Source of the DNA: Candidatus Bathyarchaeota archaeon | GTDB lineage: Archaea; Thermoproteota; Bathyarchaeia; Bathyarchaeales; Bathyarchaeaceae | NCBI GenBank assembly: GCA_963697165.1 | Contig: CAVOMX010000011.1 | Span: 96,001-160,000, forward strand | Direction of reading: 5' to 3' | Length of the DNA stretch: 64,000 nt | Shown here: in pieces, positions 1 to 64,000 of the stretch | How positions within the stretch are numbered: the first letter of the stretch is position 1 | How the letters are laid out: the number at the start of each line of letters is the position of its first letter | The notes under the pieces: model-generated | Database searches by the model: none | Seen by the model: only the letters and a program-made list of their open reading frames with translations | What the model was told of the DNA's origin: nothing | Translations under genes and position numbers: made by a program

Positions 1-416
1 TTTGCTAGAACAGTGCAGATCTGCTTGTGCGCGTTTAGTATTGCTTCGCCAATCGCCCCTTTGTAGGTTGAAAGTTCTGGGGGAATCTCGACGATGGCGA
101 TGTCGCCTACAAAATCGATGGCTCTGGGGACCCCAGCTAAGAGAGCATATGGTAGCTTGTCTGCAAGAAAATCGAGTGGCACTAAATGGTGTTTCTCCCG
201 CATAGCAAAGTATGGACAGAGATTTCGAATGTCGGATAGTTTCGTCTTGAACGTGTTGAGAACAGCAGTTGAGGGCTCACTGGCTAAGGGTATACATAGG
301 GAGTCTTCTGTTTGCTGAATCTGTAGTTCTCGTTTAAATAGGTCAAGCTCTGCGACTAGATGAATGGCTTGTTCTCCCAAGTTTTTTGGAACCTTTAAGC
401 ATGCTGTTTCTGGCAC
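1..416 (-). CDS. trm5: Trm5-family tRNA (guanine37-N1) methyltransferase, N-terminal part (runs off window start)
   Basis: Manual translation from GTG at 416: MPETACLKVPKNLGEQAI...LLAGVPRAIDFVGDIAIVEIPPEL...IGEAIL; matches the Trm5/Taw22 D1-D2 region; not in the ORF track. Confidence 0.8.
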   Translation of the reverse strand, partial: MPETACLKVPKNLGEQAIHLVAELDLFKRELQIQQTEDSLCIPLASEPSTAVLNTFKTKLSDIRNLCPYFAMREKHHLVPLDFLADKLPYALLAGVPRAIDFVGDIAIVEIPPELSTYKGAIGEAILNAHKQICTVLA

Positions 417-481
417 TGTTGCTCACAAAACAATAGGTGGAAGGCATTTAAATTCGTAGAGCTAAAACAAAACAGTTTAAA

Positions 482-2110
482 CTATTTCCTGTTGCTCCTA
501 AGAAGATAAACAGCCAACGCCAGTTCTAAAGCTGATGCTCCTGCCATGCTCAAAACTGCAAAAACGTGACTAAAAGAAAATAGGTAAACCACAGCATAGG
601 CAACCAATGGGATAAGCAGGGTTATGACGCCGACGATAAGCTTTTTTAGATCATGAATTAGTGCCGCTATCTTTCCTTGGGTTACAGAATTTAGGAAGAG
701 CTGAATCTCAAAGATGCTTGCCGAGGCTATCGACAGTATGACAAAAAATGGGATAAGTATTGTTAGGGGCGAGGTCAAGGGCTTTAGGAATGCCATAACA
801 AGCAGAACCAGAGGCACCGGAACATAGGTTAACGTGGATATCAGAGTCTTGGAAGTTATGATTCGGTTAACGTTCAAGGGCAACGTTTTGGTGTATTCTA
901 GCCCTGTTCCCTCTGCACTAAGGAGGGCAAGAGGCATAAGCAAAACAAAGATTCCGCCCATGAACGTCGAAACAAGTAACGTGGAAGCCCGTAGAACCTC
1001 AAAGTTGGTTACCATAAACGATTCAATAATAGTCTCTAGAACAGGAAGTGCAAAAAAGAAGGCGGTGGCAGGATTTCTTGAGGAAACCTTCAAGTCTTTC
1101 AGGACAAAACCAAACAGAGGATTGCGCGTTTTGATCGAGAAATCTTTTGCTGTCACTCTTGATATCTTGACGTCAGTTCCCTGCGATATGCGCTTGACTG
1201 TTTTTAGTATCCACTTTCCCGCAAACCCGGCAACTATAACGTATCCTATCAGAGAGGCGGCTGCAATTAATGATGTAGAATCTGCAGTAACGGGGTGACC
1301 GATGTTAGCGATTGTTATTCCAGCTGAGAATGGATGCAAAAAACAGAAGAGCACATTAGAGAGCTGGTTGGGGATAAGAAGCATCATTTCCAGAGAGGGT
1401 ACGATGTACCATGGCAAACTGATCAAGAAGCTTACTCCCATAAGCAGTGATCCCCACATCAGAATGAAAACCAAACGCAAAACCGTGCTGCCTTTGGATC
1501 GTCCTCCACGAGACAGGTTCTTCGTGAATATTCTTGAGAACCACAGAGCAACTGCAACAGCAAGAATCGCATTCACAACAGAAGCCACAAGCATAACCAG
1601 AACCGCAACAGGAGACCCAGTAAAGTAAGCCACCAAAACGACTTGGCTCAGTATCGAACCCACAACCATGTAATCCACGGATCGGACAAAAGAGAATAAC
1701 GTAATCAATGAGAAGTCATTCTGCTTCAGCGGCAAAGTAGCTAACAATGCTGAGGATTCGGCGCTAACAAATGATGAAAGCGTCTGAATTGCATACAATG
1801 CCGTGAAGCCAAATGTGACGGCTAAACTCAACGAGATGGCGCTTGTCAAGCCAAGGATTGGAGAACCAAAAAACTGTGCCGTGAAGGGAATAACCGCGGC
1901 TAGAACGTTAAATATTGCTACTAGCGACTTGTCGAATTTGGCTATCCTCAACGCTTTCTTGGTTAGCTCTAAATCGTTCTGCGCGTCTGCGCCAAGGCGA
2001 CCTCTACCAAAGCCGCCCCACCACATGCGACCTCTTTCCTCAGCTATGGACTTATACACGACCTCCTTGTAGGGCAGGCGACTTAGACGCCAAGCTTCAA
2101 GCAGCTTCAT
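482..2110 (-). CDS. ABC transporter permease, multi-TM archaeal type
   Basis: Many hydrophobic segments; overlaps the stop of the ABC ATPase; likely start MKLLEAW at 2110. Confidence 0.75.
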   Translation of the reverse strand: MKLLEAWRLSRLPYKEVVYKSIAEERGRMWWGGFGRGRLGADAQNDLELTKKALRIAKFDKSLVAIFNVLAAVIPFTAQFFGSPILGLTSAISLSLAVTFGFTALYAIQTLSSFVSAESSALLATLPLKQNDFSLITLFSFVRSVDYMVVGSILSQVVLVAYFTGSPVAVLVMLVASVVNAILAVAVALWFSRIFTKNLSRGGRSKGSTVLRLVFILMWGSLLMGVSFLISLPWYIVPSLEMMLLIPNQLSNVLFCFLHPFSAGITIANIGHPVTADSTSLIAAASLIGYVIVAGFAGKWILKTVKRISQGTDVKISRVTAKDFSIKTRNPLFGFVLKDLKVSSRNPATAFFFALPVLETIIESFMVTNFEVLRASTLLVSTFMGGIFVLLMPLALLSAEGTGLEYTKTLPLNVNRIITSKTLISTLTYVPVPLVLLVMAFLKPLTSPLTILIPFFVILSIASASIFEIQLFLNSVTQGKIAALIHDLKKLIVGVITLLIPLVAYAVVYLFSFSHVFAVLSMAGASALELALAVYLLRSNRK

Positions 2111-2894
2111 TTTTGAAGAATGCCTCCCCCAAGAGTCGGGTCTTGTCAGCAACCTCATTCTCTTCGTGTGTCAACTTCAAGAAGACTTCTTCCAGACTTT
2201 CGCTTTTACTTCCAGCCTTAGTTTTCAGCTGGTCAAGCGTTCCCTCAGCGATTACCTTGCCTTGATATATTATTCCAATTCTTGTGCAGAGGTGCTCAGC
2301 CACTTCCATTATATGCGTGGAAAACAGGACGGCTCCGCCCCGTTTTGCATGCAACAAAAGCAGTTCTTTGACTATTCGGCTGCTTTTGGCATCAAGACCA
2401 CTCAGGGGCTCATCCAGCAAAAGAACAGGAGGCTGATGAATAAAAGAAGCAATTAAAGCCACCTTCTGCTTCATTCCCGTCGACAACGTAGCTATTGGAG
2501 CATCAAAATATTTTGCCATGTCGAAAGCGTCCCCCAGCTGGGCTACTATGCGGTTGACTGAAGTTTGATCAATTTTTCGTATAGATGCAACAAACTCCAA
2601 GAAGTCTCTGGAAGAAAGAGACTCGTAGAGAATCGGGTTTTCAGATACGTAACCTATTCTTGATTTGACCTCTATCGGATATTTTGCGGGATCAAAGCCT
2701 CCAACCTTAACCCATCCTGAAGTTGGTTCCACCAAACCGATGATGGCTTTGATTGCCGTGGTTTTGCCGGCACCATTTGGACCCAGTAGACCATAGATTT
2801 CTCCGGGCATAACCCTGAAATTTAGTCCAGATAGGGCTTGAACTGAGCCGAACTGTTTAGTAAGCTCAGATGCTTCGATCAGAGGTGCGGACAT
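2097..2894 (-). CDS. ABC transporter ATP-binding protein
   Basis: Walker A GPNGAGKT, signature LSTGMKQK, Walker B LLLDEP, H-loop STH. Confidence 0.95.
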   Translation of the reverse strand: MSAPLIEASELTKQFGSVQALSGLNFRVMPGEIYGLLGPNGAGKTTAIKAIIGLVEPTSGWVKVGGFDPAKYPIEVKSRIGYVSENPILYESLSSRDFLEFVASIRKIDQTSVNRIVAQLGDAFDMAKYFDAPIATLSTGMKQKVALIASFIHQPPVLLLDEPLSGLDAKSSRIVKELLLLHAKRGGAVLFSTHIMEVAEHLCTRIGIIYQGKVIAEGTLDQLKTKAGSKSESLEEVFLKLTHEENEVADKTRLLGEAFFKNEAA

Positions 2895-3015
2895 TCTAGA
2901 AAAACACCTGTTCTTGATAGGTAAACTCTTTGGAGTGTGCCGTTACTGAAAGTAATGTTTTGTTAAGTTAGAATTCATATTAACAGCGTAATCGTTGAAT
3001 AAGAAGGGGATTAAA

Positions 3016-3492
3016 TCATGGAGATTTTAGTCCGATTTCTTGTGTTATAGTTTCGAGTTTGACAGCAACTAAAGAAACGTTTTTTGGAGTTAATGAAGAC
3101 CATCCGTCTTCTTTTTTGAAGCCGTGTGCGGGAAGAAAGCTTGGGGAAAGCTTCTGTTCTCCATCTTCAGCAAGTTTTTTGATAGCTTTAGCTCTTTCCT
3201 GTGGGTCAGTAACGACTTTGAGGGTACCCAGTAGGACGATGAAGCTGTATTCGCTCAGGTCTTCTCGGTATTCTTCGATTTCAACGCAGACACGTTTGTC
3301 ATTCTCGATTAGCCTCATCTTTGTGCCGTAATCGGTGAAATGAAAATACAGAATCCCATCCAATACAATGTACTGGAAAGGAGCCATGTAGGGGTAATCT
3401 TCTCCTTTGAAGGCGATACGGCAGAGTCGCTGTCTTCGAATTAGTTTCCACATCTCTTGTTTTGTCATTTTTGGCAACTTCAAAACAGCCAC
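3016..3492 (-). CDS. Pyridoxamine 5'-phosphate oxidase-like / NimA-family flavin-binding protein
   Basis: LCRIAF..YPYMAP..LYFH...GTKMRLIENDKRVCVE pattern. Confidence 0.8.
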   Translation of the reverse strand: MAVLKLPKMTKQEMWKLIRRQRLCRIAFKGEDYPYMAPFQYIVLDGILYFHFTDYGTKMRLIENDKRVCVEIEEYREDLSEYSFIVLLGTLKVVTDPQERAKAIKKLAEDGEQKLSPSFLPAHGFKKEDGWSSLTPKNVSLVAVKLETITQEIGLKSP

Positions 3493-3935
3493 AACAAATC
3501 CCCAACAAAAGTTATGGCGTAGTGGATACTTGAATTTTGTGACTGCCCTGAGAATAAACTTAAAAGATAAAAAGTTGAGAGAAAGACTTCAATGGGCAAC
3601 CACGTCTGAGAACGTGAATGACCATGCAGAACAAATCAAACGAAAAAAGATTCATGAGAGGCGAGAAACTGGAAATTACACCCCGAACCAAGGTCTATAT
3701 TATAATTACAGCATGGGTTCTTGTTGCAATTAAGACTGCGATACCCTTCCTGTATTTAAGCAATGAATGCATTTTAGGATACAAGGCAAGCTGCTCTTTC
3801 ACCCAATAAGTAATGCAATCCGTATTCTTGCGGCTTTTATCACATATGTTGTCGCAAAAAAGAAAGAATATAATATGACACAACTGAACACTTCGTTTTA
3901 TAGCTGCATAAACAGGAGTCTTTAATGGAATAATG

Positions 3936-4037
3936 TGGCGGGCCCGAGGGGAATTGAACCCCTGACCTACGGATTAAGAGTCTCAGCCTAGTCCCAATGG
4001 ACCAGTCCGCCGCTCTGCCTTGCTGAGCTACGGGCCC
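3936..4037 (-). tRNA. tRNA-Lys(CTT) with 25-nt intron (3982-4006) at position 30/31; CCA encoded
   Basis: Reverse complement folds: GGGCCCG/CGGGCCC acceptor, GCTC/GAGC D arm, GCGGA-CT-CTT-AA-TCCGT anticodon arm after intron removal, AGGGG-TTCAATT-CCCCT T arm, GCCA end. Confidence 0.95.
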
Positions 4038-4430
4038 ACAAAAAGGCACTCTCCATATGTGAAAACAGTTAACCTAAATATCTTTTGTTCTCAAAAAACG
4101 TAAAAATAATGGGAGCAAAAAGGCTAATGTCTCATGTGAAGCATGAGACTACACCCACAGAAACAGAAAAAGCAATCACCACAGTGGAGCAAGAAAACAG
4201 TGAACTGAAAGACAAAATCGAAAATTTAGAAGCCATAATACAAAAAATATATCATAAAGTTTTCCGTGAAAAAATTTTTTGAATACCCGCATGCTATATA
4301 TGCAACCGTGCATTATACTATTATGTGGAATTCTCTTAGTGAATGTCGACAAAAAGGCTTGTCGTGTTTTGTCGTTTATTTTGGGTATTCTTCTTAGAAA
4401 CAATATGAAAAAATCAGGAGGATTTAGTAT

Positions 4431-4655
4431 TTGTCTATGTCTGGAATTCAATTTAAAATGCGTCAACGGATTATTCAAAGATTTGAGAAAGTAGGAGCTA
4501 TTTCAAAGAAGACTGCTGTACCGTTTATAGCGGCTAACCTAGATTTGCAAGAACAGTATTGGCTGCCCTATTTTGGTGGAAGCTTTCTCTGTAGCATACA
4601 GAAGCCTGAGGACAAACTGTATTACCTTAAGAATTATACTGCTGACACCAAATAG
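4431..4655 (+). CDS. Small hypothetical protein
   Basis: 74-aa ORF with AGGAGG upstream; no family recognised. Confidence 0.45.
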   Translation: MSMSGIQFKMRQRIIQRFEKVGAISKKTAVPFIAANLDLQEQYWLPYFGGSFLCSIQKPEDKLYYLKNYTADTK

Positions 4656-5074
4656 GATAACCCATAATTTTTTTCGCTTAAAATATGCAACAGTAAACAA
4701 CATACCACGCTCTAGGCGAATATTTTGAGCATCCACCAATTCCTAACCCTTTTCCCCAACGCATTCATTTCATTTTGTATAATAGGATTCTTTTCTCGCT
4801 CAAATCGACTAATATGAATCTTAGTCTTTAACGCGAGCACAATATACTCCCATTTCGCCAAGTCAAAATCATGCAGAGAATAAATCAATAACAAACACTA
4901 TACTTAAGAATATTTAATTAATCATCACCAACTTTTGGATTTTGGGTTAAATTTTAACATTTTTCACAAAATTTTCACCAATTAGGACAAACTTTTGGTC
5001 TAAACTTTTAATCATGCTCATGATTTGAGTTACATAAACAATTTCAGACTCTTGTTTCATAGACTTATGAGGGA

Positions 5075-5356
5075 ATGATATCTGTGCCCATAGACAAAGA
5101 GAAATTTGAAAAGGTCTCTATTAAGTTGGAAGAAGAGATAATCTCTTTCTTGAAGAAACGTCAGGAAAAAGCATTTACTGCCGAAGAAATAATGGGGTGG
5201 ACAAGTTTTCATGTAGATTTTGATGTACCAGGGACTTCCAAAATAGCTATGTTCATGGTCGCAAATTTTGTTTCGGTTCTTCAGGATTTAGTAAATAAAG
5301 GAAAAATTTCAAGAAAAATTGTTAACAATCGAATGTATTTTAGGGTAAGTGAATAA
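5075..5356 (+). CDS. Small hypothetical protein, possibly winged-helix-like
   Basis: GAGGGA before ATG; EEIISFLKK..KAFTAEEI..LQDLVNKGKISRK..YF resembles a wHTH. Confidence 0.6.
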   Translation: MISVPIDKEKFEKVSIKLEEEIISFLKKRQEKAFTAEEIMGWTSFHVDFDVPGTSKIAMFMVANFVSVLQDLVNKGKISRKIVNNRMYFRVSE

Positions 5357-5470
5357 GCGCGGACCTAATTCGGTGGCAGTCTCGAAGCTCGCTCATGCTG
5401 ATGTTTGATGGAGACCGCTCCGCCTAAATATTAGGCGAAGAGAGGAGCACGCATGTGGGTTCAATCGCAT

Positions 5471-6070
5471 TTACTCGTCGTAGCATATCAGTTCTTTTTC
5501 TTCAAGTGTTTTGTGAAGTTTATCGACCGCTGTGTAAACGTCTTCTTCTTTTGTGGCTCCGGTGCAAACAAGTTTTCCGCTGGCGAAGAGAAGAATCACA
5601 ACTTTTGGGTCATTCATTCTGTAGACGAGACCCGGAAACTGTTCTGGCTCATACATGGTCCTTTCGAGAGAGTAAGCGCAATCTTCCAGCTCTATTCGTC
5701 CCAAAAGGTTCGCTGTAGCAACAATGTTCACTATTTTAGTTTCTGGTTTGCCAGGGATGATTATCCCGCTTTTTTTCAGTTCTCTTACAACTTTCAGAAC
5801 AGCTTTTTTTGATTCATTCTCAGACTTGGCTCCAGTGCAAACCATCTTCCCAGTACTGAAAATGAGTATGGCTGTCTTGGGTTTTTTTAACCTGAAAACT
5901 AAGCCCGGAAACTTTTCTGGACGATACTCAACTAAGCAGTTCCCCTTAACTATTGCATTAAGGTCAAATTTCTGATTCAACGTAGCAGATGACACAACAT
6001 TTTGGACCCGTATGGATGCATCAAAAACAGGCGTTGGTAATTCATGAATTAAAACCTCTGAAAGAGACAA
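5471..6070 (-). CDS. tbp: TATA-box-binding protein
   Basis: Two TBP repeats: QNVVSS..YRPEKFPGLVFR..LIFSTGKMVCTGAK and VNIVAT..YEPEQFPGLVYR..LLFASGKLVCTGA. Confidence 0.97.
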   Translation of the reverse strand: MSLSEVLIHELPTPVFDASIRVQNVVSSATLNQKFDLNAIVKGNCLVEYRPEKFPGLVFRLKKPKTAILIFSTGKMVCTGAKSENESKKAVLKVVRELKKSGIIIPGKPETKIVNIVATANLLGRIELEDCAYSLERTMYEPEQFPGLVYRMNDPKVVILLFASGKLVCTGATKEEDVYTAVDKLHKTLEEKELICYDE

Positions 6071-6083
6071 GTCACAAACCTTC

Positions 6084-6290
6084 TTAGTTCTCTGTAGTAT
6101 TCAGATCTTCTAGAAGGCTTAGGAACTGGTCTTTCTTCTTGAAGTCTTTGTTCTTTTCTGCTTCCATTATGACAGATTGCACCCAATCTCTCAGTTGAGA
6201 ATGCAAGCTTATTTTTATCTGGGGGTTTCTATCCCTTCTTTTAATCCAAGATTGTGTTGGTCTGCTTAACTGTATATTTTTTAATTTCAT
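6084..6290 (-). CDS. Small hypothetical protein upstream of tbp
   Basis: Likely start MKLKNIQ; ends 14 nt before the tbp start. Confidence 0.4.
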   Translation of the reverse strand: MKLKNIQLSRPTQSWIKRRDRNPQIKISLHSQLRDWVQSVIMEAEKNKDFKKKDQFLSLLEDLNTTEN

Positions 6291-6634
6291 ACGTTCCACT
6301 TTAATTTTTTCAGTAGAATAGTCAAAGAAAACGGCAAAAATGCAACTTTTTGCAATATTCAGTACGAGAATCCTATGTGGTACAGTAATGAAGAGCCACA
6401 CATATTAAGCTATTTGCTTAATAATAGCAAGTCCACTAAATTTTTTGCCCATCTAAAATTTATTCAGTTTCTTGTCTTTTGTTTGGTTAACAGCCTCAAA
6501 GCTTGCTCAGGATGATGTTCGACGGAAACCTCTCCGCCAACTGACGACGCGATGGAGTGGGCTCGCGGGCGGACTTCTAATTTTTTAAGCGAGAAGTTCG
6601 CAAAGAATGTAAAGCTAATGGGAGCAAGAAGGCT

Positions 6635-7438
6635 ATGAACGAACTTGTCTTCATCGGATTAGGGTTATACGACGAAAAAGATGTCTCCATCAGGGGACTT
6701 GAGGAACTAAAAGAGGCAGACACAGTTTTTGCCGAATTCTACACTAGCCTGATGCCTGGACTCTCCATCAGAAAACTTGAGGAGATGATAGGAAAGGCGG
6801 TCAATGTTGTGTCACGAAGAGTCTTAGAGGAAGAAGATGGACAACAGATTCTTGAAGCGGCAAAGAAGGGAAAAGCAGTGTTTTTGGTTCAGGGAGACCC
6901 CATGATTGCCACAACTCATGTTGATTTGCGGATTAGCGCAGAGAAGCAGGGAATCAAAACCCGAGTTATTCATGGCGCCTCTGCTGTTTCAGCTGTTAGG
7001 GGTATTTCGGGTTTGCAGAATTACAAGTTTGGAAAAGCGGTTACGATACCGTTTTCGGAACAGGGGTTTGTCTCCGAAACCCCATACAATGTTATCAGAG
7101 AAAACAAGAAAATGGGACTGCATACCATGTGTTATCTGGACATTAAAGCTGAGGAGCAGAGGTACTTGACTGTCAATGAGGCGCTTCGAACACTGTTAGA
7201 ACTGGAAAAACAGAAAAAAGAAGAGGTTATCACTTCAAGAACTCTCGTCATAGGCGTTGCAAGAGCGGGTTCATACGAGCCGGTAGTGAAGGCAGGCTAC
7301 ATAGAAGAAGTGATAAAATATGACTTTGGCGCTCCTCCGCACACGCTCATCGTTCCGGGCAAACTACATTTCATGGAAGCCGAAGCACTCATAGCATTAG
7401 CAGGAGCGCCCAAAGAAGTTATGGAGATGACAGAATGA
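6635..7438 (+). CDS. dph5: Diphthine synthase
   Basis: LVFIGLGL, AEFYTS, GDPMIATTH, GLQNYKFG, LHTMCYLDI. Confidence 0.97.
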   Translation: MNELVFIGLGLYDEKDVSIRGLEELKEADTVFAEFYTSLMPGLSIRKLEEMIGKAVNVVSRRVLEEEDGQQILEAAKKGKAVFLVQGDPMIATTHVDLRISAEKQGIKTRVIHGASAVSAVRGISGLQNYKFGKAVTIPFSEQGFVSETPYNVIRENKKMGLHTMCYLDIKAEEQRYLTVNEALRTLLELEKQKKEEVITSRTLVIGVARAGSYEPVVKAGYIEEVIKYDFGAPPHTLIVPGKLHFMEAEALIALAGAPKEVMEMTE

Positions 7439-7692
7439 AGATAGACGAACTGATTACAAAATATATCAAAGGCGCTGAACGCGTCGTTCAAGAAATAGGG
7501 CAGATACCAGCAGATGTGCACCTAAACGAAGACGAGGCAAAAACAGTTTTCGACTGGGCTAAACGTTATCTGGAAGACGCCAAATACTATCAAGAGAAAG
7601 GAAAACTGGAAACAAGCCTTACCTCCGTTGCCTATTGTGAAGGACTGCTAGATGCCCTGCGACTATTAGGAGCTGTAGAGTTCTCATGGTAA
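7435..7692 (+). CDS. DUF357 family protein
   Basis: AKRYLEDAKYY..SVAYCEGLLDALRLLG; usual dph5 neighbour. Confidence 0.85.
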   Translation: MKIDELITKYIKGAERVVQEIGQIPADVHLNEDEAKTVFDWAKRYLEDAKYYQEKGKLETSLTSVAYCEGLLDALRLLGAVEFSW

Positions 7693-8144
7693 CAAAAAAG
7701 AAAAAAAGAGTTGTCCTAGCTTCGGGAACCTTTGATTTGCTTCATCTAGGGCACGTCAGATTTCTTGAAGAAGCAAAAAAAGCGGGTGGCAAAGACGCGG
7801 AGCTAGTTGTTATAGTGGCTAGAGACAGCACCGTCAAAGCTAGGAAAGGAAAAAAGCCCATTATGCCAGAAGACCAACGGCGGGCACTCGTCGAGTCCCT
7901 TAAGGTTGTTGACGAAGCAATTCTTGGTTGGGAAGACTTCAGCATAGACAAAGTAATCGAAAAAATAAAACCAGACGTAATAGCCGTGGGTCACGACCAA
8001 GACGGAATAGAAAACGAATTACTCAAAGCGATAGAGGAAAAGAAAGCCGCAATCGAAGTTGCGAAGATTGGACGATTCGGAAAAAGAGAATTGGACAGTT
8101 CCTCAAAGATCGTTAGAAAGATAATAGAGTCATTCATCAAATAG
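7686..8144 (+). CDS. ribL: FAD synthase (cytidylyltransferase family)
   Basis: GTFDLLHLGH (HxGH), VIVARD, KPDVIAVGHDQ; adjacent to riboflavin kinase. Confidence 0.85.
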   Translation: MVTKKKKRVVLASGTFDLLHLGHVRFLEEAKKAGGKDAELVVIVARDSTVKARKGKKPIMPEDQRRALVESLKVVDEAILGWEDFSIDKVIEKIKPDVIAVGHDQDGIENELLKAIEEKKAAIEVAKIGRFGKRELDSSSKIVRKIIESFIK

Positions 8145-8153
8145 GGTAAAGAG

Positions 8154-8855
8154 CTAGGGCAGAATCAGAATCTCCACTTTAACCTTGTTCCCGTCTTTCA
8201 GTTTCAAGCTACTTCGAAGAAACGTTGGAGAAACAATCTCCATCACAGAATCCCCGTAATGGCTTCTTAGAGCATAGATGACTGCGCCCTTCACTTTGTT
8301 GTTTATTATTGCAGGGTAACACTTCACTGGACCAAAAGTTCTGGACTCGTCCTCAAAACCTTCAAGCTCCACACAAGGATACGCCTCAAGCTCAGACATG
8401 GCTTTTATGTCATAGTCGGTCGTCAGTTTGATGTTAAAGGTGCCGGGATAGGGATCAAAACCAAGCTTTTCCATAAACTGTTTACGATACCCCTCTTTAT
8501 TCACGTAATAGGCGCCCTCACCCAACCCGCTGAACAAAACGCCCTCCAAAGTTAATGACGGCGGATACTCTGACTCAAAAATCAAACGCAACTCAGAATA
8601 CAGTTTCTTTAACTCGGCAACTCCTAGACTAGTGATTTTCGTCAAACAGCCTTCCGGAGTTATGGTTCGTTTTATCCAACCCATCTTCTCCAAGTTGATA
8701 AGGTGCCTAGATGCTGTCTGCTGAGAAGATCCAATCTTTTCAGCTAGATACTCCGTGGAAACCTTAACAGTTCGGCTAGAAGCACCCAACTCCGCTAACT
8801 TATAGAGAGTAAAGAAGAGCTTCCAGGACCTTAAATCAAGTTTCAGGTGGTCCAC
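8154..8855 (-). CDS. ribK: CTP-dependent riboflavin kinase with N-terminal wHTH (RbkR-type)
   Basis: HTH SQQTASRHL; kinase SGLGEGAYY, PYPGTFN. Confidence 0.92.
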   Translation of the reverse strand: MDHLKLDLRSWKLFFTLYKLAELGASSRTVKVSTEYLAEKIGSSQQTASRHLINLEKMGWIKRTITPEGCLTKITSLGVAELKKLYSELRLIFESEYPPSLTLEGVLFSGLGEGAYYVNKEGYRKQFMEKLGFDPYPGTFNIKLTTDYDIKAMSELEAYPCVELEGFEDESRTFGPVKCYPAIINNKVKGAVIYALRSHYGDSVMEIVSPTFLRSSLKLKDGNKVKVEILILP

Positions 8856-8918
8856 GTTAATCGCCTATTTCTGAGAAGAGACAAACTACCTATTTATACG
8901 TAACCCGAAACCGAAACT

Positions 8919-9818
8919 TCACTCAGATGCCCGCTGTAGGCATTCAACTTCTTTCACAGCTTTTATTGCAACTTCGATCATGTCGTCGTCAGGCTGCCTA
9001 GTTGTGAAACGTTGAAGAAGCATGCCCGGAGCCACTAAGGCTCTAACGATGAACGAATTTTTGTATCTGTCGCTGAGACGCAGAAGCTCGTATGAAACGG
9101 CGCTAATGATGGGAATGAGAACAATACGGTAGGATAACCTTGTTAGATAGTCAGCACTTGGCATAAGTGAGAAAAACAGAATACTGATCAACGTGACTAT
9201 CAGAAGAAACGATGTTCCGCATCTAGGGTGAAAACGGGAGTATTTTCTGACGTTTTCGACATTCAATTCAACTCCAGCCTCATAGGCGTTGATTGATGCA
9301 TGTTCTGCGCCGTGATACTGGAGTATCCGCCTGAAGTCTCCAAGCCTAGATACGACGGCAAGGTACACCAGCAAGAACGTGAGGCGAACTACTCCTTCAG
9401 CAACATTGAAGAGAACTCCTCCTCCAAGATTGAGGAGGGACGTCAAAAAGAAAGGAAAGACACTAAACAGGAGCACCGACAGTAAAAGGGACACGACAAG
9501 GGTTACAGCGATTTCTTTCGGGTTAAGGCTTGCCTCTTCATTATCTCCAAAAGTGGCATTCGCAGAAAAGTAGATGCCTTTTATTCCCGAATATAACGTT
9601 TCAAACAGCGCAAGGATACCTCTAACGAAGGGAACTTTCAGAAACCTGTACTTTTGAGAGAGCGAACGCAGTTTTTCGGTCTTTGTTACTATTTCTTGGT
9701 TGGGCTGCCGCACACATATTACCAGATTGTTTTTGGAGCGAATCATCACGCCCTCCATCACGGCTTGTCCACCAAAGGCTAATGACGGCTCTTTCTTTCC
9801 CTTATCGGTTAAACTCAT
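8919..9818 (-). CDS. DUF1385 membrane protein
   Basis: GGQAVMEGVM, YHGAEH, HPRCGTSF. Confidence 0.9.
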   Translation of the reverse strand: MSLTDKGKKEPSLAFGGQAVMEGVMIRSKNNLVICVRQPNQEIVTKTEKLRSLSQKYRFLKVPFVRGILALFETLYSGIKGIYFSANATFGDNEEASLNPKEIAVTLVVSLLLSVLLFSVFPFFLTSLLNLGGGVLFNVAEGVVRLTFLLVYLAVVSRLGDFRRILQYHGAEHASINAYEAGVELNVENVRKYSRFHPRCGTSFLLIVTLISILFFSLMPSADYLTRLSYRIVLIPIISAVSYELLRLSDRYKNSFIVRALVAPGMLLQRFTTRQPDDDMIEVAIKAVKEVECLQRASE

Positions 9819-9923
9819 ACCTGAAGGAGATTTTATCGATTCTTATATGTTTTTGCGAAAAAAATTTGAACTTAAGAAAGTTTTTATGCCCCAAACCCTT
9901 TAGGGCATACTGGGGTATGACTC

Positions 9924-10274
9924 ATGGAAGGAAAATGGGTTAACGACTGCCAACGGATTTTGAATGAAATAAAGAACTCGGCGAAGGTCGAAGGGTCTGA
10001 CCGACTAGACATGATGCGGACAATCAGGTTCACAATACTTGCATTGCAAAGAAGCGTAACGGGCTGGATGCAGTGGGCAGACAATCCCGACATTATGGCT
10101 CAGTTTTCGTTAGATGAGTTGACGGAAATAAACACGAATCTCGCGGATCTTGTTTGCGCCTTTGTAGACTACGACGCGAAAATAACTGGAACTCAAGAAA
10201 GAAAGATAGAAAAGAAGATGCAAAAAGAGACCATAAAGAGTCAAGACACAAAGGACATGTTCTACGTAAAATAA
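9924..10274 (+). CDS. DUF2153-like archaeal protein
   Basis: DRLD..LQRSVTGWMQW..P.IM pattern. Confidence 0.65.
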   Translation: MEGKWVNDCQRILNEIKNSAKVEGSDRLDMMRTIRFTILALQRSVTGWMQWADNPDIMAQFSLDELTEINTNLADLVCAFVDYDAKITGTQERKIEKKMQKETIKSQDTKDMFYVK

Positions 10275-10378
10275 AGCGCCGCGCTTACACGATTTTGGAT
10301 TTTTTAAGAATAACTCGACAAGTAATTACATTTAGTTGTGAACTTAGAAAATGAATGCACAAACGGGCACAGTTTGTC

Positions 10379-12876
10379 CTAATGTTTTCTCCTGTAAAGC
10401 ACTAATAATGCTATGGCAACCAGAAACAGCACAACAAGCAGCAAAGAGACAAGAATCCACCAAGAGTCCTGAACAACAGAAGAGAACATTATTTGCTGAT
10501 TAATATTCGAGTTGACGGTTACAGTTCCAGACGACAAAGAAGCCATGTAATCAGCTGGTGCAACAACAGAGAAGGAGTAGTCGCCGCTTTGCACTTCGAA
10601 ATTTATTGTGTACGAACTGGAGCTCTTCGTCTGATCGTTAAAGGTTACAGTCCAACTTGTTTCTTCGGGCAAGCCTGACGCAACGAAGGATACTTGGTAG
10701 GTTTGGGGGCTAGGCGAGTAATCACCTATTGCATAAACTATGTGATCATATGAACCCACATAAACTATACCATTGGCAACAGCAGGAGAAGAAACCACAG
10801 CATCACCTGTTTTGTAATTCCATAGTTGGGCGCCTGTTGTAGCATTCAAATGCGTAAAAGTTTTTGTCTTCTGAACCTACGTAAACCTTGCCATCAGCCA
10901 CAGCAGGAGAAGAATCCACGTAGCCACCTGTTGTGTAATTCCATATCATATCACCAGTAAGAGCATCTAATGCGTAAATGTTGTGATCACGTGAGCCAAT
11001 GTAAACTATGCCGTCACCCACTGCAGCAGATGAATACACTGGACCACCAGTTGTGAAATTCCACACCAAGTCGCCGTTAGATGCATCCAAAGCGTACACC
11101 TTCTGGTCCTGTGAGCCAACATAAACCAAACCACCAACCACAACAGGCGACGACAGAACCATATCACCTGTTTTGTAACTCCATAAAGGATCACCTGTTG
11201 AAGCATTCAAAGCGTAAACTTTGTTAGTCTAATGAGCCTATGTAAACTATGCCGTTGGCAACAGCAGGAGAAGACATCACAATCTTGCCGCCAGTTGTGT
11301 AGTTCCATACGAGGTCACCAGTTAAGGCATCCAAAGCGTAAACCTTGTGGTCCTGTGAACCAACATAAACCAAACCGTCAGCTACCGCAGGAGAAGAAAC
11401 AACATAAAGGTCTGTTTTGTAATTCCAAACATGAGCTACCCGTTAAAGCATCCAAAGCGTAAACGCTTGTGATCATACGAGCCAACATAAACAATACCAT
11501 TAGCCACTGCAGGAGAAGATAAAAGAATCATATCTCCGGCAGTGAAAGTCCATATGACAGTGTTGTGTAGCTCCAGATCGAAACCTACCATGCCTGTTGT
11601 AGCGTTCAATGCGTAAACTTTGTGATCATGTGAACCTACGTAAACTATGCCGTCAGCTACTGCAACAGAAGAATCCACCTTTCCTCCAGTTCTGAAAATC
11701 CATACAAGACTCACCATCTAAAGCATCCAAAGCGTAAAGCTTACCGTCCCATCCGCCCACGTAAACTATACCGTTAGCAACATCAGGACGAGAAACCACA
11801 AGATCATCTGTTGTGTAATTCCATACCAAGTCGCCGTTAGATGCATCCAAACAGTAAACCTTGTTATCTTGTGAACCCACGTAGACCTTGCCATCAGCCA
11901 CAACAGGAGAAGACGATACGCCCCCCCTGTTTTGTAATCCCAAATATGAGCACCCGTTAAAGCATCTAAAGCGTAAACCTTGCTATCTTCTGAACCTATG
12001 TAAACCTTGCCATCAGTCACAACAGGAGAAGAATACACTGGACCACCAGTTGTGAAATTCCATACTAAAGTCGCCGTTAGATGCATCCAAAGCGTAAACC
12101 TTGTTATCTAATGAACCCACATAAACTAGGTCATTGACAACAGCAGGAGAAGAAACAACATTATCTCCAGTTTTGTATGCCCATATGAGGCTCCCATTAA
12201 ACGCATCTAAAGCGTAAATGTTGTTGTCTATTGAGCCAAAGTAAACTATGTTGTCAGCCACTGACGGAGAAGACAACATTATTTGACCGCCTGTTTTGTA
12301 ACTCCAAATATGAGTACCGGTTGAAGCGTTCAAAGCGTAAACCTTGTTGTCAACTGATCCCACATAAACAATACCATTAGAGTATGCGGGATCTGTATCC
12401 ACGAAGTATTCTGTTGTGTAGTTCCAGACTTCAGCACCATTGACTGAATCCAAACAATAAACATTGTAGTCTTCTGAGCCTACGTAAACTAAACCATCAA
12501 CCACTACAGGACGAGAAACCACTACCCCACCAGTTACATAATTCCATGCTTGAGTACCGTTAGTTGCATCCAAAGCGTAGATTTTTCGGTCATAGGAACC
12601 AACATAAACCAAACCGCCAACCACAACAGGAGAACCTACTTGACCACCAGTGTTGAATTTCCATAAGGTCTGGTTTGTTTTAGGCGCTGTTGACTCTGAC
12701 TTGCCAGTATTCGCTAGATTCTGGTGAAACATAGGCCAATCGTCTGTTTCTGAGGGCTCCGCCGAGACTTCAGATGCACCAGCAGATTCGATTGTTGCGG
12801 ATAGGAAGGTGATGGAAAGGGGTGAGACTAAAAGGAGCACAGCCAAGACTAGACAGGTAATGGCTTTTTTGTTCAT
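10379..12876 (-). pseudogene. Secreted, membrane-anchored PQQ-repeat beta-propeller protein, multiply frameshifted
   Basis: Signal peptide, DWPMFHQN, tandem ~40-aa SSPAV..G.VYVGS.D.KVYALDA..G..W repeats over at least 6 ORF fragments; C-terminal SGLP..TSW domain and TM anchor. Confidence 0.85.
10730..12670 (-). repeat. Coding tandem repeat of ~120 bp (PQQ-like blades)
   Basis: Recurrent aagcgtaaac, caggagaaga and ccatcagccac units at ~120 bp spacing. Confidence 0.85.
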
Positions 12877-13312
12877 GATATTTTATCCTTTTTCATATTT
12901 GTCTGAAGCATTTTTATGCAGAAGCAAGATTTCTGGGGGAACAACAGCAACATGATACATGCAGCCAATAGTATTAAGCGTTCAGCAATTAATAAAAAAC
13001 TATCTTTTTTTAGACTGCAAATACCCAAACCAAATATGATTCAAACCTTTTTTTGGGTTAGAAAACAATTTCAGAAAAAAGGTCAGGTTTAATTATCGAA
13101 TGAAAAATTATACTAAAAGTCTACAATGCAAAGTTATTGTGATTCTCTTGGTGCCTTAGAATCATTCAACTCAAAAAAGAGGAAAAAGGCATACCCATAA
13201 TCCATATTGGTTTTGTCCTGTTAGTAATATTTGGAATTGTTTCAACAATAGGAGTGACGTTACTAGCATTCACCATGGTAACGGATAAGATTGGATACGC
13301 ACTAAACTGAGT

Positions 13313-13810
13313 TTATGATTTTTGGGTTGTTTCTTCAGCTCTCCTTTGCTGCAATAGTTCTTTGGCTAAATCTCGGGCATGCTCATGATAGATTAAATCA
13401 ATAATTTTGTTCCAATCAAAATCTTGTTTCATGTTATAATGAGAAAATTCTTCACGAGAAAACATGACAAGCTTGTCTGAATCATACAAAATCCTGAAAG
13501 CCAAAGAAGGATTGTCGGGATGATCATGATGAGTGCGCACAATCTCGCAAACCTCATCAACAAAACTTTTGTCGTACCCCAGTTTCTTTAGAATAGACCC
13601 GGCTATTCCTGGACCATCCTGATACTGTTTTTGGATGGTGCTTCCGCCGATGTCATGCATGATTATGGAGCAATAAATCAGTTCTTCCAAATCTTGTGGG
13701 ATATCAAAGTTTTTTTTGGAAATCTCAAAGACTCTTCTGGTGTGAGGTATTCCGAAATCGTTTTTCTTCAAGTATGGTTTTGCTAGTTGAAACACGGTTT
13801 CCCAGTTCAT
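13313..13810 (-). CDS. HD-domain protein
   Basis: H(TRRV)...MHDIG...HHD...YDSDKL. Confidence 0.85.
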   Translation of the reverse strand: MNWETVFQLAKPYLKKNDFGIPHTRRVFEISKKNFDIPQDLEELIYCSIIMHDIGGSTIQKQYQDGPGIAGSILKKLGYDKSFVDEVCEIVRTHHDHPDNPSLAFRILYDSDKLVMFSREEFSHYNMKQDFDWNKIIDLIYHEHARDLAKELLQQRRAEETTQKS

Positions 13811-13920
13811 TCTTCTTCATCTGTATCTTATTTGCGACAGCATATATTCTATCTTGTTTCCACCCTGAATCTCGCATTTCAACATGTTATTTCTGAGATC
13901 AGCACACATGTTGATGCAGT

Positions 13921-14451
13921 TTATTCTTTATTGTAAACTTTTATTCCCCAAGATTTGAATGCTTGGATAAAGCTGGAACTGCTCAAAGTTTTGAGTATAG
14001 CATAGCCTATTCCCGACATCACAATTAAAGTGCTAATTGTAACGCTTGCAATCATAGCAACCCATGGTGGAATTTGTAATCCAAAGATGTCTACTTGGAA
14101 ATTAAAGAATAACCAAAGGTAGCTGCCTACAGTTACTCCAATCGGCAAAGAACCAGCAGTGCAAGCCAACAGTTGCCGTTTTCTAAGCAGAAAAACTATG
14201 GTTGCTGCGATTAAGTTAGCAATTGTTCCAAAGACAACGTCTTCAGTACCCAACCAAACGTATGAGTTACCCACAAAGCATCCAACAGTTACACCTGCGA
14301 TTGCTGGCCAACCAAACAAAGCTGCTAATGGAATCAGACAGTCTGCAACACGCAATTGCACAGGACCTTGACCCATTGTTCCTAAAGCAATGACTAAAAC
14401 TGCATACAGACTTGTAAAAACTATCGTTAAAGTTATTTCATTTGTTTTCAT
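13921..14451 (-). CDS. queT: QueT-family transporter (ECF S component)
   Basis: LYAVL..GPVQLRVADCL..GVTVGCFVGN..DVVFGTIANL. Confidence 0.85.
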   Translation of the reverse strand: MKTNEITLTIVFTSLYAVLVIALGTMGQGPVQLRVADCLIPLAALFGWPAIAGVTVGCFVGNSYVWLGTEDVVFGTIANLIAATIVFLLRKRQLLACTAGSLPIGVTVGSYLWLFFNFQVDIFGLQIPPWVAMIASVTISTLIVMSGIGYAILKTLSSSSFIQAFKSWGIKVYNKE

Positions 14452-14552
14452 TATCTATTTTTACCTCCCCACTCCGGGATTTTTAATGCGGAACGGGTGG
14501 GAGGCTCCACCTACCCGCAAAGAGAAAAGATTATAGGAATCTCTTAAAAACA
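14452..14552 (-). promoter_or_regulatory. queT promoter plus structured 5' leader (candidate riboswitch)
   Basis: TTTTTAAG box ~24 nt before a GC-rich leader with alternative stems; SD GGAGGT 11 nt before ATG. Confidence 0.55.
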
Positions 14553-14990
14553 TTTAGCATAGAATAATAATCCTTCGCGTCATAAAATTAGTTGTAGACA
14601 ATCATTTTTAAGTCGCTATAAAACATCTCAAAATATTCCAAACGGGTCATCTGCAACATTCTGTATAGAGTTGTCTTTTTCCCATTCTTCGGTTAACCCT
14701 TCTGGCGTGAATATGTTGTTTAATCTTTTTCGGCAATCTTGAAGAAAACACCCAGTTTAAAGGCATCATCTTTGGAAAAGAAAATGTTGTCAGCATTGTA
14801 CTTTCTCATTAACGAAATTGTTTCGTTTGGTTCAATCGTGGTCAAAGCTTGGGTTTTTCGGCTAACAGGAGTTACGGGACACAAAAACAAGAACAACATG
14901 AACAAGAATCAAGAAAAAAACTACACAAAAAACCAAACTAACATTCATATTAGAAGACTAATAACAGATGATTGTTGAAATCAATCTTTT

Positions 14991-15164
14991 TCAGGAATCC
15001 AACGTCTTCTTAATTTGAAGATAAAGAAAAACGTCATCAAACAGGCTTTTCTGCGTCTTGATTTCTTTAAGGATTTTAGCAAGCTCGTTTTTATCAACCT
15101 TGTCGTTGATAAGGTGAGATTCTAGGATTTGGCGCTCTTCATAAGTAAAAATTTTGGTTATCAT
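14991..15164 (-). CDS. Small hypothetical protein (57 aa)
   Basis: Manual translation MITKIFTYEERQILESHL...FLYLQIKKTLDS; below the ORF-track cutoff. Confidence 0.55.
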   Translation of the reverse strand: MITKIFTYEERQILESHLINDKVDKNELAKILKEIKTQKSLFDDVFLYLQIKKTLDS

Positions 15165-15226
15165 ACTTCCATTTTCTCAAGAGCACATAAAACCTTTTCC
15201 CGAAACAGAAAATGGGGTCGTTGTGT

Positions 15227-15463
15227 TCAACTTCTTGTGTTCAGCAGTAAGTCTAATCTTTGGTATTTATTAAGAAATCCCTTGCCCTTATCAGTTGTAT
15301 GATACGAGCTTCCTATTGCTAGAAGACCCGTTTCTAGCAATAGATCCAAATACTTCTGAACGAACCTGTAGCTGAGTCCACAAACGTACATAATGCGCGT
15401 CTTTTTTGCTCCATTCTTTGCAGTCTCTAAGATTTCAGCGATTATATCAAAGGAACTTCTCAT
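15227..15463 (-). CDS. Archaeal winged-helix transcription regulator
   Basis: RSSFDIIAEIL..GAKKTRIMY.CGLSY..YL..L...YHTTDKG. Confidence 0.9.
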   Translation of the reverse strand: MRSSFDIIAEILETAKNGAKKTRIMYVCGLSYRFVQKYLDLLLETGLLAIGSSYHTTDKGKGFLNKYQRLDLLLNTRS

Positions 15464-15650
15464 TTAACTCACATTCCACACTAGAACGAAACCGCCATTT
15501 TTCTATAAATAGCATCCTCTACAACAAAACATATTACAACAATCGGAATATTATAGCTTGCATAAAGTTAGGAACGACAAACTAAAAAAAGAAAAAACTG
15601 TCAAAAGAGGGAAAAAGGCGGTTATTTTTCGATTCTCACGGTCTTCCTGA

Positions 15651-15880
15651 TTAACAAGCTAACCTTCTCTTTCTGATGTTCCTCTCAATCTTTTTAACAA
15701 GAGTATTCAGTTTCTTTTCACCAGATTCGTTTTTATTAATCCATTCCTTGGCAAACTTCCCGCTCTGAACATCCTTAAAAGCTTGACACATCTTCTCCTT
15801 AACGCTTTCATATGCAAGCTTAGTTCCAACAGTTACTCGACCATAATTTGCAGTCTTCGAAACAGCATTGAGCATATGTA
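15651..15880 (-). pseudogene. ilvC: Remnant of the native class I ketol-acid reductoisomerase C-terminus
   Basis: AVSKTANYG..TVG..VKEKM...KDVQSGKFAKEWI resembles IlvC SDTAxYG...IQSGxFAxEW; no N-terminal domain. Confidence 0.75.
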
Positions 15881-15968
15881 TATTTTTTAACCTATTCACT
15901 AATGTCAACAAGAAAAAGAATTTTTTATTAACTGCAACCTATTTATTAGAATCGTGTGAGGAGTCATT

Positions 15969-17015
15969 ATGGTTGAATTGGATTTCGGAGGAATAAAAGA
16001 AACTGTAGTAACAAGAAAAGAATTTCCTGTAGATCAAGCAAAAGAAATTCTAAAGGACGAAACAATTGCTATCCTAGGATATGGTATTCAAGGACGGGCT
16101 CAATCCTTAAACATGAGAGATAATGGATTTAATGTTATTATAGGCCAAAGTAAGGAATTTCCAAAGAATTACGAACAAGCAATAGAAGACGGATGGATTC
16201 CTGGGAAGACATTATTTTCGCTGAAGGAAGCTGCTGAAAGAGGAACCATCAAACAGTATCTATTGACTGATGCTGCGCAGAAAGAATTATGGCCAATAAT
16301 CAAAACCACTTTTAAAGAGGGTGATGCACTATATTTTTCACATGGATTTTCAATAGTTTACGGAAAACTTACAGGGGTTATTCCTCCACAAAACATTGAT
16401 GTTATCTTGGTTGCACCAAAAGGTTCTGGAACATCAGTAAGAAAGAATTTTCTGGCAGGTAGTGGAATAAACAGCAGTTTTGCAGTCCATCAAGATTTCA
16501 CAGGTAGAGCTGAAAATAGAGTGAAAGCCATTGGAATTGCTATTGGCTCGGGTTACTTATTCCCAACCACATTTGAAAAAGAAGTATATAGCGATCTAAC
16601 GGGAGAAAGAGGAGTTCTAATGGGAGCACTTGCAGGAATAATGGAAGCACAATATAATTGTTTGAGGGAAAATGGTCATAGTCCTAGTGAATCATTCAAT
16701 GAAACTGTAGAGGAATTAACTCAAAGTTTAATCAGGTTAGTTGACCAGAACGGCATGGATTGGATGTATAACAATTGCAGTGAGACTGCAAGAATAGGAG
16801 CCCTTAGATGGAAAGAAAGATTCAGGGATACTGTAAAACCCCTATTTGATTCTCTTTATGAATTGGTAGCTTCAGGAGAAGAAGTAAAAATTGTTCTTGA
16901 AAAAAGCGCAGAATCTGATTATGGAAAGAAATTGAACGAAGAATTAGAAGCGATGGGAAATTCTGAGATGTGGAGAACTGGTAAGACGGTGAGATCATTA
17001 AGACCTGATACATAA
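15969..17015 (+). CDS. ilvC: Ketol-acid reductoisomerase, Bacteroidota/fungal-like type
   Basis: GYGIQG, SHGFS, VAPKGSG, SDLTGERGVLMG; N-terminus LDFGG..E.VVTR.EFP. Confidence 0.95.
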   Translation: MVELDFGGIKETVVTRKEFPVDQAKEILKDETIAILGYGIQGRAQSLNMRDNGFNVIIGQSKEFPKNYEQAIEDGWIPGKTLFSLKEAAERGTIKQYLLTDAAQKELWPIIKTTFKEGDALYFSHGFSIVYGKLTGVIPPQNIDVILVAPKGSGTSVRKNFLAGSGINSSFAVHQDFTGRAENRVKAIGIAIGSGYLFPTTFEKEVYSDLTGERGVLMGALAGIMEAQYNCLRENGHSPSESFNETVEELTQSLIRLVDQNGMDWMYNNCSETARIGALRWKERFRDTVKPLFDSLYELVASGEEVKIVLEKSAESDYGKKLNEELEAMGNSEMWRTGKTVRSLRPDT

Positions 17016-17387
17016 TCTTAAGAAAACTCAAAAAACATAGTATGAACGATTTTAGAATTAATCAGAGTTCTGGCTCAATAAGATTGCAATACATCTGATC
17101 TTTTCTGGGGTTTCTTTTCTCTCCCTCACTTTCTTTGCTACCTTGCATATGTCGACTTTTCTAGAGGATATTTTGTTGAAAATTAACATAAAACAAGTCT
17201 TTAAACTAGAGAACTTTTTATTAGCTAAACAATTGAATTTTTTTGTTCATTTATTTTTGTCTTTCAATATTCTATGGAAAAATTATCTATTTTTGAGGGT
17301 GTTACAGGGTTTGTGGGGTTAATTTTTGTTTGTTTTTTTCCGGATTTTTAGATTTTTGTTACTAATAATAGTGTATTAACCTAGATT

Positions 17388-17915
17388 TTATTCATCTATT
17401 TTCACGGATTTGGGTCCTCTTGATAGGGCAGTTATTCCCGTTCTAGCCACCTCTTTAACTCCAAAAGGCTTCATTAAATTGATAAAAGCATCTATTTTGT
17501 TCGATGTACCAGTAATCTCCATCATCAAAGACTCAGAGGAAACGTCGACCACCCGAGCCCTGAAAATGTCAGCGTAGTTAATGATGTCTGAGCGTGCCTT
17601 AGTGCTCGGGGCATTCACTTTGATTAGCGCTAATTCTCTTGTTACAATGTTTTCCGGGTCTAGCCTAGTGACTTTGATGACGTCAATCAATTTGTTCAGC
17701 TGCTTGACCACCTGCTCGATAGTTCTGTCATCTCCCCTCACCATTATGGTCATTCGGGCTAAGCCCACCTCTTCGGCAGGTCCAACAGAAATACTATCTA
17801 TGTTGAAACTTCTGCATCTGAAAAGGTTCGAGACACTATATAAAACACCGGGCTTGTTCTCCACAATTGTAGATATTATGTGATTATGTTCTTTTAACAT
17901 ACTTAACACCCCCAA
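17388..17915 (-). CDS. ilvH: Acetolactate synthase small subunit
   Basis: VENKPGVL..FNIDSISVG..IEQVVKQLNKLIDV..RELALIKV..EVARTG. Confidence 0.95.
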   Translation of the reverse strand: MGVLSMLKEHNHIISTIVENKPGVLYSVSNLFRCRSFNIDSISVGPAEEVGLARMTIMVRGDDRTIEQVVKQLNKLIDVIKVTRLDPENIVTRELALIKVNAPSTKARSDIINYADIFRARVVDVSSESLMMEITGTSNKIDAFINLMKPFGVKEVARTGITALSRGPKSVKIDE

Positions 17916-19612
17916 CAGCTATCCTTCAATCCTTTACCCGGTGGAACCATCGGAAACACATCATCCTCAGGGGAAATAGGAACATCAATGACCGTGGTCA
18001 CTTCTGTCTTTAAGGCTTTTTTCACAGCATCAGCGAACTCATTTAATGAACCAATCCGAATTCCCTCGGCGCCATATGCCTGAGCCAACTTGGCGAAATC
18101 AGGAACGCTTCCCAGCTTCACAGCAGCGTATCTTCCCTTATAGAAAAGACGTTGCCACTGAGCTACCATACCAAGCATAGAATTGTTTAGCACAATCACT
18201 ATTACAGGTATATCCTCAGTAACTGAAGTTCCAAGCTCCTGCTCGGTCATTCTGAAGCTTCCATCTCCCGCTATATCAACGACTGGACAGGAAGGACATG
18301 CTACTTTAGCTCCGATAGCCGCAGGAAAACCGAAACCCATAGTTCCTAGCCCTCCTGAACTGATGAATGTCCTAGGCTTGATTGTCTGGAAGTGAAGAGC
18401 CGCCCACATCTGATTCTGACCAACCTCAGTAGCTATGATGGCGTTCTCTGGAAGAAGCTTTCGAAGCTCTTTTAGCAGTTTTGGAGCCGTCAAGTCACCT
18501 TTGCCAAGATCCATCTCACTAAGAAACTTCTCCTTGACTTCTTTTATTCTGTTAACCCATAGATTGTTCTCTTTCTTCTTTATTCTATGAACTAGCTGCT
18601 GGCGAATCAGTCTAAGTGTCGGTTTTGCGTCAGCAACAATCGGCACTTCAACACCAACGTTCTTTCCTATCTCCGCAGCATCTATGTCAATCTGTATTAT
18701 CTTTGCATCGGGACAGAAATCATCCAAAGTTCCTGTGCTTCTGTCCTGGAATCTTGTTCCAACCGCCACCAAAACATCAGCTTCCAAAATCATCTTGTTT
18801 GCCAATCGGGTCCCGTGCATTCCAATGTTTCCCATGGATAATGGATGATTTTCGGGGAAACAACTTTTTCCCATGAATGTTGTCGCCACGGGGATCATCA
18901 AAAGTTCAGCAAGCTGCAAAAGCTCAGGGGAAGCATTCGAAAGATTCACACCCCCTCCTGCCAATATCATGGGACGCTCTGCCTTTAGGAGCAGTTGAAC
19001 AGCCTTTTTAATCTGAAGTGGATGTGGCTCAGTATTGGGTTTGTAGCCTCGAATCTGCAGATTGCCTGAAAAGTCCATTTCTACTTTTTCAGTTTGAGTG
19101 TTCTTTGGAATGTCAATCAAAGCTGGTCCAGGTCTGCCTGTTGTGGCAATATGAAAAGTCATCCGTACCGCCTTAGGAATCTCTGCTGCGCTCTTCACTT
19201 GGACATTATACTTGGTGATTGGTGTAGTTATTCCTATAATGTCTGCTTCCTGGAATGCGTCCCGCCCAATCATGTAAGATGTATTAGCTGAATATGTGGG
19301 TACCTGACCTGTGAGTGCAATAACTGGTGAAGAATCCAAGTATGCATTTGCTAATCCCGTAACAATATTTGTGGCCCCGGGACCGGAAGTAGCCATAACT
19401 ACTCCGGCTCGACCGCTTGCTCGGGCGTAGCCGTCTGCCGCGTGCGCTGCGCCTTGTTCATGACGAGCAAGGATATGCCTTATTTCGGAATTGTATAGAA
19501 CTTCGTGGATGGGCAGGAGTGCTCCTCCGGATATGCCAAAGATCACTTCTACCTTTTCTCGTTTTAAAGACTCTATAAGAGCTTGTGCTCCCGTCATTTT
19601 TGCCATTTTCAT
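17903..19612 (-). CDS. ilvB: Acetolactate synthase large subunit
   Basis: RHEQGAAHAADGYAR, TSGPGATN, SGGLGTMGFG, GDGSF..LNN. Confidence 0.97.
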   Translation of the reverse strand: MKMAKMTGAQALIESLKREKVEVIFGISGGALLPIHEVLYNSEIRHILARHEQGAAHAADGYARASGRAGVVMATSGPGATNIVTGLANAYLDSSPVIALTGQVPTYSANTSYMIGRDAFQEADIIGITTPITKYNVQVKSAAEIPKAVRMTFHIATTGRPGPALIDIPKNTQTEKVEMDFSGNLQIRGYKPNTEPHPLQIKKAVQLLLKAERPMILAGGGVNLSNASPELLQLAELLMIPVATTFMGKSCFPENHPLSMGNIGMHGTRLANKMILEADVLVAVGTRFQDRSTGTLDDFCPDAKIIQIDIDAAEIGKNVGVEVPIVADAKPTLRLIRQQLVHRIKKKENNLWVNRIKEVKEKFLSEMDLGKGDLTAPKLLKELRKLLPENAIIATEVGQNQMWAALHFQTIKPRTFISSGGLGTMGFGFPAAIGAKVACPSCPVVDIAGDGSFRMTEQELGTSVTEDIPVIVIVLNNSMLGMVAQWQRLFYKGRYAAVKLGSVPDFAKLAQAYGAEGIRIGSLNEFADAVKKALKTEVTTVIDVPISPEDDVFPMVPPGKGLKDSCWGC

Positions 19613-19622
19613 AGTTCCTCCT

Positions 19623-21147
19623 TTACTTTTTTTGATTGTTATAGTTGCTCATCAGCACGTTCATGCCGCTGAGCATTGCCTCGACGCTTGCTATGACTAT
19701 GTCCTCGTTAACTCCAACCGCCGTGGATTTTTTGTCTCCTTTGCTGAGGCTCACAGCCACCTCGGTTACGGCGTTGGTGCCTCCCGTGATAGCCTTGACA
19801 GAATAGTTTTCCAGCTGTATCGGCTCAACGATTCCAACCGCCTTTTTTATTGCATTAATAGCGGCGTCTACTGGACCTACTCCAGTAGCTGCTTCAGTGA
19901 GCATGTTACCGTTGACGTTCAATCGCACAGAAGCCGTTGAAGTTATTCTGCTACCTGTGACAACTGTTATTTCCTCAAGTTTTATTGGACGAATCGTAGG
20001 CAAACCCATAACGGCTTCAGCGATTGCCTGCAGGTCAGCGTCAGCAACCCGTTTTCCTTTATCTCCAAGGCTCTTCACGTGCAGAAAGATTTCTTTCAGT
20101 TGCGCATCGTTGGGTTCAAGTCCCATTTCGTTTAGAGATGCCCTGATTCCTGTTGAGCCAGAATGCTTTCCCGCCGCTATTCTTCTTGTTCTCCCAATCA
20201 TTTCAGGCTTGAAAGGCTCGTAGGTTGATGGATTAGCCAGTATTCCGTGAGTGTGCATTCCCGACTCATGAACAAAGGCGTTCTCGCCTACAATTGACTT
20301 GTTTGGCTGTAACGGAAAATCGGTTATCCGCGAAACCAAACGGGACATCTCGTAAAGCAACTCAGTTTTTATCGCCAAGTTCACATTATATTGCACTTTG
20401 AGGACAACAGCCAGCTCCTCTAAGGAAGCGTTTCCTGCTCGCTCTCCAAGACCATTCATTGTCACGTGGGCTTGATCTGCCCCAGACTTCAACGCAACTA
20501 TCGAATTCGCTAATGCTAAACCAAAGTCGTCGTGACAGTGGACGCTCAACGGAACATTCTTGAACCTTTTCTTCAGTTCCACATATAGTTCACTGGTTCT
20601 TTCAGGAATCAGAACTCCAACAGTGTCACATGGGCATAATCGGTCTGCGCCCGCAGCAACTCCTGCCTTGAACATTTGGGTAAGAAAATCGAGGTCACTC
20701 CTCGTAGCGTCCTCAGCTGACAACTCAACTGTGAGTCCATGATCCTTAGCGTACTGGGTGGTGTCCGCCGTGATTTCCAAAATTTCTTCTCGGCTCTTCT
20801 TCAATTTGTATTGGAGATGCAAATCTGATGAAGGAATAACCAAATGCACTCCCATAGCGCCGGTTTTCAGTATGGCGTCTATGTCATTTTTTACGCCCCT
20901 GGCCATGCTGTAGACTTCTGCCCTGAGTCCTGCATCGGCAATGAGTTTTATCGCTTCCATTTCGCCTTCAGAAGCCGCGGCGAAACCAGCCTCCATGGCA
21001 TCAACCCCGAGCTGGTCTAAGTTTTCAGCAATTCTAAGTTTCTTTTCGGGGGTTAAAGAAACTCCAGGTGTCTGTTCGCCGTCTCTGAGGGTGGTGTCAA
21101 AAACTCTTATCTTTTTGGGGAAGCTAGACGATAAAGCGATCCCCCAT
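19623..21147 (-). CDS. cimA: (R)-citramalate synthase (LeuA/CimA family); 5' end lacks an in-frame canonical start
   Basis: In-frame extension upstream of 20996 gives RVFDTTLRDGEQTPG; VHLVIPSS and ELSAEDATRSD are CimA-like; HCHDD; C-terminal regulatory domain. Confidence 0.8.
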
Positions 21148-21286
21148 TTTATGTCCCTCGAGAACCCAATTATCCCTCACGATTCATTCCTCGTTTCATC
21201 TCAACAACTTAAGCATTAATATAAAAGTTTTTCTGTGTCGCCCAACTTCTCTTTCACGTTAACTATTTCATTGATGTCTGACAAAA

Positions 21287-21478
21287 TTGCCTAAGGTCTT
21301 TTGGGAAACACACAGCGCTCTCCCAAAAGAAGGACCGGGTGATAACGAGCCAACAAAGAAAACATACCTGATGCTCGAAGGCTTGCCAGAAAATCCGCGA
21401 TTACTGGACATTTGTTCGAGTCCGGGTGTGCAGACAATCGAGTCTTTTCTTTCTTTTAATTACCAACGCTCGTATTAA
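21287..21478 (+). pseudogene. Class I SAM methyltransferase N-terminal remnant
   Basis: FWETHSALPKEGPG..LLDICSSPGVQT with a degraded GxGxG; truncated. Confidence 0.65.
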
Positions 21479-21551
21479 CTCCACACGCATGCGCACACGC
21501 AAGAATTTAAAAGCAATATGTCCTAAATTGCTATTCTGGGGAACAATAGAA

Positions 21552-21833
21552 ATGAAATTTAGTGATTTGATTGATGAAGATGTTTTTGCTCAAGGCGTAA
21601 AAATTGGGGAAGTAAAAGACATGTATATTGATCCTCAGGAATGGGAAATAACCCATCTTGAGATTCAGTTGACAAAAGAAGCAGCTTTTGAAATACTGGG
21701 AGCAAGAACAGCAATTCGAAATAGTTTATCGATATCAGCTCTAAAAAAAGGAACCGCTTGTTGCACAGATAATGGGATAGAACTAAAACTCTCACTAGCA
21801 CAACTACACATCTACTTAAGGCCTCCAGAATAA
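21552..21833 (+). CDS. PRC-barrel domain protein
   Basis: SDLI..DV..QGVKIGEVKDMYID..EWEITHL. Confidence 0.8.
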   Translation: MKFSDLIDEDVFAQGVKIGEVKDMYIDPQEWEITHLEIQLTKEAAFEILGARTAIRNSLSISALKKGTACCTDNGIELKLSLAQLHIYLRPPE

Positions 21834-22429
21834 CTCGGACACAAAAAACCCACACACGCACGGATTGTAGCTTAAAGAGAATAATGAAAGTTAAGCTAGA
21901 AACTCCTAATTTCTCCCTGTTCTATACGCGTATTAGTTGGCTGTTCCTTGTTTGCTAATATCTGAGATAATCTTAATATGCTCCAGAAAAATTGTTATTG
22001 TTTTTGGGTAGTGCTTGAAATGGATCTAGTTCAATTCGCTATTGGTTTGATTATGATTCTGATTGTGAATAGCGATAATAATTAGTCCAGAACTTGCTAC
22101 AATTATTGCTGCTGTAATCGTGATTTTGTGAGCATTAGGAGTTTATGATGCAGTTTACGGAACAAAGAACTAATCTTTTTTCTACTAGATCAACAAAAAA
22201 GGCGCAAAGGAAACGTGCTTGGCTTATTTTATTCAGAAATCAGAATTAACTTTTCTACTTTCAAGGAAACATGAAAACGATAACAACAAGAGAATACATC
22301 GAAAAAACCATTACAAAACAAGAAAAACAGCTAAAAAACAATTAATAGCAAAAAAGCATCAAGAAAAAACGGAAAAAAGTTGAATTTTAACTCCTAAACA
22401 CATGTATTCTCTGATTTTTCAGAGATTTT

Positions 22430-22918
22430 TTGCAAAAAACCTATTTACCATCATCTCTTAAATGGATAATGATAATTATGCTGAGTATTGGGCTAGGACA
22501 TCCTAGGTTCCTTCATACAGACCTGAACTTTTTGACACAAGTTATAACTTTATTGATAATTTTTCTAAGTCTCTACTACAAGAAAAAAGGCAAAATAAAA
22601 CTACACGGAACAACTATGGGACTCGCAGTAATTCTACACGCCCTTACTTTCGTTTTGGTGATGGGCCCTATATTTTTCCAGAATTTCGAGTTCTTTTCAA
22701 CCGAAACTAGTTTAGCGTTGGTTCAAACTATTTGGTTACATGCAGTTCCAGGAGCTATCGCTCTAATATTGGGAATATTCCTTGTTGCAATATGGGCTGT
22801 ACAATCTTCAAAAGTTTCTGCTTGTTATTCACGGAAAAGAATTATGGATGTAACGCTACTGCTTTGGGTATTTTCATTAGTGTTTGGAATAGCTACTTAC
22901 GTACTATTCTATTTCTGA
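22430..22918 (+). CDS. DUF420-like membrane protein
   Basis: Four TM segments with K..KLHG..M and WLHAVPG motifs. Confidence 0.6.
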   Translation: MQKTYLPSSLKWIMIIMLSIGLGHPRFLHTDLNFLTQVITLLIIFLSLYYKKKGKIKLHGTTMGLAVILHALTFVLVMGPIFFQNFEFFSTETSLALVQTIWLHAVPGAIALILGIFLVAIWAVQSSKVSACYSRKRIMDVTLLLWVFSLVFGIATYVLFYF

Positions 22919-23017
22919 TGTTGTCAAGTACCTTCAGACTCTTCAGCTGTTGTTTGGTAAAAAGATTTAACAGAATCAACTATTCTATTTGTTTAATCAC
23001 TTACAGAGGGACAGAAC

Positions 23018-24676
23018 TTGAGAAGCGACGCAATAAAAGTTGGGTTTCAAAGGGCTCCTCACCGTGCCCTATTAAAGGCTCTTGGACTTGCAGACGATGA
23101 TATGAGCAAACCATTCATTGGCGTAGTGAATAGTTACACAAATGTGGTTCCTGGACACGCCCATCTAAATCAGGTTGCTGCAGCAGTGAAGGCAGGCATA
23201 ATTAGCGCCGGCGGTGTTCCCTTCGAATTTAATACTATAGGGATCTGTGATGGAATAGCAATGGGTCACAGCGGAATGCGGTATTCTTTGCCCTCTCGGG
23301 AACTGATTGCCGACTCTGTTGAGGCTATGGTTGAAGCTCACAGATTTGACGGCATAGTTCTGATCAGCACATGTGATAAGATAACTCCCGGAATGCTGAT
23401 GGCAGCGGCTAGACTCAACATCCCGGCAATAATGGTAACTGGGGGTCCAATGCTTTCGGGAATCTATAATGGAAAGAAAGTGGGAACTGATTCAATGTTT
23501 GAGGCAATTGGCAAAGTTGCAGCAGGCACAATGGATGAGAAAGAATTGAAGTGCCTTGAGGATGTTGCGTGTCCTACTTGCGGGTCGTGCAACGGAATGT
23601 TTACTGCAAATACTATGGCCTGTGTAACTGAGGCTCTTGGCATGTCCTTGCCTGGGTGTGCTACTCCGCCTGCTGTAAGCGCTGAAAGGATGAGAATTGC
23701 AAAGGCAACAGGAAAAAGAGTTGTTGGATTAGTAAATGAGGGCTTGAAGCCCAGAGACATTTTATCTTCTGACTCTTTTGAGAATGCTATTATGGTGGAT
23801 ATGGCTCTTGGAGGCTCAACTAATACTGTGTTGCATGTTACGGCTATTGCAAATGAAGCCGAAATTGATTTGCCCTTATCTCTCTTTGATAAGCTGAGTA
23901 AACGTGTTCCCCATCTGTGCAGCATGATTCCAAGTGGACCCTACGATATGCAAGACTTGGATGAGGCAGGAGGAATCCCAGCAGTGATGAAACAACTCAG
24001 CGGCGCACTTCATCTAAATGCAATAACTGTAACAGGAAAAGCCGTCAAAGAAAACATTGCGTCTGCTGTTGTTTGTAACCCTGAATTGATTCGCCCATTT
24101 GGTAATCCGGTTCATCATGAAGGTGGAATAGCCATTTTGAAGGGAAACTTGGCTACTGATGGAGCCGTGGTTAAGGCTGCGGGTATATCAGCCAACATGA
24201 TGGTCCACCAAGGTCCTGCTAAAATCTTCGATTCTGAAGAGGCTGCAATGAATGCCATACTGAACAAAAAAATTCAGAAAGGCGACATAGTGGCCATCCG
24301 CTACGAAGGACCAAAAGGAGGACCAGGAATGCGCGAGATGCTCTCTCCTACCGCTACCATCGCAGGGATGGGCTTAAGCGAGTCCGTTGCCCTAATTACT
24401 GACGGAAGATTTTCCGGAGCAACCAGAGGACCATGCATTGGACACGTATCGCCTGAGGCTGCTGTCGGCGGAACCATAGGCCTACTGAAAGATGGCGACA
24501 TAATAGAAATTGATGTTCCGAAAAGAAAACTGAGTGTGAAACTGAGCGATGAAGAACTGGCTAAACGTGCAAAGTCTTGGACTCCAAAAGAACCGAACGT
24601 TAATAGCGGCTACCTTGCACGATATTCTCAGCTTGTTCAGTCTGCACACAAGGGAGCTATCCTGAAACAGGACTAA
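23018..24676 (+). CDS. ilvD: Dihydroxy-acid dehydratase
   Basis: [52 protein letters not shown]. Confidence 0.98.
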
Positions 24677-24726
24677 TCCTGTTTTCCTTTTTAAGCCAAA
24701 ACGGGTCAACTGTTTGCGTGTTTGGT

Positions 24727-25887
24727 CTATTCAATTATGTTGTGGTACCAGTTTAGTATGTACTCTGGCAGAATGAGGCCTTTCACGCTTAATTTTTCCG
24801 TCAATAAGATGGGTAGGCAACTCAGTACATAGGCTGCTCTCATGTAGAACCTTCTTGGTTTTCCCTGTTCAACTACCTCTTCAAGTAGAATCTTCAGGTC
24901 TGAATTCAGGTCTAGAGCTGTTCCTTCGCGTCCAATAACCGAGAAGACAGTTCCACCCAAGCCCCTAAACCTGTTACACCAGCCAACAACAGGCTTTGTT
25001 CTTCCTGAGTATGATATCAGAATTTCTAGGTCTCCAGCTCGTGGATGAGGCGTGTTTACTCCTCGGGCAATGTAAACGTTGTCTCCCAGAAACTTTTTGA
25101 TGTGAAACAGCCGCACAGCAGTCATTTTGGCTACTTCTTCGGCGGTTCCTCTTCCACCCAAGAAAACGTCACTGCGTCTTTCAAGAAAAACTAGTGCTGC
25201 CTCTATTGCTTCAGAATGAAGTGCGTTCTCGGTGATGGACATCAAAACTGGGGCTTCTTCAGCTATGAGCTCAATGACTCGCTCCACGGAGCTGTCTTCG
25301 GATAACGCTTCGGTAATCATCTGTAGCAAAAACAAGCTGCCAAGCTCAAAGATGTCTCCCATTATTCCTGTTTCGCTGTATATATCAGCTGAGGGCAACT
25401 GTTTCTTTTCTCTGCCCTCGACCACAACCACATGACCGTGTCGCTGAACAATTTTTGCGATTGAAGAGTTGGCGTTGGATGTTATTAGCCCCATAGAAAA
25501 ATTGGGGCTGCCAGTCTCTTCTAAATATTTTTCCAACTCTTCAGCAAGGTGCCTGGGGTCATCGGATTCTCCGCTTCCAGAACTGATTAGAAGAACAATT
25601 TTCCGATGTCTTTTTTCAAGTTCTGCGGCTGCGTCATACATTCCTCTTCCCGGAAAACCAACATCTTCCCGGGTGATAATCACTTTGGGCTCCTTCATCA
25701 TGGCTATTTGACTCATTGCCATGTTCAAAGAATGGAGGGATCTTCCTGAACCGCCACATACGATGCAATCGGCGGCTCTCAATTCTTCGTACAATGGGAG
25801 CAGTCGTTTATTAGTTATTTTTAGAAGATTTTTGGCGATTCGTTCGACATACTCTACTCCAGAAATTTTTTGGCTAATCTTCATCAC
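24727..25887 (-). CDS. Tandem SIS-domain protein (Phi/HxlB-like)
   Basis: GGSGRS..ISSGSGES and a second GGRGT..AVRLFH..ISYSGRT. Confidence 0.75.
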   Translation of the reverse strand: MMKISQKISGVEYVERIAKNLLKITNKRLLPLYEELRAADCIVCGGSGRSLHSLNMAMSQIAMMKEPKVIITREDVGFPGRGMYDAAAELEKRHRKIVLLISSGSGESDDPRHLAEELEKYLEETGSPNFSMGLITSNANSSIAKIVQRHGHVVVVEGREKKQLPSADIYSETGIMGDIFELGSLFLLQMITEALSEDSSVERVIELIAEEAPVLMSITENALHSEAIEAALVFLERRSDVFLGGRGTAEEVAKMTAVRLFHIKKFLGDNVYIARGVNTPHPRAGDLEILISYSGRTKPVVGWCNRFRGLGGTVFSVIGREGTALDLNSDLKILLEEVVEQGKPRRFYMRAAYVLSCLPILLTEKLSVKGLILPEYILNWYHNIIE

Positions 25888-26017
25888 CAACCATAGAACA
25901 ATATGTGCCATGAACTGTTACAGTTCCTTAAACCTACCGAGGACGTGCAAGAAAGTTATTGATCATCATCTAATAACTTTTATCCACGAGACAAACTATC
26001 TGCTTGAAGTTGTTGTT

Positions 26018-27046
26018 TTAGGGTGAAGTCTCTTTGAAAGCAGTGGTTGCAACTTCTGTTACTGGTTTTCCGTCTTTATAGGAGCACTGTATTCCAAATT
26101 TTCTAACCGCTTCTACGCATAACGCTGGATCACATAGGGATGTGCTTAGATATTTTTCTCCACCATCTGGAGCTATCGCCACTATCACTCCTTTGTCGAT
26201 CTCGCGTGCCTTCTTTGTGGCTATATGAAAAATGGCTCCTGAGCTCGGTCCAACAAACAGGCCTTCTTGAAGAGCTAAAAGCCTCGCCGATTCCTCAGCA
26301 TCCTTTGGAGAAGCCGTACGTATTTCATCTACTCGTTCAAGTTTCCAGATGGTTGGAACATACTGAGTCTTGAGGTTTTTTAGTCCTTGAATCTCACTGC
26401 CTATTTCTGGTTGAACAGCTATTATCTGAATGTCTGGATTAAGTTCTTTTAGTCTACGCGATACGCCCATTAATGTTCCACTTGTGCCTAAACCCGCCAC
26501 GAAATGTGTGATTTTGCCTTTGGTGTCTTTCCATATTTCTGCAGCAGTGGTTTCGTAGTGGGCAAGAACATTGGCTTGATTTGCAAACTGGTTGGGTACA
26601 AAGTATTTTTTCGGGTCCTGTTTGGATATCTCGTGGGCTAGGTCCTCGGCTCCGTCCATTCCTTTTTTTCCTTCGCTCAGGATAACTTTGGCGCCTAACG
26701 CTAACAGTATCTGGCGTCTTTCTCGTGTCATTGTGTCAGGCATTACGAGAGCTAGGTCATATCCTTTTACACGGCAAACTAGGGCAAGTCCGATGCCTGT
26801 GTTTCCGCTTGTGGGTTCGATGACGATCATTCCCTTTTTTAGTTGCCCACTCTTTTCTGCGTTTTCGATCATATATTTGGTTATACGGTCCTTGACTGAG
26901 CCGCCTGGGTTAAATTTTTCAAGTTTTATTAACATCTCGATGTTAGGGTTTGGGTTTAGATGGTTTATTCTTACCATTGGCGTGTTTCCGATGCATTCTA
27001 AGATGTTGTTTGCGATCATTTGTTTCACCATTGGGTTTTGCCTCAT
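26018..27046 (-). CDS. cysK: Cysteine synthase family PLP enzyme (CysK/CysM)
   Basis: IGNTP, NPGGSVKDR, EPTSGNTG, GLGTSGT, PDGGEKYLST. Confidence 0.92.
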   Translation of the reverse strand: MRQNPMVKQMIANNILECIGNTPMVRINHLNPNPNIEMLIKLEKFNPGGSVKDRITKYMIENAEKSGQLKKGMIVIEPTSGNTGIGLALVCRVKGYDLALVMPDTMTRERRQILLALGAKVILSEGKKGMDGAEDLAHEISKQDPKKYFVPNQFANQANVLAHYETTAAEIWKDTKGKITHFVAGLGTSGTLMGVSRRLKELNPDIQIIAVQPEIGSEIQGLKNLKTQYVPTIWKLERVDEIRTASPKDAEESARLLALQEGLFVGPSSGAIFHIATKKAREIDKGVIVAIAPDGGEKYLSTSLCDPALCVEAVRKFGIQCSYKDGKPVTEVATTAFKETSP

Positions 27047-27187
27047 GTTTCTATAACGCTGTTAAAAAGATTTTGTGGTTAACTAGAATATGGCCTATAT
27101 AAAATAGAGAATAACCAAAAAAGTAGAACAGAAGACTGGTTTACATAACGTTCTAATACCTCTAGGCGACTCCAATACGAGGTCACC

Positions 27188-28240
27188 ATGTGTTGTGCAT
27201 CTTCAGACGATTACTTTACTGACTCTGTTAAGGTGCAATCTTTTGAAGAAATTCAGATCATAGTTGAGTCGGAATTTGATGTGACCGAAAGTTATGTTGA
27301 GCATGGTGTCCCCACATTCCATGTGAATTATCGGGAGGACTCAAAGGAAGCTTTCCTGAAGCTTGTGAAACGTCTGGACTCTCTAGAGCTCATTCCACTT
27401 CTTAGGCAGAAAGACGAAAAAGTTGTTCTCCAAGTCTTGTCGAAGCCTCCCTCACAACCCAGCCGAAACATAGTAAATGTTGCATTGTTTTTTGCGACAC
27501 TGGGAACCGTTTTCATCTCCGGATACTATCAGTCTGCCGATATTTTAGGCGCCCTACTCTTTACTGGAGCGATAATGGCTATACTTGGTTCTCATGAGAT
27601 GGGACACAAGCTATTGGCAAACAAACACGACGTTGAAGCCACTTACCCATATTTTATTCCAGGTCTTCCACCTATTGGCACATTCGGAGCTCTCATCCGA
27701 CAGAAAGCTCTTCCCCCAAACAAGGACGCCCTCTTTGACATAGGCTTCACAGGACCAATAACAGGCTTCATAATCGCAGTTATAGTGACCATCATAGGAA
27801 TCCAGCTGTCTTCACTTGTTCCCGCAGACCCCAATTCATCATTACTTCCTGTGCCTCTCATGTTCCAGCTAATCGTAACGCTGTTTCCGCCCAACGGTGC
27901 AGGAGCACTTATACTGCTGCATCCTGTTGCCTTCGCAGGTTGGGTAGGCATGATCGTAACTATGCTAAATCTTGTTCCTTCAGGAATGTTTGATGGCGGT
28001 CACGTGGCTAGAGCCGTAATTGGGGGTAAAGCACACAAAATTGTTTCATACTTAGGTATCGCTTTGTTAGCTATCACCGGATGGTGGCCTATGGCTGTCC
28101 TTGCGCTCTTTTTCTCTTCAGCTAAACATCCCGGTCCTCTAGATGACGTGTCCAACTTAACAACAAGCAGAAAAAGTGGCGCCATCGTACTGGCTGTTGT
28201 CTTCATTCTGTCAGTGGTTCCAATTGGATTATCATTTTAA
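27188..28240 (+). CDS. Site-2 protease (M50 family)
   Basis: HEMGH, GTFGA, NLVP..FDGGH. Confidence 0.92.
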   Translation: MCCASSDDYFTDSVKVQSFEEIQIIVESEFDVTESYVEHGVPTFHVNYREDSKEAFLKLVKRLDSLELIPLLRQKDEKVVLQVLSKPPSQPSRNIVNVALFFATLGTVFISGYYQSADILGALLFTGAIMAILGSHEMGHKLLANKHDVEATYPYFIPGLPPIGTFGALIRQKALPPNKDALFDIGFTGPITGFIIAVIVTIIGIQLSSLVPADPNSSLLPVPLMFQLIVTLFPPNGAGALILLHPVAFAGWVGMIVTMLNLVPSGMFDGGHVARAVIGGKAHKIVSYLGIALLAITGWWPMAVLALFFSSAKHPGPLDDVSNLTTSRKSGAIVLAVVFILSVVPIGLSF

Positions 28241-28290
28241 GTATTAACCCTGAACATGCAACAGAGAGCAACCTCAAGACAAGACATGTT

Positions 28291-28963
28291 CTATTTCATT
28301 TTTTGAAAAACCTTTTTGGCGAAGAGCCTCAGTCCATTCAGGTCAGGAAGATCGCCGAAAAACAGCATAAAATGTCGGCATGCTGAGCCGTCACCCTTAG
28401 TGTCAGTTTTTCTCCGCATCCCCCAATAACTATGGAGGGATGGGGCTTCTGCAAGGGCTTAGGTTCACAAACAGTGTCCCTTATACTGTAATATTTCCCG
28501 CTGTAGTTTGCTTTTTCTTCTGTCCACAGTTTTTTTATTATTTCTACTGCCTCATTCAAACGTTCTATCCTAGACTTTGGTGCTAGAAAAGGGAACCCGT
28601 AGGCGTAGTGTTCGTTCTTCTGGACTCCCGCTCCAATACCTAGCTCTAGCCGCCCATTTGATATGTTGTCAAGGGTTGCAGCCATTTTGGCGAGCAACGC
28701 GGGGTTCCTGAATGAGTTGCAGGTCACCATGTTACCCAATCTTATTGTTTCAGTTACTCGTGAGAGAGCTGAAAGGGTTGTCCAGCACTCAAGAATTGGC
28801 ATTTTGTTTAGCATCAAGTGGTCGTCCAGCCAAACCGAAGAGTATCCTAGCCTTTCACATTCTAGGACGGCATCTTGGATCTGATTAAACAACTGTGAGG
28901 CTCTTTTTCAGTTCTGAACGTGTAACAAGGAAAAAACACGCCAAACCTGATTTTATCTGGCAC
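28291..28963 (-). pseudogene. LLM-class (probably F420-dependent) oxidoreductase, frameshifted and internally deleted
   Basis: GTG start MPDKIRFGVF out of frame with the core (SVWLDDH, RNPALLAKMAATLD, PKPLQKPHP); the core then jumps to the terminal LFFGDLPDLNGLRLFA in another frame. Confidence 0.75.
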
Positions 28964-29122
28964 CTGCATCTCTCCTGTTGAATAAAACTTATTGTCCTGC
29001 CTTTGAAATGAGTTGTCGCCAAAAACTAATATATTTTAAGCATTTGTAAACAGGTCCTCGTGAAAATGCGTGACAACATCAGCAACGAACTATTGTAAGT
29101 TTCTTTGACGTTTGATTAGATT

Positions 29123-32100
29123 CTACACGACTGCAACGTACACTTTCTTTTTGTCCAGCTTGTTTTCGTGCCACTCGACTTTAATTTTTGCCCGCTCCCT
29201 TTGAACATTAACCTTTTTGGCGCGAACAAGCCCCTCCATCTCGACAATGTATGGTTTTAGCAGCTCTATGTCATTCTGGTCTAGTTCCGCAATGTGGACT
29301 GCTTCAACAATGTCCGTGGGCGAGAATCCCAACTCTTTTCTGAGTGCTTGAACCCGACGGGCTAGGTCACGCATGAGTCCTTCTCCCTCAAGAGAGTCGT
29401 CACGAATTCTGTCAAGCAGAACCTGTGTTTCACCCTCAGAAGCCATTGCCCATATCTCAGAGTCAACTTCAGGAAGCTCATCCGCATACTCAACCGCCTT
29501 TATGTTCCCCAGTTCAAGAAATAGCGCTTCCAGTTTCTGGATTGCTTCCTGAACCTTTTTAGGTGCAGCAACCACTGCTTTCGCTAAAGGCCATCGCCGT
29601 TTCAGTTGAGCATCCTGCCTTGCAGAATAAATGATAGGAAGAGTTTGTAGTAATATTTCGAATTCTTCTTCTAGGGCACCGTCTTTTAGGTCTGTGTCTG
29701 GTTTGGGCCAGCTTTCCAGATTCACTGTTTCGGGTAGAGAATCATCCAGTTCCTTGTAGACTGTCTGGTACAATGCTTCGCTCAGGAATGGCGTTGCGGG
29801 GTTAGAGATGAGAACCAACGTTTTCAGGACATGCCATAGGGTCGAGTAGACTGCCAGTCTGCGGTTCAGCGTTTCTGGGTCGTCGCTCCATAGGTCTTTT
29901 CTGATCATTGGGACATACTCGCGGCTCAAAATGTTGACGACAAAGTCTTCTAGTTTAGATAACGCAAAATTGAATTCACATTCTTCTGCTCTTTTCGTGA
30001 ATTCCCTTACGAGACCCTGCAGTTTTGATAGTAGCCATCTATCTGGGGCGTTTAGGACATTCTCTTTTTTGGACCATTGAAGTGTGTGCGTTTTTGGGTT
30101 GAAGTTGTCATATTTTGCGTTTTGCATGAAAAAGTTGTGAAGGTGATAAAGTGTGCTTAGAACTTGGTATGGGCGCCCCTTCAGTTCTTGGGTGTCAAAG
30201 TTCATTGAGTCGATTGGTGAGCATTTCCACAGAAAGTAGAAACGACTGATGTCTGCTGAGCGTTCCTGTAGCAGCTTGTTGATTTCCAGCACGTTTCCAA
30301 GGCTCTTGCTCATCTTTCTGCCTTTAGCATCCAAAACAAAGCCCTGAAACAGAAACTCCTCGTAGGGCGCTTCAGCTTTGCCTGTTAATATGACATGTTC
30401 GATGAGAAGCGAGTTTCCCCAACCTCGCGTCTGATCCACAGCTTCAGTCAAGAAGTTGGTTGGAACTAGCTTGCAGAATTCTTCTTCTGTGAATCTTGCG
30501 TAGGGTGAGGCGCCACTGTTGTGCCAGACATCCAAAACAAAATGTTCTCTAATCATTCTGCCGCCGCATTCGTCACATTTCAGTATCACGCGGTCTATCC
30601 ATGGTTTGTGGAGTTCAAAGTCTTTGCCGGGCAGCTCCAAGGCTTTATCGATCAGCTCTTTTTTGCTTGCCACCAACGTTTTGGCTCCGCATTTTTCGCA
30701 GACCCAGATGGGCAATGGTGAGCCCCAGACTCTGTCTCTTGAAATGCACCATGGTTTTCCTTCTTTCAGGAAGGCAAGGAACCTGTTCTTTGGGCTTTCA
30801 TAGAAGTATTTTACCTTCTGTGCAGCTTCCATAACCTTGTCGTTTATTTTGTCTGACCAGATGAAGTATTCTCTACGAGCCATCCACACTAGCTTGTGGT
30901 GGGACCTCCAGCATGTAGGATACTCATGCTTTATGGTCTTTATTTTAAGCAGTAGTCCCCTGTTTTTGAGTTCCTCTACAACCATGCTGTCTGTTTTTCT
31001 GACAAAGAATCCCGCAAACTTGCCTGCTTCTTCTGTGAAAATTGCCTGTTCATCGAAGGGGGCGAACATGGGTAGCTTGCGTTTCTGGGATGCTAAAAAG
31101 TCGTCTTCGCCGTTTGCTGGCGCAAGATGCACTATGCCTGTGGCTGTGGTAACATCAACGAAATCCTCCGCTACTACCGTGTGTATAAGGGGGGTTTCGT
31201 CAAGTTCTGCCTGTTTGGGAATCATGTCCTTGAAGGGGTAATCGTATTTTGTGCCCACCAAGTCTTTGCCCTTAATGACCTTGAGAACTTCAAATTTTTC
31301 TATTTCCAGTTCTTTCATGATGGGTTCGACGCGTGCTCTTGCCAGAATCCACACTTCATTGCCCACTTTGACTCTTGCATATTCCTCTTTAGGGTTAACG
31401 CCTATGATCATATCCGTAACTAGGGTGAATGGCATTGTGGTCCAGATAACAAAGTACTCGTTTTCTGTTCTGTCTACTCGGAACTTGAAGTGCATAGAGG
31501 GGTCTTCAACCTCTTTGTATCCTAGTCCCACTTCGGCGTTGCTAAGGGAAGTCTGGCAGTGGGGACAGTATGCAACAACGTAGTATCCTTCTCCGAGGAG
31601 GTTCTGTTCCCATGCACGTTTTAGATATTGCCACTCCCGCTCAATATACCTGTCCTGATGGGTGTAGTATGCTTTGTCATGGTCTATGAAAAGGCCCAGC
31701 ATAGTGTCAGCCTCAACCCATTCGCGGTGATACTTCATGATGCTCTTTTTGCATTCCTCAACGAAGAGTTCTTCACCTACCCGCCTTATCAGTTCCTTCT
31801 TGTTTTTTGCTCCAAGAGTCTTCTCTACCGCCAGTTCTACGGGTAAGCCTTGGCTGTCCCAGCCAGCCCAGAATGAAACATAAAAATTCTGCATTGTTTT
31901 CAGGCGATAATGGAAGTCTTTTATGACTCTGCCTCGGGCATGACCAACATGCGGGATGCCATTTAATGTTGGGGGACCCTCAACGTAACCTAACAGTTTC
32001 TTATTGTTTTTTTCTCGATATTCTGCAAGTTTTTTGAGGGTTTGATTTTTTTCCCAAAATGCACGAACTTCACTTTCAAGCTCGAGCGGATTATATTTTT

Positions 32101-32143
32101 GGGTCAACAAAAGTTTAGAATCAGCCTTGAATTTCGCGGTCAC
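29123..32143 (-). CDS. ileS: Isoleucyl-tRNA synthetase
   Basis: EGPP..PHVGH, GWDSQGLP, WTTMP, WCISR, DQTRGW, KMSKS. Confidence 0.96.
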   Translation of the reverse strand: MTAKFKADSKLLLTQKYNPLELESEVRAFWEKNQTLKKLAEYREKNNKKLLGYVEGPPTLNGIPHVGHARGRVIKDFHYRLKTMQNFYVSFWAGWDSQGLPVELAVEKTLGAKNKKELIRRVGEELFVEECKKSIMKYHREWVEADTMLGLFIDHDKAYYTHQDRYIEREWQYLKRAWEQNLLGEGYYVVAYCPHCQTSLSNAEVGLGYKEVEDPSMHFKFRVDRTENEYFVIWTTMPFTLVTDMIIGVNPKEEYARVKVGNEVWILARARVEPIMKELEIEKFEVLKVIKGKDLVGTKYDYPFKDMIPKQAELDETPLIHTVVAEDFVDVTTATGIVHLAPANGEDDFLASQKRKLPMFAPFDEQAIFTEEAGKFAGFFVRKTDSMVVEELKNRGLLLKIKTIKHEYPTCWRSHHKLVWMARREYFIWSDKINDKVMEAAQKVKYFYESPKNRFLAFLKEGKPWCISRDRVWGSPLPIWVCEKCGAKTLVASKKELIDKALELPGKDFELHKPWIDRVILKCDECGGRMIREHFVLDVWHNSGASPYARFTEEEFCKLVPTNFLTEAVDQTRGWGNSLLIEHVILTGKAEAPYEEFLFQGFVLDAKGRKMSKSLGNVLEINKLLQERSADISRFYFLWKCSPIDSMNFDTQELKGRPYQVLSTLYHLHNFFMQNAKYDNFNPKTHTLQWSKKENVLNAPDRWLLSKLQGLVREFTKRAEECEFNFALSKLEDFVVNILSREYVPMIRKDLWSDDPETLNRRLAVYSTLWHVLKTLVLISNPATPFLSEALYQTVYKELDDSLPETVNLESWPKPDTDLKDGALEEEFEILLQTLPIIYSARQDAQLKRRWPLAKAVVAAPKKVQEAIQKLEALFLELGNIKAVEYADELPEVDSEIWAMASEGETQVLLDRIRDDSLEGEGLMRDLARRVQALRKELGFSPTDIVEAVHIAELDQNDIELLKPYIVEMEGLVRAKKVNVQRERAKIKVEWHENKLDKKKVYVAVV

Positions 32144-32215
32144 CGCTCATCCACGACACCAAATTAAACCCTTGAATTCTCAAGCACAAATATAAAGCTT
32201 TAAGCGTTCTTGTTT

Positions 32216-33271
32216 CTACTTGTACCAGTCTAGACTTTTTTCTATGTATAGAATGAAGCTGTTGAAGAATTCTTTAACGTCCTTGGTTAATCTTGTTTTG
32301 GTTATGAGCTTTCTTGCCTGTTTTGAATGTTTTGTTGATGTCTGTTTTGCGGCGTCTAATCCTCCGCTCTCCCTGAGCAAATTTCTTGCTAGGTCTATTT
32401 CTCCGAAGCTGAGAAATTGCTTCCCGAGAAGACATTTCAATGCTTCAGACTTTTTTGGGTCTTCTGAGTTTAGTGCATAAATTATGTGGAGGGGCTTCTT
32501 GTTTTTTGAGATATCCAAACAGGATGATCTGCCATACTCTTCTTTCGGAGCAAAACTGTCTATGATGTCATCTTGGATGTCAAAGGAGTAGCCCATGTTC
32601 TCTGCTGCTTCACCCAACAGTAACAGGTCAGATTCTGGGGCATCGCCTAAGATGGCACCTGTAAGCAAGGTAACTTTGAAGAGCGAAGCAGCTCTTTTGC
32701 GTGCCATAACATTCCATTCGTTTACAGATACGTTCTTTTGTTCAAAAAGCAGGTCAAGAATTTGGCTCTCGTTAACTGCACGGTACCCCTCCGAAGTGAG
32801 AAGCAATACTCTACAGATATCCTCTTCTGAAAAACCAGAATTAATTATGGCACGAACAGCCAAGGCATATGCGATGTTTCCAGCGAAGACTGCGGCTCCG
32901 TCTCCAAATCTGTTGTCATATGGACGGTAGCTATTAATGAATTTCTTGTGCAAGGTGCTTCCCCCTCTTCTTTGAGCATCCATGTCAACCATGTCATCGT
33001 GAACCAGTATGGCGTGACGATAAAGTTCGACTCCGACACAGACCTTCAAGATTTTTTCGTCAACATCCCCAGTGTAGCCTTTGTATGTGAGCAGAGTGCT
33101 GCATGCAGCCAACCGTTTGCCTTTCCTTAGCACAAACTCTTCAATATCACCGTAAACCCTCTCAATGAAAGGATGATAATCTCCTGCCTCCTTCACACTT
33201 TCATCCAAAAACTTTCTGAGGCGTTCTTCGATTACCGCGCCATATTTATCTAATGTTTTTTCCCAACTCAT
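32216..33271 (-). CDS. Polyprenyl diphosphate synthase (GGPP synthase-like)
   Basis: GKRL, HDDMVD..RRG (FARM), IQDDIID (SARM). Confidence 0.9.
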   Translation of the reverse strand: MSWEKTLDKYGAVIEERLRKFLDESVKEAGDYHPFIERVYGDIEEFVLRKGKRLAACSTLLTYKGYTGDVDEKILKVCVGVELYRHAILVHDDMVDMDAQRRGGSTLHKKFINSYRPYDNRFGDGAAVFAGNIAYALAVRAIINSGFSEEDICRVLLLTSEGYRAVNESQILDLLFEQKNVSVNEWNVMARKRAASLFKVTLLTGAILGDAPESDLLLLGEAAENMGYSFDIQDDIIDSFAPKEEYGRSSCLDISKNKKPLHIIYALNSEDPKKSEALKCLLGKQFLSFGEIDLARNLLRESGGLDAAKQTSTKHSKQARKLITKTRLTKDVKEFFNSFILYIEKSLDWYK

Positions 33272-33789
33272 TGTTGTCCAGCCAAAGTTTGGTTACTAAA
33301 GAGGCTAGGAAGGCTTTTCTAAAAGCTTTTTCCCAAGACGTAGTCCTTAGTCAATTTGAAGGATTTAACACACGTATCCGGAAACAACGCTAAAACTGTT
33401 GAGCCTAGACAACCTTTGTCATGCGTAATCCCCATCCGACGAATTTTGACATAACAAGAATCCGACAAGGACTTTACAGAACCCCCGAACGTTATGTATT
33501 TAATTTTGATAGGCGCGCTTTTGCCGAACACGCCCACGACTTGCTAAAACCAAAAGATGAGGCTCTGCCCCTACGGGCTCATAGTCAGGGATATTTTCCA
33601 GTGTAACGGGAAAGAAAGTGAAGAATACAGAATCGCTTTTCACTCCAACCGGCGCTGAAATAATGATTGAAGCAATGGAAGAAAACGAGGCCTAAATTTT
33701 CATAATAATTACAAACAACGCAGCGTTCTTAACTAACCGTAGAACAGTGACTTCAGTTCTACCGCATAGTCAGCTCTTTACTTTTAGTT

Positions 33790-34470
33790 TTACGGAATAC
33801 ATGTTTTCTTTTTGTGTCGTCGGTCCAGTTCTTCGAATATGCTGTTGAGGTTGTAGCCTTTTTGGGCGAAGGATACTAGCATGTGGAAGATTATGTCAGA
33901 GGCTTCAAATGTAGCTTCTTTGGGATTATCCGATTTCACTGCAAGAATAAACTCCACTGCCTCTTCGCCTACTTTTTGAAGAACAGCATCCTCTCCTTTA
34001 GAGGTTAAACGAGAAACATAAGATTCTTCGCTAGGATTACGAATCCGCTCTTTTATGACTTCAAACAGTCTCTCAAGCATCTTCGCATCAACCCCCTGCA
34101 ATTCTTCTGCTTTTAGGGGCTTGTGGAAGCACGTTTCTTCGCCCGTGTGACACACTTGACCTACCTGCTGAACTTTAAATAAAACAGCATCGTTGTCACA
34201 GTCCAAAAACGCATTCTGCAGAAGCGAATAATGTTTGGATTCTTCCCCTTTCATCCAGATTCTGCCCTTGGTTCTGCTCCAAAAATGCATCCTGCCACTC
34301 GATAAAGTCAAACGCAGAGCCCCCTCGTTCATGTAGGCCTGCATCAGCACTCTATTGTTTGACGCGTCCTGAACAATGGCGGGAACTAGACCATTTCCCT
34401 TCCCAAAATTCACTTGTTCTATGAAGGCTTTAATCTCATTTTCATCAAGTTTCAGCACCAAACTTTTCAT
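33790..34470 (-). CDS. hisIE: Bifunctional PR-AMP cyclohydrolase / PR-ATP pyrophosphatase
   Basis: WMKGEES, DCDND, CHTGEETCF, KVGEEA. Confidence 0.96.
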   Translation of the reverse strand: MKSLVLKLDENEIKAFIEQVNFGKGNGLVPAIVQDASNNRVLMQAYMNEGALRLTLSSGRMHFWSRTKGRIWMKGEESKHYSLLQNAFLDCDNDAVLFKVQQVGQVCHTGEETCFHKPLKAEELQGVDAKMLERLFEVIKERIRNPSEESYVSRLTSKGEDAVLQKVGEEAVEFILAVKSDNPKEATFEASDIIFHMLVSFAQKGYNLNSIFEELDRRHKKKTCIP

Positions 34471-34476
34471 CCTCCA

Positions 34477-35286
34477 TTAGACTAGACGCATGGGCACTCC
34501 TTTCTCTGCAAGGTACCTCTTAACTTCTCCCACAGAATACTGAGCTCGATGAAAGATGGAAGCTGCTAGGGCAGCGTCAGCTTCTCCAGTCGTCAAAACA
34601 TCGTAGATGTGTTCAAGATTTCCAGCGCCTCCACTGGCAATTATTGGTAGATTTGTTGCTTTGCTCATGGCTCTTGTTAATGCTGTGTCGTAACCGTCCT
34701 GTGTTCCATCACAATCCATACTGGTTGGCAGCAGCTCCCCTGCACCCAACTCTTTAACTGTCTTAGCCCAACTTATGGCATCTATTCCTGTGGGAACTCT
34801 TCCGCCTTCAACGTAAACTTCCCACCAACACTTTCCCTTAGACGTATTTACAACATTCTTGCCCGGAAAGTCACTATACACGTAAACTCGTTTAGCGTCT
34901 ATAGCAACAACAATACATTGGCTACCAAAAACCGAGGCAGACTCGTCCACAAGTTTGTGATTCCTCACAGCCGCAGTGTTAACGGAAACCTTGTCCGCTC
35001 CCGAAGAAAGGGCGTTCTGTATGTCTGTGATGTTTCTGATGCCCCCACCCACAGTGAAGGGAATTGAGATCATGTCCGCGGTTCGTTTCACAACCTCTAA
35101 TGTTGTGTCTCTTTTTTCGTGGGATGCGGTTATGTCTAGGAAAACCACCTCGTCGGCGCCCTGTTCTTCGTATTCTGCCGCAAGCTCCGCTGGGTCACCT
35201 TCTACTTTCAGGTTAACAAATTGTACGCCCTTAACAACCTGTCCGTCCTTGACATCCAGGCAGGGCACTATCCGTTTAGCTAACAT
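34477..35286 (-). CDS. hisF: IGP synthase cyclase subunit
   Basis: [34 protein letters not shown]. Confidence 0.97.
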
Positions 35287-35998
35287 TCTTTACAGTCTCC
35301 AAAGCTTCTTTAAGAGTAAACTTTTTTTTGTAAATAGCGGTGCCAACCACCACACCCTCTACGCCAGTCTTGGCTAACCCAACCAAATCCTCAAGCTTGG
35401 CTACGCCACCAGACGCTATAACCGGAACCTTCACCTTTTCTACAAGTTTCACAGTTTTTTCTATTTGTGGTCCCTTCAATGTTCCATCAACGTTAATGGG
35501 AGTAAAGATTAAGGCACCAACCTCCATGCTCTCAAAAGATTGGGCAAGGTTCAGATAGTCTACTCCAGACTTGTTTTTCCAGCCGTGAACCGCCACTTTG
35601 CCATCTTTTTCATCTATTGCTACGGCAACACTCTCTGACCCGTAACGATTAACAGCCTCCTTGACCAAGCCGGGATTCTTGACTGCTGCTGTTCCGAAAA
35701 TTACTCGGTATGCACCAAGTTTTAGAAATGCATCGGCTTTCTGTAAGGTTCTGATTCCTCCGCCAATCTGCACATTCACACTGATGTTCTCTAAGATTCT
35801 TTTGATTGCTTCCATGTTTTGTCCGGAGCCTAATGCCGCGTCCAAGTCAATTATGTGGATAAGTTGCGCCCCTTGCGTTTCTAGCAGTTGAGCTGCTTCT
35901 AGCGGGTCGTCATAGTAGACCTTGTTTTTGTTTGGGTCTCCACGAAAAAGCCGAACACATTTTCCGCCCAAAATGTCAACAGCGGGAATAACTATCAT
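35276..35998 (-). CDS. hisA: ProFAR isomerase
   Basis: [31 protein letters not shown]. Confidence 0.97.
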
Positions 35999-36003
35999 TT
36001 TGG

Positions 36004-36612
36004 TTACCTCTTTATTATCCTCACAAAGTTCTTCAGCATTGTTAATCCTGTTTTGCTGCTTTTTTCAGGGTGAAACTGTGTTGCAAAGATGTTCTTTTTT
36101 GCCACCATCGAAGGAAACCTTACCTCATACTCCGTGGTTGCCACGATAACCTCCGGGTCTGAAGGTCGCGGGTAGTATGAGTGAACGAAATAAACGTATG
36201 AGTGATCTTCGATTCCCTCTAGTAGCGGATGAGACTGTGCAAAGTCGATGGTGTTCCAGCCCATCTGAGGCGTCTTTACGCTTTCAGGCAACTTGACAAC
36301 ATCTCCAGAGATGAAGCCCAATCCCCTGATTGATCCGCCTTCGTTACTTCGCGTGAAGAGAAGCTGAAGCCCCAAGCAGACTCCAAGGATGTACTTTCCG
36401 TTCTCCATTGCCTCAGCTACAACATCAGTTATTGATGCCATGTTTTTGACTGCTGGAGCAAACGCGCCAACGCCCGGAAGAACTATAGCATCAGCGCTAC
36501 GTAGATCCTTTGGGTTGTGGGTGATCTCGACTTGGGCTCCCGATTTTTCGAGTCCTTTGCGGATGCTTCTCAGATTTCCCACGCCATAATTCACAACTGC
36601 TACTTGAGGTAT
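36004..36612 (-). CDS. hisH: IGP synthase glutaminase subunit (probable ATA start)
   Basis: (M)PQVAVVNYGVGN, LPGVG, GVCLG, YFVHSY, QFHPEKS. Confidence 0.95.
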   Translation of the reverse strand: MPQVAVVNYGVGNLRSIRKGLEKSGAQVEITHNPKDLRSADAIVLPGVGAFAPAVKNMASITDVVAEAMENGKYILGVCLGLQLLFTRSNEGGSIRGLGFISGDVVKLPESVKTPQMGWNTIDFAQSHPLLEGIEDHSYVYFVHSYYPRPSDPEVIVATTEYEVRFPSMVAKKNIFATQFHPEKSSKTGLTMLKNFVRIIKR

Positions 36613-36614
36613 TG

Positions 36615-37202
36615 CTACAGAACCCCCTTTGCGCTTGGAACCTGATCTCCGATTCTTGCCTCAACGGTTAATGCCTGCCTTAACGCCAGCGCTAGCGCCT
36701 TTATCGTAGCCTCTATTTTGTGGTGCTCGTTGCTGCCGTAGAGGACAGTTATGTGGATGTTAGCTTTCGAGGCTTGGGCTAGGGATTCGAAGAAGTGTTC
36801 TATGTCCTCGGTTTTCAGGTCTTCGATTTGGTCTTGCATGCTTCTGAGGTTTTGGATGCAGTAAGCTCTTCCGCCTAGGTCTACTGTGGCTCTTGCTAGG
36901 GCTTCGTCCATAGGAACATAGGCTGACCCGAACCTTTTGATGCCCTTGCCCTTGTTCACTGCCTTGTGTAGTGCCTCGCCTAGAACCAGTGCTACGTCCT
37001 CGCTTATGTGATGCTTCAGGTCTCCTGTGGCTTTGACTTTAAGGTCAAAGAGACCATGCTTAGCTAGAGTGACTAAAATGTGGTCCAGAAACCTGATGCC
37101 CGTTTCGACATCTGTGGTTCCTTTTCCGTCAACATCTAGCTGCAATGTTATGTCTACTTCTTTGGTTTTTCTTTCAACCTCTACTTTTCTCAGTCTAAAC
37201 AC
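36615..37202 (-). CDS. hisB: Imidazoleglycerol-phosphate dehydratase, monofunctional
   Basis: FLDHIL, HHISED, PMDEAL, NEHHKIE; no N-terminal phosphatase domain. Confidence 0.96.
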   Translation of the reverse strand: MFRLRKVEVERKTKEVDITLQLDVDGKGTTDVETGIRFLDHILVTLAKHGLFDLKVKATGDLKHHISEDVALVLGEALHKAVNKGKGIKRFGSAYVPMDEALARATVDLGGRAYCIQNLRSMQDQIEDLKTEDIEHFFESLAQASKANIHITVLYGSNEHHKIEATIKALALALRQALTVEARIGDQVPSAKGVL

Positions 37203-38391
37203 ATCCTCTCAGACTTGTAAACAGGTATGGAATATCATTCACGTCCGTTACTACGGCGTCAGCTCCATGTTTACTGTATTCCGAAAAAAGCTTATTTGAA
37301 TCCTCTGACGAGGACACGACACCCAGAAAGAACAGGTTCTCAAGTCCCTTCGCTTTTGCTTTTTCAACCAGTATGCCGTCTGCAATGCCGTCCCCCACAT
37401 AAGCTACTTTCATTCCCTGTTTCACTGTTTTTTCTACTAATTCGATGAAAAGAGTGGGGTCTGGCTTTCCAAGTTTTTCCATATCATCCTCGGATGTGAG
37501 CAGGTCTCCAAGGAAAACGGATTCTGTTTCGTCAAAGTATCCCGTGTAACCGTATTTCTCTAGGATGTACATACCTTGTGGCCTGGGTCTTCCAGAGTAA
37601 ATTCCGAACTTGCCAAACTGTCTGCGTAGCATGTTCATGGTCTCATTGGTGGGAATAAACTCCTCCACATCCAAAAGGCTTGTATCAAACTTGAAAAATG
37701 AGGATGTGCCATAGTTTTTGTTGAATAGATCTTTGCCTAGATACGTTTCTTCAAATAGTCGCTTTAGCAGATCAGGTTTCTTAAGGTCATACGGCACCAG
37801 CCGTTTAACAAGTTGCTCTTTATCCGCTACAACCTCTGGGTCAACGCCCATGAGAGATGTTTCGATCGGTTTTGGCTTCTCAAGGCTGGCTTGCGCCAAA
37901 AACAGGTCCAAGCCAACAATATTATCGTTTTTTAGATTGGCAAGGTCTGTTCCGTTGATTCCGTAGCGTCTAAGAAAGTCGCCGACCTTTTTCAGTTTTT
38001 GAATGAAATTTTGAACATCCGAGAACTGAATGCCTCCGAACTGCTTCGTGAATTTCTGGAGGACACTTTTTTGTTCAAGTTTCCGTAGTATGAGATTTAT
38101 ATAGTAACTGATTAGGGCGTAGGACAGCTTCCAATCGTTGTTGTAACGTCCCGTGTCCTTGAATTTCTGGATGTCCAGTAAGGTGGCTAATTTTCCTTTT
38201 TCTCCTTCAAGTTCCAGTATCTCTAGGACGTAATAGTCAACCACGTTTCTTATGGTCTGGCGGTACGACTGGCTAGTTTGAGCAAGAACGCCATCAAAAT
38301 CAAAGATTATCTGTTCTATCCCACGAAGAGACTCCTCAGAATCTTCTTTAACATATATCCCCTTTTCACAGTTCAGCAACCGGTAAGACAT
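37195..38391 (-). CDS. HAD-superfamily hydrolase, putative histidinol-phosphate phosphatase
   Basis: FDFDGV, YSGRP, KPDP, VGDGIAD; located between hisC and hisB. Confidence 0.8.
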   Translation of the reverse strand: MSYRLLNCEKGIYVKEDSEESLRGIEQIIFDFDGVLAQTSQSYRQTIRNVVDYYVLEILELEGEKGKLATLLDIQKFKDTGRYNNDWKLSYALISYYINLILRKLEQKSVLQKFTKQFGGIQFSDVQNFIQKLKKVGDFLRRYGINGTDLANLKNDNIVGLDLFLAQASLEKPKPIETSLMGVDPEVVADKEQLVKRLVPYDLKKPDLLKRLFEETYLGKDLFNKNYGTSSFFKFDTSLLDVEEFIPTNETMNMLRRQFGKFGIYSGRPRPQGMYILEKYGYTGYFDETESVFLGDLLTSEDDMEKLGKPDPTLFIELVEKTVKQGMKVAYVGDGIADGILVEKAKAKGLENLFFLGVVSSSEDSNKLFSEYSKHGADAVVTDVNDIPYLFTSLRGCV

Positions 38392-38396
38392 GCTGC

Positions 38397-39488
38397 TTAC
38401 TCCTCCAATGACTCCTTTAGGGCTGAAACGAAAGTCTCGTTCATGTTTCTGGTTCCCACAGTGACCCGTATGCAATTATCTAGGAGAAACAGGTGTCCCC
38501 TGTCTTTTACCAAAACATTTCTGTTTTCAATTCTCTCTGTTAAGGCTGCAGAGCTGAGCTTGTCTTTTGTTACTTTGAAGAGGATGAAGTTTGAGTCTGA
38601 AGGGTATGGTTTCACTCCATCAATCTGCTGTAGGTTCTTCATTAGCCATTCCCGTTCATTGACTACAAGATCAATTTTTTCTTTGAAGTAGCTCCAATTC
38701 TGCAGAGCCAAAACTATGGCTTGTTGAGTTACTGAATTCACATTGAATGGCCCTACTACTCGTTGAACATATTTTACAACGGGTTTGCTTGAAGCAAGAT
38801 AACCGAGGCGAAGCCCAGCTAAACCGAACGCCTTCGAAAAGCTTCGCAATACGGCAAGGTTGTCATAGTCTCTTATCCAGTTGATTACCGAACCTGAAGC
38901 GAAGTCCACGTAGGCTTCATCTACAACCACGATGCCCTTGAATTCCTCCAAGAGCCGCTTGATGTCCGATTCTCGAAACTGGTTGCCTGTGGGATTGTTT
39001 GGAGAGCAAACGAAAAGCAGGCGCGTTTCCTTATCTGTCTTCTTCAATAGGGCGTCAACATTCAAGCTGAAGTCTTTTTTAAGCATAACCGTGACTTTGC
39101 TGCCTCCATACAACTCCGCAAAGAAAGTGTACATTGGAAACGTTGGCTCAACAACCATGACCTTCGATCCTCTTCGGACAAACACTTTCATTAGCAAATC
39201 CATGATTTCATCTGCACCATTCGCAACAGAGACTTCAGATTCGCTCAAGCCCAGAAAGTCTGAGATGGCTTTGACGGCTAGGCTGCCTCGGGGTGGAGGA
39301 TATGCACGAACATCTATGCATCGGCAAGCATCAAGCAACAGTTTTTCAACAGCTTCGCTTGGCATGGCGAAGTTCTCGTTCAGGTTCATCTTCACGATCT
39401 TTTCGTCAGGTTTTCGCTCAAGGATAGTTTTGACTTCGTAGCATGAAAGGTCTCTGACTTCCTTCTGAACCAAGTTTTTGATTTTCAT
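38397..39488 (-). CDS. hisC: Histidinol-phosphate aminotransferase
   Basis: NEN, NGADE, SPNNPTG, VDEAY, RSFSKAFGLAGLRLG. Confidence 0.96.
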   Translation of the reverse strand: MKIKNLVQKEVRDLSCYEVKTILERKPDEKIVKMNLNENFAMPSEAVEKLLLDACRCIDVRAYPPPRGSLAVKAISDFLGLSESEVSVANGADEIMDLLMKVFVRRGSKVMVVEPTFPMYTFFAELYGGSKVTVMLKKDFSLNVDALLKKTDKETRLLFVCSPNNPTGNQFRESDIKRLLEEFKGIVVVDEAYVDFASGSVINWIRDYDNLAVLRSFSKAFGLAGLRLGYLASSKPVVKYVQRVVGPFNVNSVTQQAIVLALQNWSYFKEKIDLVVNEREWLMKNLQQIDGVKPYPSDSNFILFKVTKDKLSSAALTERIENRNVLVKDRGHLFLLDNCIRVTVGTRNMNETFVSALKESLEE

Positions 39489-40787
39489 TTTTCTTTCTCC
39501 TCTCTTATTGTTATAGCCTTTGCGTGTGCGCCAAAGCCCTCCATTTCGGCGATGGTGATCGCCGTTTCTTTCAGGTTCCTATAGCCTTCTTTGCTGCACT
39601 GAAGGAAATTCATTGTTTTAACAAAATCTAGGCTCGAGAGCCCAGAGTAAAATCTTGCGTAGCCTGCCGTAGGAAGGACATGATTCAATCCGGACGAATA
39701 ATCGCCAAACGATACTGGCGAGTACCCTCCCAAGAATACTGCTCCGGCGTTTCGAATCTTGCTGAACACTTTATTGGGCGCTTTTGTTTGAATTTGCAGG
39801 TGCTCGGGAGCTATCATGTTTGCTATTTCTATTGCCTCTTCGATGTTTCGGACTGTTACTATTAGTCCTCCTTTTTCTAGGGAAGATTTGATGATGTCTA
39901 TTCTGGAGAGCGTTTTCATCTGGCGGTATACTTCTTCTTTAACTGCTAATGCTAACTTTTCGGAGGGGGTTAAAAGAATCGCCCATGCTTGTGGGTCATG
40001 TTCTGCTTGGGCAAGAAGGTCAGCGGCAATGTAGGCGGCGTTGGCTGTATCGTCTGCGATTACTAAGACTTCGCTTGGTCCAGCTGGAACGTCTATGGCG
40101 ACGTCTCTGTTTACTTCCAGTTTTGCGGCTGTTACGTAAACGTTTCCTGGGCCCACAATCTTATCCACAGATTGTAAAGTACCTTGTACCGTAAGCCATG
40201 GCGGCTATAGCCTGTACCCCTCCAACTCTATAAAATTCACTCACTCCTGCAATGTCAGCAGCAACCAGAAGTGCCGGGTTAACGTCTCCGTTCTTTCCGG
40301 GTGGTGAACACACAACTATCTTTTCAACTCCAGCCACCTTGGCTGGGATAGTACACATGAGCACCGAAGAGGGATATGCTGCTTTTCCTCCAGGAGCATA
40401 AACGCCAACAGACGCTAATGGTCGAACTACTTGCCCCAGAGTTACTCCTTCCGCTATTTGCATTGTCCATTTGGCTCTTAGCTGCTTCTTGTGGAAGCTT
40501 GCGATGTTATCCGCGGCTTTGCTCAAAGCGGTGATCTGTTCTTTTTCCAGCTTCGTGTATGCTTCCTTGATTTCTTTGTCTGTGACTTTGAGTTTTTCCG
40601 TGGCTAGGAGTACCTTGTCGAATTTTTCGGTGTACTTCAGAATTGCTGTGTCTCCATGTTCTTTTACATCAGTTATTATTGTTTTAACCGTTGATGCGAT
40701 TGATGATAAGTCAGCTTTTCCTCGGTTCAGGACTTTGTCACGTTCGTTTTTGAATTCTTTGGATGATATGATTCTCATTTTGTTCAT
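39485..40787 (-). CDS. hisD: Histidinol dehydrogenase, split by a 1-nt insertion near 40182
   Basis: GVYAPGG..GGVQAIAAMAYGT in one frame; DKIVGPGN..AGPSE..QAEHD..APEHL..NHVLPT in the other. Confidence 0.93.
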
Positions 40788-41434
40788 GCCCCTCCTCGCA
40801 GTTTGGACTGCAGTTCGCTGATTTCCTTCTCGAAGGTTCTATATGCAATTTTGTTGCAGGCTAGTCTGCTGGTCGAGTCAAGGATTGTGCCGATTATTCT
40901 AAGCTTATTTTTTCGCAATGTTTCTCCGGTTGACGTTATGTCCACTATCATCTGAGCCAAACCCAGTTTTGGTGCAAGTTCTGTTGTTCCGCTGACCTCA
41001 AGAACTTCCACCTGTTTTCCTTGTTCTTCAAAGTATCTTCTGGTTATGTTTGGGAATTCGGTTGCGACCCTTGTTAATGCAGAGACATCGTTTATTGTTT
41101 TGATTGGTGATTTTTCTGGCACTGCAACGACGAGAGTTGCTTTTCCATATTCTAGGTCCACTAATTCGAGAACGTTTGCTTCTCTTTCAAGGATTAGGTC
41201 GTGTCCGGTGATGCCTAGGTCTACGGCGCCGTAGTGCACATAGACGGGTATGTCGTTGGCTCTGGCGAATATCGCCTCGTATCGGGGGTCAGAGGTCTTG
41301 GAAACGTAGGTTCTTTCCTCTTCCAGTACTGTTATGCCTGCTCGAGCTAATGCATCAATTGTCGGTTGTTTGATGCGTCCCTTGTTCGGTATTGCTATTC
41401 GGATCCTCTTTTTCAGTTTAGGGTTGACCTCCAA
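40784..41434 (-). CDS. hisG: ATP phosphoribosyltransferase, short form
   Basis: IAIPNKGR, DLGITGHD, VATEFP, VDITSTGETL; lacks the C-terminal regulatory domain. Confidence 0.95.
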   Translation of the reverse strand: MEVNPKLKKRIRIAIPNKGRIKQPTIDALARAGITVLEEERTYVSKTSDPRYEAIFARANDIPVYVHYGAVDLGITGHDLILEREANVLELVDLEYGKATLVVAVPEKSPIKTINDVSALTRVATEFPNITRRYFEEQGKQVEVLEVSGTTELAPKLGLAQMIVDITSTGETLRKNKLRIIGTILDSTSRLACNKIAYRTFEKEISELQSKLRGGA

Positions 41435-42708
41435 GGCTTCTCAGGAACGTTTCGAACATTACCTTTCTTGAGGTAGCTGATTTTATGTCGTAAACGGTTA
41501 CAAGATTCTCCAGCGACGATTCGACGGAAACAACGTAATCTGTCTCCGTGATCTTTCCATATTCTACTGTTTTTTCGAGACTTCTTCTTGTTACTTCCAA
41601 TGAGGCTATGACTCCTGCTTTGCGAAGAGTCTTAACTGCCTCTACTGCGGCGTTTCTAAATTTGGATGATACAATAACTCTTGTTTTTGTGTTACTTGGA
41701 ATTTCGAAGCCCTGTGCTGTGAGGGCTTGAAGCAGTTTCCCGATTTCCAATGCGAAGCCTATTGCGGGTAACCTAAGTTTTCCGAATTTTTCGATGAAGT
41801 TATCGTATCTTCCTCCACTGCCGAGGGGAAGACCCAAGTTTGGAACTGATGCCTCGAACACCATTCCCGTGTAGTATTCAATCTTTTTTGTTAAGGAAAA
41901 ATCGAAGAAAACCACATCTTCTACTTTATAGTCTTTTAGTGTTTCTTGAAGTTCGGTTAAGCTCTCTAACTGCTTGTTTACTTTATCATATTTTGAGCCG
42001 GTGAGAGATACTGCCGAGACTTCATTTAATCTTCTACAGCTGGAAAGCTTAAGGAACGCTTCTCTCAGATTTGAGGGGAAACTGTTCTGTTCCATGAACT
42101 TCTTTAGCCCCACGGAGTCTCGGCACGCTAGTAGACCCTGAACAGAGACTTTTTGCGGATCATCTAATCCTGCCGAATCTAGTAGGTCTTTGAGGAGGCT
42201 GGCGTGACCCAAATCGATTCTTACTTCATTCAAGCCAACCTGTTTGAGGGAAGATATGAGTATTGCCAGTATTTCGGCGTCAGCTTCAGATGTGTTGCAG
42301 CCGACAAGTTCAACTCCTGCTTGGCAGAACTCTCTTTCTCTATTGAGGTAGGATTGACTGTACCTGAAAACGTTGTTGATGTAAAATAGCCGAATTGGCT
42401 CGGGTGCAGATTGCATTCTGGTTGTCACGATTCTTGCGACTGGCGCAGTCATTTCGGCTCTTAGTGCCAAAAGTTTTCCGTCGAAGTCTTGGAACTTGAA
42501 CATGGCGTCGACCAGTTCTGAACCTACGCCTGTGGATAGTGTTTCGACGAATTCGATTGTGGGGGTGCGGACTTCGCTGTAGTTCCATAGTTCAAAAGTT
42601 TCTTTTAGTAGGTCTTCGATGTAGCGGTATTGTTTTGCTTCGTTAGGCAGTATGTCTTTTGTTCCTTTTGGGGCGTGTAGGCGTGTGAAGGTTATTCCTC
42701 CTTTGCAT
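41418..42708 (-). CDS. hisZ: ATP phosphoribosyltransferase regulatory subunit (start ambiguous)
   Basis: In-frame extension PKGTKDILP..EVRTPTIEF; LRAEMT, EFCQAGVEL, YYTG, GGRYD; first gene of an operon with short HisG. Confidence 0.88.
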
Positions 42709-42720
42709 TATTTATCCTCC

Positions 42721-42778
42721 GTGGGTAATTTGTGGGTTGAAACCCATATTCCACACATCTTATATAAAGGTTTTCGGA
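42721..42778. promoter_or_regulatory. Divergent his / regulator promoter with candidate operator
   Basis: BRE-TATA CGAAAACCTTTATATAAG on the minus strand; palindrome TGGGT-TGAA-ACCCA and repeated GTGGGT. Confidence 0.55.
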
Positions 42779-42801
42779 AGGATTAGTGGAGACCACAAAA
42801 C

Positions 42802-43209
42802 ATGCGAATGACCGAAATAGTCAGAGTAGACTCCAGAGGAAGAATTACCATGCCCTCATCCATTCGCGAAGCAGTAAGACTCTCAGAAGGAATGTACGTC
42901 ATGCTGATAGCCGATTTAGACGAAAAAGAAATACGAATCACCCCCTTCGCCGACCCAGAAGCAATACTCGTTGAATTAAGAATCACATTCTCAGACATCC
43001 CCGGCGCCCTAGCAAAAGCCGCAAGCATCCTAGCAAAACAGGGCGTCGACCTGCTATCCAGCGAATCTAGGACTCTTCGGAGAGGAAAATCGGCTGAATG
43101 GGTTATAGTCGCCGACGTTTCAAGATGCAAATGCAAACTGGAAGAACTGGAGCAGAAAATAGTTGCAGAAGGCACTGCAGAGCAAGTCAAGTTCCGCAAC
43201 TATTCCTAG
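42802..43209 (+). CDS. AbrB/MazE-type DNA-binding domain fused to an ACT domain
   Basis: VRVDSRGRITMPSSIRE (AbrB) plus DIPGALAKAASILAKQGVDL (ACT). Confidence 0.88.
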   Translation: MRMTEIVRVDSRGRITMPSSIREAVRLSEGMYVMLIADLDEKEIRITPFADPEAILVELRITFSDIPGALAKAASILAKQGVDLLSSESRTLRRGKSAEWVIVADVSRCKCKLEELEQKIVAEGTAEQVKFRNYS

Positions 43210-43259
43210 AGTTCTGTTATAAGCGCCCAGAAAGTTACTTTTCATCGGAGTGACTGAAC

Positions 43260-43817
43260 ATGGAAGAGAGGGCCTATTTGCTGTTCGGCATTTTTGGACC
43301 TGCACTAGTTTACCTATCCATAATTGTGTCGCTTGTTCTTTCGCCGTGGTTCAGCTGGGAAAGCAACGCCTTAAGTGACCTTGGACACGCAGTTACCAGC
43401 AGTGCCGCCTCCATATTTAATCTAGGTTTGTTGATGGCAGGCTTTTTTCTGATGATTTATGCGGCGACGGTTTTCAAAAAGCACGCCAAGTATAGTAGCT
43501 TCTGTTTGTTGATTTCAACTTTTTTGGTTCAGTTATTAGCCACATTTAACGAGGCGTATGGTTCGCTTCATTATGCGGTGGCTGTGCCTCACTTTGTAAT
43601 GTTGAGCATCACTTCCATCGCGTATACCTTAGAAAAAAGGTCAACTTTTGCTCTTGTCACCTTTCTAATTGTCATGTTCTCGTGGTTACTTTATGCATTA
43701 AACATATTCAACATTGGAATTGCTGTTCCAGAAATGGTGTCAAAACTTGTTGTCTTATGGATAATGTACTCTGCCATCAGAATCTACTTTGGCAAAGAAT
43801 CTGTTAGTACATTGTGA
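43260..43817 (+). CDS. DUF998 membrane protein
   Basis: PWFSWESNALSDLGH..IFNLGL; AVPE. Confidence 0.8.
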   Translation: MEERAYLLFGIFGPALVYLSIIVSLVLSPWFSWESNALSDLGHAVTSSAASIFNLGLLMAGFFLMIYAATVFKKHAKYSSFCLLISTFLVQLLATFNEAYGSLHYAVAVPHFVMLSITSIAYTLEKRSTFALVTFLIVMFSWLLYALNIFNIGIAVPEMVSKLVVLWIMYSAIRIYFGKESVSTL

Positions 43818-44307
43818 TACTTCTGGTTCCAGGAAGTCTTCTTATCTTTCCGATCAGCTCTGACGGAATATCTCCTTCAAGGATTAGTGTTAATTTGGGG
43901 TGCTCACTTATGCTCGGGTCCTCTGCCAGCGCCTGCCTTATGCTAAGTCCATTCTCTGACACAATCTTTGTAACATCGGCTATTATGCCTGTCTGGCTGG
44001 CATTTTCAGGAACAAAAACAATAACGCTCAGGTTAAATTCACGAGCGACCTCCTGCAGCGAACACACTTGTCTAAGATTCATGTAGATTCTTTTCAGTTC
44101 GTTCTTTGAGAGTATTGTTTGAACGGTGCTGTCGACGGCTCGGCGTTCAACACCCACTTCCTTTCCGATTTGGGTGTGCGGTATCTCTATTCCTCCGCTG
44201 ACGACTTTACCGTCTTCTCTGACTTGGAATCCTCTATCGAACAAGAGCTGTGCAACACGTTGTTGGGCTGGAAAATCCTTGAAGAAATCCTTGATTCGAC
44301 TCCACAT
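43804..44307 (-). CDS. trpY: TrpY-like HTH-ACT regulator
   Basis: MWSRIK..F..FPAQ.RVA..GVERRAV..GLSIRQALAEDP; divergent from trpB2. Confidence 0.8.
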   Translation of the reverse strand: MWSRIKDFFKDFPAQQRVAQLLFDRGFQVREDGKVVSGGIEIPHTQIGKEVGVERRAVDSTVQTILSKNELKRIYMNLRQVCSLQEVAREFNLSVIVFVPENASQTGIIADVTKIVSENGLSIRQALAEDPSISEHPKLTLILEGDIPSELIGKIRRLPGTRSITMY

Positions 44308-44409
44308 ATGAAACCATCTCAAGGTACACTGTTGTTCGGCAAAGCTTATATAAATGCTTCAGGGTAAAAAAAGTTTATTCTCAAATCCGATAAAAGAAAG
44401 TGATTATTA

Positions 44410-45801
44410 ATGGCATCTAAAAAGATATTGTTAGACGAAGAGGAAATACCAAAACAGTGGTACAACATTTTACCCGATCTTCCCAAAGAATTGCCGCCCA
44501 TGATTCATCCAGGAACAAGGGAACCCGTGAAGCTTCCGCCTCCGTTGTTTGCACTTGAGTGCCTCAAACAGGAGTACAGCATGGAACGTTGGATAGACAT
44601 ACCTGAACCAGTTCGTGAGGCGTATCGAATCTGGAGACCTAGCCCACTATTCAGGGCAACTGGTCTAGAGAAGGCGTTGAAGACTCCAGCCAAAATTTAC
44701 TATAAGTACGAGGGAGTTAGCCCTGCAGGAAGCCACAAGACAAACACTGCTGTAGCCCAAGCATATTACGCTGCAAAAGAGGGACTAGAACGAGTGACAA
44801 CCGAAACTGGTGCAGGACAGTGGGGTTCCGCTTTGTCCTTTAGCAGCCAGTTGTTTGGAATTGACGCTACGGTTTACATGGTAAGTGCAAGCTATCACCA
44901 GAAACCATACAGAAAAGTTATGATGGAAACTTGGGGCGCCGAAGTCTTTCCAAGCCCAACGAACAGAACGAAAAGCGGCAGAGCAGTTTTGGAGACTGAC
45001 CCAAACAGCACAGGAAGTCTTGGAATAGCCATCAGCGAAGCAGTTGAAGAAGCCCTCACTACTGATAACGTAAAATATACTATAGGAAGCGTCGTTAACC
45101 ACGTTCTGCTGCATCAAACTGTTATCGGTCTTGAAACTCAGAAGCAGTTGGCGATGGTGGATGAGTATCCTGACCAGATTATCGGCTGTATAGGTGGAGG
45201 GAGCAGTTTCTCAGGACTTTTCTGGCCATACTACCACGACAAAGTCAAAGGTAAAGCCCAGAAGGAAACAGAGTTTATCGCAGTTGAGTCTTCGGCATGT
45301 CCGAAGGTTACGAAAGGATACTACACCTATGATCACGGAGACACAGCAAAAATAATACCGTTAGTCAAAATGCATACAGTAGGTCACACTTTCATACCTG
45401 CACCAATCCACGCGGGAGGATTACGGTATCATGGAATGGCTCCAACTGTCAGTCTGCTAAAAGATGAAGGCGTCATTCAATCTAGAGCATACAACCAGCT
45501 TGTAACCTTTGAAGCGGCAAAACTGTTCACCCAAACTGAGGGAATAATTCCAGCTCCTGAACCATCACACGCGATAAAAGCGGCGATTGACGAAGCAGTC
45601 AAGTGCAAAGAAACTGGCGAAGAAAAAACAATAGTGTTCCTGTTGTGCGGTCACGGACACTTCGACATGCAAGCATACGACGATTACAACCATGGCAGAA
45701 TACTTCCATATGAGTACCCCAAAGCAAAAGTCGACGAAGCTATGAAGAAACTCAAGGCTCTCTACCCGTGGCTCAACAACGAACTATGTAACATCGACTA
45801 A
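44410..45801 (+). CDS. trpB2: TrpB2-type tryptophan synthase beta
   Basis: [44 protein letters not shown]. Confidence 0.95.
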
Positions 45802-45819
45802 AACAAAAACAAATCCCCC

Positions 45820-45842
45820 TCTCCTTTTCTTCTTTTTTGTTA
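45820..45842 (+). terminator. Archaeal oligo-T terminator after trpB2
   Basis: CTCCTTTTCTTCTTTTTTGTT just downstream of the stop. Confidence 0.5.
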
Positions 45843-45995
45843 CTTAAACTTTAAACTTGCAGCGGGTAGCCTGGCAATTTTTTGCTGATATTTCAGCGGT
45901 TTAGCGGTAGCAGAAAACCTGTTTCAGGTTTTGGTTTCTTGTTTTTTCATTACCTTAAAGTAACGGCTAGCCTCAGTAAATATGGGGAGCTAAAG

Positions 45996-48113
45996 TTGGT
46001 TAAAGTTTCTAAGATCACCAAAAGGGATGGGCGGATAGTAGGTTTTGATGAAACCAAGATAGCTGATGCCATATTTAAGGCGTTAAATGCTGTGGAGAAG
46101 GGAGATGAAAACTTAGCGAAAGAGCTTACGGTTGAGGTTGTGGGGCTCCTAAACGAAGGTTTTAAAGAGCAGATTCCCAGCGTCGAAAACATTCAGGACA
46201 TAGTTGAGGAGGTTCTCATCAGAAACGGTTACGCTGAGGTAGCAAAAGCATACATCTTGTATCGTCAAAAACGTGCAGAAATCCGAGAGTGTAAACAGTT
46301 CTTTGGAGTTGTTGATGATTTAAAGCTGGGAGTCAACGCAATACATGTGCTGAAAAACAGGTACCTCATGAAAGACAAAGATGGCAAAGTCACTGAGACT
46401 CCCCGCCAAATGTTTCGCAGAGTCGCCAAAGCAGTAGCCAAAGCAGACATTCTCTATGACAAAAACGCTGAGGTTGAACAGACTGAAGAAACATTTTACC
46501 AAGTTATGGTTGACAGACTTTTTCTACCTAACTCTCCGACCCTCATGAATGCAGGCACCAGACTGGGGCAGCTTTCCGCCTGTTTCGTCTTGCCTGTCGA
46601 GGATTCGATTGAGGGTATATTCACTACCCTGAAGTACATGGCGATAATTCATCAGTCAGGTGGAGGAACAGGCTTCTCTTTCTCTAAGCTACGACCTGCA
46701 GGAGATATAGTGGGCTCAACCAAGGGCGTAGCCTCTGGTCCAGTCTCGTTTATGACAATCTATGACGCTGCAACAAACGTCATTAAGCAGGGAGGACGAA
46801 GAAGAGGAGCTAACATGGCAATTTTGGATGTGACCCATCCCGACATTTTACGGTTTATTGAAGCAAAGTCCCAAGAAGGAATCTTGACGAACTTTAACAT
46901 TTCAGTCGCAGTTACGGACAAGTTTATGGATGCAGTGGAGAACAATGCAGAATATGATCTGATAAATCCTCGAAGCGGAAAGGCTGAAAAGAAACTACGG
47001 GCTCGTCACGTTTTTGATTTGTTGGTCGCCAATGCTTGGAGAACAGGAGACCCCGGTCTTGTATTCATTGATGAGATAAATAGGCATAATCCAACTCCGC
47101 AGGTGGGAAAGATATTGAGCACAAACCCGTGTGGAGAACAACCCCTTCTGCCCTTCGAATCATGCAATCTGGGTTCTATCAACTTGGCCATGATGGTGAA
47201 GGACAGTGATGTGGACTGGGAGAAGCTGAAGCGTGTCGTTGGAATTGCGGTTCATTTTTTGGATAACGTTATTGACGTTAACAGGTATCCTGTGCCGGAA
47301 ATCGGGGCGCTCACTAGGGCTAACAGAAAAATTGGTTTGGGCGTAATGGGCTTTGCGGACATGCTCATTATGCTGGGTATTCCTTACGATTCGGAGGAAG
47401 CGTTAGCCCTAGCAGAAAAGGTAATGAAATTCATCAGTGACGAGGCTACGAAGAAATCTGTTGAGACTGGCGAGAAACGTGGAGCTTTCCTCAATTTTAG
47501 AGGTAGCCTCTGGGAAAAGAAAGACTACAAGACAATCCGCAACTCTACGGTCACAACAGTTGCACCCACTGGAACCATAAGCATAATTGCTGGTTGCTCC
47601 GGAGGAATAGAGCCAATCTTCGCCGTGGCTTTTGTTCGAAACGTTATGGATGGCTCAAGGCTGCTGGAGATTCAGCCAACATTTGAAAAGCTGACAAAGC
47701 AGAGAGACTTTAGCCGCAGGGACTTGATTTTGGATGTCGCAAAAACTGGTTCCATACAGAAAATGGAAGATGTTCCAGAGGATACGCGAAGAATCTTTGT
47801 TACATCTTTGGATATTGACCCCAAGTGGCATGTGCGGATGCAGGCGGCGTTCCAGAAGTATGTTGATAATGCGGTGTCCAAGACGGTTAACCTTCCGTCC
47901 TACGCTACCATGGAGGATGTTAGGCGGGTGTATCTGCTGGCTTACAAGCTGAAGTGTAAAGGCATAACAGTTTATCGTTACGGAAGCAAGACAGAGCAGG
48001 TTCTAAATGTTGGTCCAATGTTAACCAAAGAATTGGCTACCGAGAAGCATATGAACTCAGACTCCGAGTATGCAGGCGACTGCCCTCGATGTACACCCTC
48101 TCTAGCGTTTTAG
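45996..48113 (+). CDS. nrdJ: Class II (B12-dependent) ribonucleotide reductase with ATP cone
   Basis: ITKRDG ATP cone, PNSPTL, QLSACF, NPCGE, APTGT, C-terminal CxxC. Confidence 0.95.
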   Translation: MVKVSKITKRDGRIVGFDETKIADAIFKALNAVEKGDENLAKELTVEVVGLLNEGFKEQIPSVENIQDIVEEVLIRNGYAEVAKAYILYRQKRAEIRECKQFFGVVDDLKLGVNAIHVLKNRYLMKDKDGKVTETPRQMFRRVAKAVAKADILYDKNAEVEQTEETFYQVMVDRLFLPNSPTLMNAGTRLGQLSACFVLPVEDSIEGIFTTLKYMAIIHQSGGGTGFSFSKLRPAGDIVGSTKGVASGPVSFMTIYDAATNVIKQGGRRRGANMAILDVTHPDILRFIEAKSQEGILTNFNISVAVTDKFMDAVENNAEYDLINPRSGKAEKKLRARHVFDLLVANAWRTGDPGLVFIDEINRHNPTPQVGKILSTNPCGEQPLLPFESCNLGSINLAMMVKDSDVDWEKLKRVVGIAVHFLDNVIDVNRYPVPEIGALTRANRKIGLGVMGFADMLIMLGIPYDSEEALALAEKVMKFISDEATKKSVETGEKRGAFLNFRGSLWEKKDYKTIRNSTVTTVAPTGTISIIAGCSGGIEPIFAVAFVRNVMDGSRLLEIQPTFEKLTKQRDFSRRDLILDVAKTGSIQKMEDVPEDTRRIFVTSLDIDPKWHVRMQAAFQKYVDNAVSKTVNLPSYATMEDVRRVYLLAYKLKCKGITVYRYGSKTEQVLNVGPMLTKELATEKHMNSDSEYAGDCPRCTPSLAF

Positions 48114-48207
48114 ATGACAGTTTGTTCCTAACAGTAATGACAGAAGTATTTTTAGATAATCACTGCAAATGATTAATAAACCCAAAACGTGCCCTTAGTC
48201 TAAACGG

Positions 48208-48753
48208 TTGGTGTTCAAGATTTACTGCACGAAATGCGGCGAAAAACTGCCTGAAGACTCAAAGTTTTGCACCAAATGTGGAACCCCAGTAACGACTGAA
48301 GCAAAATCAGAGAGCACAGTTGTTGAAAGGTTTGAAAAAGATACACAACTGCAGGAACACTGGATAAAAAGATTAATTGCATATGTCATCGATTACATAA
48401 TTGTGAGCATCGCAACTGGAATTTTGCTTGCCATTGCACAATTGCCGTTCTTTATACTAAATCCTTTAGGGTGGGTTAACCAATTTAGTTTCCAATTTGC
48501 CATAGGCGTACTCGCTGTTATTTATTTCATTATCGCAGAGACCGTTTATGGTACCACAATTGGTAAGAATTTAATGGGTCTCAAAGTTGTTACAACATCC
48601 GATGAAAAGATAAGCATTGAAAAAGCGTTTATACGAAACATAAGCAAAATCCATCCAGTCCTACCTATTTTGGACGTAGTCGGCGGCGTAATAACTTCAA
48701 CAGACCTTCACCAAAAGTACAGCGATCGAATAGCAAACACCACAGTTATTTAG
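48208..48753 (+). CDS. Zinc-ribbon plus RDD domain membrane protein
   Basis: CTKCG..FCTKCG; RLIAYVID; TIGK..MGLKV; DRIANT. Confidence 0.88.
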   Translation: MVFKIYCTKCGEKLPEDSKFCTKCGTPVTTEAKSESTVVERFEKDTQLQEHWIKRLIAYVIDYIIVSIATGILLAIAQLPFFILNPLGWVNQFSFQFAIGVLAVIYFIIAETVYGTTIGKNLMGLKVVTTSDEKISIEKAFIRNISKIHPVLPILDVVGGVITSTDLHQKYSDRIANTTVI

Positions 48754-48809
48754 ATCACAGATTCTGTCAAAACATAGGTTGTCTGGAAACCTAACATTTA
48801 AGCAAATAG

Positions 48810-49289
48810 TTAGATTTTTGAAACCGCTATAACTGCTGCTCTTGCAATCAGGGAAACGCCGACAATTATTATTAGCGTGGACCAAAAGACGAACCATTGC
48901 GTGTTTTCGATAAGGAATAACTGGATTAGAAAGGCTGCTCCTGTCCAGTAAACAAAGTTACCCACGGTTTCTGATCTTTTTTCCCATGACGAAGGAATAA
49001 CGAATCGTAATGCCAAGATGAAGATTTGGAATACAGCCAATGCTATGCTGAATTGTCCAACAGCCTGATAGACTGTCAAGTGTTGAAACGGAAACTCTGG
49101 TCCAATGAATGCCACGTCCGTGTGGGGGACATTAATCAGACCAAAACTTTTTAAGAAGTCCAGAATCTTGTCAAAAAGGTTAGGTGTGATTACAAAAATT
49201 GTTCCCACAAGAAGCAGGAAAAATCCGACAGAAATGGCGGTAAAGACTCCCTCTGGATATTTGCGGTGTGTCTCATTGTTTTCGTTCAA
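48810..49289 (-). CDS. Hypothetical membrane protein
   Basis: About four TM segments; GAGGTG SD-like motif before TTG. Confidence 0.7.
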   Translation of the reverse strand: MNENNETHRKYPEGVFTAISVGFFLLLVGTIFVITPNLFDKILDFLKSFGLINVPHTDVAFIGPEFPFQHLTVYQAVGQFSIALAVFQIFILALRFVIPSSWEKRSETVGNFVYWTGAAFLIQLFLIENTQWFVFWSTLIIIVGVSLIARAAVIAVSKI

Positions 49290-49412
49290 ACAATTCCACC
49301 TCACTTATTGTTTTCTTACTGTAAGCGCTTATAATATTTCTCTATGAATAATTATAGGGTATATGTTTTAAATACTCATCATTGAAATAATAAATGGTTA
49401 GATTTGTGAAAG

Positions 49413-49829
49413 GTGAAAGTTATGACTTACTGTCATAAGTGTGGCTCAGAAGTCAAGGAAGAAAATTCATTTTGCTCCCAGTGCGGCGCCGCTCTGAAGG
49501 CTGGAGAACCTAGACCATCTATTGCGCCTGAACGTTACAGAAGCGAAAAGGCAGAAAAACAGGAAAAAAATGAGAAACATGAAAAAGACGAAAAGATGGA
49601 GAAAGGCGGACAACAAGAAAAATATGAGAAGAAAGAGTTCGGCGTTTTAGGTCCACTAATCGGCGGAGTTATCCTGATACTAGTTGGCTTTATGCTGTAT
49701 CTTTCAGTGTCTGGAATTCTTAACATGAGTTCCATCTTTCCCATATTCTTAATCATAATTGGCGCAATCGTTATACTAGGCGTTGCAATAGGCGCAGTTA
49801 TGGCTAAGAGAAAGAATCCGAGACCCTAA
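49413..49829 (+). CDS. Zinc-ribbon protein with EKxEK linker and two TM helices
   Basis: CHKCG..FCSQCG, then EK-rich repeat, then hydrophobic hairpin. Confidence 0.8.
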   Translation: MKVMTYCHKCGSEVKEENSFCSQCGAALKAGEPRPSIAPERYRSEKAEKQEKNEKHEKDEKMEKGGQQEKYEKKEFGVLGPLIGGVILILVGFMLYLSVSGILNMSSIFPIFLIIIGAIVILGVAIGAVMAKRKNPRP

Positions 49830-49868
49830 AAGTTCATGCAGCATTTTCCTTTGAACTAAACGTGCCAT

Positions 49869-51020
49869 ATGCTCTTGTTTGTCGATGGGACAGCAATGAT
49901 TGGCGTAGACATCCTAAAACACATTGTTAATCCTTGGCTTGAAGCCTTAAAGAATCCTGCAGAGGCACAGCAGCAAGTCCTAGAGAAACTGCTTGAAGGC
50001 TACGCCAAAACAGGTTACGGAAAAACCCATTATGCTAACGAAACCAAAGACGGTTCTATGTTTTGCGCAAACTTTCCAACAATCAACTATGCTGGTCTAA
50101 GTCCATATCTTGAAGAAGTTAAAGCAGGAAACTACTCTGCCATACTGTCTGAGCCGCCATTATGCTGGGTTATGACCAGAGGCTCCACAGGCAATTCCAA
50201 GGTTCTTCCAGTTACCAAGACCCATATTGAACAGATTTTTTATTGTGGAGCACGAGCAATAACAAACTATGCCCTCAGAATGAACAGCATGGATGTTCTG
50301 TCGGGAAAGATACTGAACCTTAATTTTCCGTCTACAGTAACCACCACAGATGCTGGTGGACAAACGATCACTTATGGATACAGCTCAGGAACCTACGCGA
50401 AACTAAATCCAATGCTTAATCAGGTTAGCCTTCTACCCAGACAGGAGGAAATAGATGCGTTGGGCTCAGGCATCAGCAGACTTGATTGGGAGAAACGGTT
50501 CGAGCTGGTTTATCAGTCTGCCCTGAATCAGCCTGTGGTGGCCGTTATTGGCGTAACGCCTGTGATTCTTTCTTTTGCCCGATACATTAAGCGAAGACAT
50601 GGAAAACAGCCTAAAGACCTGTGGAACTTTAAGGGGCTCATCTGCACCAGCGTGAGAAAGATCCAGTTCAAGTATGGACCTGTTCTCAGGAAACATTTCG
50701 GTGAAGTTCCGATAGTTGAGATGTACAGCGCCACCGAGGGAGCGTTTGCACAGCAGCTTGACGATTTGCCGTATGTTTCTCCAAATTATGATACTTACTA
50801 TTTTGAGGTTGAGACCAGCAAAGACACCAAGATGCTCCACGAACTAAAACGGGGCGAATGGGGGCGGCTCATAATATCGTCTTGCCTGTTTCCCAGATAT
50901 GATATAGGCGATATGATTGAAGCTATGGGAAAAAACTATTTCCGCATATTCGGAAGAGCCAAACCACTAACAATCCTTGAGCACAAGCTATATAGGCTAT
51001 TTTTTAGCGGATTCCTCTAA
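49869..51020 (+). CDS. GH3 (auxin-responsive) family acyl-adenylating protein, short form
   Basis: TRGSTG..K..PVT, YSATEG, RYDIGD, IFGR. Confidence 0.8.
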   Translation: MLLFVDGTAMIGVDILKHIVNPWLEALKNPAEAQQQVLEKLLEGYAKTGYGKTHYANETKDGSMFCANFPTINYAGLSPYLEEVKAGNYSAILSEPPLCWVMTRGSTGNSKVLPVTKTHIEQIFYCGARAITNYALRMNSMDVLSGKILNLNFPSTVTTTDAGGQTITYGYSSGTYAKLNPMLNQVSLLPRQEEIDALGSGISRLDWEKRFELVYQSALNQPVVAVIGVTPVILSFARYIKRRHGKQPKDLWNFKGLICTSVRKIQFKYGPVLRKHFGEVPIVEMYSATEGAFAQQLDDLPYVSPNYDTYYFEVETSKDTKMLHELKRGEWGRLIISSCLFPRYDIGDMIEAMGKNYFRIFGRAKPLTILEHKLYRLFFSGFL

Positions 51021-51553
51021 ACATTAGGTTGTAATGAATAATGGTCTACGAAGGATGAGTCAAGTGGATACAATATTGCAAGAAATAAGCTTGTTTTCAA
51101 CAATCAACTGTTCTTAGTCTCCAAATCCATTTTTTTCCTACTATTAGTAAATAGCTATTTTTGACATAACCACTGATTTTGGGTTTGGAGCTAAAATCTA
51201 AGGGGTACGTATTATTTGCAGAATCGATAGTAAACATTTTTATTCAACAATGGAACCTGAATATTTATTATATCAGGGGAATCAATTGCCCAAATCATCG
51301 GAATCGTAATACTTTCCGTGTTGATGCTAATATTCAGCTTTGTCTTTTACGAACGCGGTGAAGGAAATATATCACTCATTCTGTTGTTCGCAAGCATAGC
51401 TCTGGCATTTATTTTAGTATTCTACCACTTTGGTTCAAAAAAACCATCAAACTAAGAATACATTTTTAGCAATCAGCTAAAAATGCGCTAAGTATTAGCC
51501 ATTCGATTTTTACTTCTAATTGTTTTTTTTGGTAATTTATATAACAGTCTAAC

Positions 51554-52498
51554 GTGAAGAAGTATCTGGAGTTTGTGGAGAGGTCGCTTGTGCATTTGCT
51601 TACTCTTAGAAATTGGTCTTCAAAAGAGATTGAAGATATTGTTGATTGTTCGTTGAAGGTCAAGAAGAGTCCTGTGGATTACGAGTTTGTTTTGGAGGAC
51701 AATTCTTTGGCGATGATCTTTCAGAAGACGTCAACTCGGACTAGGCTCTCGTTTGAGGTGGCTATGACCCAGCTTGGTGGGCACTCCATCTACATGGATT
51801 GGATGACAACGAATCTAGTTTTGGCTGATCTTGGGGATGAAATGCGGTCTATTTCGGGTTATGTTGACGCGATTATGGCACGTGTTTTGCGGAATTCTGA
51901 GTTGCGGGCTATGGCTGAGGCTTCCAGTGTTCCTGTAATAAATGGATGCGACGAAAAGTATCATCCTTGCCAGATTATCGCCGACTTGGTGACCATCAAA
52001 GAGAAGAAGGGAAAGCTGAAGGGGCTTAAGCTTGCATACATTGGAGTGCACAATAACATTTGCAACTCATTGATTGAGGGTTGCACCAGAACAGGAATGA
52101 AGATAGTAACTGTTACGCCCGTTGTGAATGAGGCTTCTGTTGATGAGGAGCTACTGGAGGCAGCGAAAGCCACGGGCTTGTATGAAAATTCTATTGATGT
52201 TAAAGCAGCTGTTGAGGACTCTGACGTGGTTTACACGGATACGTGGGTGGATATGGAGTTTTTCTTGGACGAGAAGTTCAAGAAGGAGAAGGAGAAACGA
52301 GTTAAGCTGATGCTTCCTTATCAGGTAAACAGGAAACTTTTGGGAAAGACTGATGCTCTGATAATGCATGATATGCCAATCCACAGAGGCTACGAAATAG
52401 CCGACGACATCATTAATGACCCCAACTCGGTAATCTACATCCAAAGCGAAAACAGGCTACACTCAGCAAAAGCGATACTCCTAAAACTTTTAGGGTAA
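51554..52498 (+). CDS. argF: Ornithine carbamoyltransferase
   Basis: STRTR, HPCQ, YTDTWVDM, MHDMP, ENRLH. Confidence 0.92.
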   Translation: MKKYLEFVERSLVHLLTLRNWSSKEIEDIVDCSLKVKKSPVDYEFVLEDNSLAMIFQKTSTRTRLSFEVAMTQLGGHSIYMDWMTTNLVLADLGDEMRSISGYVDAIMARVLRNSELRAMAEASSVPVINGCDEKYHPCQIIADLVTIKEKKGKLKGLKLAYIGVHNNICNSLIEGCTRTGMKIVTVTPVVNEASVDEELLEAAKATGLYENSIDVKAAVEDSDVVYTDTWVDMEFFLDEKFKKEKEKRVKLMLPYQVNRKLLGKTDALIMHDMPIHRGYEIADDIINDPNSVIYIQSENRLHSAKAILLKLLG

Positions 52499-52666
52499 AC
52501 TCTGCTTGTTTAGTCAGATTAGAGCCTTTGGGTGGAATGTTCTATGCCAATCATCCCAGAGTTTCCATCATAGATAAGACTGCCACTACTCTTGACAGCA
52601 ACCCTAGTAACCATATCTACAGAAAGAAACTGACAGAAAAAAGGGCATTTGAATATTTAACGAAGA

Positions 52667-54361
52667 TTAGCCTTTGTATTTGTTGATCATCGGCATTTTC
52701 CATCCTATGCCGAAAGCTTTGGGCGTGATTTTGATGCATGGTGTCGCCTGCCGCCTCTTATACTCCGAGTTTCTGATTCGCATGTACGTGTCTTCAACAG
52801 CATCTCGCGGATAACCCAACTCAATCAAGTCATGCTTGCTTCTGCGGTTTTCTATTATTTCGTCAACCAGCGGACTTACAACATCAAAATCGAATGGGTC
52901 AAACTGGAACGCTTTAAGTTCAGGCGACGGTTTCTTCTCCAATACATTCTTTGGTATCACCTGTTTGCCTGCCTTCTTGTTCACGTATTCTGCGAGCTTG
53001 TAGACCTCCAGCTTGCTCACGTCGCCAAGAGCCCCGATTCCACCAGCCATATCCCCATATAATGTGCAGTAGCCGAGTGCAACCTCAGTCTTGTTTCCAG
53101 TATTTAGTACCAAAATTTTCAGGTCTTTGAGTCGGTTGGATATGTCCATTAGAAGGTTTCCTCTGGCTCTGGGCTGAATGTTCTCGTCGGCAACAGAATC
53201 GTCAGCTTCCTTGGTTACACCAAAATGTTTTCGCAACTGATCCAAAGGCGCGTCCAACGCTTTGCGGTAACTGCCAACAATATCCTGTATCCCAACCTTG
53301 ACAAAACATATACCAAGATTTTCAGCCAACTGCTCAGCATCCGTTTTACTGTGGTCACTAGAGAATCTTGAAGGCATAGAAACTCCAATGACATTCTCTT
53401 TGCCTAGGGCTTCAACGGCTATGCATATAGTTACTGACGAGTCGATTCCGCCGCTCATCCCAACAACAGCCTTCTCAAAGCCAGTCTTCATGAAATAATC
53501 ATGTATCCCCAAAACTAGCGCGTTGAACATTTCCTGCGTCTTATCATGCACGGGAGTTTCGATTTTCTGGGCGGCGCCTTCTTCCAAGTCAATGTTAGTA
53601 ATCACCAAATCTTCCTCAAACTGCTTGCCTAAAGCTATCAGGTTGCCCGTTTTATCCATTGCAATGCTGTGACCATCAAAAACAAGCTCATCCTGTCCCC
53701 CAACAAGATTCACGTAGAACATGGGCACCCCATTTTTTGTTACCTTCTCTTTTAGCAACCTGTTTCGTTCAAGATGCTTTCCGACAAGAAAAGGCGAAGC
53801 AGAAATGTTAACAATCAACTCCGCACCCTTTTCAGCCAGCAAATCCGTGACTTTCACGTCATAATTCTGGTCCCACAGGTCCTCACAAATTTCTATGCCC
53901 AACTTGACCGGCTTTCCATTTAATGCAATTGATAATGGCGTGATTTCCTCCTCTCTTGCGGGCTTGAAGTATCGGTCTTCATCAAACACGTCATACGTTG
54001 GCAAAAGCGTCTTGTAAACTATGCCAACTATTTGGTTTTTGTTAAATACGGCTGCAGCATTATACAACTCCTTTCCCATGTAGTCAACAAAACCGACCAC
54101 CCCAACAACATCAACACCGTTACACCTAATCATTTCCTCGAGTACCTTTTTGTTTTTTTCAACAAACCCGTTCTCAAGCAGCAAATCCTGAGGCGGATAA
54201 CCAGTAACTGCTAATTCAGGAAAAACAACCAAATCGGCTCCGCAGCGTTTTGCCTCAACAAGAAACCTCTTTATCTTCGAGACGTTTCCTTCCAAGTCTC
54301 CCACGGTCGAATTAATCTGAGCCATTGCAACCCTCAACATTTTTCCTCCCGCTTCTAACAT
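52667..54361 (-). CDS. nadE: Glutamine-dependent NAD+ synthetase
   Basis: Nitrilase domain (FPEL, K, ICEDLW) plus SGGIDS, TGNKTE, GYCTLYGD. Confidence 0.95.
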   Translation of the reverse strand: MLEAGGKMLRVAMAQINSTVGDLEGNVSKIKRFLVEAKRCGADLVVFPELAVTGYPPQDLLLENGFVEKNKKVLEEMIRCNGVDVVGVVGFVDYMGKELYNAAAVFNKNQIVGIVYKTLLPTYDVFDEDRYFKPAREEEITPLSIALNGKPVKLGIEICEDLWDQNYDVKVTDLLAEKGAELIVNISASPFLVGKHLERNRLLKEKVTKNGVPMFYVNLVGGQDELVFDGHSIAMDKTGNLIALGKQFEEDLVITNIDLEEGAAQKIETPVHDKTQEMFNALVLGIHDYFMKTGFEKAVVGMSGGIDSSVTICIAVEALGKENVIGVSMPSRFSSDHSKTDAEQLAENLGICFVKVGIQDIVGSYRKALDAPLDQLRKHFGVTKEADDSVADENIQPRARGNLLMDISNRLKDLKILVLNTGNKTEVALGYCTLYGDMAGGIGALGDVSKLEVYKLAEYVNKKAGKQVIPKNVLEKKPSPELKAFQFDPFDFDVVSPLVDEIIENRRSKHDLIELGYPRDAVEDTYMRIRNSEYKRRQATPCIKITPKAFGIGWKMPMINKYKG

Positions 54362-54431
54362 AACCCCGAAAACGCAGAAATTACGTTACCAAACTTAAAT
54401 GAAACGTTTATCCCTAAAAAAGATGATTCTT

Positions 54432-55337
54432 TTACTTGAGTATCATCTGCGTGAACATTTCAGGCTCAAAAGCCTTCAAGTCCTCATAGGTCTGTCCCAC
54501 TCCAATGAAGATAATGGGTTTTCCAGTTACGTGAGCCACACTCAGGGATGCCCCGCCCTTAACATCAGCATCAACCTTCGTCAGTATGGTTCCGTCAACG
54601 TTTACGCTCTTATGAAACTCCTCCGCCTGCAGCACCGCATCGTTTCCTATGAGCGCATCAATAACCAAAATCGTCAAGTCTGGATTTACAACCCGCTTTA
54701 TCTTAGCAAGCTCGCTCATTAGATTCCTGTCAGTCTGAATACGCCCCGCAGTGTCAATCAAAACCACATTTATTCCCCGAGACTGAGCATGACTAATAGT
54801 GTCATACGCCACAGCCGCAGGATCAGCACCATACTTATGCTTAATCATACGCACGCCTAATCTCTTAGAGTGCTCCTCAAGCTGCTCTATAGAACCGGGA
54901 CGGTAAGTATCACTGCCAGAAAGCACAACAGAGTAGCCATTATTCATCAGAAACTTTGTAACCTTAGCTATGCTGGTGGTTTTGCCGGTTCCGTTGATTC
55001 CCACAAAAAGAATTGTATAGGGCTCCTTTGTCTTCCTCTTCTGCTCAATTCTATCAAGCAGATTGATTTCTTCTTTTGTCGTCAAAATCTCAATTAAGAC
55101 ATCATGAAGGGTCTCCTTCACAAGATCTTTACGGTCGCCAAGCCGCTTCACCTGAGCTCCGTCGAGCCGCTTCTCCAGCTCATCGGTTATGTAATAGGCT
55201 ACGGGTACCGCAACATCGTTTTCGATAAGATTAAGCCTGAATTCGTCTAAAATGGGACGCAGCTTTTCTGCTTTCAGCTCAGTTACTACAATCTTGCTGA
55301 CGGCGTTGCTAAGCCCCTTTCTTAGCCTGTCGAACAC
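54432..55337 (-). CDS. ftsY: SRP receptor FtsY
   Basis: GINGTGKTT, DTYR, DTAGR, TKVD. Confidence 0.97.
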   Translation of the reverse strand: MFDRLRKGLSNAVSKIVVTELKAEKLRPILDEFRLNLIENDVAVPVAYYITDELEKRLDGAQVKRLGDRKDLVKETLHDVLIEILTTKEEINLLDRIEQKRKTKEPYTILFVGINGTGKTTSIAKVTKFLMNNGYSVVLSGSDTYRPGSIEQLEEHSKRLGVRMIKHKYGADPAAVAYDTISHAQSRGINVVLIDTAGRIQTDRNLMSELAKIKRVVNPDLTILVIDALIGNDAVLQAEEFHKSVNVDGTILTKVDADVKGGASLSVAHVTGKPIIFIGVGQTYEDLKAFEPEMFTQMILK

Positions 55338-55770
55338 CTGTCTGCTCTCCTTCTCTCAGCTTCGCCGAAACATCTTCCATTCTGGCTCGATTTTCCTGAA
55401 TTCTACCAACAACCTGATTAAACTGCTGCCCCAAAGCCTCCCTCGTCTTCTCAAGCTCAGCTATACGTGCTTCTAGTTCCACTTTGGCTTCCTTAAATGT
55501 CCGTTCAACAGCAACATCCGCGCCTATACCCACAACAACATTTTCTGGGGTCTCCAGCTTAGCTTTAATATAAGAGCCTCCGCCAACAGGAACAAAAAGC
55601 TGTGCACCTTTCTTCTCCTTCTCCAAACCTTCAAGGGTCATGCTTGAAACTTTCAGTTCGTTTACCGCAGAGTTTGTCATGCTGAGTCTGGACTGCAACT
55701 CGTTAATTGTTTCTTCTAGGAAACGCGACTCCATAACTAATCTACGAAAGACCTCTTCGTCACTGGACAG
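55309..55770 (-). CDS. pfdA: Prefoldin alpha subunit (probable CTG start)
   Basis: VPVGGGSYIKA..VVVGIGA; conserved position before ftsY. Confidence 0.92.
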   Translation of the reverse strand: MSSDEEVFRRLVMESRFLEETINELQSRLSMTNSAVNELKVSSMTLEGLEKEKKGAQLFVPVGGGSYIKAKLETPENVVVGIGADVAVERTFKEAKVELEARIAELEKTREALGQQFNQVVGRIQENRARMEDVSAKLREGEQTGVRQAKKGA

Positions 55771-56014
55771 ACTCTTCCGCTCCTTGAGTCAACTTCTTCA
55801 TTATGTTGTCTTCAATATCCTCAAGAGCTATCTCCTCTACCTTGGAGATTTTCATCTGGAAGCGTTTGACTCTATGTTTGCTTCCTAACAGCATGTAGAC
55901 CTTCTCTACTGCATCCTCCGGCTTCAAGGCTCTAACCTCTTTCCGGAAGTCTGTTTGAAAATTGGGTTTCCTGATTTTTCCTATAACTCGAAAAACTTTT
56001 ACTTCATTCATCAT
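55760..56014 (-). CDS. rpl18a: Ribosomal protein L18a/LX
   Basis: KVFRVIG..FRKEVRA..EKVY..LGSKHRVKR. Confidence 0.93.
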   Translation of the reverse strand: MMNEVKVFRVIGKIRKPNFQTDFRKEVRALKPEDAVEKVYMLLGSKHRVKRFQMKISKVEEIALEDIEDNIMKKLTQGAEESVQ

Positions 56015-56685
56015 TACTTCACCACATCAAGTGCTTGTCCAATTATGAACATTTCGGGTCCAGTAGTTAACAGACCCACCAGAGCCCCAGTACTATTACC
56101 TATAAGACCTGTGGAAACATAAGGTATTCCACAATTAATGGTTCCAACATCAACAGGAACCTTCAACACATCATTTAACACTTTTCGTTCCTCCTCTTTA
56201 AGCAAAGGATGAGCCAACACACCCTTATTTGTAGCAGTTGCAAGCGACCCAACATACGGTAGCCCAGCTATCTCAGTGGGAACCACTTCAACTCCCAAGG
56301 TCTCCTCGATCTTATTCATGTCTTCTCTTTCCATCCTAGGATGAACCACGGCGCCTTTGTCGTTAGCCAAGACCATGTTTCCGTAGGCTGTTCTCTTCGT
56401 GTCCATAACAGTCACGTTAATGTCAGCGACTGATTTAATGGCTTTGACCTCCTCTTCCGTGGCAAACGAGGAAAGGACAACGCCGTTAGAATTGGAACAG
56501 GCTAGTGCGCCCACGACTAATGATTTACCCACTGTAGTGGCAACGACTTTTACTTTCAACCATTCCTCAACCTTTTGTCGCTTAGTTTCTGGAACCTGTG
56601 GGGGAATAATTGCGATTTTATCGTTGACAAGTGAGTAAACTCCTATGCTTGCGTTACCAAACAAATCAAAGAGAAAAAGCGGCAA
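56014..56685 (-). CDS. eif6: Translation initiation factor aIF-6
   Basis: IGVY, NSNG, GNMVLANDKG, GTINCG. Confidence 0.95.
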   Translation of the reverse strand: MPLFLFDLFGNASIGVYSLVNDKIAIIPPQVPETKRQKVEEWLKVKVVATTVGKSLVVGALACSNSNGVVLSSFATEEEVKAIKSVADINVTVMDTKRTAYGNMVLANDKGAVVHPRMEREDMNKIEETLGVEVVPTEIAGLPYVGSLATATNKGVLAHPLLKEEERKVLNDVLKVPVDVGTINCGIPYVSTGLIGNSTGALVGLLTTGPEMFIIGQALDVVK

Positions 56686-56688
56686 ATG

Positions 56689-57187
56689 CTAGTCTCCTTC
56701 AGCAAGAAGAACAGTCACTACCCCTTCCTTGTCTTTAACAACACGGACTCTGATTCTTCTAGGCGGCTTCTCGATTCCTCTGCTCCAAAGTTTTTCGTTA
56801 ACTTCATTAGATATGACTAGCCTCTCTGCCTCTTCCTCTTCGTCGTCGTAAGTTTCAGTGCGGACCTTCATGTGCTTTATCACAAAACTTTTTACAACTC
56901 TTGCAGCTTTCGGAGCACGTTTCTTTCGTGGGGACAATCCAAACCTTTCTTAGAGGAATCGTGTAGAACCTTTCCTCAACAATGTCCTCTTCCTCTAACT
57001 CTTTTTCTTTCTTTTTGCTCCGCTCTTTTGCTTCTACGAAGTCTTCTTCGTCCTCAACTTCTTCGTCTTCGAGTTCCTCATCCTCTTCCGCGGGAACCTC
57101 AGAATCTGACTCTTCTTCTGTCTCCTCAGTTTCCACTTCTACTTCTTCTTCCTCTTCTTCAGTAATCTCATCAACAGGTTTTTCCAT
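56689..57187 (-). CDS. rpl31e: Ribosomal protein L31e with acidic N-terminal extension (1-nt insertion near 56931)
   Basis: ERFYTIPLR in one frame; PRKKRAPKA..VNEKLWSRGIEKPPRRIRV in the other. Confidence 0.9.
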
Positions 57188-57198
57188 CTGATTTTCCC

Positions 57199-57354
57199 TC
57201 AAGCCTTTATCTTTCTCTGTCGCCAGCGTCTCCGCTTCGGATTAGATCTAACTTGTCCACCTGTTTTGGCTATAACCCATGTTGGAACAGGTTTCTTCTG
57301 TTTTCCAGCCTTAGCAAGCCTTAATTTTTTGGCGGTTGGTTTGTTTCTTGCCGT
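57199..57354 (-). CDS. rpl39e: Ribosomal protein L39e (ACG start)
   Basis: (M)[38 protein letters not shown], 51 aa; conserved gene order. Confidence 0.93.
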
Positions 57355-57357
57355 CTT

Positions 57358-57687
57358 TTATACTCTCCTAATTGTGTAATCTCTTTTGCCTGACTGAAGC
57401 TTCACAAGAAGCTCTTTCAGCTGCTCGTCAGTTATTGGAAGGTTTATTCTCCCCTGCTGAGCCAACTGAATCAACTGCAGTTCAAGCTGTTGAGTGAATT
57501 CTGGTTTAACCATGTTCAAGTTTGTGAGGCGTCTCCTAGCTTCAGGAGTGAGCATTCTGCGAAGCAAAGCTTGTTTTTGTCCCTCAAGTTGCTGCTGCGC
57601 TTGATTTTGTCTCTGCTCTTCAACCATCCTCTGCTGCAACTCAAGCATCCTCCTTTTTCTGAGGCCTTCAAGTTCTTCTTCGCTCAC
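57358..57687 (-). CDS. PDCD5-like DNA-binding protein
   Basis: LTPEARRRLTNL.MVKPE..LIQLAQ.G. Confidence 0.93.
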   Translation of the reverse strand: MSEEELEGLRKRRMLELQQRMVEEQRQNQAQQQLEGQKQALLRRMLTPEARRRLTNLNMVKPEFTQQLELQLIQLAQQGRINLPITDEQLKELLVKLQSGKRDYTIRRV

Positions 57688-57698
57688 TCTTCACACCC

Positions 57699-58154
57699 TT
57701 AATATTTTGCGAGTTCGGGTTGAGTTTTTTCCAGTTCCCTTTTCAGTTCCGTGGATAGCCGGTCTAGCAGCTGTCGCCCCTCACTTGTTACTATTCTTCC
57801 TTCGGTTCTTTGAGGTCTAACAAGACCTGCTTTTTGAAGTTGCTGAATAGCATTTCTAACTATGGCGCCGCTTCCTTTGCTGGCATGTTCGGGTTTTGCT
57901 CCTCCGTCTAACCTGCCGCCGTATTCTTGGCGGAGCTTCTCGATGCCAATAGGCCCTTTAACATAGATTTTACGTATAATAGAGGCGCATCGAACGAACC
58001 ACCAGTCAGGGTTAGTGGGTGGTCTCTGAGCGTGAACGCCAGTTTTGGCGAATTTGGACCATACGGGTGGAGTTATTTCATCCACTTCATCTTTCAGATG
58101 CTTAGCTAATCTATCGATAAGAACTGATGCAGGAATATCGTAAGGTGTCGGCAA
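57699..58154 (-). CDS. rps19e: Ribosomal protein S19e
   Basis: KTGVH..PDWWFVRCASI.RK.Y..GP.G..YGG..GSGAI.R. Confidence 0.97.
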   Translation of the reverse strand: MPTPYDIPASVLIDRLAKHLKDEVDEITPPVWSKFAKTGVHAQRPPTNPDWWFVRCASIIRKIYVKGPIGIEKLRQEYGGRLDGGAKPEHASKGSGAIVRNAIQQLQKAGLVRPQRTEGRIVTSEGRQLLDRLSTELKRELEKTQPELAKY

Positions 58155-58254
58155 GGCTTTCTTCTTCCTAATTTTCCTTCACTAAGGGAAAAGGAATGTC
58201 TTATATTAGTTTCGTGGTTAGCGAAAACCAACTTCATGTAACTTGATATAGAGT

Positions 58255-58533
58255 TTACTGTTTTTTCTTGCGTTTGAAGAGCAAAAATGTGTGCCCGCGC
58301 ACATCAACTAACTCCGACTCTGTCTGTTCCGCAACCTGTGCTGCAATAATTTTTGCTTCTTCTTCCTGTAACGCGGTTTTCAGTATTTTTACTTTGATTA
58401 TCTCTCTTGCGTCAAGCTGCTTTGCAATTTCGCCTATACTCTGGGCTGTTACGCCCTCTTTTCCAATCCACACTGTTGGCTTCTCGGCGCCTAGTGCAGC
58501 TTTTATTCGGCGCTTCATTTTTTGCGTTAACAC
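58255..58533 (-). CDS. YhbY/CRM RNA-binding protein
   Basis: PTVWIGKEGV..EIIKVKIL..RGHT. Confidence 0.9.
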   Translation of the reverse strand: MLTQKMKRRIKAALGAEKPTVWIGKEGVTAQSIGEIAKQLDAREIIKVKILKTALQEEEAKIIAAQVAEQTESELVDVRGHTFLLFKRKKKQ

Positions 58534-58841
58534 TGCTTTTCCCCGCCTTTTAGTGGAATACGGGAGTGTCCGCCGCAATTTAAGCATGTTATCACCATGT
58601 GAGGTTCCCTTCTCTGCTGTATTCTGATACGACAATTTACGCCCGGCAAGATAAAGCTTTTACATTTGCTGCAAACGAGGCTTCTATATTCTTTGGGGAG
58701 CCTCAGTCTGGTTCTCATGGCTATTTTTCGTGCAATCTGGACATAACGTTGTGCCCGTTCTGGGTCTTCATGAATTACTTCTTTGGCTAACTGAAAGAGC
58801 GTGTGAACACGTTTTAGGGCAATCTGTTTCGGGGAACTCAT
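58527..58841 (-). CDS. rnp4: RNase P protein component 4 (Rpp21)
   Basis: RYV..ARKI..CSKC..PGVNCRIR..TCLNCG. Confidence 0.92.
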   Translation of the reverse strand: MSSPKQIALKRVHTLFQLAKEVIHEDPERAQRYVQIARKIAMRTRLRLPKEYRSLVCSKCKSFILPGVNCRIRIQQRREPHMVITCLNCGGHSRIPLKGGEKQC

Positions 58842-58885
58842 CGCAGATAACAATCCTATGTGGTGTGCATTAAGTTTTGTGAGGT

Positions 58886-60095
58886 TTATAATATGAGGTA
58901 AGTTATGAGTGCCGCAATTATTGAAATGGTTGTTGCGGGTATCAAATATTTGTAGCTCTTGTTTATTGGCGACTTGAAGTATTGGGCAGTGAAAACTAAG
59001 CACAAGTGTGTTGGGGCAATCAGGTAGCCAAGATAGGCTGAAATGTAGAGTAGGCTCGCGGTTTTAGGAATGAACGCAATGGTTTCGGCTAGGATTGGAA
59101 CACTTAATGCAACTGCCCCGGAGGGGGAGCCAAGAAGAAGTCCTAGAACTGCGGGTACAGGCTGAAATTATTATGATTGCGGGCATGTTAGTGTTTGCTA
59201 ATGTGTTGCCGATGATTTCTGAGGCGCCAGACGCTAAGGTAACGTTTTTGAGAAGTAACGCGCCAAAAGCAGCCAAAGTTACTTCCCATACTGCTTTGTT
59301 TTTCAGAGTTTTTGGGAATACTGCTGCCTTTTTTGTGATAAGTAGAATTGTGGCTACTCCCACAAGTGTTGCGATTGTTATGTTCACATTTAATGCCGCT
59401 GTCAAAACAACTGTGATGATTATCGGCAAAAAAGAAGTTAGTAACCGTTTGAGGTTGGATTTCTGATTTGCTTCTGTTTTTGTGTTATCTGTTTTGGGGT
59501 CTCGAGTTTTTCTTAGTCCTATGAAATAGCCGACTGCAATCATAACAATCACTACAAAGACTTGTCTGCCGATGAGCATGTCTATGCTGGTTTGGGTCAA
59601 TGCAGCTGTTAAGATAATGAACTGGCTCACAGGATAAACGGGTATAATGGCGTGCCTAAACCAGATGTTTATGAAAGTTTTCTTTGATTCATCAAGTCCC
59701 AACTTGTCTGCTTCCGCATCCACCATGGGCGCCGACATTAAGGCTCCTCCAGCAACAGGTAAAAGTCCGATAACCGCTGGAAGCAAACTAACTATTACTT
59801 TCGAATTTTTGATTAATCCGCCCAAGCTTCTGGTTAAATCATCAACCAGTCCTGTTTCTTTGTAGAGGATACTCAGGAGCATAATGAAGAAGCTGGCGAA
59901 AACCAACGTCAAAGTTACGGGATCTAGGCAAGTTTCCAGCAATACTGTTCCTGTTTCAGAGATTCCAAGGGATAGAAAGCTCATCAGAAACGCTGAGGCA
60001 ATCAGTGAGATGCCTAAGCCAACTTTTCGATACAGTAATACAACCAAGAGGATGATCGAAATAACGAAAACAAGCAGAGGATTAAAGAAACTCAC
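58886..60095 (-). CDS. DUF401 membrane protein (frameshift near 59160)
   Basis: PAVIGLLPVAGGALMSAP, NIWFRH; continuation PAVLG..GYLIAPTHLCL in another frame. Confidence 0.85.
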
Positions 60096-60190
60096 ATGAA
60101 ATACTTCCACATGTCCGAAACAGAATACCTGTTTCTCAACTAAAAAGTTAATCCCCCACAAACATTTAAGGCAGCGGTTTTGCTGTTTTG

Positions 60191-60598
60191 TTATGTGCTT
60201 AGTTCTGTTGCCATTCTTTTTATTTGCTGTTCATTCTCCAATAGCCGCTTGTAATCTGTGAAGTTGTTTATTGCCCGTAAGAAGAGCATGGTCTCCATTT
60301 TCTTTTTGTTTACACAATAAACGAAGTGGATTTTCTCCTGTTTTGCTCTAAAAACCAAGGTTCCATCAAAGCTTTTTTCGAATTTGTGGAGTTCATGAAA
60401 CTCAAGATTTTGGCAATCAAGAATCATTTTGACTACAGAATCTACTCGTTTCTTGTCTCTTCCTAGGTCTATGAAGAACTTTTTGTGGACAACCGCATTT
60501 TTTATGAAGGGTCTAACCGTCATGAAGAGGCTGCTACAGTTTCGGCAGAATTCCCTCTTTCTGCCGCAGGGGTTATCTAGTTCCAAGTACGGTTCCAT
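60191..60598 (-). CDS. Hypothetical protein with Cys-rich N-terminus and RelE-like C-terminal pattern
   Basis: C-x6-CxxC; VFRAK..HFVYCV..LFLRA. Confidence 0.55.
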   Translation of the reverse strand: MEPYLELDNPCGRKREFCRNCSSLFMTVRPFIKNAVVHKKFFIDLGRDKKRVDSVVKMILDCQNLEFHELHKFEKSFDGTLVFRAKQEKIHFVYCVNKKKMETMLFLRAINNFTDYKRLLENEQQIKRMATELST

Positions 60599-60695
60599 AT
60601 CGTAACATAGGGTCGTTAACAGAAATAAGTTCTTTGATGCAAAAAATAGAAACTCATAAGTTTTAGCGACTGGAACATTATAGTTAGTGTAGAAT

Positions 60696-61574
60696 GTGAA
60701 AAAGCTCGCATTAGCCTTCATTCTGTTGCTGAATATATGTTCAATTTTGTTTCTTGCTTCTTTCCAGACCGAAGCACAAACCGAGTACTCCATAGAGGTT
60801 AGAAGCTACACATGGGACAAGACAAACATAAGCGTCAGCATACTTCCACAAGAGAACAAATCTTGGTGGAAACCATTCTACCTCAATGCAGTGCTTAACG
60901 GCATAACCCAATGGAACGACGCAATAAACGAGTTCGCATCCAACCACACAACTTTTTCGTATGTCTCACAGGTCCGTCTGGTTCCAACAATAAGTTATGA
61001 AAACGTTTCAGGCTTCGACGTCTACATCGGATGGATAGCAGAGTGCGGAAGCGAAGCAACAATAGGGCAATCTAAGATTACAGCGAAGTCACCATGCATC
61101 GCAACTGACGGAACAGTATGTCTTGCCGCAAAATCCCCAAGCGGTCATGTAATGACAGAAGTTGACATGCAAAACATTATTGTCCACGAATTGGGGCACA
61201 CCCTTGGGCTGTCGCATTGCAATTACTCTAGCGACGTCATGTACCCCACCGTCTATTACCGAGACACTGTTAAACCGCTTTCCTCGCTTAACCTCTATGC
61301 GGTCTCCCAAATTTTTGAATGGATACCAAATTCATCGCAGTCCAGTTCTTCAATCACGTGCTCTGAGGAGTCTGTGGTGACTATGCCATCAAGCATCAGT
61401 TACAATTACTTTCAGATAGCCGCAGAAAATCTTCCAGTTTCTCAGCCTCAGAACCTCACCGAATATGTTATCGGACTGTTTAAGCGCCCAGAAACATTAA
61501 CAGCCCTCTTAGTTGGTGTGACCCTGATTGCCGCTACGACGATATTCCTTAAACGAAAAAAGAAGCCACAATAA
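60696..61574 (+). CDS. Matrixin (M10) metallopeptidase, membrane anchored
   Basis: Signal peptide, HELGHTLGLSH, Met-turn DVMYP, C-terminal TM plus KRKKK. Confidence 0.9.
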   Translation: MKKLALAFILLLNICSILFLASFQTEAQTEYSIEVRSYTWDKTNISVSILPQENKSWWKPFYLNAVLNGITQWNDAINEFASNHTTFSYVSQVRLVPTISYENVSGFDVYIGWIAECGSEATIGQSKITAKSPCIATDGTVCLAAKSPSGHVMTEVDMQNIIVHELGHTLGLSHCNYSSDVMYPTVYYRDTVKPLSSLNLYAVSQIFEWIPNSSQSSSSITCSEESVVTMPSSISYNYFQIAAENLPVSQPQNLTEYVIGLFKRPETLTALLVGVTLIAATTIFLKRKKKPQ

Positions 61575-62112
61575 TTTGAGTTAACCTAGAATGTATCTCC
61601 AAAATATTGGAGCAACAAAGTTTGTTAAGAACACAAGACTCCACATTCTTCCTTTGATTATGTTATAGTGGGCGATTAGGCGGCTCCATGGATGTTCTAT
61701 GATGTAGTGACCGAAACCAAACTTGAAAAATAGAGTTATCGTCAACCAGAAGGTAACAATCTACAGCAAATCGATTTCTGTCACCATTGATTCTACTCCA
61801 TCAACGAACAGGTAAGGTTATTGCCAGAGTGTAAGCAACCGCAATAAATGAGCTGCTAACGTGCCCGCTGTATTCACCAAGTTTCGGCGCTAGAACAAGA
61901 AACACAAGCCACACTTCAGTAGCATACACAAGCATCATAAAATCCAATTTTGGAGCCTTCCCTGATTCTCGTTAATAACACTTGAGTTTGACAACCAAAC
62001 ATAACAGTATACCTTACTATACACACAGTTTTTTTCAGTTCTGCAAGAAAAAGAGAAAATAGTATCTTAAGCTTTTTATCACAACATAATGAACCTAATC
62101 TAAGGGTCAAGT

Positions 62113-62811
62113 TTGCTCACGTTCATATTGTCTGAGGCTGCACTCGAAATGGTTCCAGAAGAGTTATGGAGCCACCCCGCTGTCAGGCGACACTCGAAAA
62201 GACAACACAAGCCTCCGCAGCAAATTCTTCTGGACAGATCGCTTCATCACTTAGCCATGATGCGCCTAGACAACAACGAGAAGAGAGGACGCCCAGACAT
62301 AACCCATTTTGCCCTGCTTGAAGCCCTAGGTTCACCCCTCAACAAAGAAGGACTACTCCAAGTATACGTTCACACCAACAAGGACTATGTCATCAAAATT
62401 AATCCTGCGGCTAGGCTGCCCAGAAACTACAGCCGCTTCATCGGACTCATAGAACAGCTATTCCAGCAAGGAAAGGTCCCAATTGAAGAAGAAACCCTTC
62501 TCACGTTGGAGCAAAAAACTTTGAAGCAGCTCCTCGCCGAAACAAAACCCGACTACGTTATGGCATTCAGCAGAGAAGGCAAACCGAAAACAATTCAAGA
62601 CGCAGTTTCCACCCTACAAGTAAAGCAGAGCCCGGCAGTGATTGTCGGCGGGTTTGCCCATGGTCACTTGTCAGAAACTACGGTTCAGTTGGCGGACGAG
62701 GTTGTCTGTATGGATTCGGAGATGCTTGAAGCGTGGACTATAACTTCGAGGCTAATCTACGAGTATGAACGGTCTTTGTCGTTGCCTACGAAGAGGCTTA
62801 ACAAGCGTTGA
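62113..62811 (+). CDS. nep1: Nep1/Emg1 16S rRNA pseudouridine methyltransferase
   Basis: RGRPDITH, SPLNKEG, RLPRNY.RF.GL.EQL, GGFAHG. Confidence 0.95.
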   Translation: MLTFILSEAALEMVPEELWSHPAVRRHSKRQHKPPQQILLDRSLHHLAMMRLDNNEKRGRPDITHFALLEALGSPLNKEGLLQVYVHTNKDYVIKINPAARLPRNYSRFIGLIEQLFQQGKVPIEEETLLTLEQKTLKQLLAETKPDYVMAFSREGKPKTIQDAVSTLQVKQSPAVIVGGFAHGHLSETTVQLADEVVCMDSEMLEAWTITSRLIYEYERSLSLPTKRLNKR

Positions 62812-63049
62812 CTATAGTTTTGTTAGCAATTGTTTTCTGAAAATCAGTCTGTTCACAATAATAAGCATGATTTTGGTTGTGAAGTTCACACTTCTGAGTT
62901 TAATCATGTTCGAACCTCATCGTAGCGCTGCAGTTGTCAAATAAGTGAATGTCTCTAAACAGCGCCTCAATTAATTTCCTTGTAGCTCACTCTACTTAAG
63001 AGTTATTTACCATCCTGCAAGAAGGCTAAAGCAAATTCTCACAACAAAG

Positions 63050-63958
63050 TTATATAGTTACTAACCAAGTTCCTGCAAACATTAAGACTATTGCAAAAAT
63101 TTTTAATGTAACCACATTTCTGCTTATCTCTTCTTTGAGAAGGGTAGGCACAAACAAACTCAGTAAAAGCATGTAAACGAAAACAAAAAAGTGTTGCAAG
63201 CCCGACAATGCAGAAACTAAAGATACGTAACCCAAAGATGTGGCTATCAACGAAAATATTGTGCCCAGAACGTATGTTCCTTCTCCTAAAAGAGCAACAC
63301 AAAATGTTCGTTTTCCAAGAAGCGGAACCGTTTCAACAAATTCTTTGCGTGGCTTACTAAAACATAGCATAAACAGGACGCCAAAACAGGAGCCAATCAT
63401 CATCCAAAAGAACACTGACCAGTAGTCCAAGTAGCCAAGGAGATACTTGTTCAAAACAGTGTATACAGCAAGAATTATGCTAAAAGGAATCATCAACTTA
63501 AACGCAGAAGACAAAGACTTTCCACTCTCAGACTTCCTATATGAAATCAGTATCGAAGTCAGCACTATCAAAGCAACCCCCAAATATTTAGGGACACCAA
63601 GAATTTCATCCAGAAACATGACTGACAAGAAAACAACGAATAGGGGTATAAACTGGAACAGCGGAGTAATCCGGGATATCTCCTCAACCATAAGGGCTTT
63701 AGTGTAAAACCAAAAGGCAAACAACGGCAATACACCAATAGCCATAGCAAAAAGAACATACGGGAACTCGAAACTAACAGAACTAGTCGCACAAACGATG
63801 CTGGCAAAAATCAAATCTACAAAATTCAGGTAAACTGCGATAGAAAAATAGCTATGAAACTTTTTGGTCATCAGAAACTTGTTAACAACATTATTCAATC
63901 CCCAGAATGCGGGAGACAACAAAGCAAACACTAGCCAATCCATTGTTACACCAAACAA
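63050..63958 (-). CDS. EamA/DMT transporter
   Basis: About ten TM segments in two repeats; FLDE..KYLG. Confidence 0.85.
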   Translation of the reverse strand: MFGVTMDWLVFALLSPAFWGLNNVVNKFLMTKKFHSYFSIAVYLNFVDLIFASIVCATSSVSFEFPYVLFAMAIGVLPLFAFWFYTKALMVEEISRITPLFQFIPLFVVFLSVMFLDEILGVPKYLGVALIVLTSILISYRKSESGKSLSSAFKLMIPFSIILAVYTVLNKYLLGYLDYWSVFFWMMIGSCFGVLFMLCFSKPRKEFVETVPLLGKRTFCVALLGEGTYVLGTIFSLIATSLGYVSLVSALSGLQHFFVFVYMLLLSLFVPTLLKEEISRNVVTLKIFAIVLMFAGTWLVTI

Positions 63959-64000
63959 AAACAGTTAACCTACAAAGTTGCAAATAACCTTTCAGAAACC

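Follow-up and report, generated by a model that had tools for sequence, protein, structure and literature searches.

The closest described relatives of the system studied here are the preQ1 riboswitches, of which three structural classes are found 5' of queT genes. Class I (preQ1-I, RF00522, with types I-III) is a small H-type pseudoknot located upstream of queCDEF or queT, class II (preQ1-II, RF01054, also known as the COG4708/queT motif) controls queT by enclosing the whole Shine-Dalgarno sequence (SD) in a pseudoknot helix, and class III (preQ1-III, RF02680) also precedes queT. According to the available text of a 2024 review on preQ1 riboswitches (PMC11625349), class I depends on a C directly ahead of the 3' strand of P1, on a G5-C Watson-Crick floor that closes P1, on U6 and on an adenine of L3, whereas a C together with U-A-U triples is required in classes II and III. 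Class II is described in that text as limited to Bacillota, and the word 'archaea' appears nowhere in the main text of the review.

In archaea, natural riboswitches have barely been validated. According to a paper from 2021 (PMC8241225), no riboswitch other than that for fluoride had been determined experimentally in this domain, and the natural representative from Thermococcus kodakarensis is presumed there to be translational. That riboswitch belongs to a bacterial class that is also present in archaea and has another ligand and another fold, whereas the element described below has been found only in archaea.

This element lies in a stretch of 64,000 nucleotides from a Candidatus Bathyarchaeota archaeon (hereafter the window), in the leader of a queT gene, where the original prediction had placed a candidate translational riboswitch for a 7-deazaguanine or some other ligand. 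The comparative data indicate that the leader is very probably a metabolite-binding riboswitch, and that it probably represents a new class of archaeal translational riboswitches with OFF logic.

The queT leader and its distribution

The leader occupies positions 14519-14463 of the minus strand (approximately 57 nt as read from the sequence). It was found as predicted, with its first G at 14518, the SD GGGAGGT at 14469-14463, a spacer of 11 nt and the ATG at 14451, and the box TTTTTAAG is indeed located at 14550-14543, 24 nt ahead of G14518. The leader also forms the GC-rich island that had been claimed, with a GC content of 0.55 for positions 14470-14529 versus 0.25-0.40 in flanking stretches. 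The downstream open reading frame (13921-14451, minus strand), considered the regulated gene, encodes a 176-aa protein of the 7-deazaguanine transporter family, which was correctly named as QueT (PF06177, E 5.4e-24, above the cut-off).

The box TTTTTAAG is part of a predicted BRE and TATA box at 14543-14558 (minus strand). Among 191 leaders, 142 have TATA-like words between -38 and -29 relative to the first G, compared with 9 and 7 in control intervals, and the upstream profile of the leaders shows an A-rich, BRE-like zone and then a T-rich one. From the usual archaeal spacing between TATA box and start, transcription is predicted to begin at most a few bases ahead of 14518; a start downstream of the element had been named as evidence against a riboswitch, and the TATA/BRE element puts the predicted start just upstream. 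The SD is complementary to the 3' end of the 16S rRNA of the same genome (GGATCACCTCCT, on contig C14), in which a strong SD word lies near a possible start in 147 of 805 long open reading frames, versus 44 in the control. RNA libraries, represented by contigs only and with 8-12% of words shared, contain contigs that span the leader and the gene (14333-14516 in X3; 14400-14521 in X2) and show neither strand nor start, and a second X2 contig extends through the promoter to 14637.

A gene for an HD-domain protein (13313-13810, minus strand; PF01966) is located 110 nt downstream of queT and is possibly co-transcribed with it. Such a gene is found near queT in 14 of the loci L001-L110, mostly from the same genus and including queT-queC-queT operons. 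With a mismatch-tolerant pattern, a single copy of the element was found in the window's genome.

Three other features of the window were observed. A gene for a PQQ-type beta-propeller (10379-12876, minus strand) is split over several frames (12013-12876, 11766-12086, 11653-11943, 11436-11717, 10803-11210 and 10379-10849, all on the minus strand), either as a pseudogene or by sequencing frameshifts. A stand-alone C-terminal fragment of KARI (15651-15911, minus strand; PF01450) is encoded divergently from a full ilvC (15969-17015, plus strand). Finally, a 99-nt tRNA (3939-4037, minus strand) was found by Rfam and missed by ARAGORN, and its length suggests that it carries an intron.

To follow the leader from the protein side, QueT was sought in 61 related genomes and detected in 50 of them, at 55 places. 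The motif stands at queT or at the head of its operon in 53 of these places and in 49 of the 50 queT-bearing genomes; the two remaining places correspond to genome G054, which has a related longer leader, and to a contig edge. The mismatch-tolerant pattern matches 29 of 30 orthologous loci, more than chance can account for; in two of the 29, the motif heads a queT-queC-queT operon rather than adjoining the matched gene, and the thirtieth locus (L027) is a variant. The motif was also present in 16 of 17 further regions, and five more were recovered by a covariance model. Locus L027 (1339-1499) shows a variant motif 130 nt upstream, a 33-codon open frame and a decayed canonical 3' half directly before queT, an arrangement that looks like the replacement of one motif copy by another.

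An exact-pattern search of genome contigs yielded at least 119 loci. Among the matches listed, 80 are titled, and these are assigned to Bathyarchaeia (65), Nitrososphaerota or its classes (9), Methanomethylicota (1), Asgard groups (3) and bacteria (2). The two bacterial labels (L106, Acidiferrales; L107, Krumholzibacteriaceae) were rejected, as the neighbours are 62-68% identical to proteins of the window's genome and the contigs are archaeal; bacterial or euryarchaeal instances thus number 0 of the 80 titled loci among the matches listed for this one exact pattern. In the phylum, the covariance model matches 28 of 151 genomes, always 5' of queT: the 28 motif-bearing genomes all have queT, and the motif is found in none of the 77 genomes without it. 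The element is not universal, since 46 queT-bearing genomes of the phylum lack it; 20 queT leaders from this motif-negative group (20 of the 46 genomes plus paralogues) gave no model match, and one of them was recognised by eye as the longer variant named type C below. Sampling the phylum of genome G207 gave matches identical to those for the phylum of the window, where G207 groups, which also speaks for an archaeal origin of the two contigs with bacterial labels. Of 121 genomes from the phylum of an Asgard-labelled one, 24 match, 23 of them 5' of queT and one cut by the contig end. From the comparison of all these loci, the element is judged to be real, structurally supported and conserved across two archaeal phyla.

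Other collections were also scanned. A metagenome scan for variants of the core of stem P1a gave a single genuine match out of 45 (L232, 5' of a QueE-like gene), the other 44, with no que gene downstream, being regarded as chance matches. A viral scan gave 38 pattern matches, of which the model scores six, at no more than 19 bits, and the top four have no que gene downstream.

Among the 119 matches listed, 109 are followed first by a queT-like gene, three by a queE-like gene (best matches are QueE models, with scores below their cut-offs) and one by queC. The others comprise an unclassified membrane protein followed by queC (one), a frameshifted queT-like gene (one), incomplete contigs (three) and a locus with no match (one). 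In addition, queC is found at most 2.5 kb downstream in 22 of the 80 long-flank loci listed. Riboswitch regulons are usually recognised by such a link to several gene families, here three, that are unrelated but serve a single pathway, and because queC and queE-like genes are also found behind the leader, the case for a 7-deazaguanine is strengthened beyond that provided by queT alone. Two loci hold unusual genes: on a Nitrososphaerota-labelled contig, a glutamine-amidotransferase-QueC fusion (L095:3252-4703) lies behind a motif-headed queE-like gene; in L062 (1653-2498, minus strand), the motif heads a 282-aa membrane protein without Pfam or NCBIfam match, followed by queC, and this protein is a candidate for a new 7-deazaguanine transporter.

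Helices of the leader and their covariation

All the structural elements lie on the minus strand. The 5' strand of stem P1a (U-GCGG, 14515-14519) pairs with its 3' strand (CCGC-A, 14491-14487). Between them lie, from 5' to 3', the conserved loop start G-U-R-R (14511-14514), with candidate pocket residues; the 5' strand of P1b, GUGG (14507-14510), a putative anti-anti-SD that would pair with 14500-14497 in the presumed ON state; the anti-SD GCCUCCC, which is the 5' strand of P2b (14499-14505); the 5' strand of P2a, AC plus CCG (14494-14498), whose CCG pairs with CGG at 14476-14474 and whose AC can pair with GU at 14472-14471; and the junction UU between P2a and P1a (14492-14493), whose 3' U is kept in all variants and may contact the ligand. 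The A-rich linker L3 (14477-14486) ends in a conserved AAA-H-CC and leads to the 3' strand of P2a (CGG, 14474-14476), defined from the alignment, and to the SD (GGGAGGU, 14463-14469), which is the 3' strand of P2b.

The original prediction distributed these segments over two mutually exclusive folds, one with the SD free (fold A) and one with the SD buried (fold B). The inner stem of fold A (GUGG/CCAC) does compete with fold B, but its outer stem (GCGG/CCGC) coexists with it in an H-type pseudoknot. In other words, P1b and P2b are mutually exclusive because both need the cytosines 14500-14499, and P1a is compatible with either of them.

In sequences collected by pattern, the core is fixed by the pattern and its invariance is in part a product of the search; a protein-first alignment of 28 sequences, filtered with two mismatches allowed per block, shows the same invariants. 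Among 188 instances, the loop starts with GTGA (119), GTGG (32), GTAG (31) or GTAA (6); GTRR was demanded by the search pattern, yet its G and T are invariant in the protein-first alignment too. G14514 can form a wobble pair with U14492 on top of P1a, and this G-U is seen in 132 of 132 sequences. The junction reads TT in 173 of the 188 instances, TGCT in 10, AGTT in three, AT in one and AGCT in one, with the last T demanded by the pattern, and L3 ends in AAACCC (116), AAATCC (49), AAAACC (22) or ACATCC (1). The variable part of L3 is mostly 5-6 nt long (109 of 133) and contains no P4-like hairpin. A GUU/AAY pairing and a G-Y role of the tail Y were considered and dropped, as this base is A in 22 of the 188 instances.

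In an alignment of 132 sequences, P1a together with P2a/P2b is 92.9% paired versus 84.8% when shuffled, and two-sided cells number 202 versus 80, a count reached by none of 500 shuffles; part of the 202 reflects a register shift between the 5- and 6-base versions of P2b, and the instances are kin, so shuffle counts overstate significance. For P1a plus P1b, the corresponding values are 93.7% versus 88.4%, with 57 two-sided cells versus 16, and RNAalifold predicts this hairpin unaided. The outer pair of P1a is standard in 176 of the 188 distinct instances, with six pair types, and its co-change index on the QueT tree (174 tips) is 0.69, compared with 0.23-0.47 for 13 other column pairs. In the core of P1a, the 188 instances contain one compensatory change (GUGG/CCAC, in L232). 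The CCG/CGG of P2a is invariant in the 132-sequence alignment, where the pattern fixes it, and its GG is lost in three of the 188 instances. Both the P1a core and P2a are thus nearly invariant and, in the sequences compared, show little covariation.

The pairing that buries the SD does covary, as fold B requires. Native anti-SD/SD duplexes have a mean energy of -11.7 kcal/mol, compared with -9.65 +/- 0.13 when partners are swapped; of 42 non-canonical anti-SDs, 38 form a better duplex with the 3' strand of the same leader than with those of others. Rewritten versions of P2b include ACAUCUC/GAGAUGU, CUCGCA/UGCGAG (in an Asgard group) and UUCCGAC/GUCGGAA (in L172-L173). The lengths of the C-run in the anti-SD and of the G-run in the SD also change together on the QueT tree, with an index of 0.79 (controls, 0.29-0.58). 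Conservation and covariation in orthologous leaders, proposed at the outset as a test, are hence both strong, and the covariation supports a constant stem P1a plus an anti-SD/SD pseudoknot. Comparison of the leaders also establishes the gene set and the position between promoter and start codon. In L172, L173, L174, L175 and L127, QueT has an N-terminal extension of approximately 35-50 residues, P2b is rewritten and the SD is no longer of the GGAGG type.

The cells of P1b are 95.8% paired in the 132 sequences, and its four pairs are complete in 137 of the 153 long-loop instances; in longer loops it grows to 6-7 bp, over the whole anti-SD. It is missing from 35 of the 188 instances, which are the short-loop forms. 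Co-change on the tree is small, joint steps being nearly additive, and the support for P1b comes mainly from wobble tolerance and lengthening. A further pairing that had been put forward, a GCGGGT/ACCCGT stem with a GGA/TCC pseudoknot, was discarded: it shows no covariation, with one of nine pairs two-sided and 95 of 500 shuffles reaching its score.

Scored in isolation, P1a plus P1b and P2 alone have the same energy (-17.0 kcal/mol each); the pseudoknot itself is beyond such scoring. The SD is only partly free in fold A, since the minimum-energy fold contains a weak local UCCC/GGGA hairpin over four of its bases. This tail hairpin (CCC/GGG) reaches -4 kcal/mol or stronger in 78% of the 188 instances, and it is weaker or gone at non-canonical SDs (median -3.05 kcal/mol, four at 0.0). 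It is regarded as a by-product because it is not rebuilt where the SD has been rewritten, whereas P2b is. The folding energy of the whole element is no better than chance over the four spans scored (z -0.7 to -1.5), and a z of -3.0 is reached only by the 41-nt 5' hairpin.

The longer type C leader was found by pattern in three of 401 genomes (G054, G636 and G142), 5' of queT or queT-queC. The loci are L214:1350-1465 (G054), L297 (G636) and L299/L295 (G142), and L300 (G173) holds the 3' half only. Type C keeps P1a, the G on top of it, the YYG/CRG pairing (UUG/CAG in two and CCG/CGG in one), an AGCU junction, shared with an Asgard variant, and AAAUC. It carries a structured insertion of approximately 55 nt with a GAUGA loop, and a separate hairpin over the SD; the leader of L214 has no meaningful Rfam match. 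Judged from three sequences, type C may combine this aptamer core with a different platform, which narrows the universal core to P1a, the G, the junction U, AAA-H-C and P2a.

Relation to known riboswitch classes

A search with the Rfam preQ1 models had been suggested for this leader, which no family of Rfam 15 matches. At the gathering score, only a tRNA matches in the window, and positions 14400-14700, scanned at E up to 10, give only four chance matches (E 2.7-9.4), none of them to preQ1-I. The preQ1-I model has two weak matches genome-wide, on other contigs and below the cut-off. The proposed resemblance to class I was not borne out by Rfam, nor by a conserved C ahead of the 3' strand of P1.

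Several features are nevertheless shared with preQ1-I, such as the small H-type pseudoknot, the genes downstream, the G and U atop the 5' strand of P1 and the A-rich L3, and in type III the SD likewise pairs with the P1 loop. The G-U after P1a and the AAA in L3, comparable to U6 and the A-rich L3 of preQ1-I, are invariant in the protein-first alignment, although the U is lost in type C. In contrast, the base that precedes the 3' strand of P1 is here a U instead of a conserved C, and the floor would be G-U instead of G-C. The specificity base of class I is a cytosine in an AC or UC step; at the corresponding position here, a C is confined to type C and to the TGCT/AGCT variants (11 of 188), and it alternates with U within one lineage. 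The archaeal element also differs in its longer loop, its P2 of 9-12 bp, its competing inner helix and its archaeal hosts.

Like preQ1-II, the element is located at queT and holds the whole SD inside a pseudoknot helix, and the conserved U between the 5' strand of the pseudoknot and the 3' strand of the stem is presumably comparable to a residue of that class, an equivalence that we take from its numbering. It lacks, however, a match to the Rfam model, the extra P1/P4 helices, the P1-P4 set of the HLout knot and the C-U-U junction; there is no layer of U-A-U triples, CCG/CGG being the helix by the pocket, and the SD lies several pairs away from the junction. The γ-pocket C of preQ1-II and preQ1-III, which reads the Watson-Crick face of the ligand, is absent as well, the loop start being G-U-R-R and the helix under the junction CCG/CGG; the C of AAA-H-CC might take over the role of reading the ligand. 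The parallels with preQ1-III are the position 5' of queT, an anti-SD/SD pairing apart from the core and, for type C, a similarly large insertion with a separate SD helix. The element is shorter (approximately 57 versus 100 nt), and it lacks the five-helix, two-pseudoknot architecture, the C7-type base, the U-A-U floor and an Rfam match. We also presume a general likeness to the NAD+-II and guanidine-III riboswitches, in which we take a stem with internal loop or an H-type knot to be combined with a 3' tail that pairs back and carries the SD; their gene context is different, and there is no Rfam match to them either.

Because the cytosine specificity base is missing at the matching positions, the element is not a member of preQ1 classes I-III. 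From its sequence features, it would act like a preQ1-I type III or a preQ1-II switch while belonging to none of the classes. A conserved structure in the 5' leader, an expression platform and a coherent regulon, the general marks of a riboswitch, were all found. No description of the element was found in the literature searched, although it may possibly figure as an unnamed entry in the supplements of motif-discovery studies.

Ligand, mechanism and alternatives

PreQ0 (7-cyano-7-deazaguanine) is the base that archaea insert into tRNA en route to archaeosine. A reading in which the leader binds preQ0 with OFF logic, as a new structural class acting on translation, appears reasonably likely. 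PreQ0 is the likeliest ligand because QueF, the enzyme that makes preQ1, is nearly absent from the class (above the cut-off in one of 121 class genomes) and ArcTGT, which inserts preQ0 according to the available text of PMC11298593, is present in relatives (above the cut-off in five of five motif-bearing genomes tested). ArcTGT was not found in the window's own genome, which is 81% complete. OFF logic is expected because genes for import and synthesis call for repression by the ligand.

QueC above the cut-off is absent from the window's genome and from four close relatives, these being 93-96% complete, which suggests salvage; the relatives are therefore expected to depend on import. Genomes G000, G001, G018, G019 and G023, which have no QueC above the cut-off (G001 has ArcTGT), are probable preQ0 auxotrophs relying on QueT.

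In the mechanism proposed, we infer from the features described above which of the two states binds the ligand, that binding turns expression off, which residues form the pocket and what the ligand is. Transcription would start just 5' of the element and P1a would fold first. Without ligand, P1b (GUGG/CCAC) would hold part of the anti-SD, leaving the SD free or weakly paired, and QueT (QueC or QueE in relatives) would be translated. The ligand would bind where P1a and P2a meet, probably contacting the conserved G-U, the junction U and the AAA-H-C of the linker, and would stabilise an H-type pseudoknot in which CCG/CGG and the pairing of the anti-SD with the whole SD block ribosome loading. The equal energies of the ON fold and P2 represent the balance that a ligand-driven switch needs. 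It can be proposed more tentatively that the class is archaeal in origin and occurs nowhere outside archaea (Bathyarchaeia, other Thermoproteota and Asgard), and that its one core is combined with three kinds of expression platform, namely an exchange of strands with P1b, a plain closure of the knot, and the separate SD hairpin of type C.

The regulon fixes the pathway and not the molecule, and there is some chance, rather small in our estimate, that the same fold and OFF logic serve another member of the pathway or a neighbour of it, such as preQ1 from bacteria, 7-carboxy- or 7-amido-7-deazaguanine, the free archaeosine base or a guanine compound. The C of the preQ1 classes is absent from the matching positions of the pocket, and changes in the pocket can switch the ligand, as stated in the available text of PMC11625349; one leader (L095) heads both a queE-like gene and the amidotransferase-QueC fusion. 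The same text describes bacterial QueT as transporting preQ1 exclusively, which clashes with preQ0 as ligand unless archaeal QueT differs. Against a different ligand stand the scarcity of QueF and the use of preQ0 by ArcTGT; moreover, QueC yields preQ0, and an effector common to import and synthesis genes has to be appropriate for both.

The near-invariant unpaired bases and a fold that covers the SD would also fit a protein site at which ArcTGT, QueC or another RNA-binding repressor clamps the pseudoknot and the RNA senses no metabolite. This is unlikely, since no regulator gene accompanies the motif among the downstream genes scanned, the motif is kept in genomes with and without queC, and it resembles three known small-molecule classes in size, in pseudoknot form and in gene set. 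A structure that works independently of any ligand, as thermosensor, constitutive damper of translation or stabiliser of the 5' end, is very improbable: G+C-rich stems at the 5' end of the transcript and a tail hairpin able to cover part of the SD agree with it, but such roles need neither invariant loop bases over two phyla nor a gene set limited to a single pathway and drawn from three unrelated families. A DNA-level site for a transcription factor at the transcription start, to which the fixed distance from the TATA box might point, is hardly credible, as compensatory changes between distant positions, the acceptance of G-U pairs on the transcribed strand and SD pairing are features of RNA.

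If the leader is indeed a preQ0 riboswitch of a new class, it would constitute a fourth RNA solution to 7-deazaguanine binding, and, as an element of approximately 60 nt, it could be used as an inducible switch for archaeal genetics. A widespread class restricted to archaea would mean that metabolite sensing at the RNA level is common in TACK and Asgard lineages. It would also explain how the supply of the archaeosine precursor is controlled. For archaeal QueT, it would be the first direct clue to the transported substrate, and it would point to salvage of community-derived preQ0 by many Bathyarchaeia.

Follow-up and report, generated by a model that had tools for sequence, protein, structure and literature searches.

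The window, i.e., the whole stretch of 64,000 nucleotides of the Candidatus Bathyarchaeota contig that was analysed, carries the genes rpl39e, hisH, pfdA, hisG, and hisB, all on the minus strand. An earlier note had assigned them start codons other than ATG, GTG, and TTG (ACG for rpl39e, ATA for hisH, and CTG for the other three) and had placed each within ~11 nt of an upstream stop. Both statements agree with the sequence, the distances being +3, +2, −11 (overlap), +1, and +1 nt for rpl39e, hisH, pfdA, hisG, and hisB, respectively. NCBIfam models match the five proteins read from these codons from residue 1–9. The start codons were aligned with those of 24 relatives of the same genus (Ca. Bathyarchaeum; protein identity 72–93%), and the start-column counts given below contain one row per genome, these kin genomes not being independent.

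Candidate start codons of the window genes

The rpl39e gene (57199..57354) has the candidate start ACG at 57354–57352, 3 nt past the upstream stop and behind a Shine–Dalgarno (SD) motif at 57365–57369. The product read from it has the 51 aa given in the earlier note, and no ATG, GTG, or TTG is present in the whole frame. In the same column, ACG is found in 10 of the 23 relatives, ATG in 11, and GTG in two, with at least four switches between ACG and ATG/GTG within the genus; an in-frame canonical codon is also absent in six of the ten ACG-type relatives.

The hisH gene (36004..36612) follows the hisB stop after 2 nt, with ATA at 36612–36610 and an SD-like G run at 36623–36627 (duplex −10.3 kcal/mol). 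There is no canonical codon upstream, and the nearest downstream one lies at +6 codons. Its start is non-canonical in 23 of the 24 genus relatives (ATA in 11, ATT in five, ACG one codon upstream in seven), and the last has GTG. One-nucleotide indels immediately 5′ of the start codon can be noted in four loci. The pfdA gene (prefoldin alpha, 55309..55770) overlaps the last 11 nt of rplX; its CTG (55770–55768, SD at 55780–55784) has no canonical codon upstream in the frame and the first downstream one at +12 codons. CTG is present in 12 of the 13 relatives and GTG in one (CTG in 17/19 with a looser search, the present genome included). Thus, near-cognate codons of rpl39e, hisH, and pfdA share a column with the ATG, GTG, or TTG of relatives, and since the codons themselves recur in that column across genomes, sequencing errors can be considered ruled out for these three genes on comparative grounds.

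The hisG gene (short form, 40784..41416) has CTG at 41416–41414 and an SD at 41427–41432 (−10.5 kcal/mol), and hisB (36615..37193) has the candidate CTG at 37193–37191 and an SD at 37204–37210 (−7.4 kcal/mol). The canonical alternatives mentioned in the earlier note are indeed in frame, namely TTG at −6 codons for hisG and GTG at −3 for hisB; the nearest downstream canonical codons are at +59 and +16. Relatives have ATG (19/20) or TTG (1/20) in the hisG column and ATG (18/22) or TTG (4/22) in the hisB column. Both CTGs occur only in the present genome and are missing even from a relative with 88% DNA identity.

The hisZ start and the leader of the his operon

A sixth case in the window, missed by the earlier note, is hisZ (41418..42695, minus strand), the first gene of the his operon, with ATA (42695) or TTC (42689) as candidate starts. 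Its frame runs for 64 codons without a canonical start, and the outgroup genome G048 has ATG in the ATA column. The hisZ start is overlapped out of frame by an SD-led upstream ORF (uORF) of 21 codons that contains His codons (42643..42708, minus strand); this arrangement is kept in 15 of the 19 genus loci and in G048. The absence of a canonical hisZ start, together with the overlap by a His-codon uORF, is new here. Two SD motifs lie in the leader (42696..42720), one at 42715–42720 ahead of the uORF, and the other at 42696–42701 adjoining the ATA and, counted from GGAGG, 7 nt before the TTC. The operon promoter (42733..42769) comprises a TATA box at 42759–42769 and a conserved inverted repeat at 42733–42746. 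The first ATG of the leader, inside the inverted repeat, was rejected as the start of a conserved uORF: its frame differs among genomes, and it is merely 21 nt from the TATA box start. Folding of the leader was no better than that of shuffled sequences (z −0.22). A search of 37 other Bathyarchaeia for hisZ revealed a single full orthologue; most of the other matches, 28–41% identical and with canonical starts, are probably HisRS.

Sites beyond the window and the probable role of the Shine–Dalgarno motif

The same pattern is observed outside the window, in TFB, dnaG, cdc6, tsr3, hflX, trm56, and thiolase genes. The TFB start column contains ACG in 18 of 20 genomes; an ATT was rejected as the TFB start, the conserved codon being the ACG five codons upstream of it. 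All five genus loci of dnaG have ACG, with an in-frame stop three codons upstream in this gene, and G048 has TTG. The start codon is CTG in 3/3 cdc6 loci versus ATG in two outgroups, ATC in 4/4 tsr3 loci versus GTG, and ACG (5/6) or ATA (1/6) in hflX; the five genus loci of trm56 have CTG (two), ATC (one), and ATG (two). Homology of the start column to canonical starts was also found for the thiolase, a ribokinase-like gene, and a nuoL-like gene. Spacer indels fall immediately 5′ of the near-cognate codon. The priL gene probably has a start of this type as well. That it may start at GTA/TTA is also new here; the candidate codons GUA, UUA, and GUU occupy the loop of a hairpin that is conserved.

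A survey beyond the window gave near-cognate starts for ~2% of genes (7/334), a rate based on one pair of genomes. Many apparently forced cases were assembly frameshift errors and were removed by eye (rpl18e and ksgA were checked). A pairwise substitution tally was too noisy, and in another attempt shadow frames and aligned leaders obscured the signal. In a reference-free test of the present genome, near-cognates upstream of the first canonical codon were SD-led in 34 of 1616 cases versus 117 of 10,079 for other codons (OR 1.83, p = 0.004), and inside genes the OR was 1.06 (p = 0.12). The overall effect is modest, and no single codon was significantly enriched after correction for 58 tests; the test listed 44 SD-led candidates, most of them without a relative in the compared loci. 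The earlier note had spoken of this lineage, which is too narrow, as near-cognate starts were also found in other Bathyarchaeia.

The 17 near-cognate sites have SD duplexes of −6.1 to −13.0 kcal/mol at normal spacing. Their median, which takes in five sites picked in the earlier note with the SD in view, is −7.8 kcal/mol versus −5.9 kcal/mol for canonical starts (p = 0.0005). The hisZ ATA is an exception to this pattern (−3.1 kcal/mol).

The earlier note had ascribed the unusual codons to relaxed selection specific to termination–reinitiation at coupled genes, possibly tuning subunit stoichiometry. HisH/HisF and HisZ/HisG form heteromers, which would suit such tuning, and 9 of the 17 sites lie near an upstream stop versus 31 of 157 canonical starts (p = 0.005). 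However, without the five window sites, only 4 of the 12 further sites, which were found regardless of spacing, have an upstream ORF stop at a distance of 12 nt or less, versus the same 31/157 (Fisher p = 0.27). Besides the window genes, the nuoL-like gene, trm56, hflX, and tsr3 are near a stop (within 11 nt), whereas for TFB, an Adk-like kinase, the thiolase, the ribokinase-like gene, and one further site any ORF stop is more than 150 nt away. A TATA box of its own lies ~125 nt before TFB, which is not preceded by a co-directional gene, and the sequence ahead of cdc6 is AT-rich. Between priL and its upstream stop lie 26 nt, and, according to PMC10666635, a distance of 20 nt nearly abolishes coupling. 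A densely packed operon of ribosomal protein genes on C14 had no near-cognate start among the genes resolved (rpl5 not among them). The tie to termination–reinitiation was therefore not borne out, and we consider this explanation improbable. Since several of the genes, TFB among them, are leading ones and just 4/12 independent sites are near a stop, the common factor of the near-cognate sites, judged from their sequences, appears to be a strong SD and not coupling.

Probable initiation at near-cognate codons

The proteins might instead start at neighbouring canonical codons, with the near-cognate column being ordinary coding or spacer sequence. Such codons do exist at hisH (+3 to +6), hisB (−3), hisG (−6), TFB (−5), and pfdA (+10 to +12); those of hisB, hisG, and TFB lie upstream in the present genome, and among the 23 relatives whose hisH start is non-canonical, 13 have one just 3–4 codons 3′ of it, with a weak SD. 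But this is impossible for rpl39e here and in its six relatives mentioned above, and no usable in-frame canonical start is present in rpl39e, pfdA, hisH, dnaG, cdc6, tsr3, hflX, and trm56. A shift to the downstream canonical codon would delete 57–96 residues in several cases (79–96 in cdc6, tsr3, and the Adk-like kinase), and none of the alternatives has an SD at the proper spacing. This makes such starts very unlikely.

ACG and CUG initiation is known in eukaryotes and viruses, where it depends on scanning with Kozak context, and in plant organelles ACG starts are edited to AUG; the codons are the same, but here they are anchored by an SD. C-to-U editing of the mRNA in the organellar manner (ACG to AUG, CUG to UUG) would fit the commonest classes, ACG and CTG, and the frequent alignment of CTG with TTG and of ACG with ATG. 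Still, not every odd start is convertible: ATA, ATT, and ATC (hisH, tsr3, Adk-like) cannot be repaired in this way, yet they swap with ACG/CTG in the same columns, and the dnaG ACG is aligned to TTG, so that editing appears scarcely credible.

Least probable of all are assembly or base-calling errors, to which the absence of the hisB and hisG CTGs from relatives and the indel-prone assembly (frameshifts in hisD at 40182, rpl18e, and ksgA) might point, because the rpl39e, hisH, pfdA, and hisZ codons recur in 10–23 other genomes and the hisG CTG stands in an identical short-read contig; an error is possible for the hisB CTG alone. That contig, of Illumina type from run X3, has 0 differences over 330 nt, and a contig of run X1 likewise has 0 differences at the hisH ATA, extending only 16 nt past the codon. 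Runs X1–X3, which may represent the source itself or a closely related strain, contain less than half of the sampled words. At 40182, the hisD frameshift, one base is missing from contigs of X2 and X3, in line with the indel errors reported earlier for the window.

A loss of proofreading through a missing or degenerate aIF1, aIF1A, aIF2, or initiator tRNA was rejected, as all of these are intact. The earlier note had suggested an inspection of aIF1/aIF2 and the initiator tRNA; these and aIF1A looked normal: aIF1 is present in 39 of 41 genomes and matches a solved archaeal aIF1 over its full length, aIF1A and aIF2 alpha, beta, and gamma are present, and the tRNA has A1:U72, three G:C pairs, and CAU. 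No change accounting for mismatch tolerance was found in aIF1 or the initiator tRNA. Autoregulation of the infC type by aIF1 was discarded, since aIF1 itself starts with ATG in the present genome and in all 30 loci examined.

We infer, with a probability of about 0.78, that Met-tRNAi, anchored by the SD and tolerating a mismatch, initiates at codons that differ from AUG in one position, in intact genes making up ~2% of those of the genus. A strong SD:anti-SD helix would set ACG, CUG, AUA, AUU, or AUC into the P site at the usual spacing of 7–11 nt, and the normal archaeal machinery would tolerate the mismatch often enough, probably with lowered efficiency. Termination–reinitiation may help at stop-adjacent sites and would not be needed. 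Thr, Ile, and Leu codons replace one another in a single column, which would be expected only of codons that all stand for Met. The rpl39e, trm56, hisG, and hisB positions drift between AUG and near-cognates; the starts of hisH, TFB, hflX, dnaG, and tsr3, weak throughout the genus, suggest selection for low or conditional output.

A bolder and rather doubtful extension is that in these Bathyarchaeia the SD defines the start more than the codon does, allowing double-mismatch starts (GUA/UUA/GUU at priL and possibly UUC at hisZ), and that weak starts are control points. The uORF with His codons could then respond to histidine, with ribosomes stalling or shifting by +1 at the first CAC, and in this way control how much the coupled operon yields, which would be an archaeal translational attenuator.

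Mismatch-tolerant initiation has proven precedent in bacteria (PMC2830850, PMC13009471, and 10.1101/063800): conserved non-canonical starts of dnaA (ATC), rpsL (CTG), and infC in Deinococcus (PMC2830850), and AUA/AUU behind extended SD motifs in infC, cvfC1, ccpN, and citZ of S. aureus, where the near-cognate output of reporters is ~10% of that of AUG (PMC13009471). As in these infC/dnaA exceptions, SD-led near-cognates with strong SDs and probably lower output are found here at conserved replication and translation genes; they differ in frequency (about four sites per genome in the bacteria, versus a predicted ~2% of genes here, with ACG common) and in the aIF1/aIF2 system in place of IF3. 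For archaea, the available text of PMC7531240, PMC4705826, and PMC6237735 gives only AUG, GUG, and UUG as starts and describes aIF1 as rejecting AUU, which the S. solfataricus factor does in vitro (PMC4705826). The present sites share the SD, the 7–11 nt spacing, and the factors with such initiation, and TTG or GTG is used at 63 of 157 anchored canonical starts of this genome. In ribosome profiling of Haloferax volcanii (PMC7261190), near-cognates made up ~30% of the putative alternative sites, so that archaeal ribosomes may use them; in that study these sites were discounted as possible false positives, whereas here near-cognates would be the conserved main starts of core genes. The window genes, spaced at −11 to +3 nt with intragenic SDs, resemble coupled genes, but in the accessible parts of PMC6728339 and PMC10666635 restarts are canonical, and several near-cognate genes here are leading ones. 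No report of near-cognate starts of archaeal main ORFs was found in the open-access literature searched.

Very probably, ~2% of ordinary genes in this archaeon and its relatives, including those of a ribosomal protein, a transcription factor, and replication enzymes, begin at near-cognates behind a strong SD. Because ACG, CTG, ATA, ATT, or ATC replaces the standard codon, gene finders would truncate or miss tens of genes per genome, including markers such as rpl39e; the earlier note's expectation that pipelines limited to ATG, GTG, and TTG truncate such genes is well supported, as is near-cognate initiation itself on comparative grounds. The class affected is among the most abundant classes of sediment archaea, and the present host is uncultured. 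Genes whose ATG in one species is replaced by ACG in a second provide ready test pairs. If Bathyarchaeum does start TFB, DnaG, Cdc6, PriL, eL39, and prefoldin at ACG, CUG, or AUN, the archaeal P site would tolerate more under SD control than has been assumed, with a bearing on why eukaryotes became more stringent after losing the SD.

Start codons of the five window genes

The near-cognate codons (one mismatch from AUG) that an earlier note had read as the starts of rpl39e (ACG), hisH (ATA), pfdA, hisG and hisB (CTG) were all present as described. Each of the genes is encoded on the minus strand, with the codon at −11 to +3 nt from the upstream stop. The NCBIfam models of L39e, HisH, prefoldin alpha, HisG and HisB match from residue 1–9 of the proteins begun there. 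The rpl39e frame contains no ATG, GTG or TTG; hisH and pfdA have no canonical codon upstream, the nearest downstream ones being at +6 and +12 codons, respectively. In-frame upstream codons are present in hisB (GTG, −3) and hisG (TTG, −6).

Start columns were counted with one row per same-genus genome; these genomes share 72–93% identity across 8927 aligned residues. The rpl39e column has ACG in 10, ATG in 11 and GTG in two of 23 genomes, with at least four switches between ACG and canonical codons on the midpoint-rooted genus tree (parsimony). The hisH column has ATA in 11, ATT in five, ACG one codon upstream in seven and GTG in one of 24, and that of pfdA CTG in 12 and GTG in one of 13. The relatives have ATG (18) or TTG (4) in hisB (n = 22) and ATG (19) or TTG (1) in hisG (n = 20). 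One-base indels are located in the spacer immediately before the near-cognate codon, which indicates that the reading frame opens at this codon. The hisG CTG is covered by a contig of a public sequencing run (X3), with no differences over 330 nt; the source, or a strain close to it, may be among those sequenced in such runs. Sequencing or assembly error is excluded, with the exception of hisB.

The split of hisD (39485–40838, minus strand) is an assembly error: contigs from two public runs do not contain the one-base insertion at ~40182 that causes it. The rpl31e gene (56689–57241, minus strand), which has a long acidic N-terminal extension, is split over two frames, probably by an indel error. 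Across the genus, hisC and hisB are separated by a HAD-like gene (400 aa; 37195–38475, minus strand), whose product is a candidate histidinol phosphatase.

Probable near-cognate starts within and outside the genus

In total, 111 ORFs were scored, with shadow frames and fragments among them; they came from three DNA searches of the genus and from the his operon, rpl39e cluster and aIF1/TFB loci. Of these ORFs, 37 were inspected column by column. Near-cognate starts were found in hisH, hisB, hisG, hisZ, pfdA, TFB and priL; rpl18e and ksgA were ruled out as indel errors of the assembly under study, rpl5 yielded no column, and the other inspected ORFs have canonical starts. When the genome under study was compared with 40 tiles of a second genome (G005), seven of 334 filtered orthologue pairs (2.1%, interval 0.8–4.3%) had a non-canonical start in the former, all called by eye and two solely on an ATT shared by both genomes. 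These genes are TFB, priL, dnaG, a thiolase, a ribokinase-like gene, an Adk-like kinase and one unnamed gene.

A reference-free test on 1503 long ORFs of this genome agrees with the orthologue comparison: upstream of the first canonical codon, 34 of 1616 near-cognate codons were Shine–Dalgarno (SD)-led vs. 117 of 10079 other codons (OR 1.83, p = 0.004), and within genes there was no SD-led near-cognate excess (OR 1.06, p = 0.12). ACG ranked first (3.5-fold), and no single codon passed correction. The near-cognate reading was borne out for all four SD-screen candidates compared in five genomes each: cdc6 (CTG in 3/3 genus loci, ATG in two outgroups), tsr3 (ATC in 4/4, GTG in outgroup G048), a gene presumed to be hflX (ACG in five, ATA in one of six) and trm56 (CTG in two, ATC in one, ATG in two of five genus loci). 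The dnaG gene has ACG in 5/5 genus loci, three codons past an in-frame stop (TTG in G048), and TFB has ACG in 18 of 20, with no nearby canonical codon in 13. The weak start is retained in hisH (23/24), TFB, hflX, dnaG and tsr3; in rpl39e, trm56, hisG and hisB the start switches between weak and canonical. Further SD-led candidates are a MetRS-like gene (contig C25, ~36050; TTC or an indel), a PIN-domain gene (C4, ~1345; CTG) and a gene with ACG (C6, ~12660).

Beyond the genus, near-cognate starts are rarer, yet present. ACG occurs in 3 of 69 rpl39e loci, pfdA is canonical in 61 of 63, and PCNA has CTG in 1 of 24. With genus loci counted in, ftsY has one CTG and one ACG among 72, and eIF6 (78/78) and rps19e (76/76) are canonical in Bathyarchaeia. 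TTG is kept by eIF6 in 74 of 78 and by rps19e in 74 of 76 loci (L031–L110), a further indication that start-codon identity is under selection.

The his leader and priL

The his leader (42643–42769, minus strand) carries a TATA box and a conserved inverted repeat, followed by an SD-led uORF that contains His codons and overlaps the non-canonical start of hisZ, the first gene of the operon. This layout recurs in 15 of the 19 genus loci and in one outgroup. The hisZ column is ATA in the genome under study and 15 of 18 relatives, aligned with ATG in G048, and the nearest canonical codon is 52–64 codons off in 15 of 18. The chance that ATA is the start is about even; it abuts the SD (−3.1 kcal/mol). 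Initiation at TTC/ATC two codons further, where SD spacing is good (−10.0), is unlikely. A His-dependent shift or stall is equally unlikely. A second SD with ATG, TTG or GTG opens the out-of-frame uORF in the 15 loci and G048, and the uORF is absent in three genomes and in another frame in one. The first of the His codons in this uORF is conserved in 20/20 loci, the second in all except the genome under study; invariant third positions are otherwise rare (28/790 columns; 2/18 His columns).

The inverted repeat is likely an operator. A small gene divergent from the his promoter (42787–43209, plus strand), conserved in the genus with ATG, encodes what we take to resemble an AbrB/MraZ-type regulator, a candidate binder of the repeat. 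The hisZ-type gene (41418–42695, minus strand) has a close orthologue in just two of 37 other Bathyarchaeia genomes searched, and the operon seems patchy across the class.

The putative priL start is TTA (8), GTA (8) or GTT (2) in 18 genomes, 8 nt past GGAGG, with no nearby canonical codon in 15 and in-frame stops just upstream in nine. Three outgroup genomes have GTG, ATA or CTG in this column, several others GTN without a canonical codon, and in others again ATG, TTG or CTG sits one codon upstream. The codon falls at the loop of a conserved hairpin, which is predicted for 17/18 genomes and also accounts for five invariant synonymous priL codons. The hairpin lies directly past the SD (L275:7110–7160, contig C24), and the putative start is 26 nt after the PCNA stop. 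A double-mismatch start would be the simplest reading; the next codon, CTN, is likewise in range.

Shine–Dalgarno strength and the initiation machinery

The spacing of ATG starts peaks at 7–11 nt past GGAGG, and the five window sites conform. Median SD duplex energy is −7.8 kcal/mol at the 12 near-cognate sites not found via the SD screen, five of them picked in the earlier note with the SD in view, vs. −5.9 at 157 canonical starts (p = 0.0005); the SD is also stronger than at 51 canonical starts ≤30 nt from a stop (median −6.1, p = 0.019). We favor, with a probability of about 0.78, initiation in which a strong SD would keep the one-mismatch codon in the P site and Met-tRNAi would pair with it. 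The strongest indication that these codons function as starts is that Thr, Ile and Leu codons replace one another at a single column.

The near-cognate codons at the start columns of Bathyarchaeum genes are real and conserved; attribution of such starts to termination–reinitiation, possibly tuning stoichiometry, is not supported. An upstream stop lies within 12 nt at 9/17 near-cognate sites, any same-strand ORF of 50 codons being counted; minus the five initial picks, the figures are 4/12 vs. 31/157 canonical (p = 0.27). TFB has its own TATA box ~125 nt upstream, preceded by a divergent tRNA gene. It is described that 20 nt nearly abolish reinitiation (PMC10666635) and that the SD contribution to coupling differs from gene to gene (PMC6728339). 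RNA editing of start codons cannot account for ATA, ATT or ATC.

SD-held pairing would work as it does in bacteria, where SD-led initiation at near-cognate codons is known from several cases: Deinococcus dnaA (ATC), rpsL (CTG) and infC (non-canonical) (PMC2830850), four S. aureus sites with ~10% of AUG output (PMC13009471), and E. coli reporters with 1–2% for AUA, AUC, AUU and CUG and 0.1–1% for the remaining codons (10.1101/063800). Archaeal start codons are given as AUG, GUG and UUG (PMC7531240, PMC4705826), a fidelity role is ascribed to archaeal aIF1 (PMC6237735), and near-cognate alternative sites in Haloferax profiling were seen, then set aside (PMC7261190). Searches of the open-access literature turned up no paper describing archaeal genes whose main start is a conserved near-cognate codon.

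The aIF1 gene, found in 39 of 41 genomes, starts with ATG, and the G005 copy aligns end to end with a solved archaeal aIF1. The aIF1A and aIF2 alpha, beta and gamma genes are all present, and the anti-SD is standard. In the initiator tRNA, the diagnostic features are in place: A1:U72, the three G:C pairs and CAU. No trans-acting cause of the tolerance was found in aIF1, aIF1A, the aIF2 subunits, initiator tRNA or anti-SD; thus, SD-led initiation in archaea may be tolerant in general, and the Bathyarchaeum clade may simply make more use of this.
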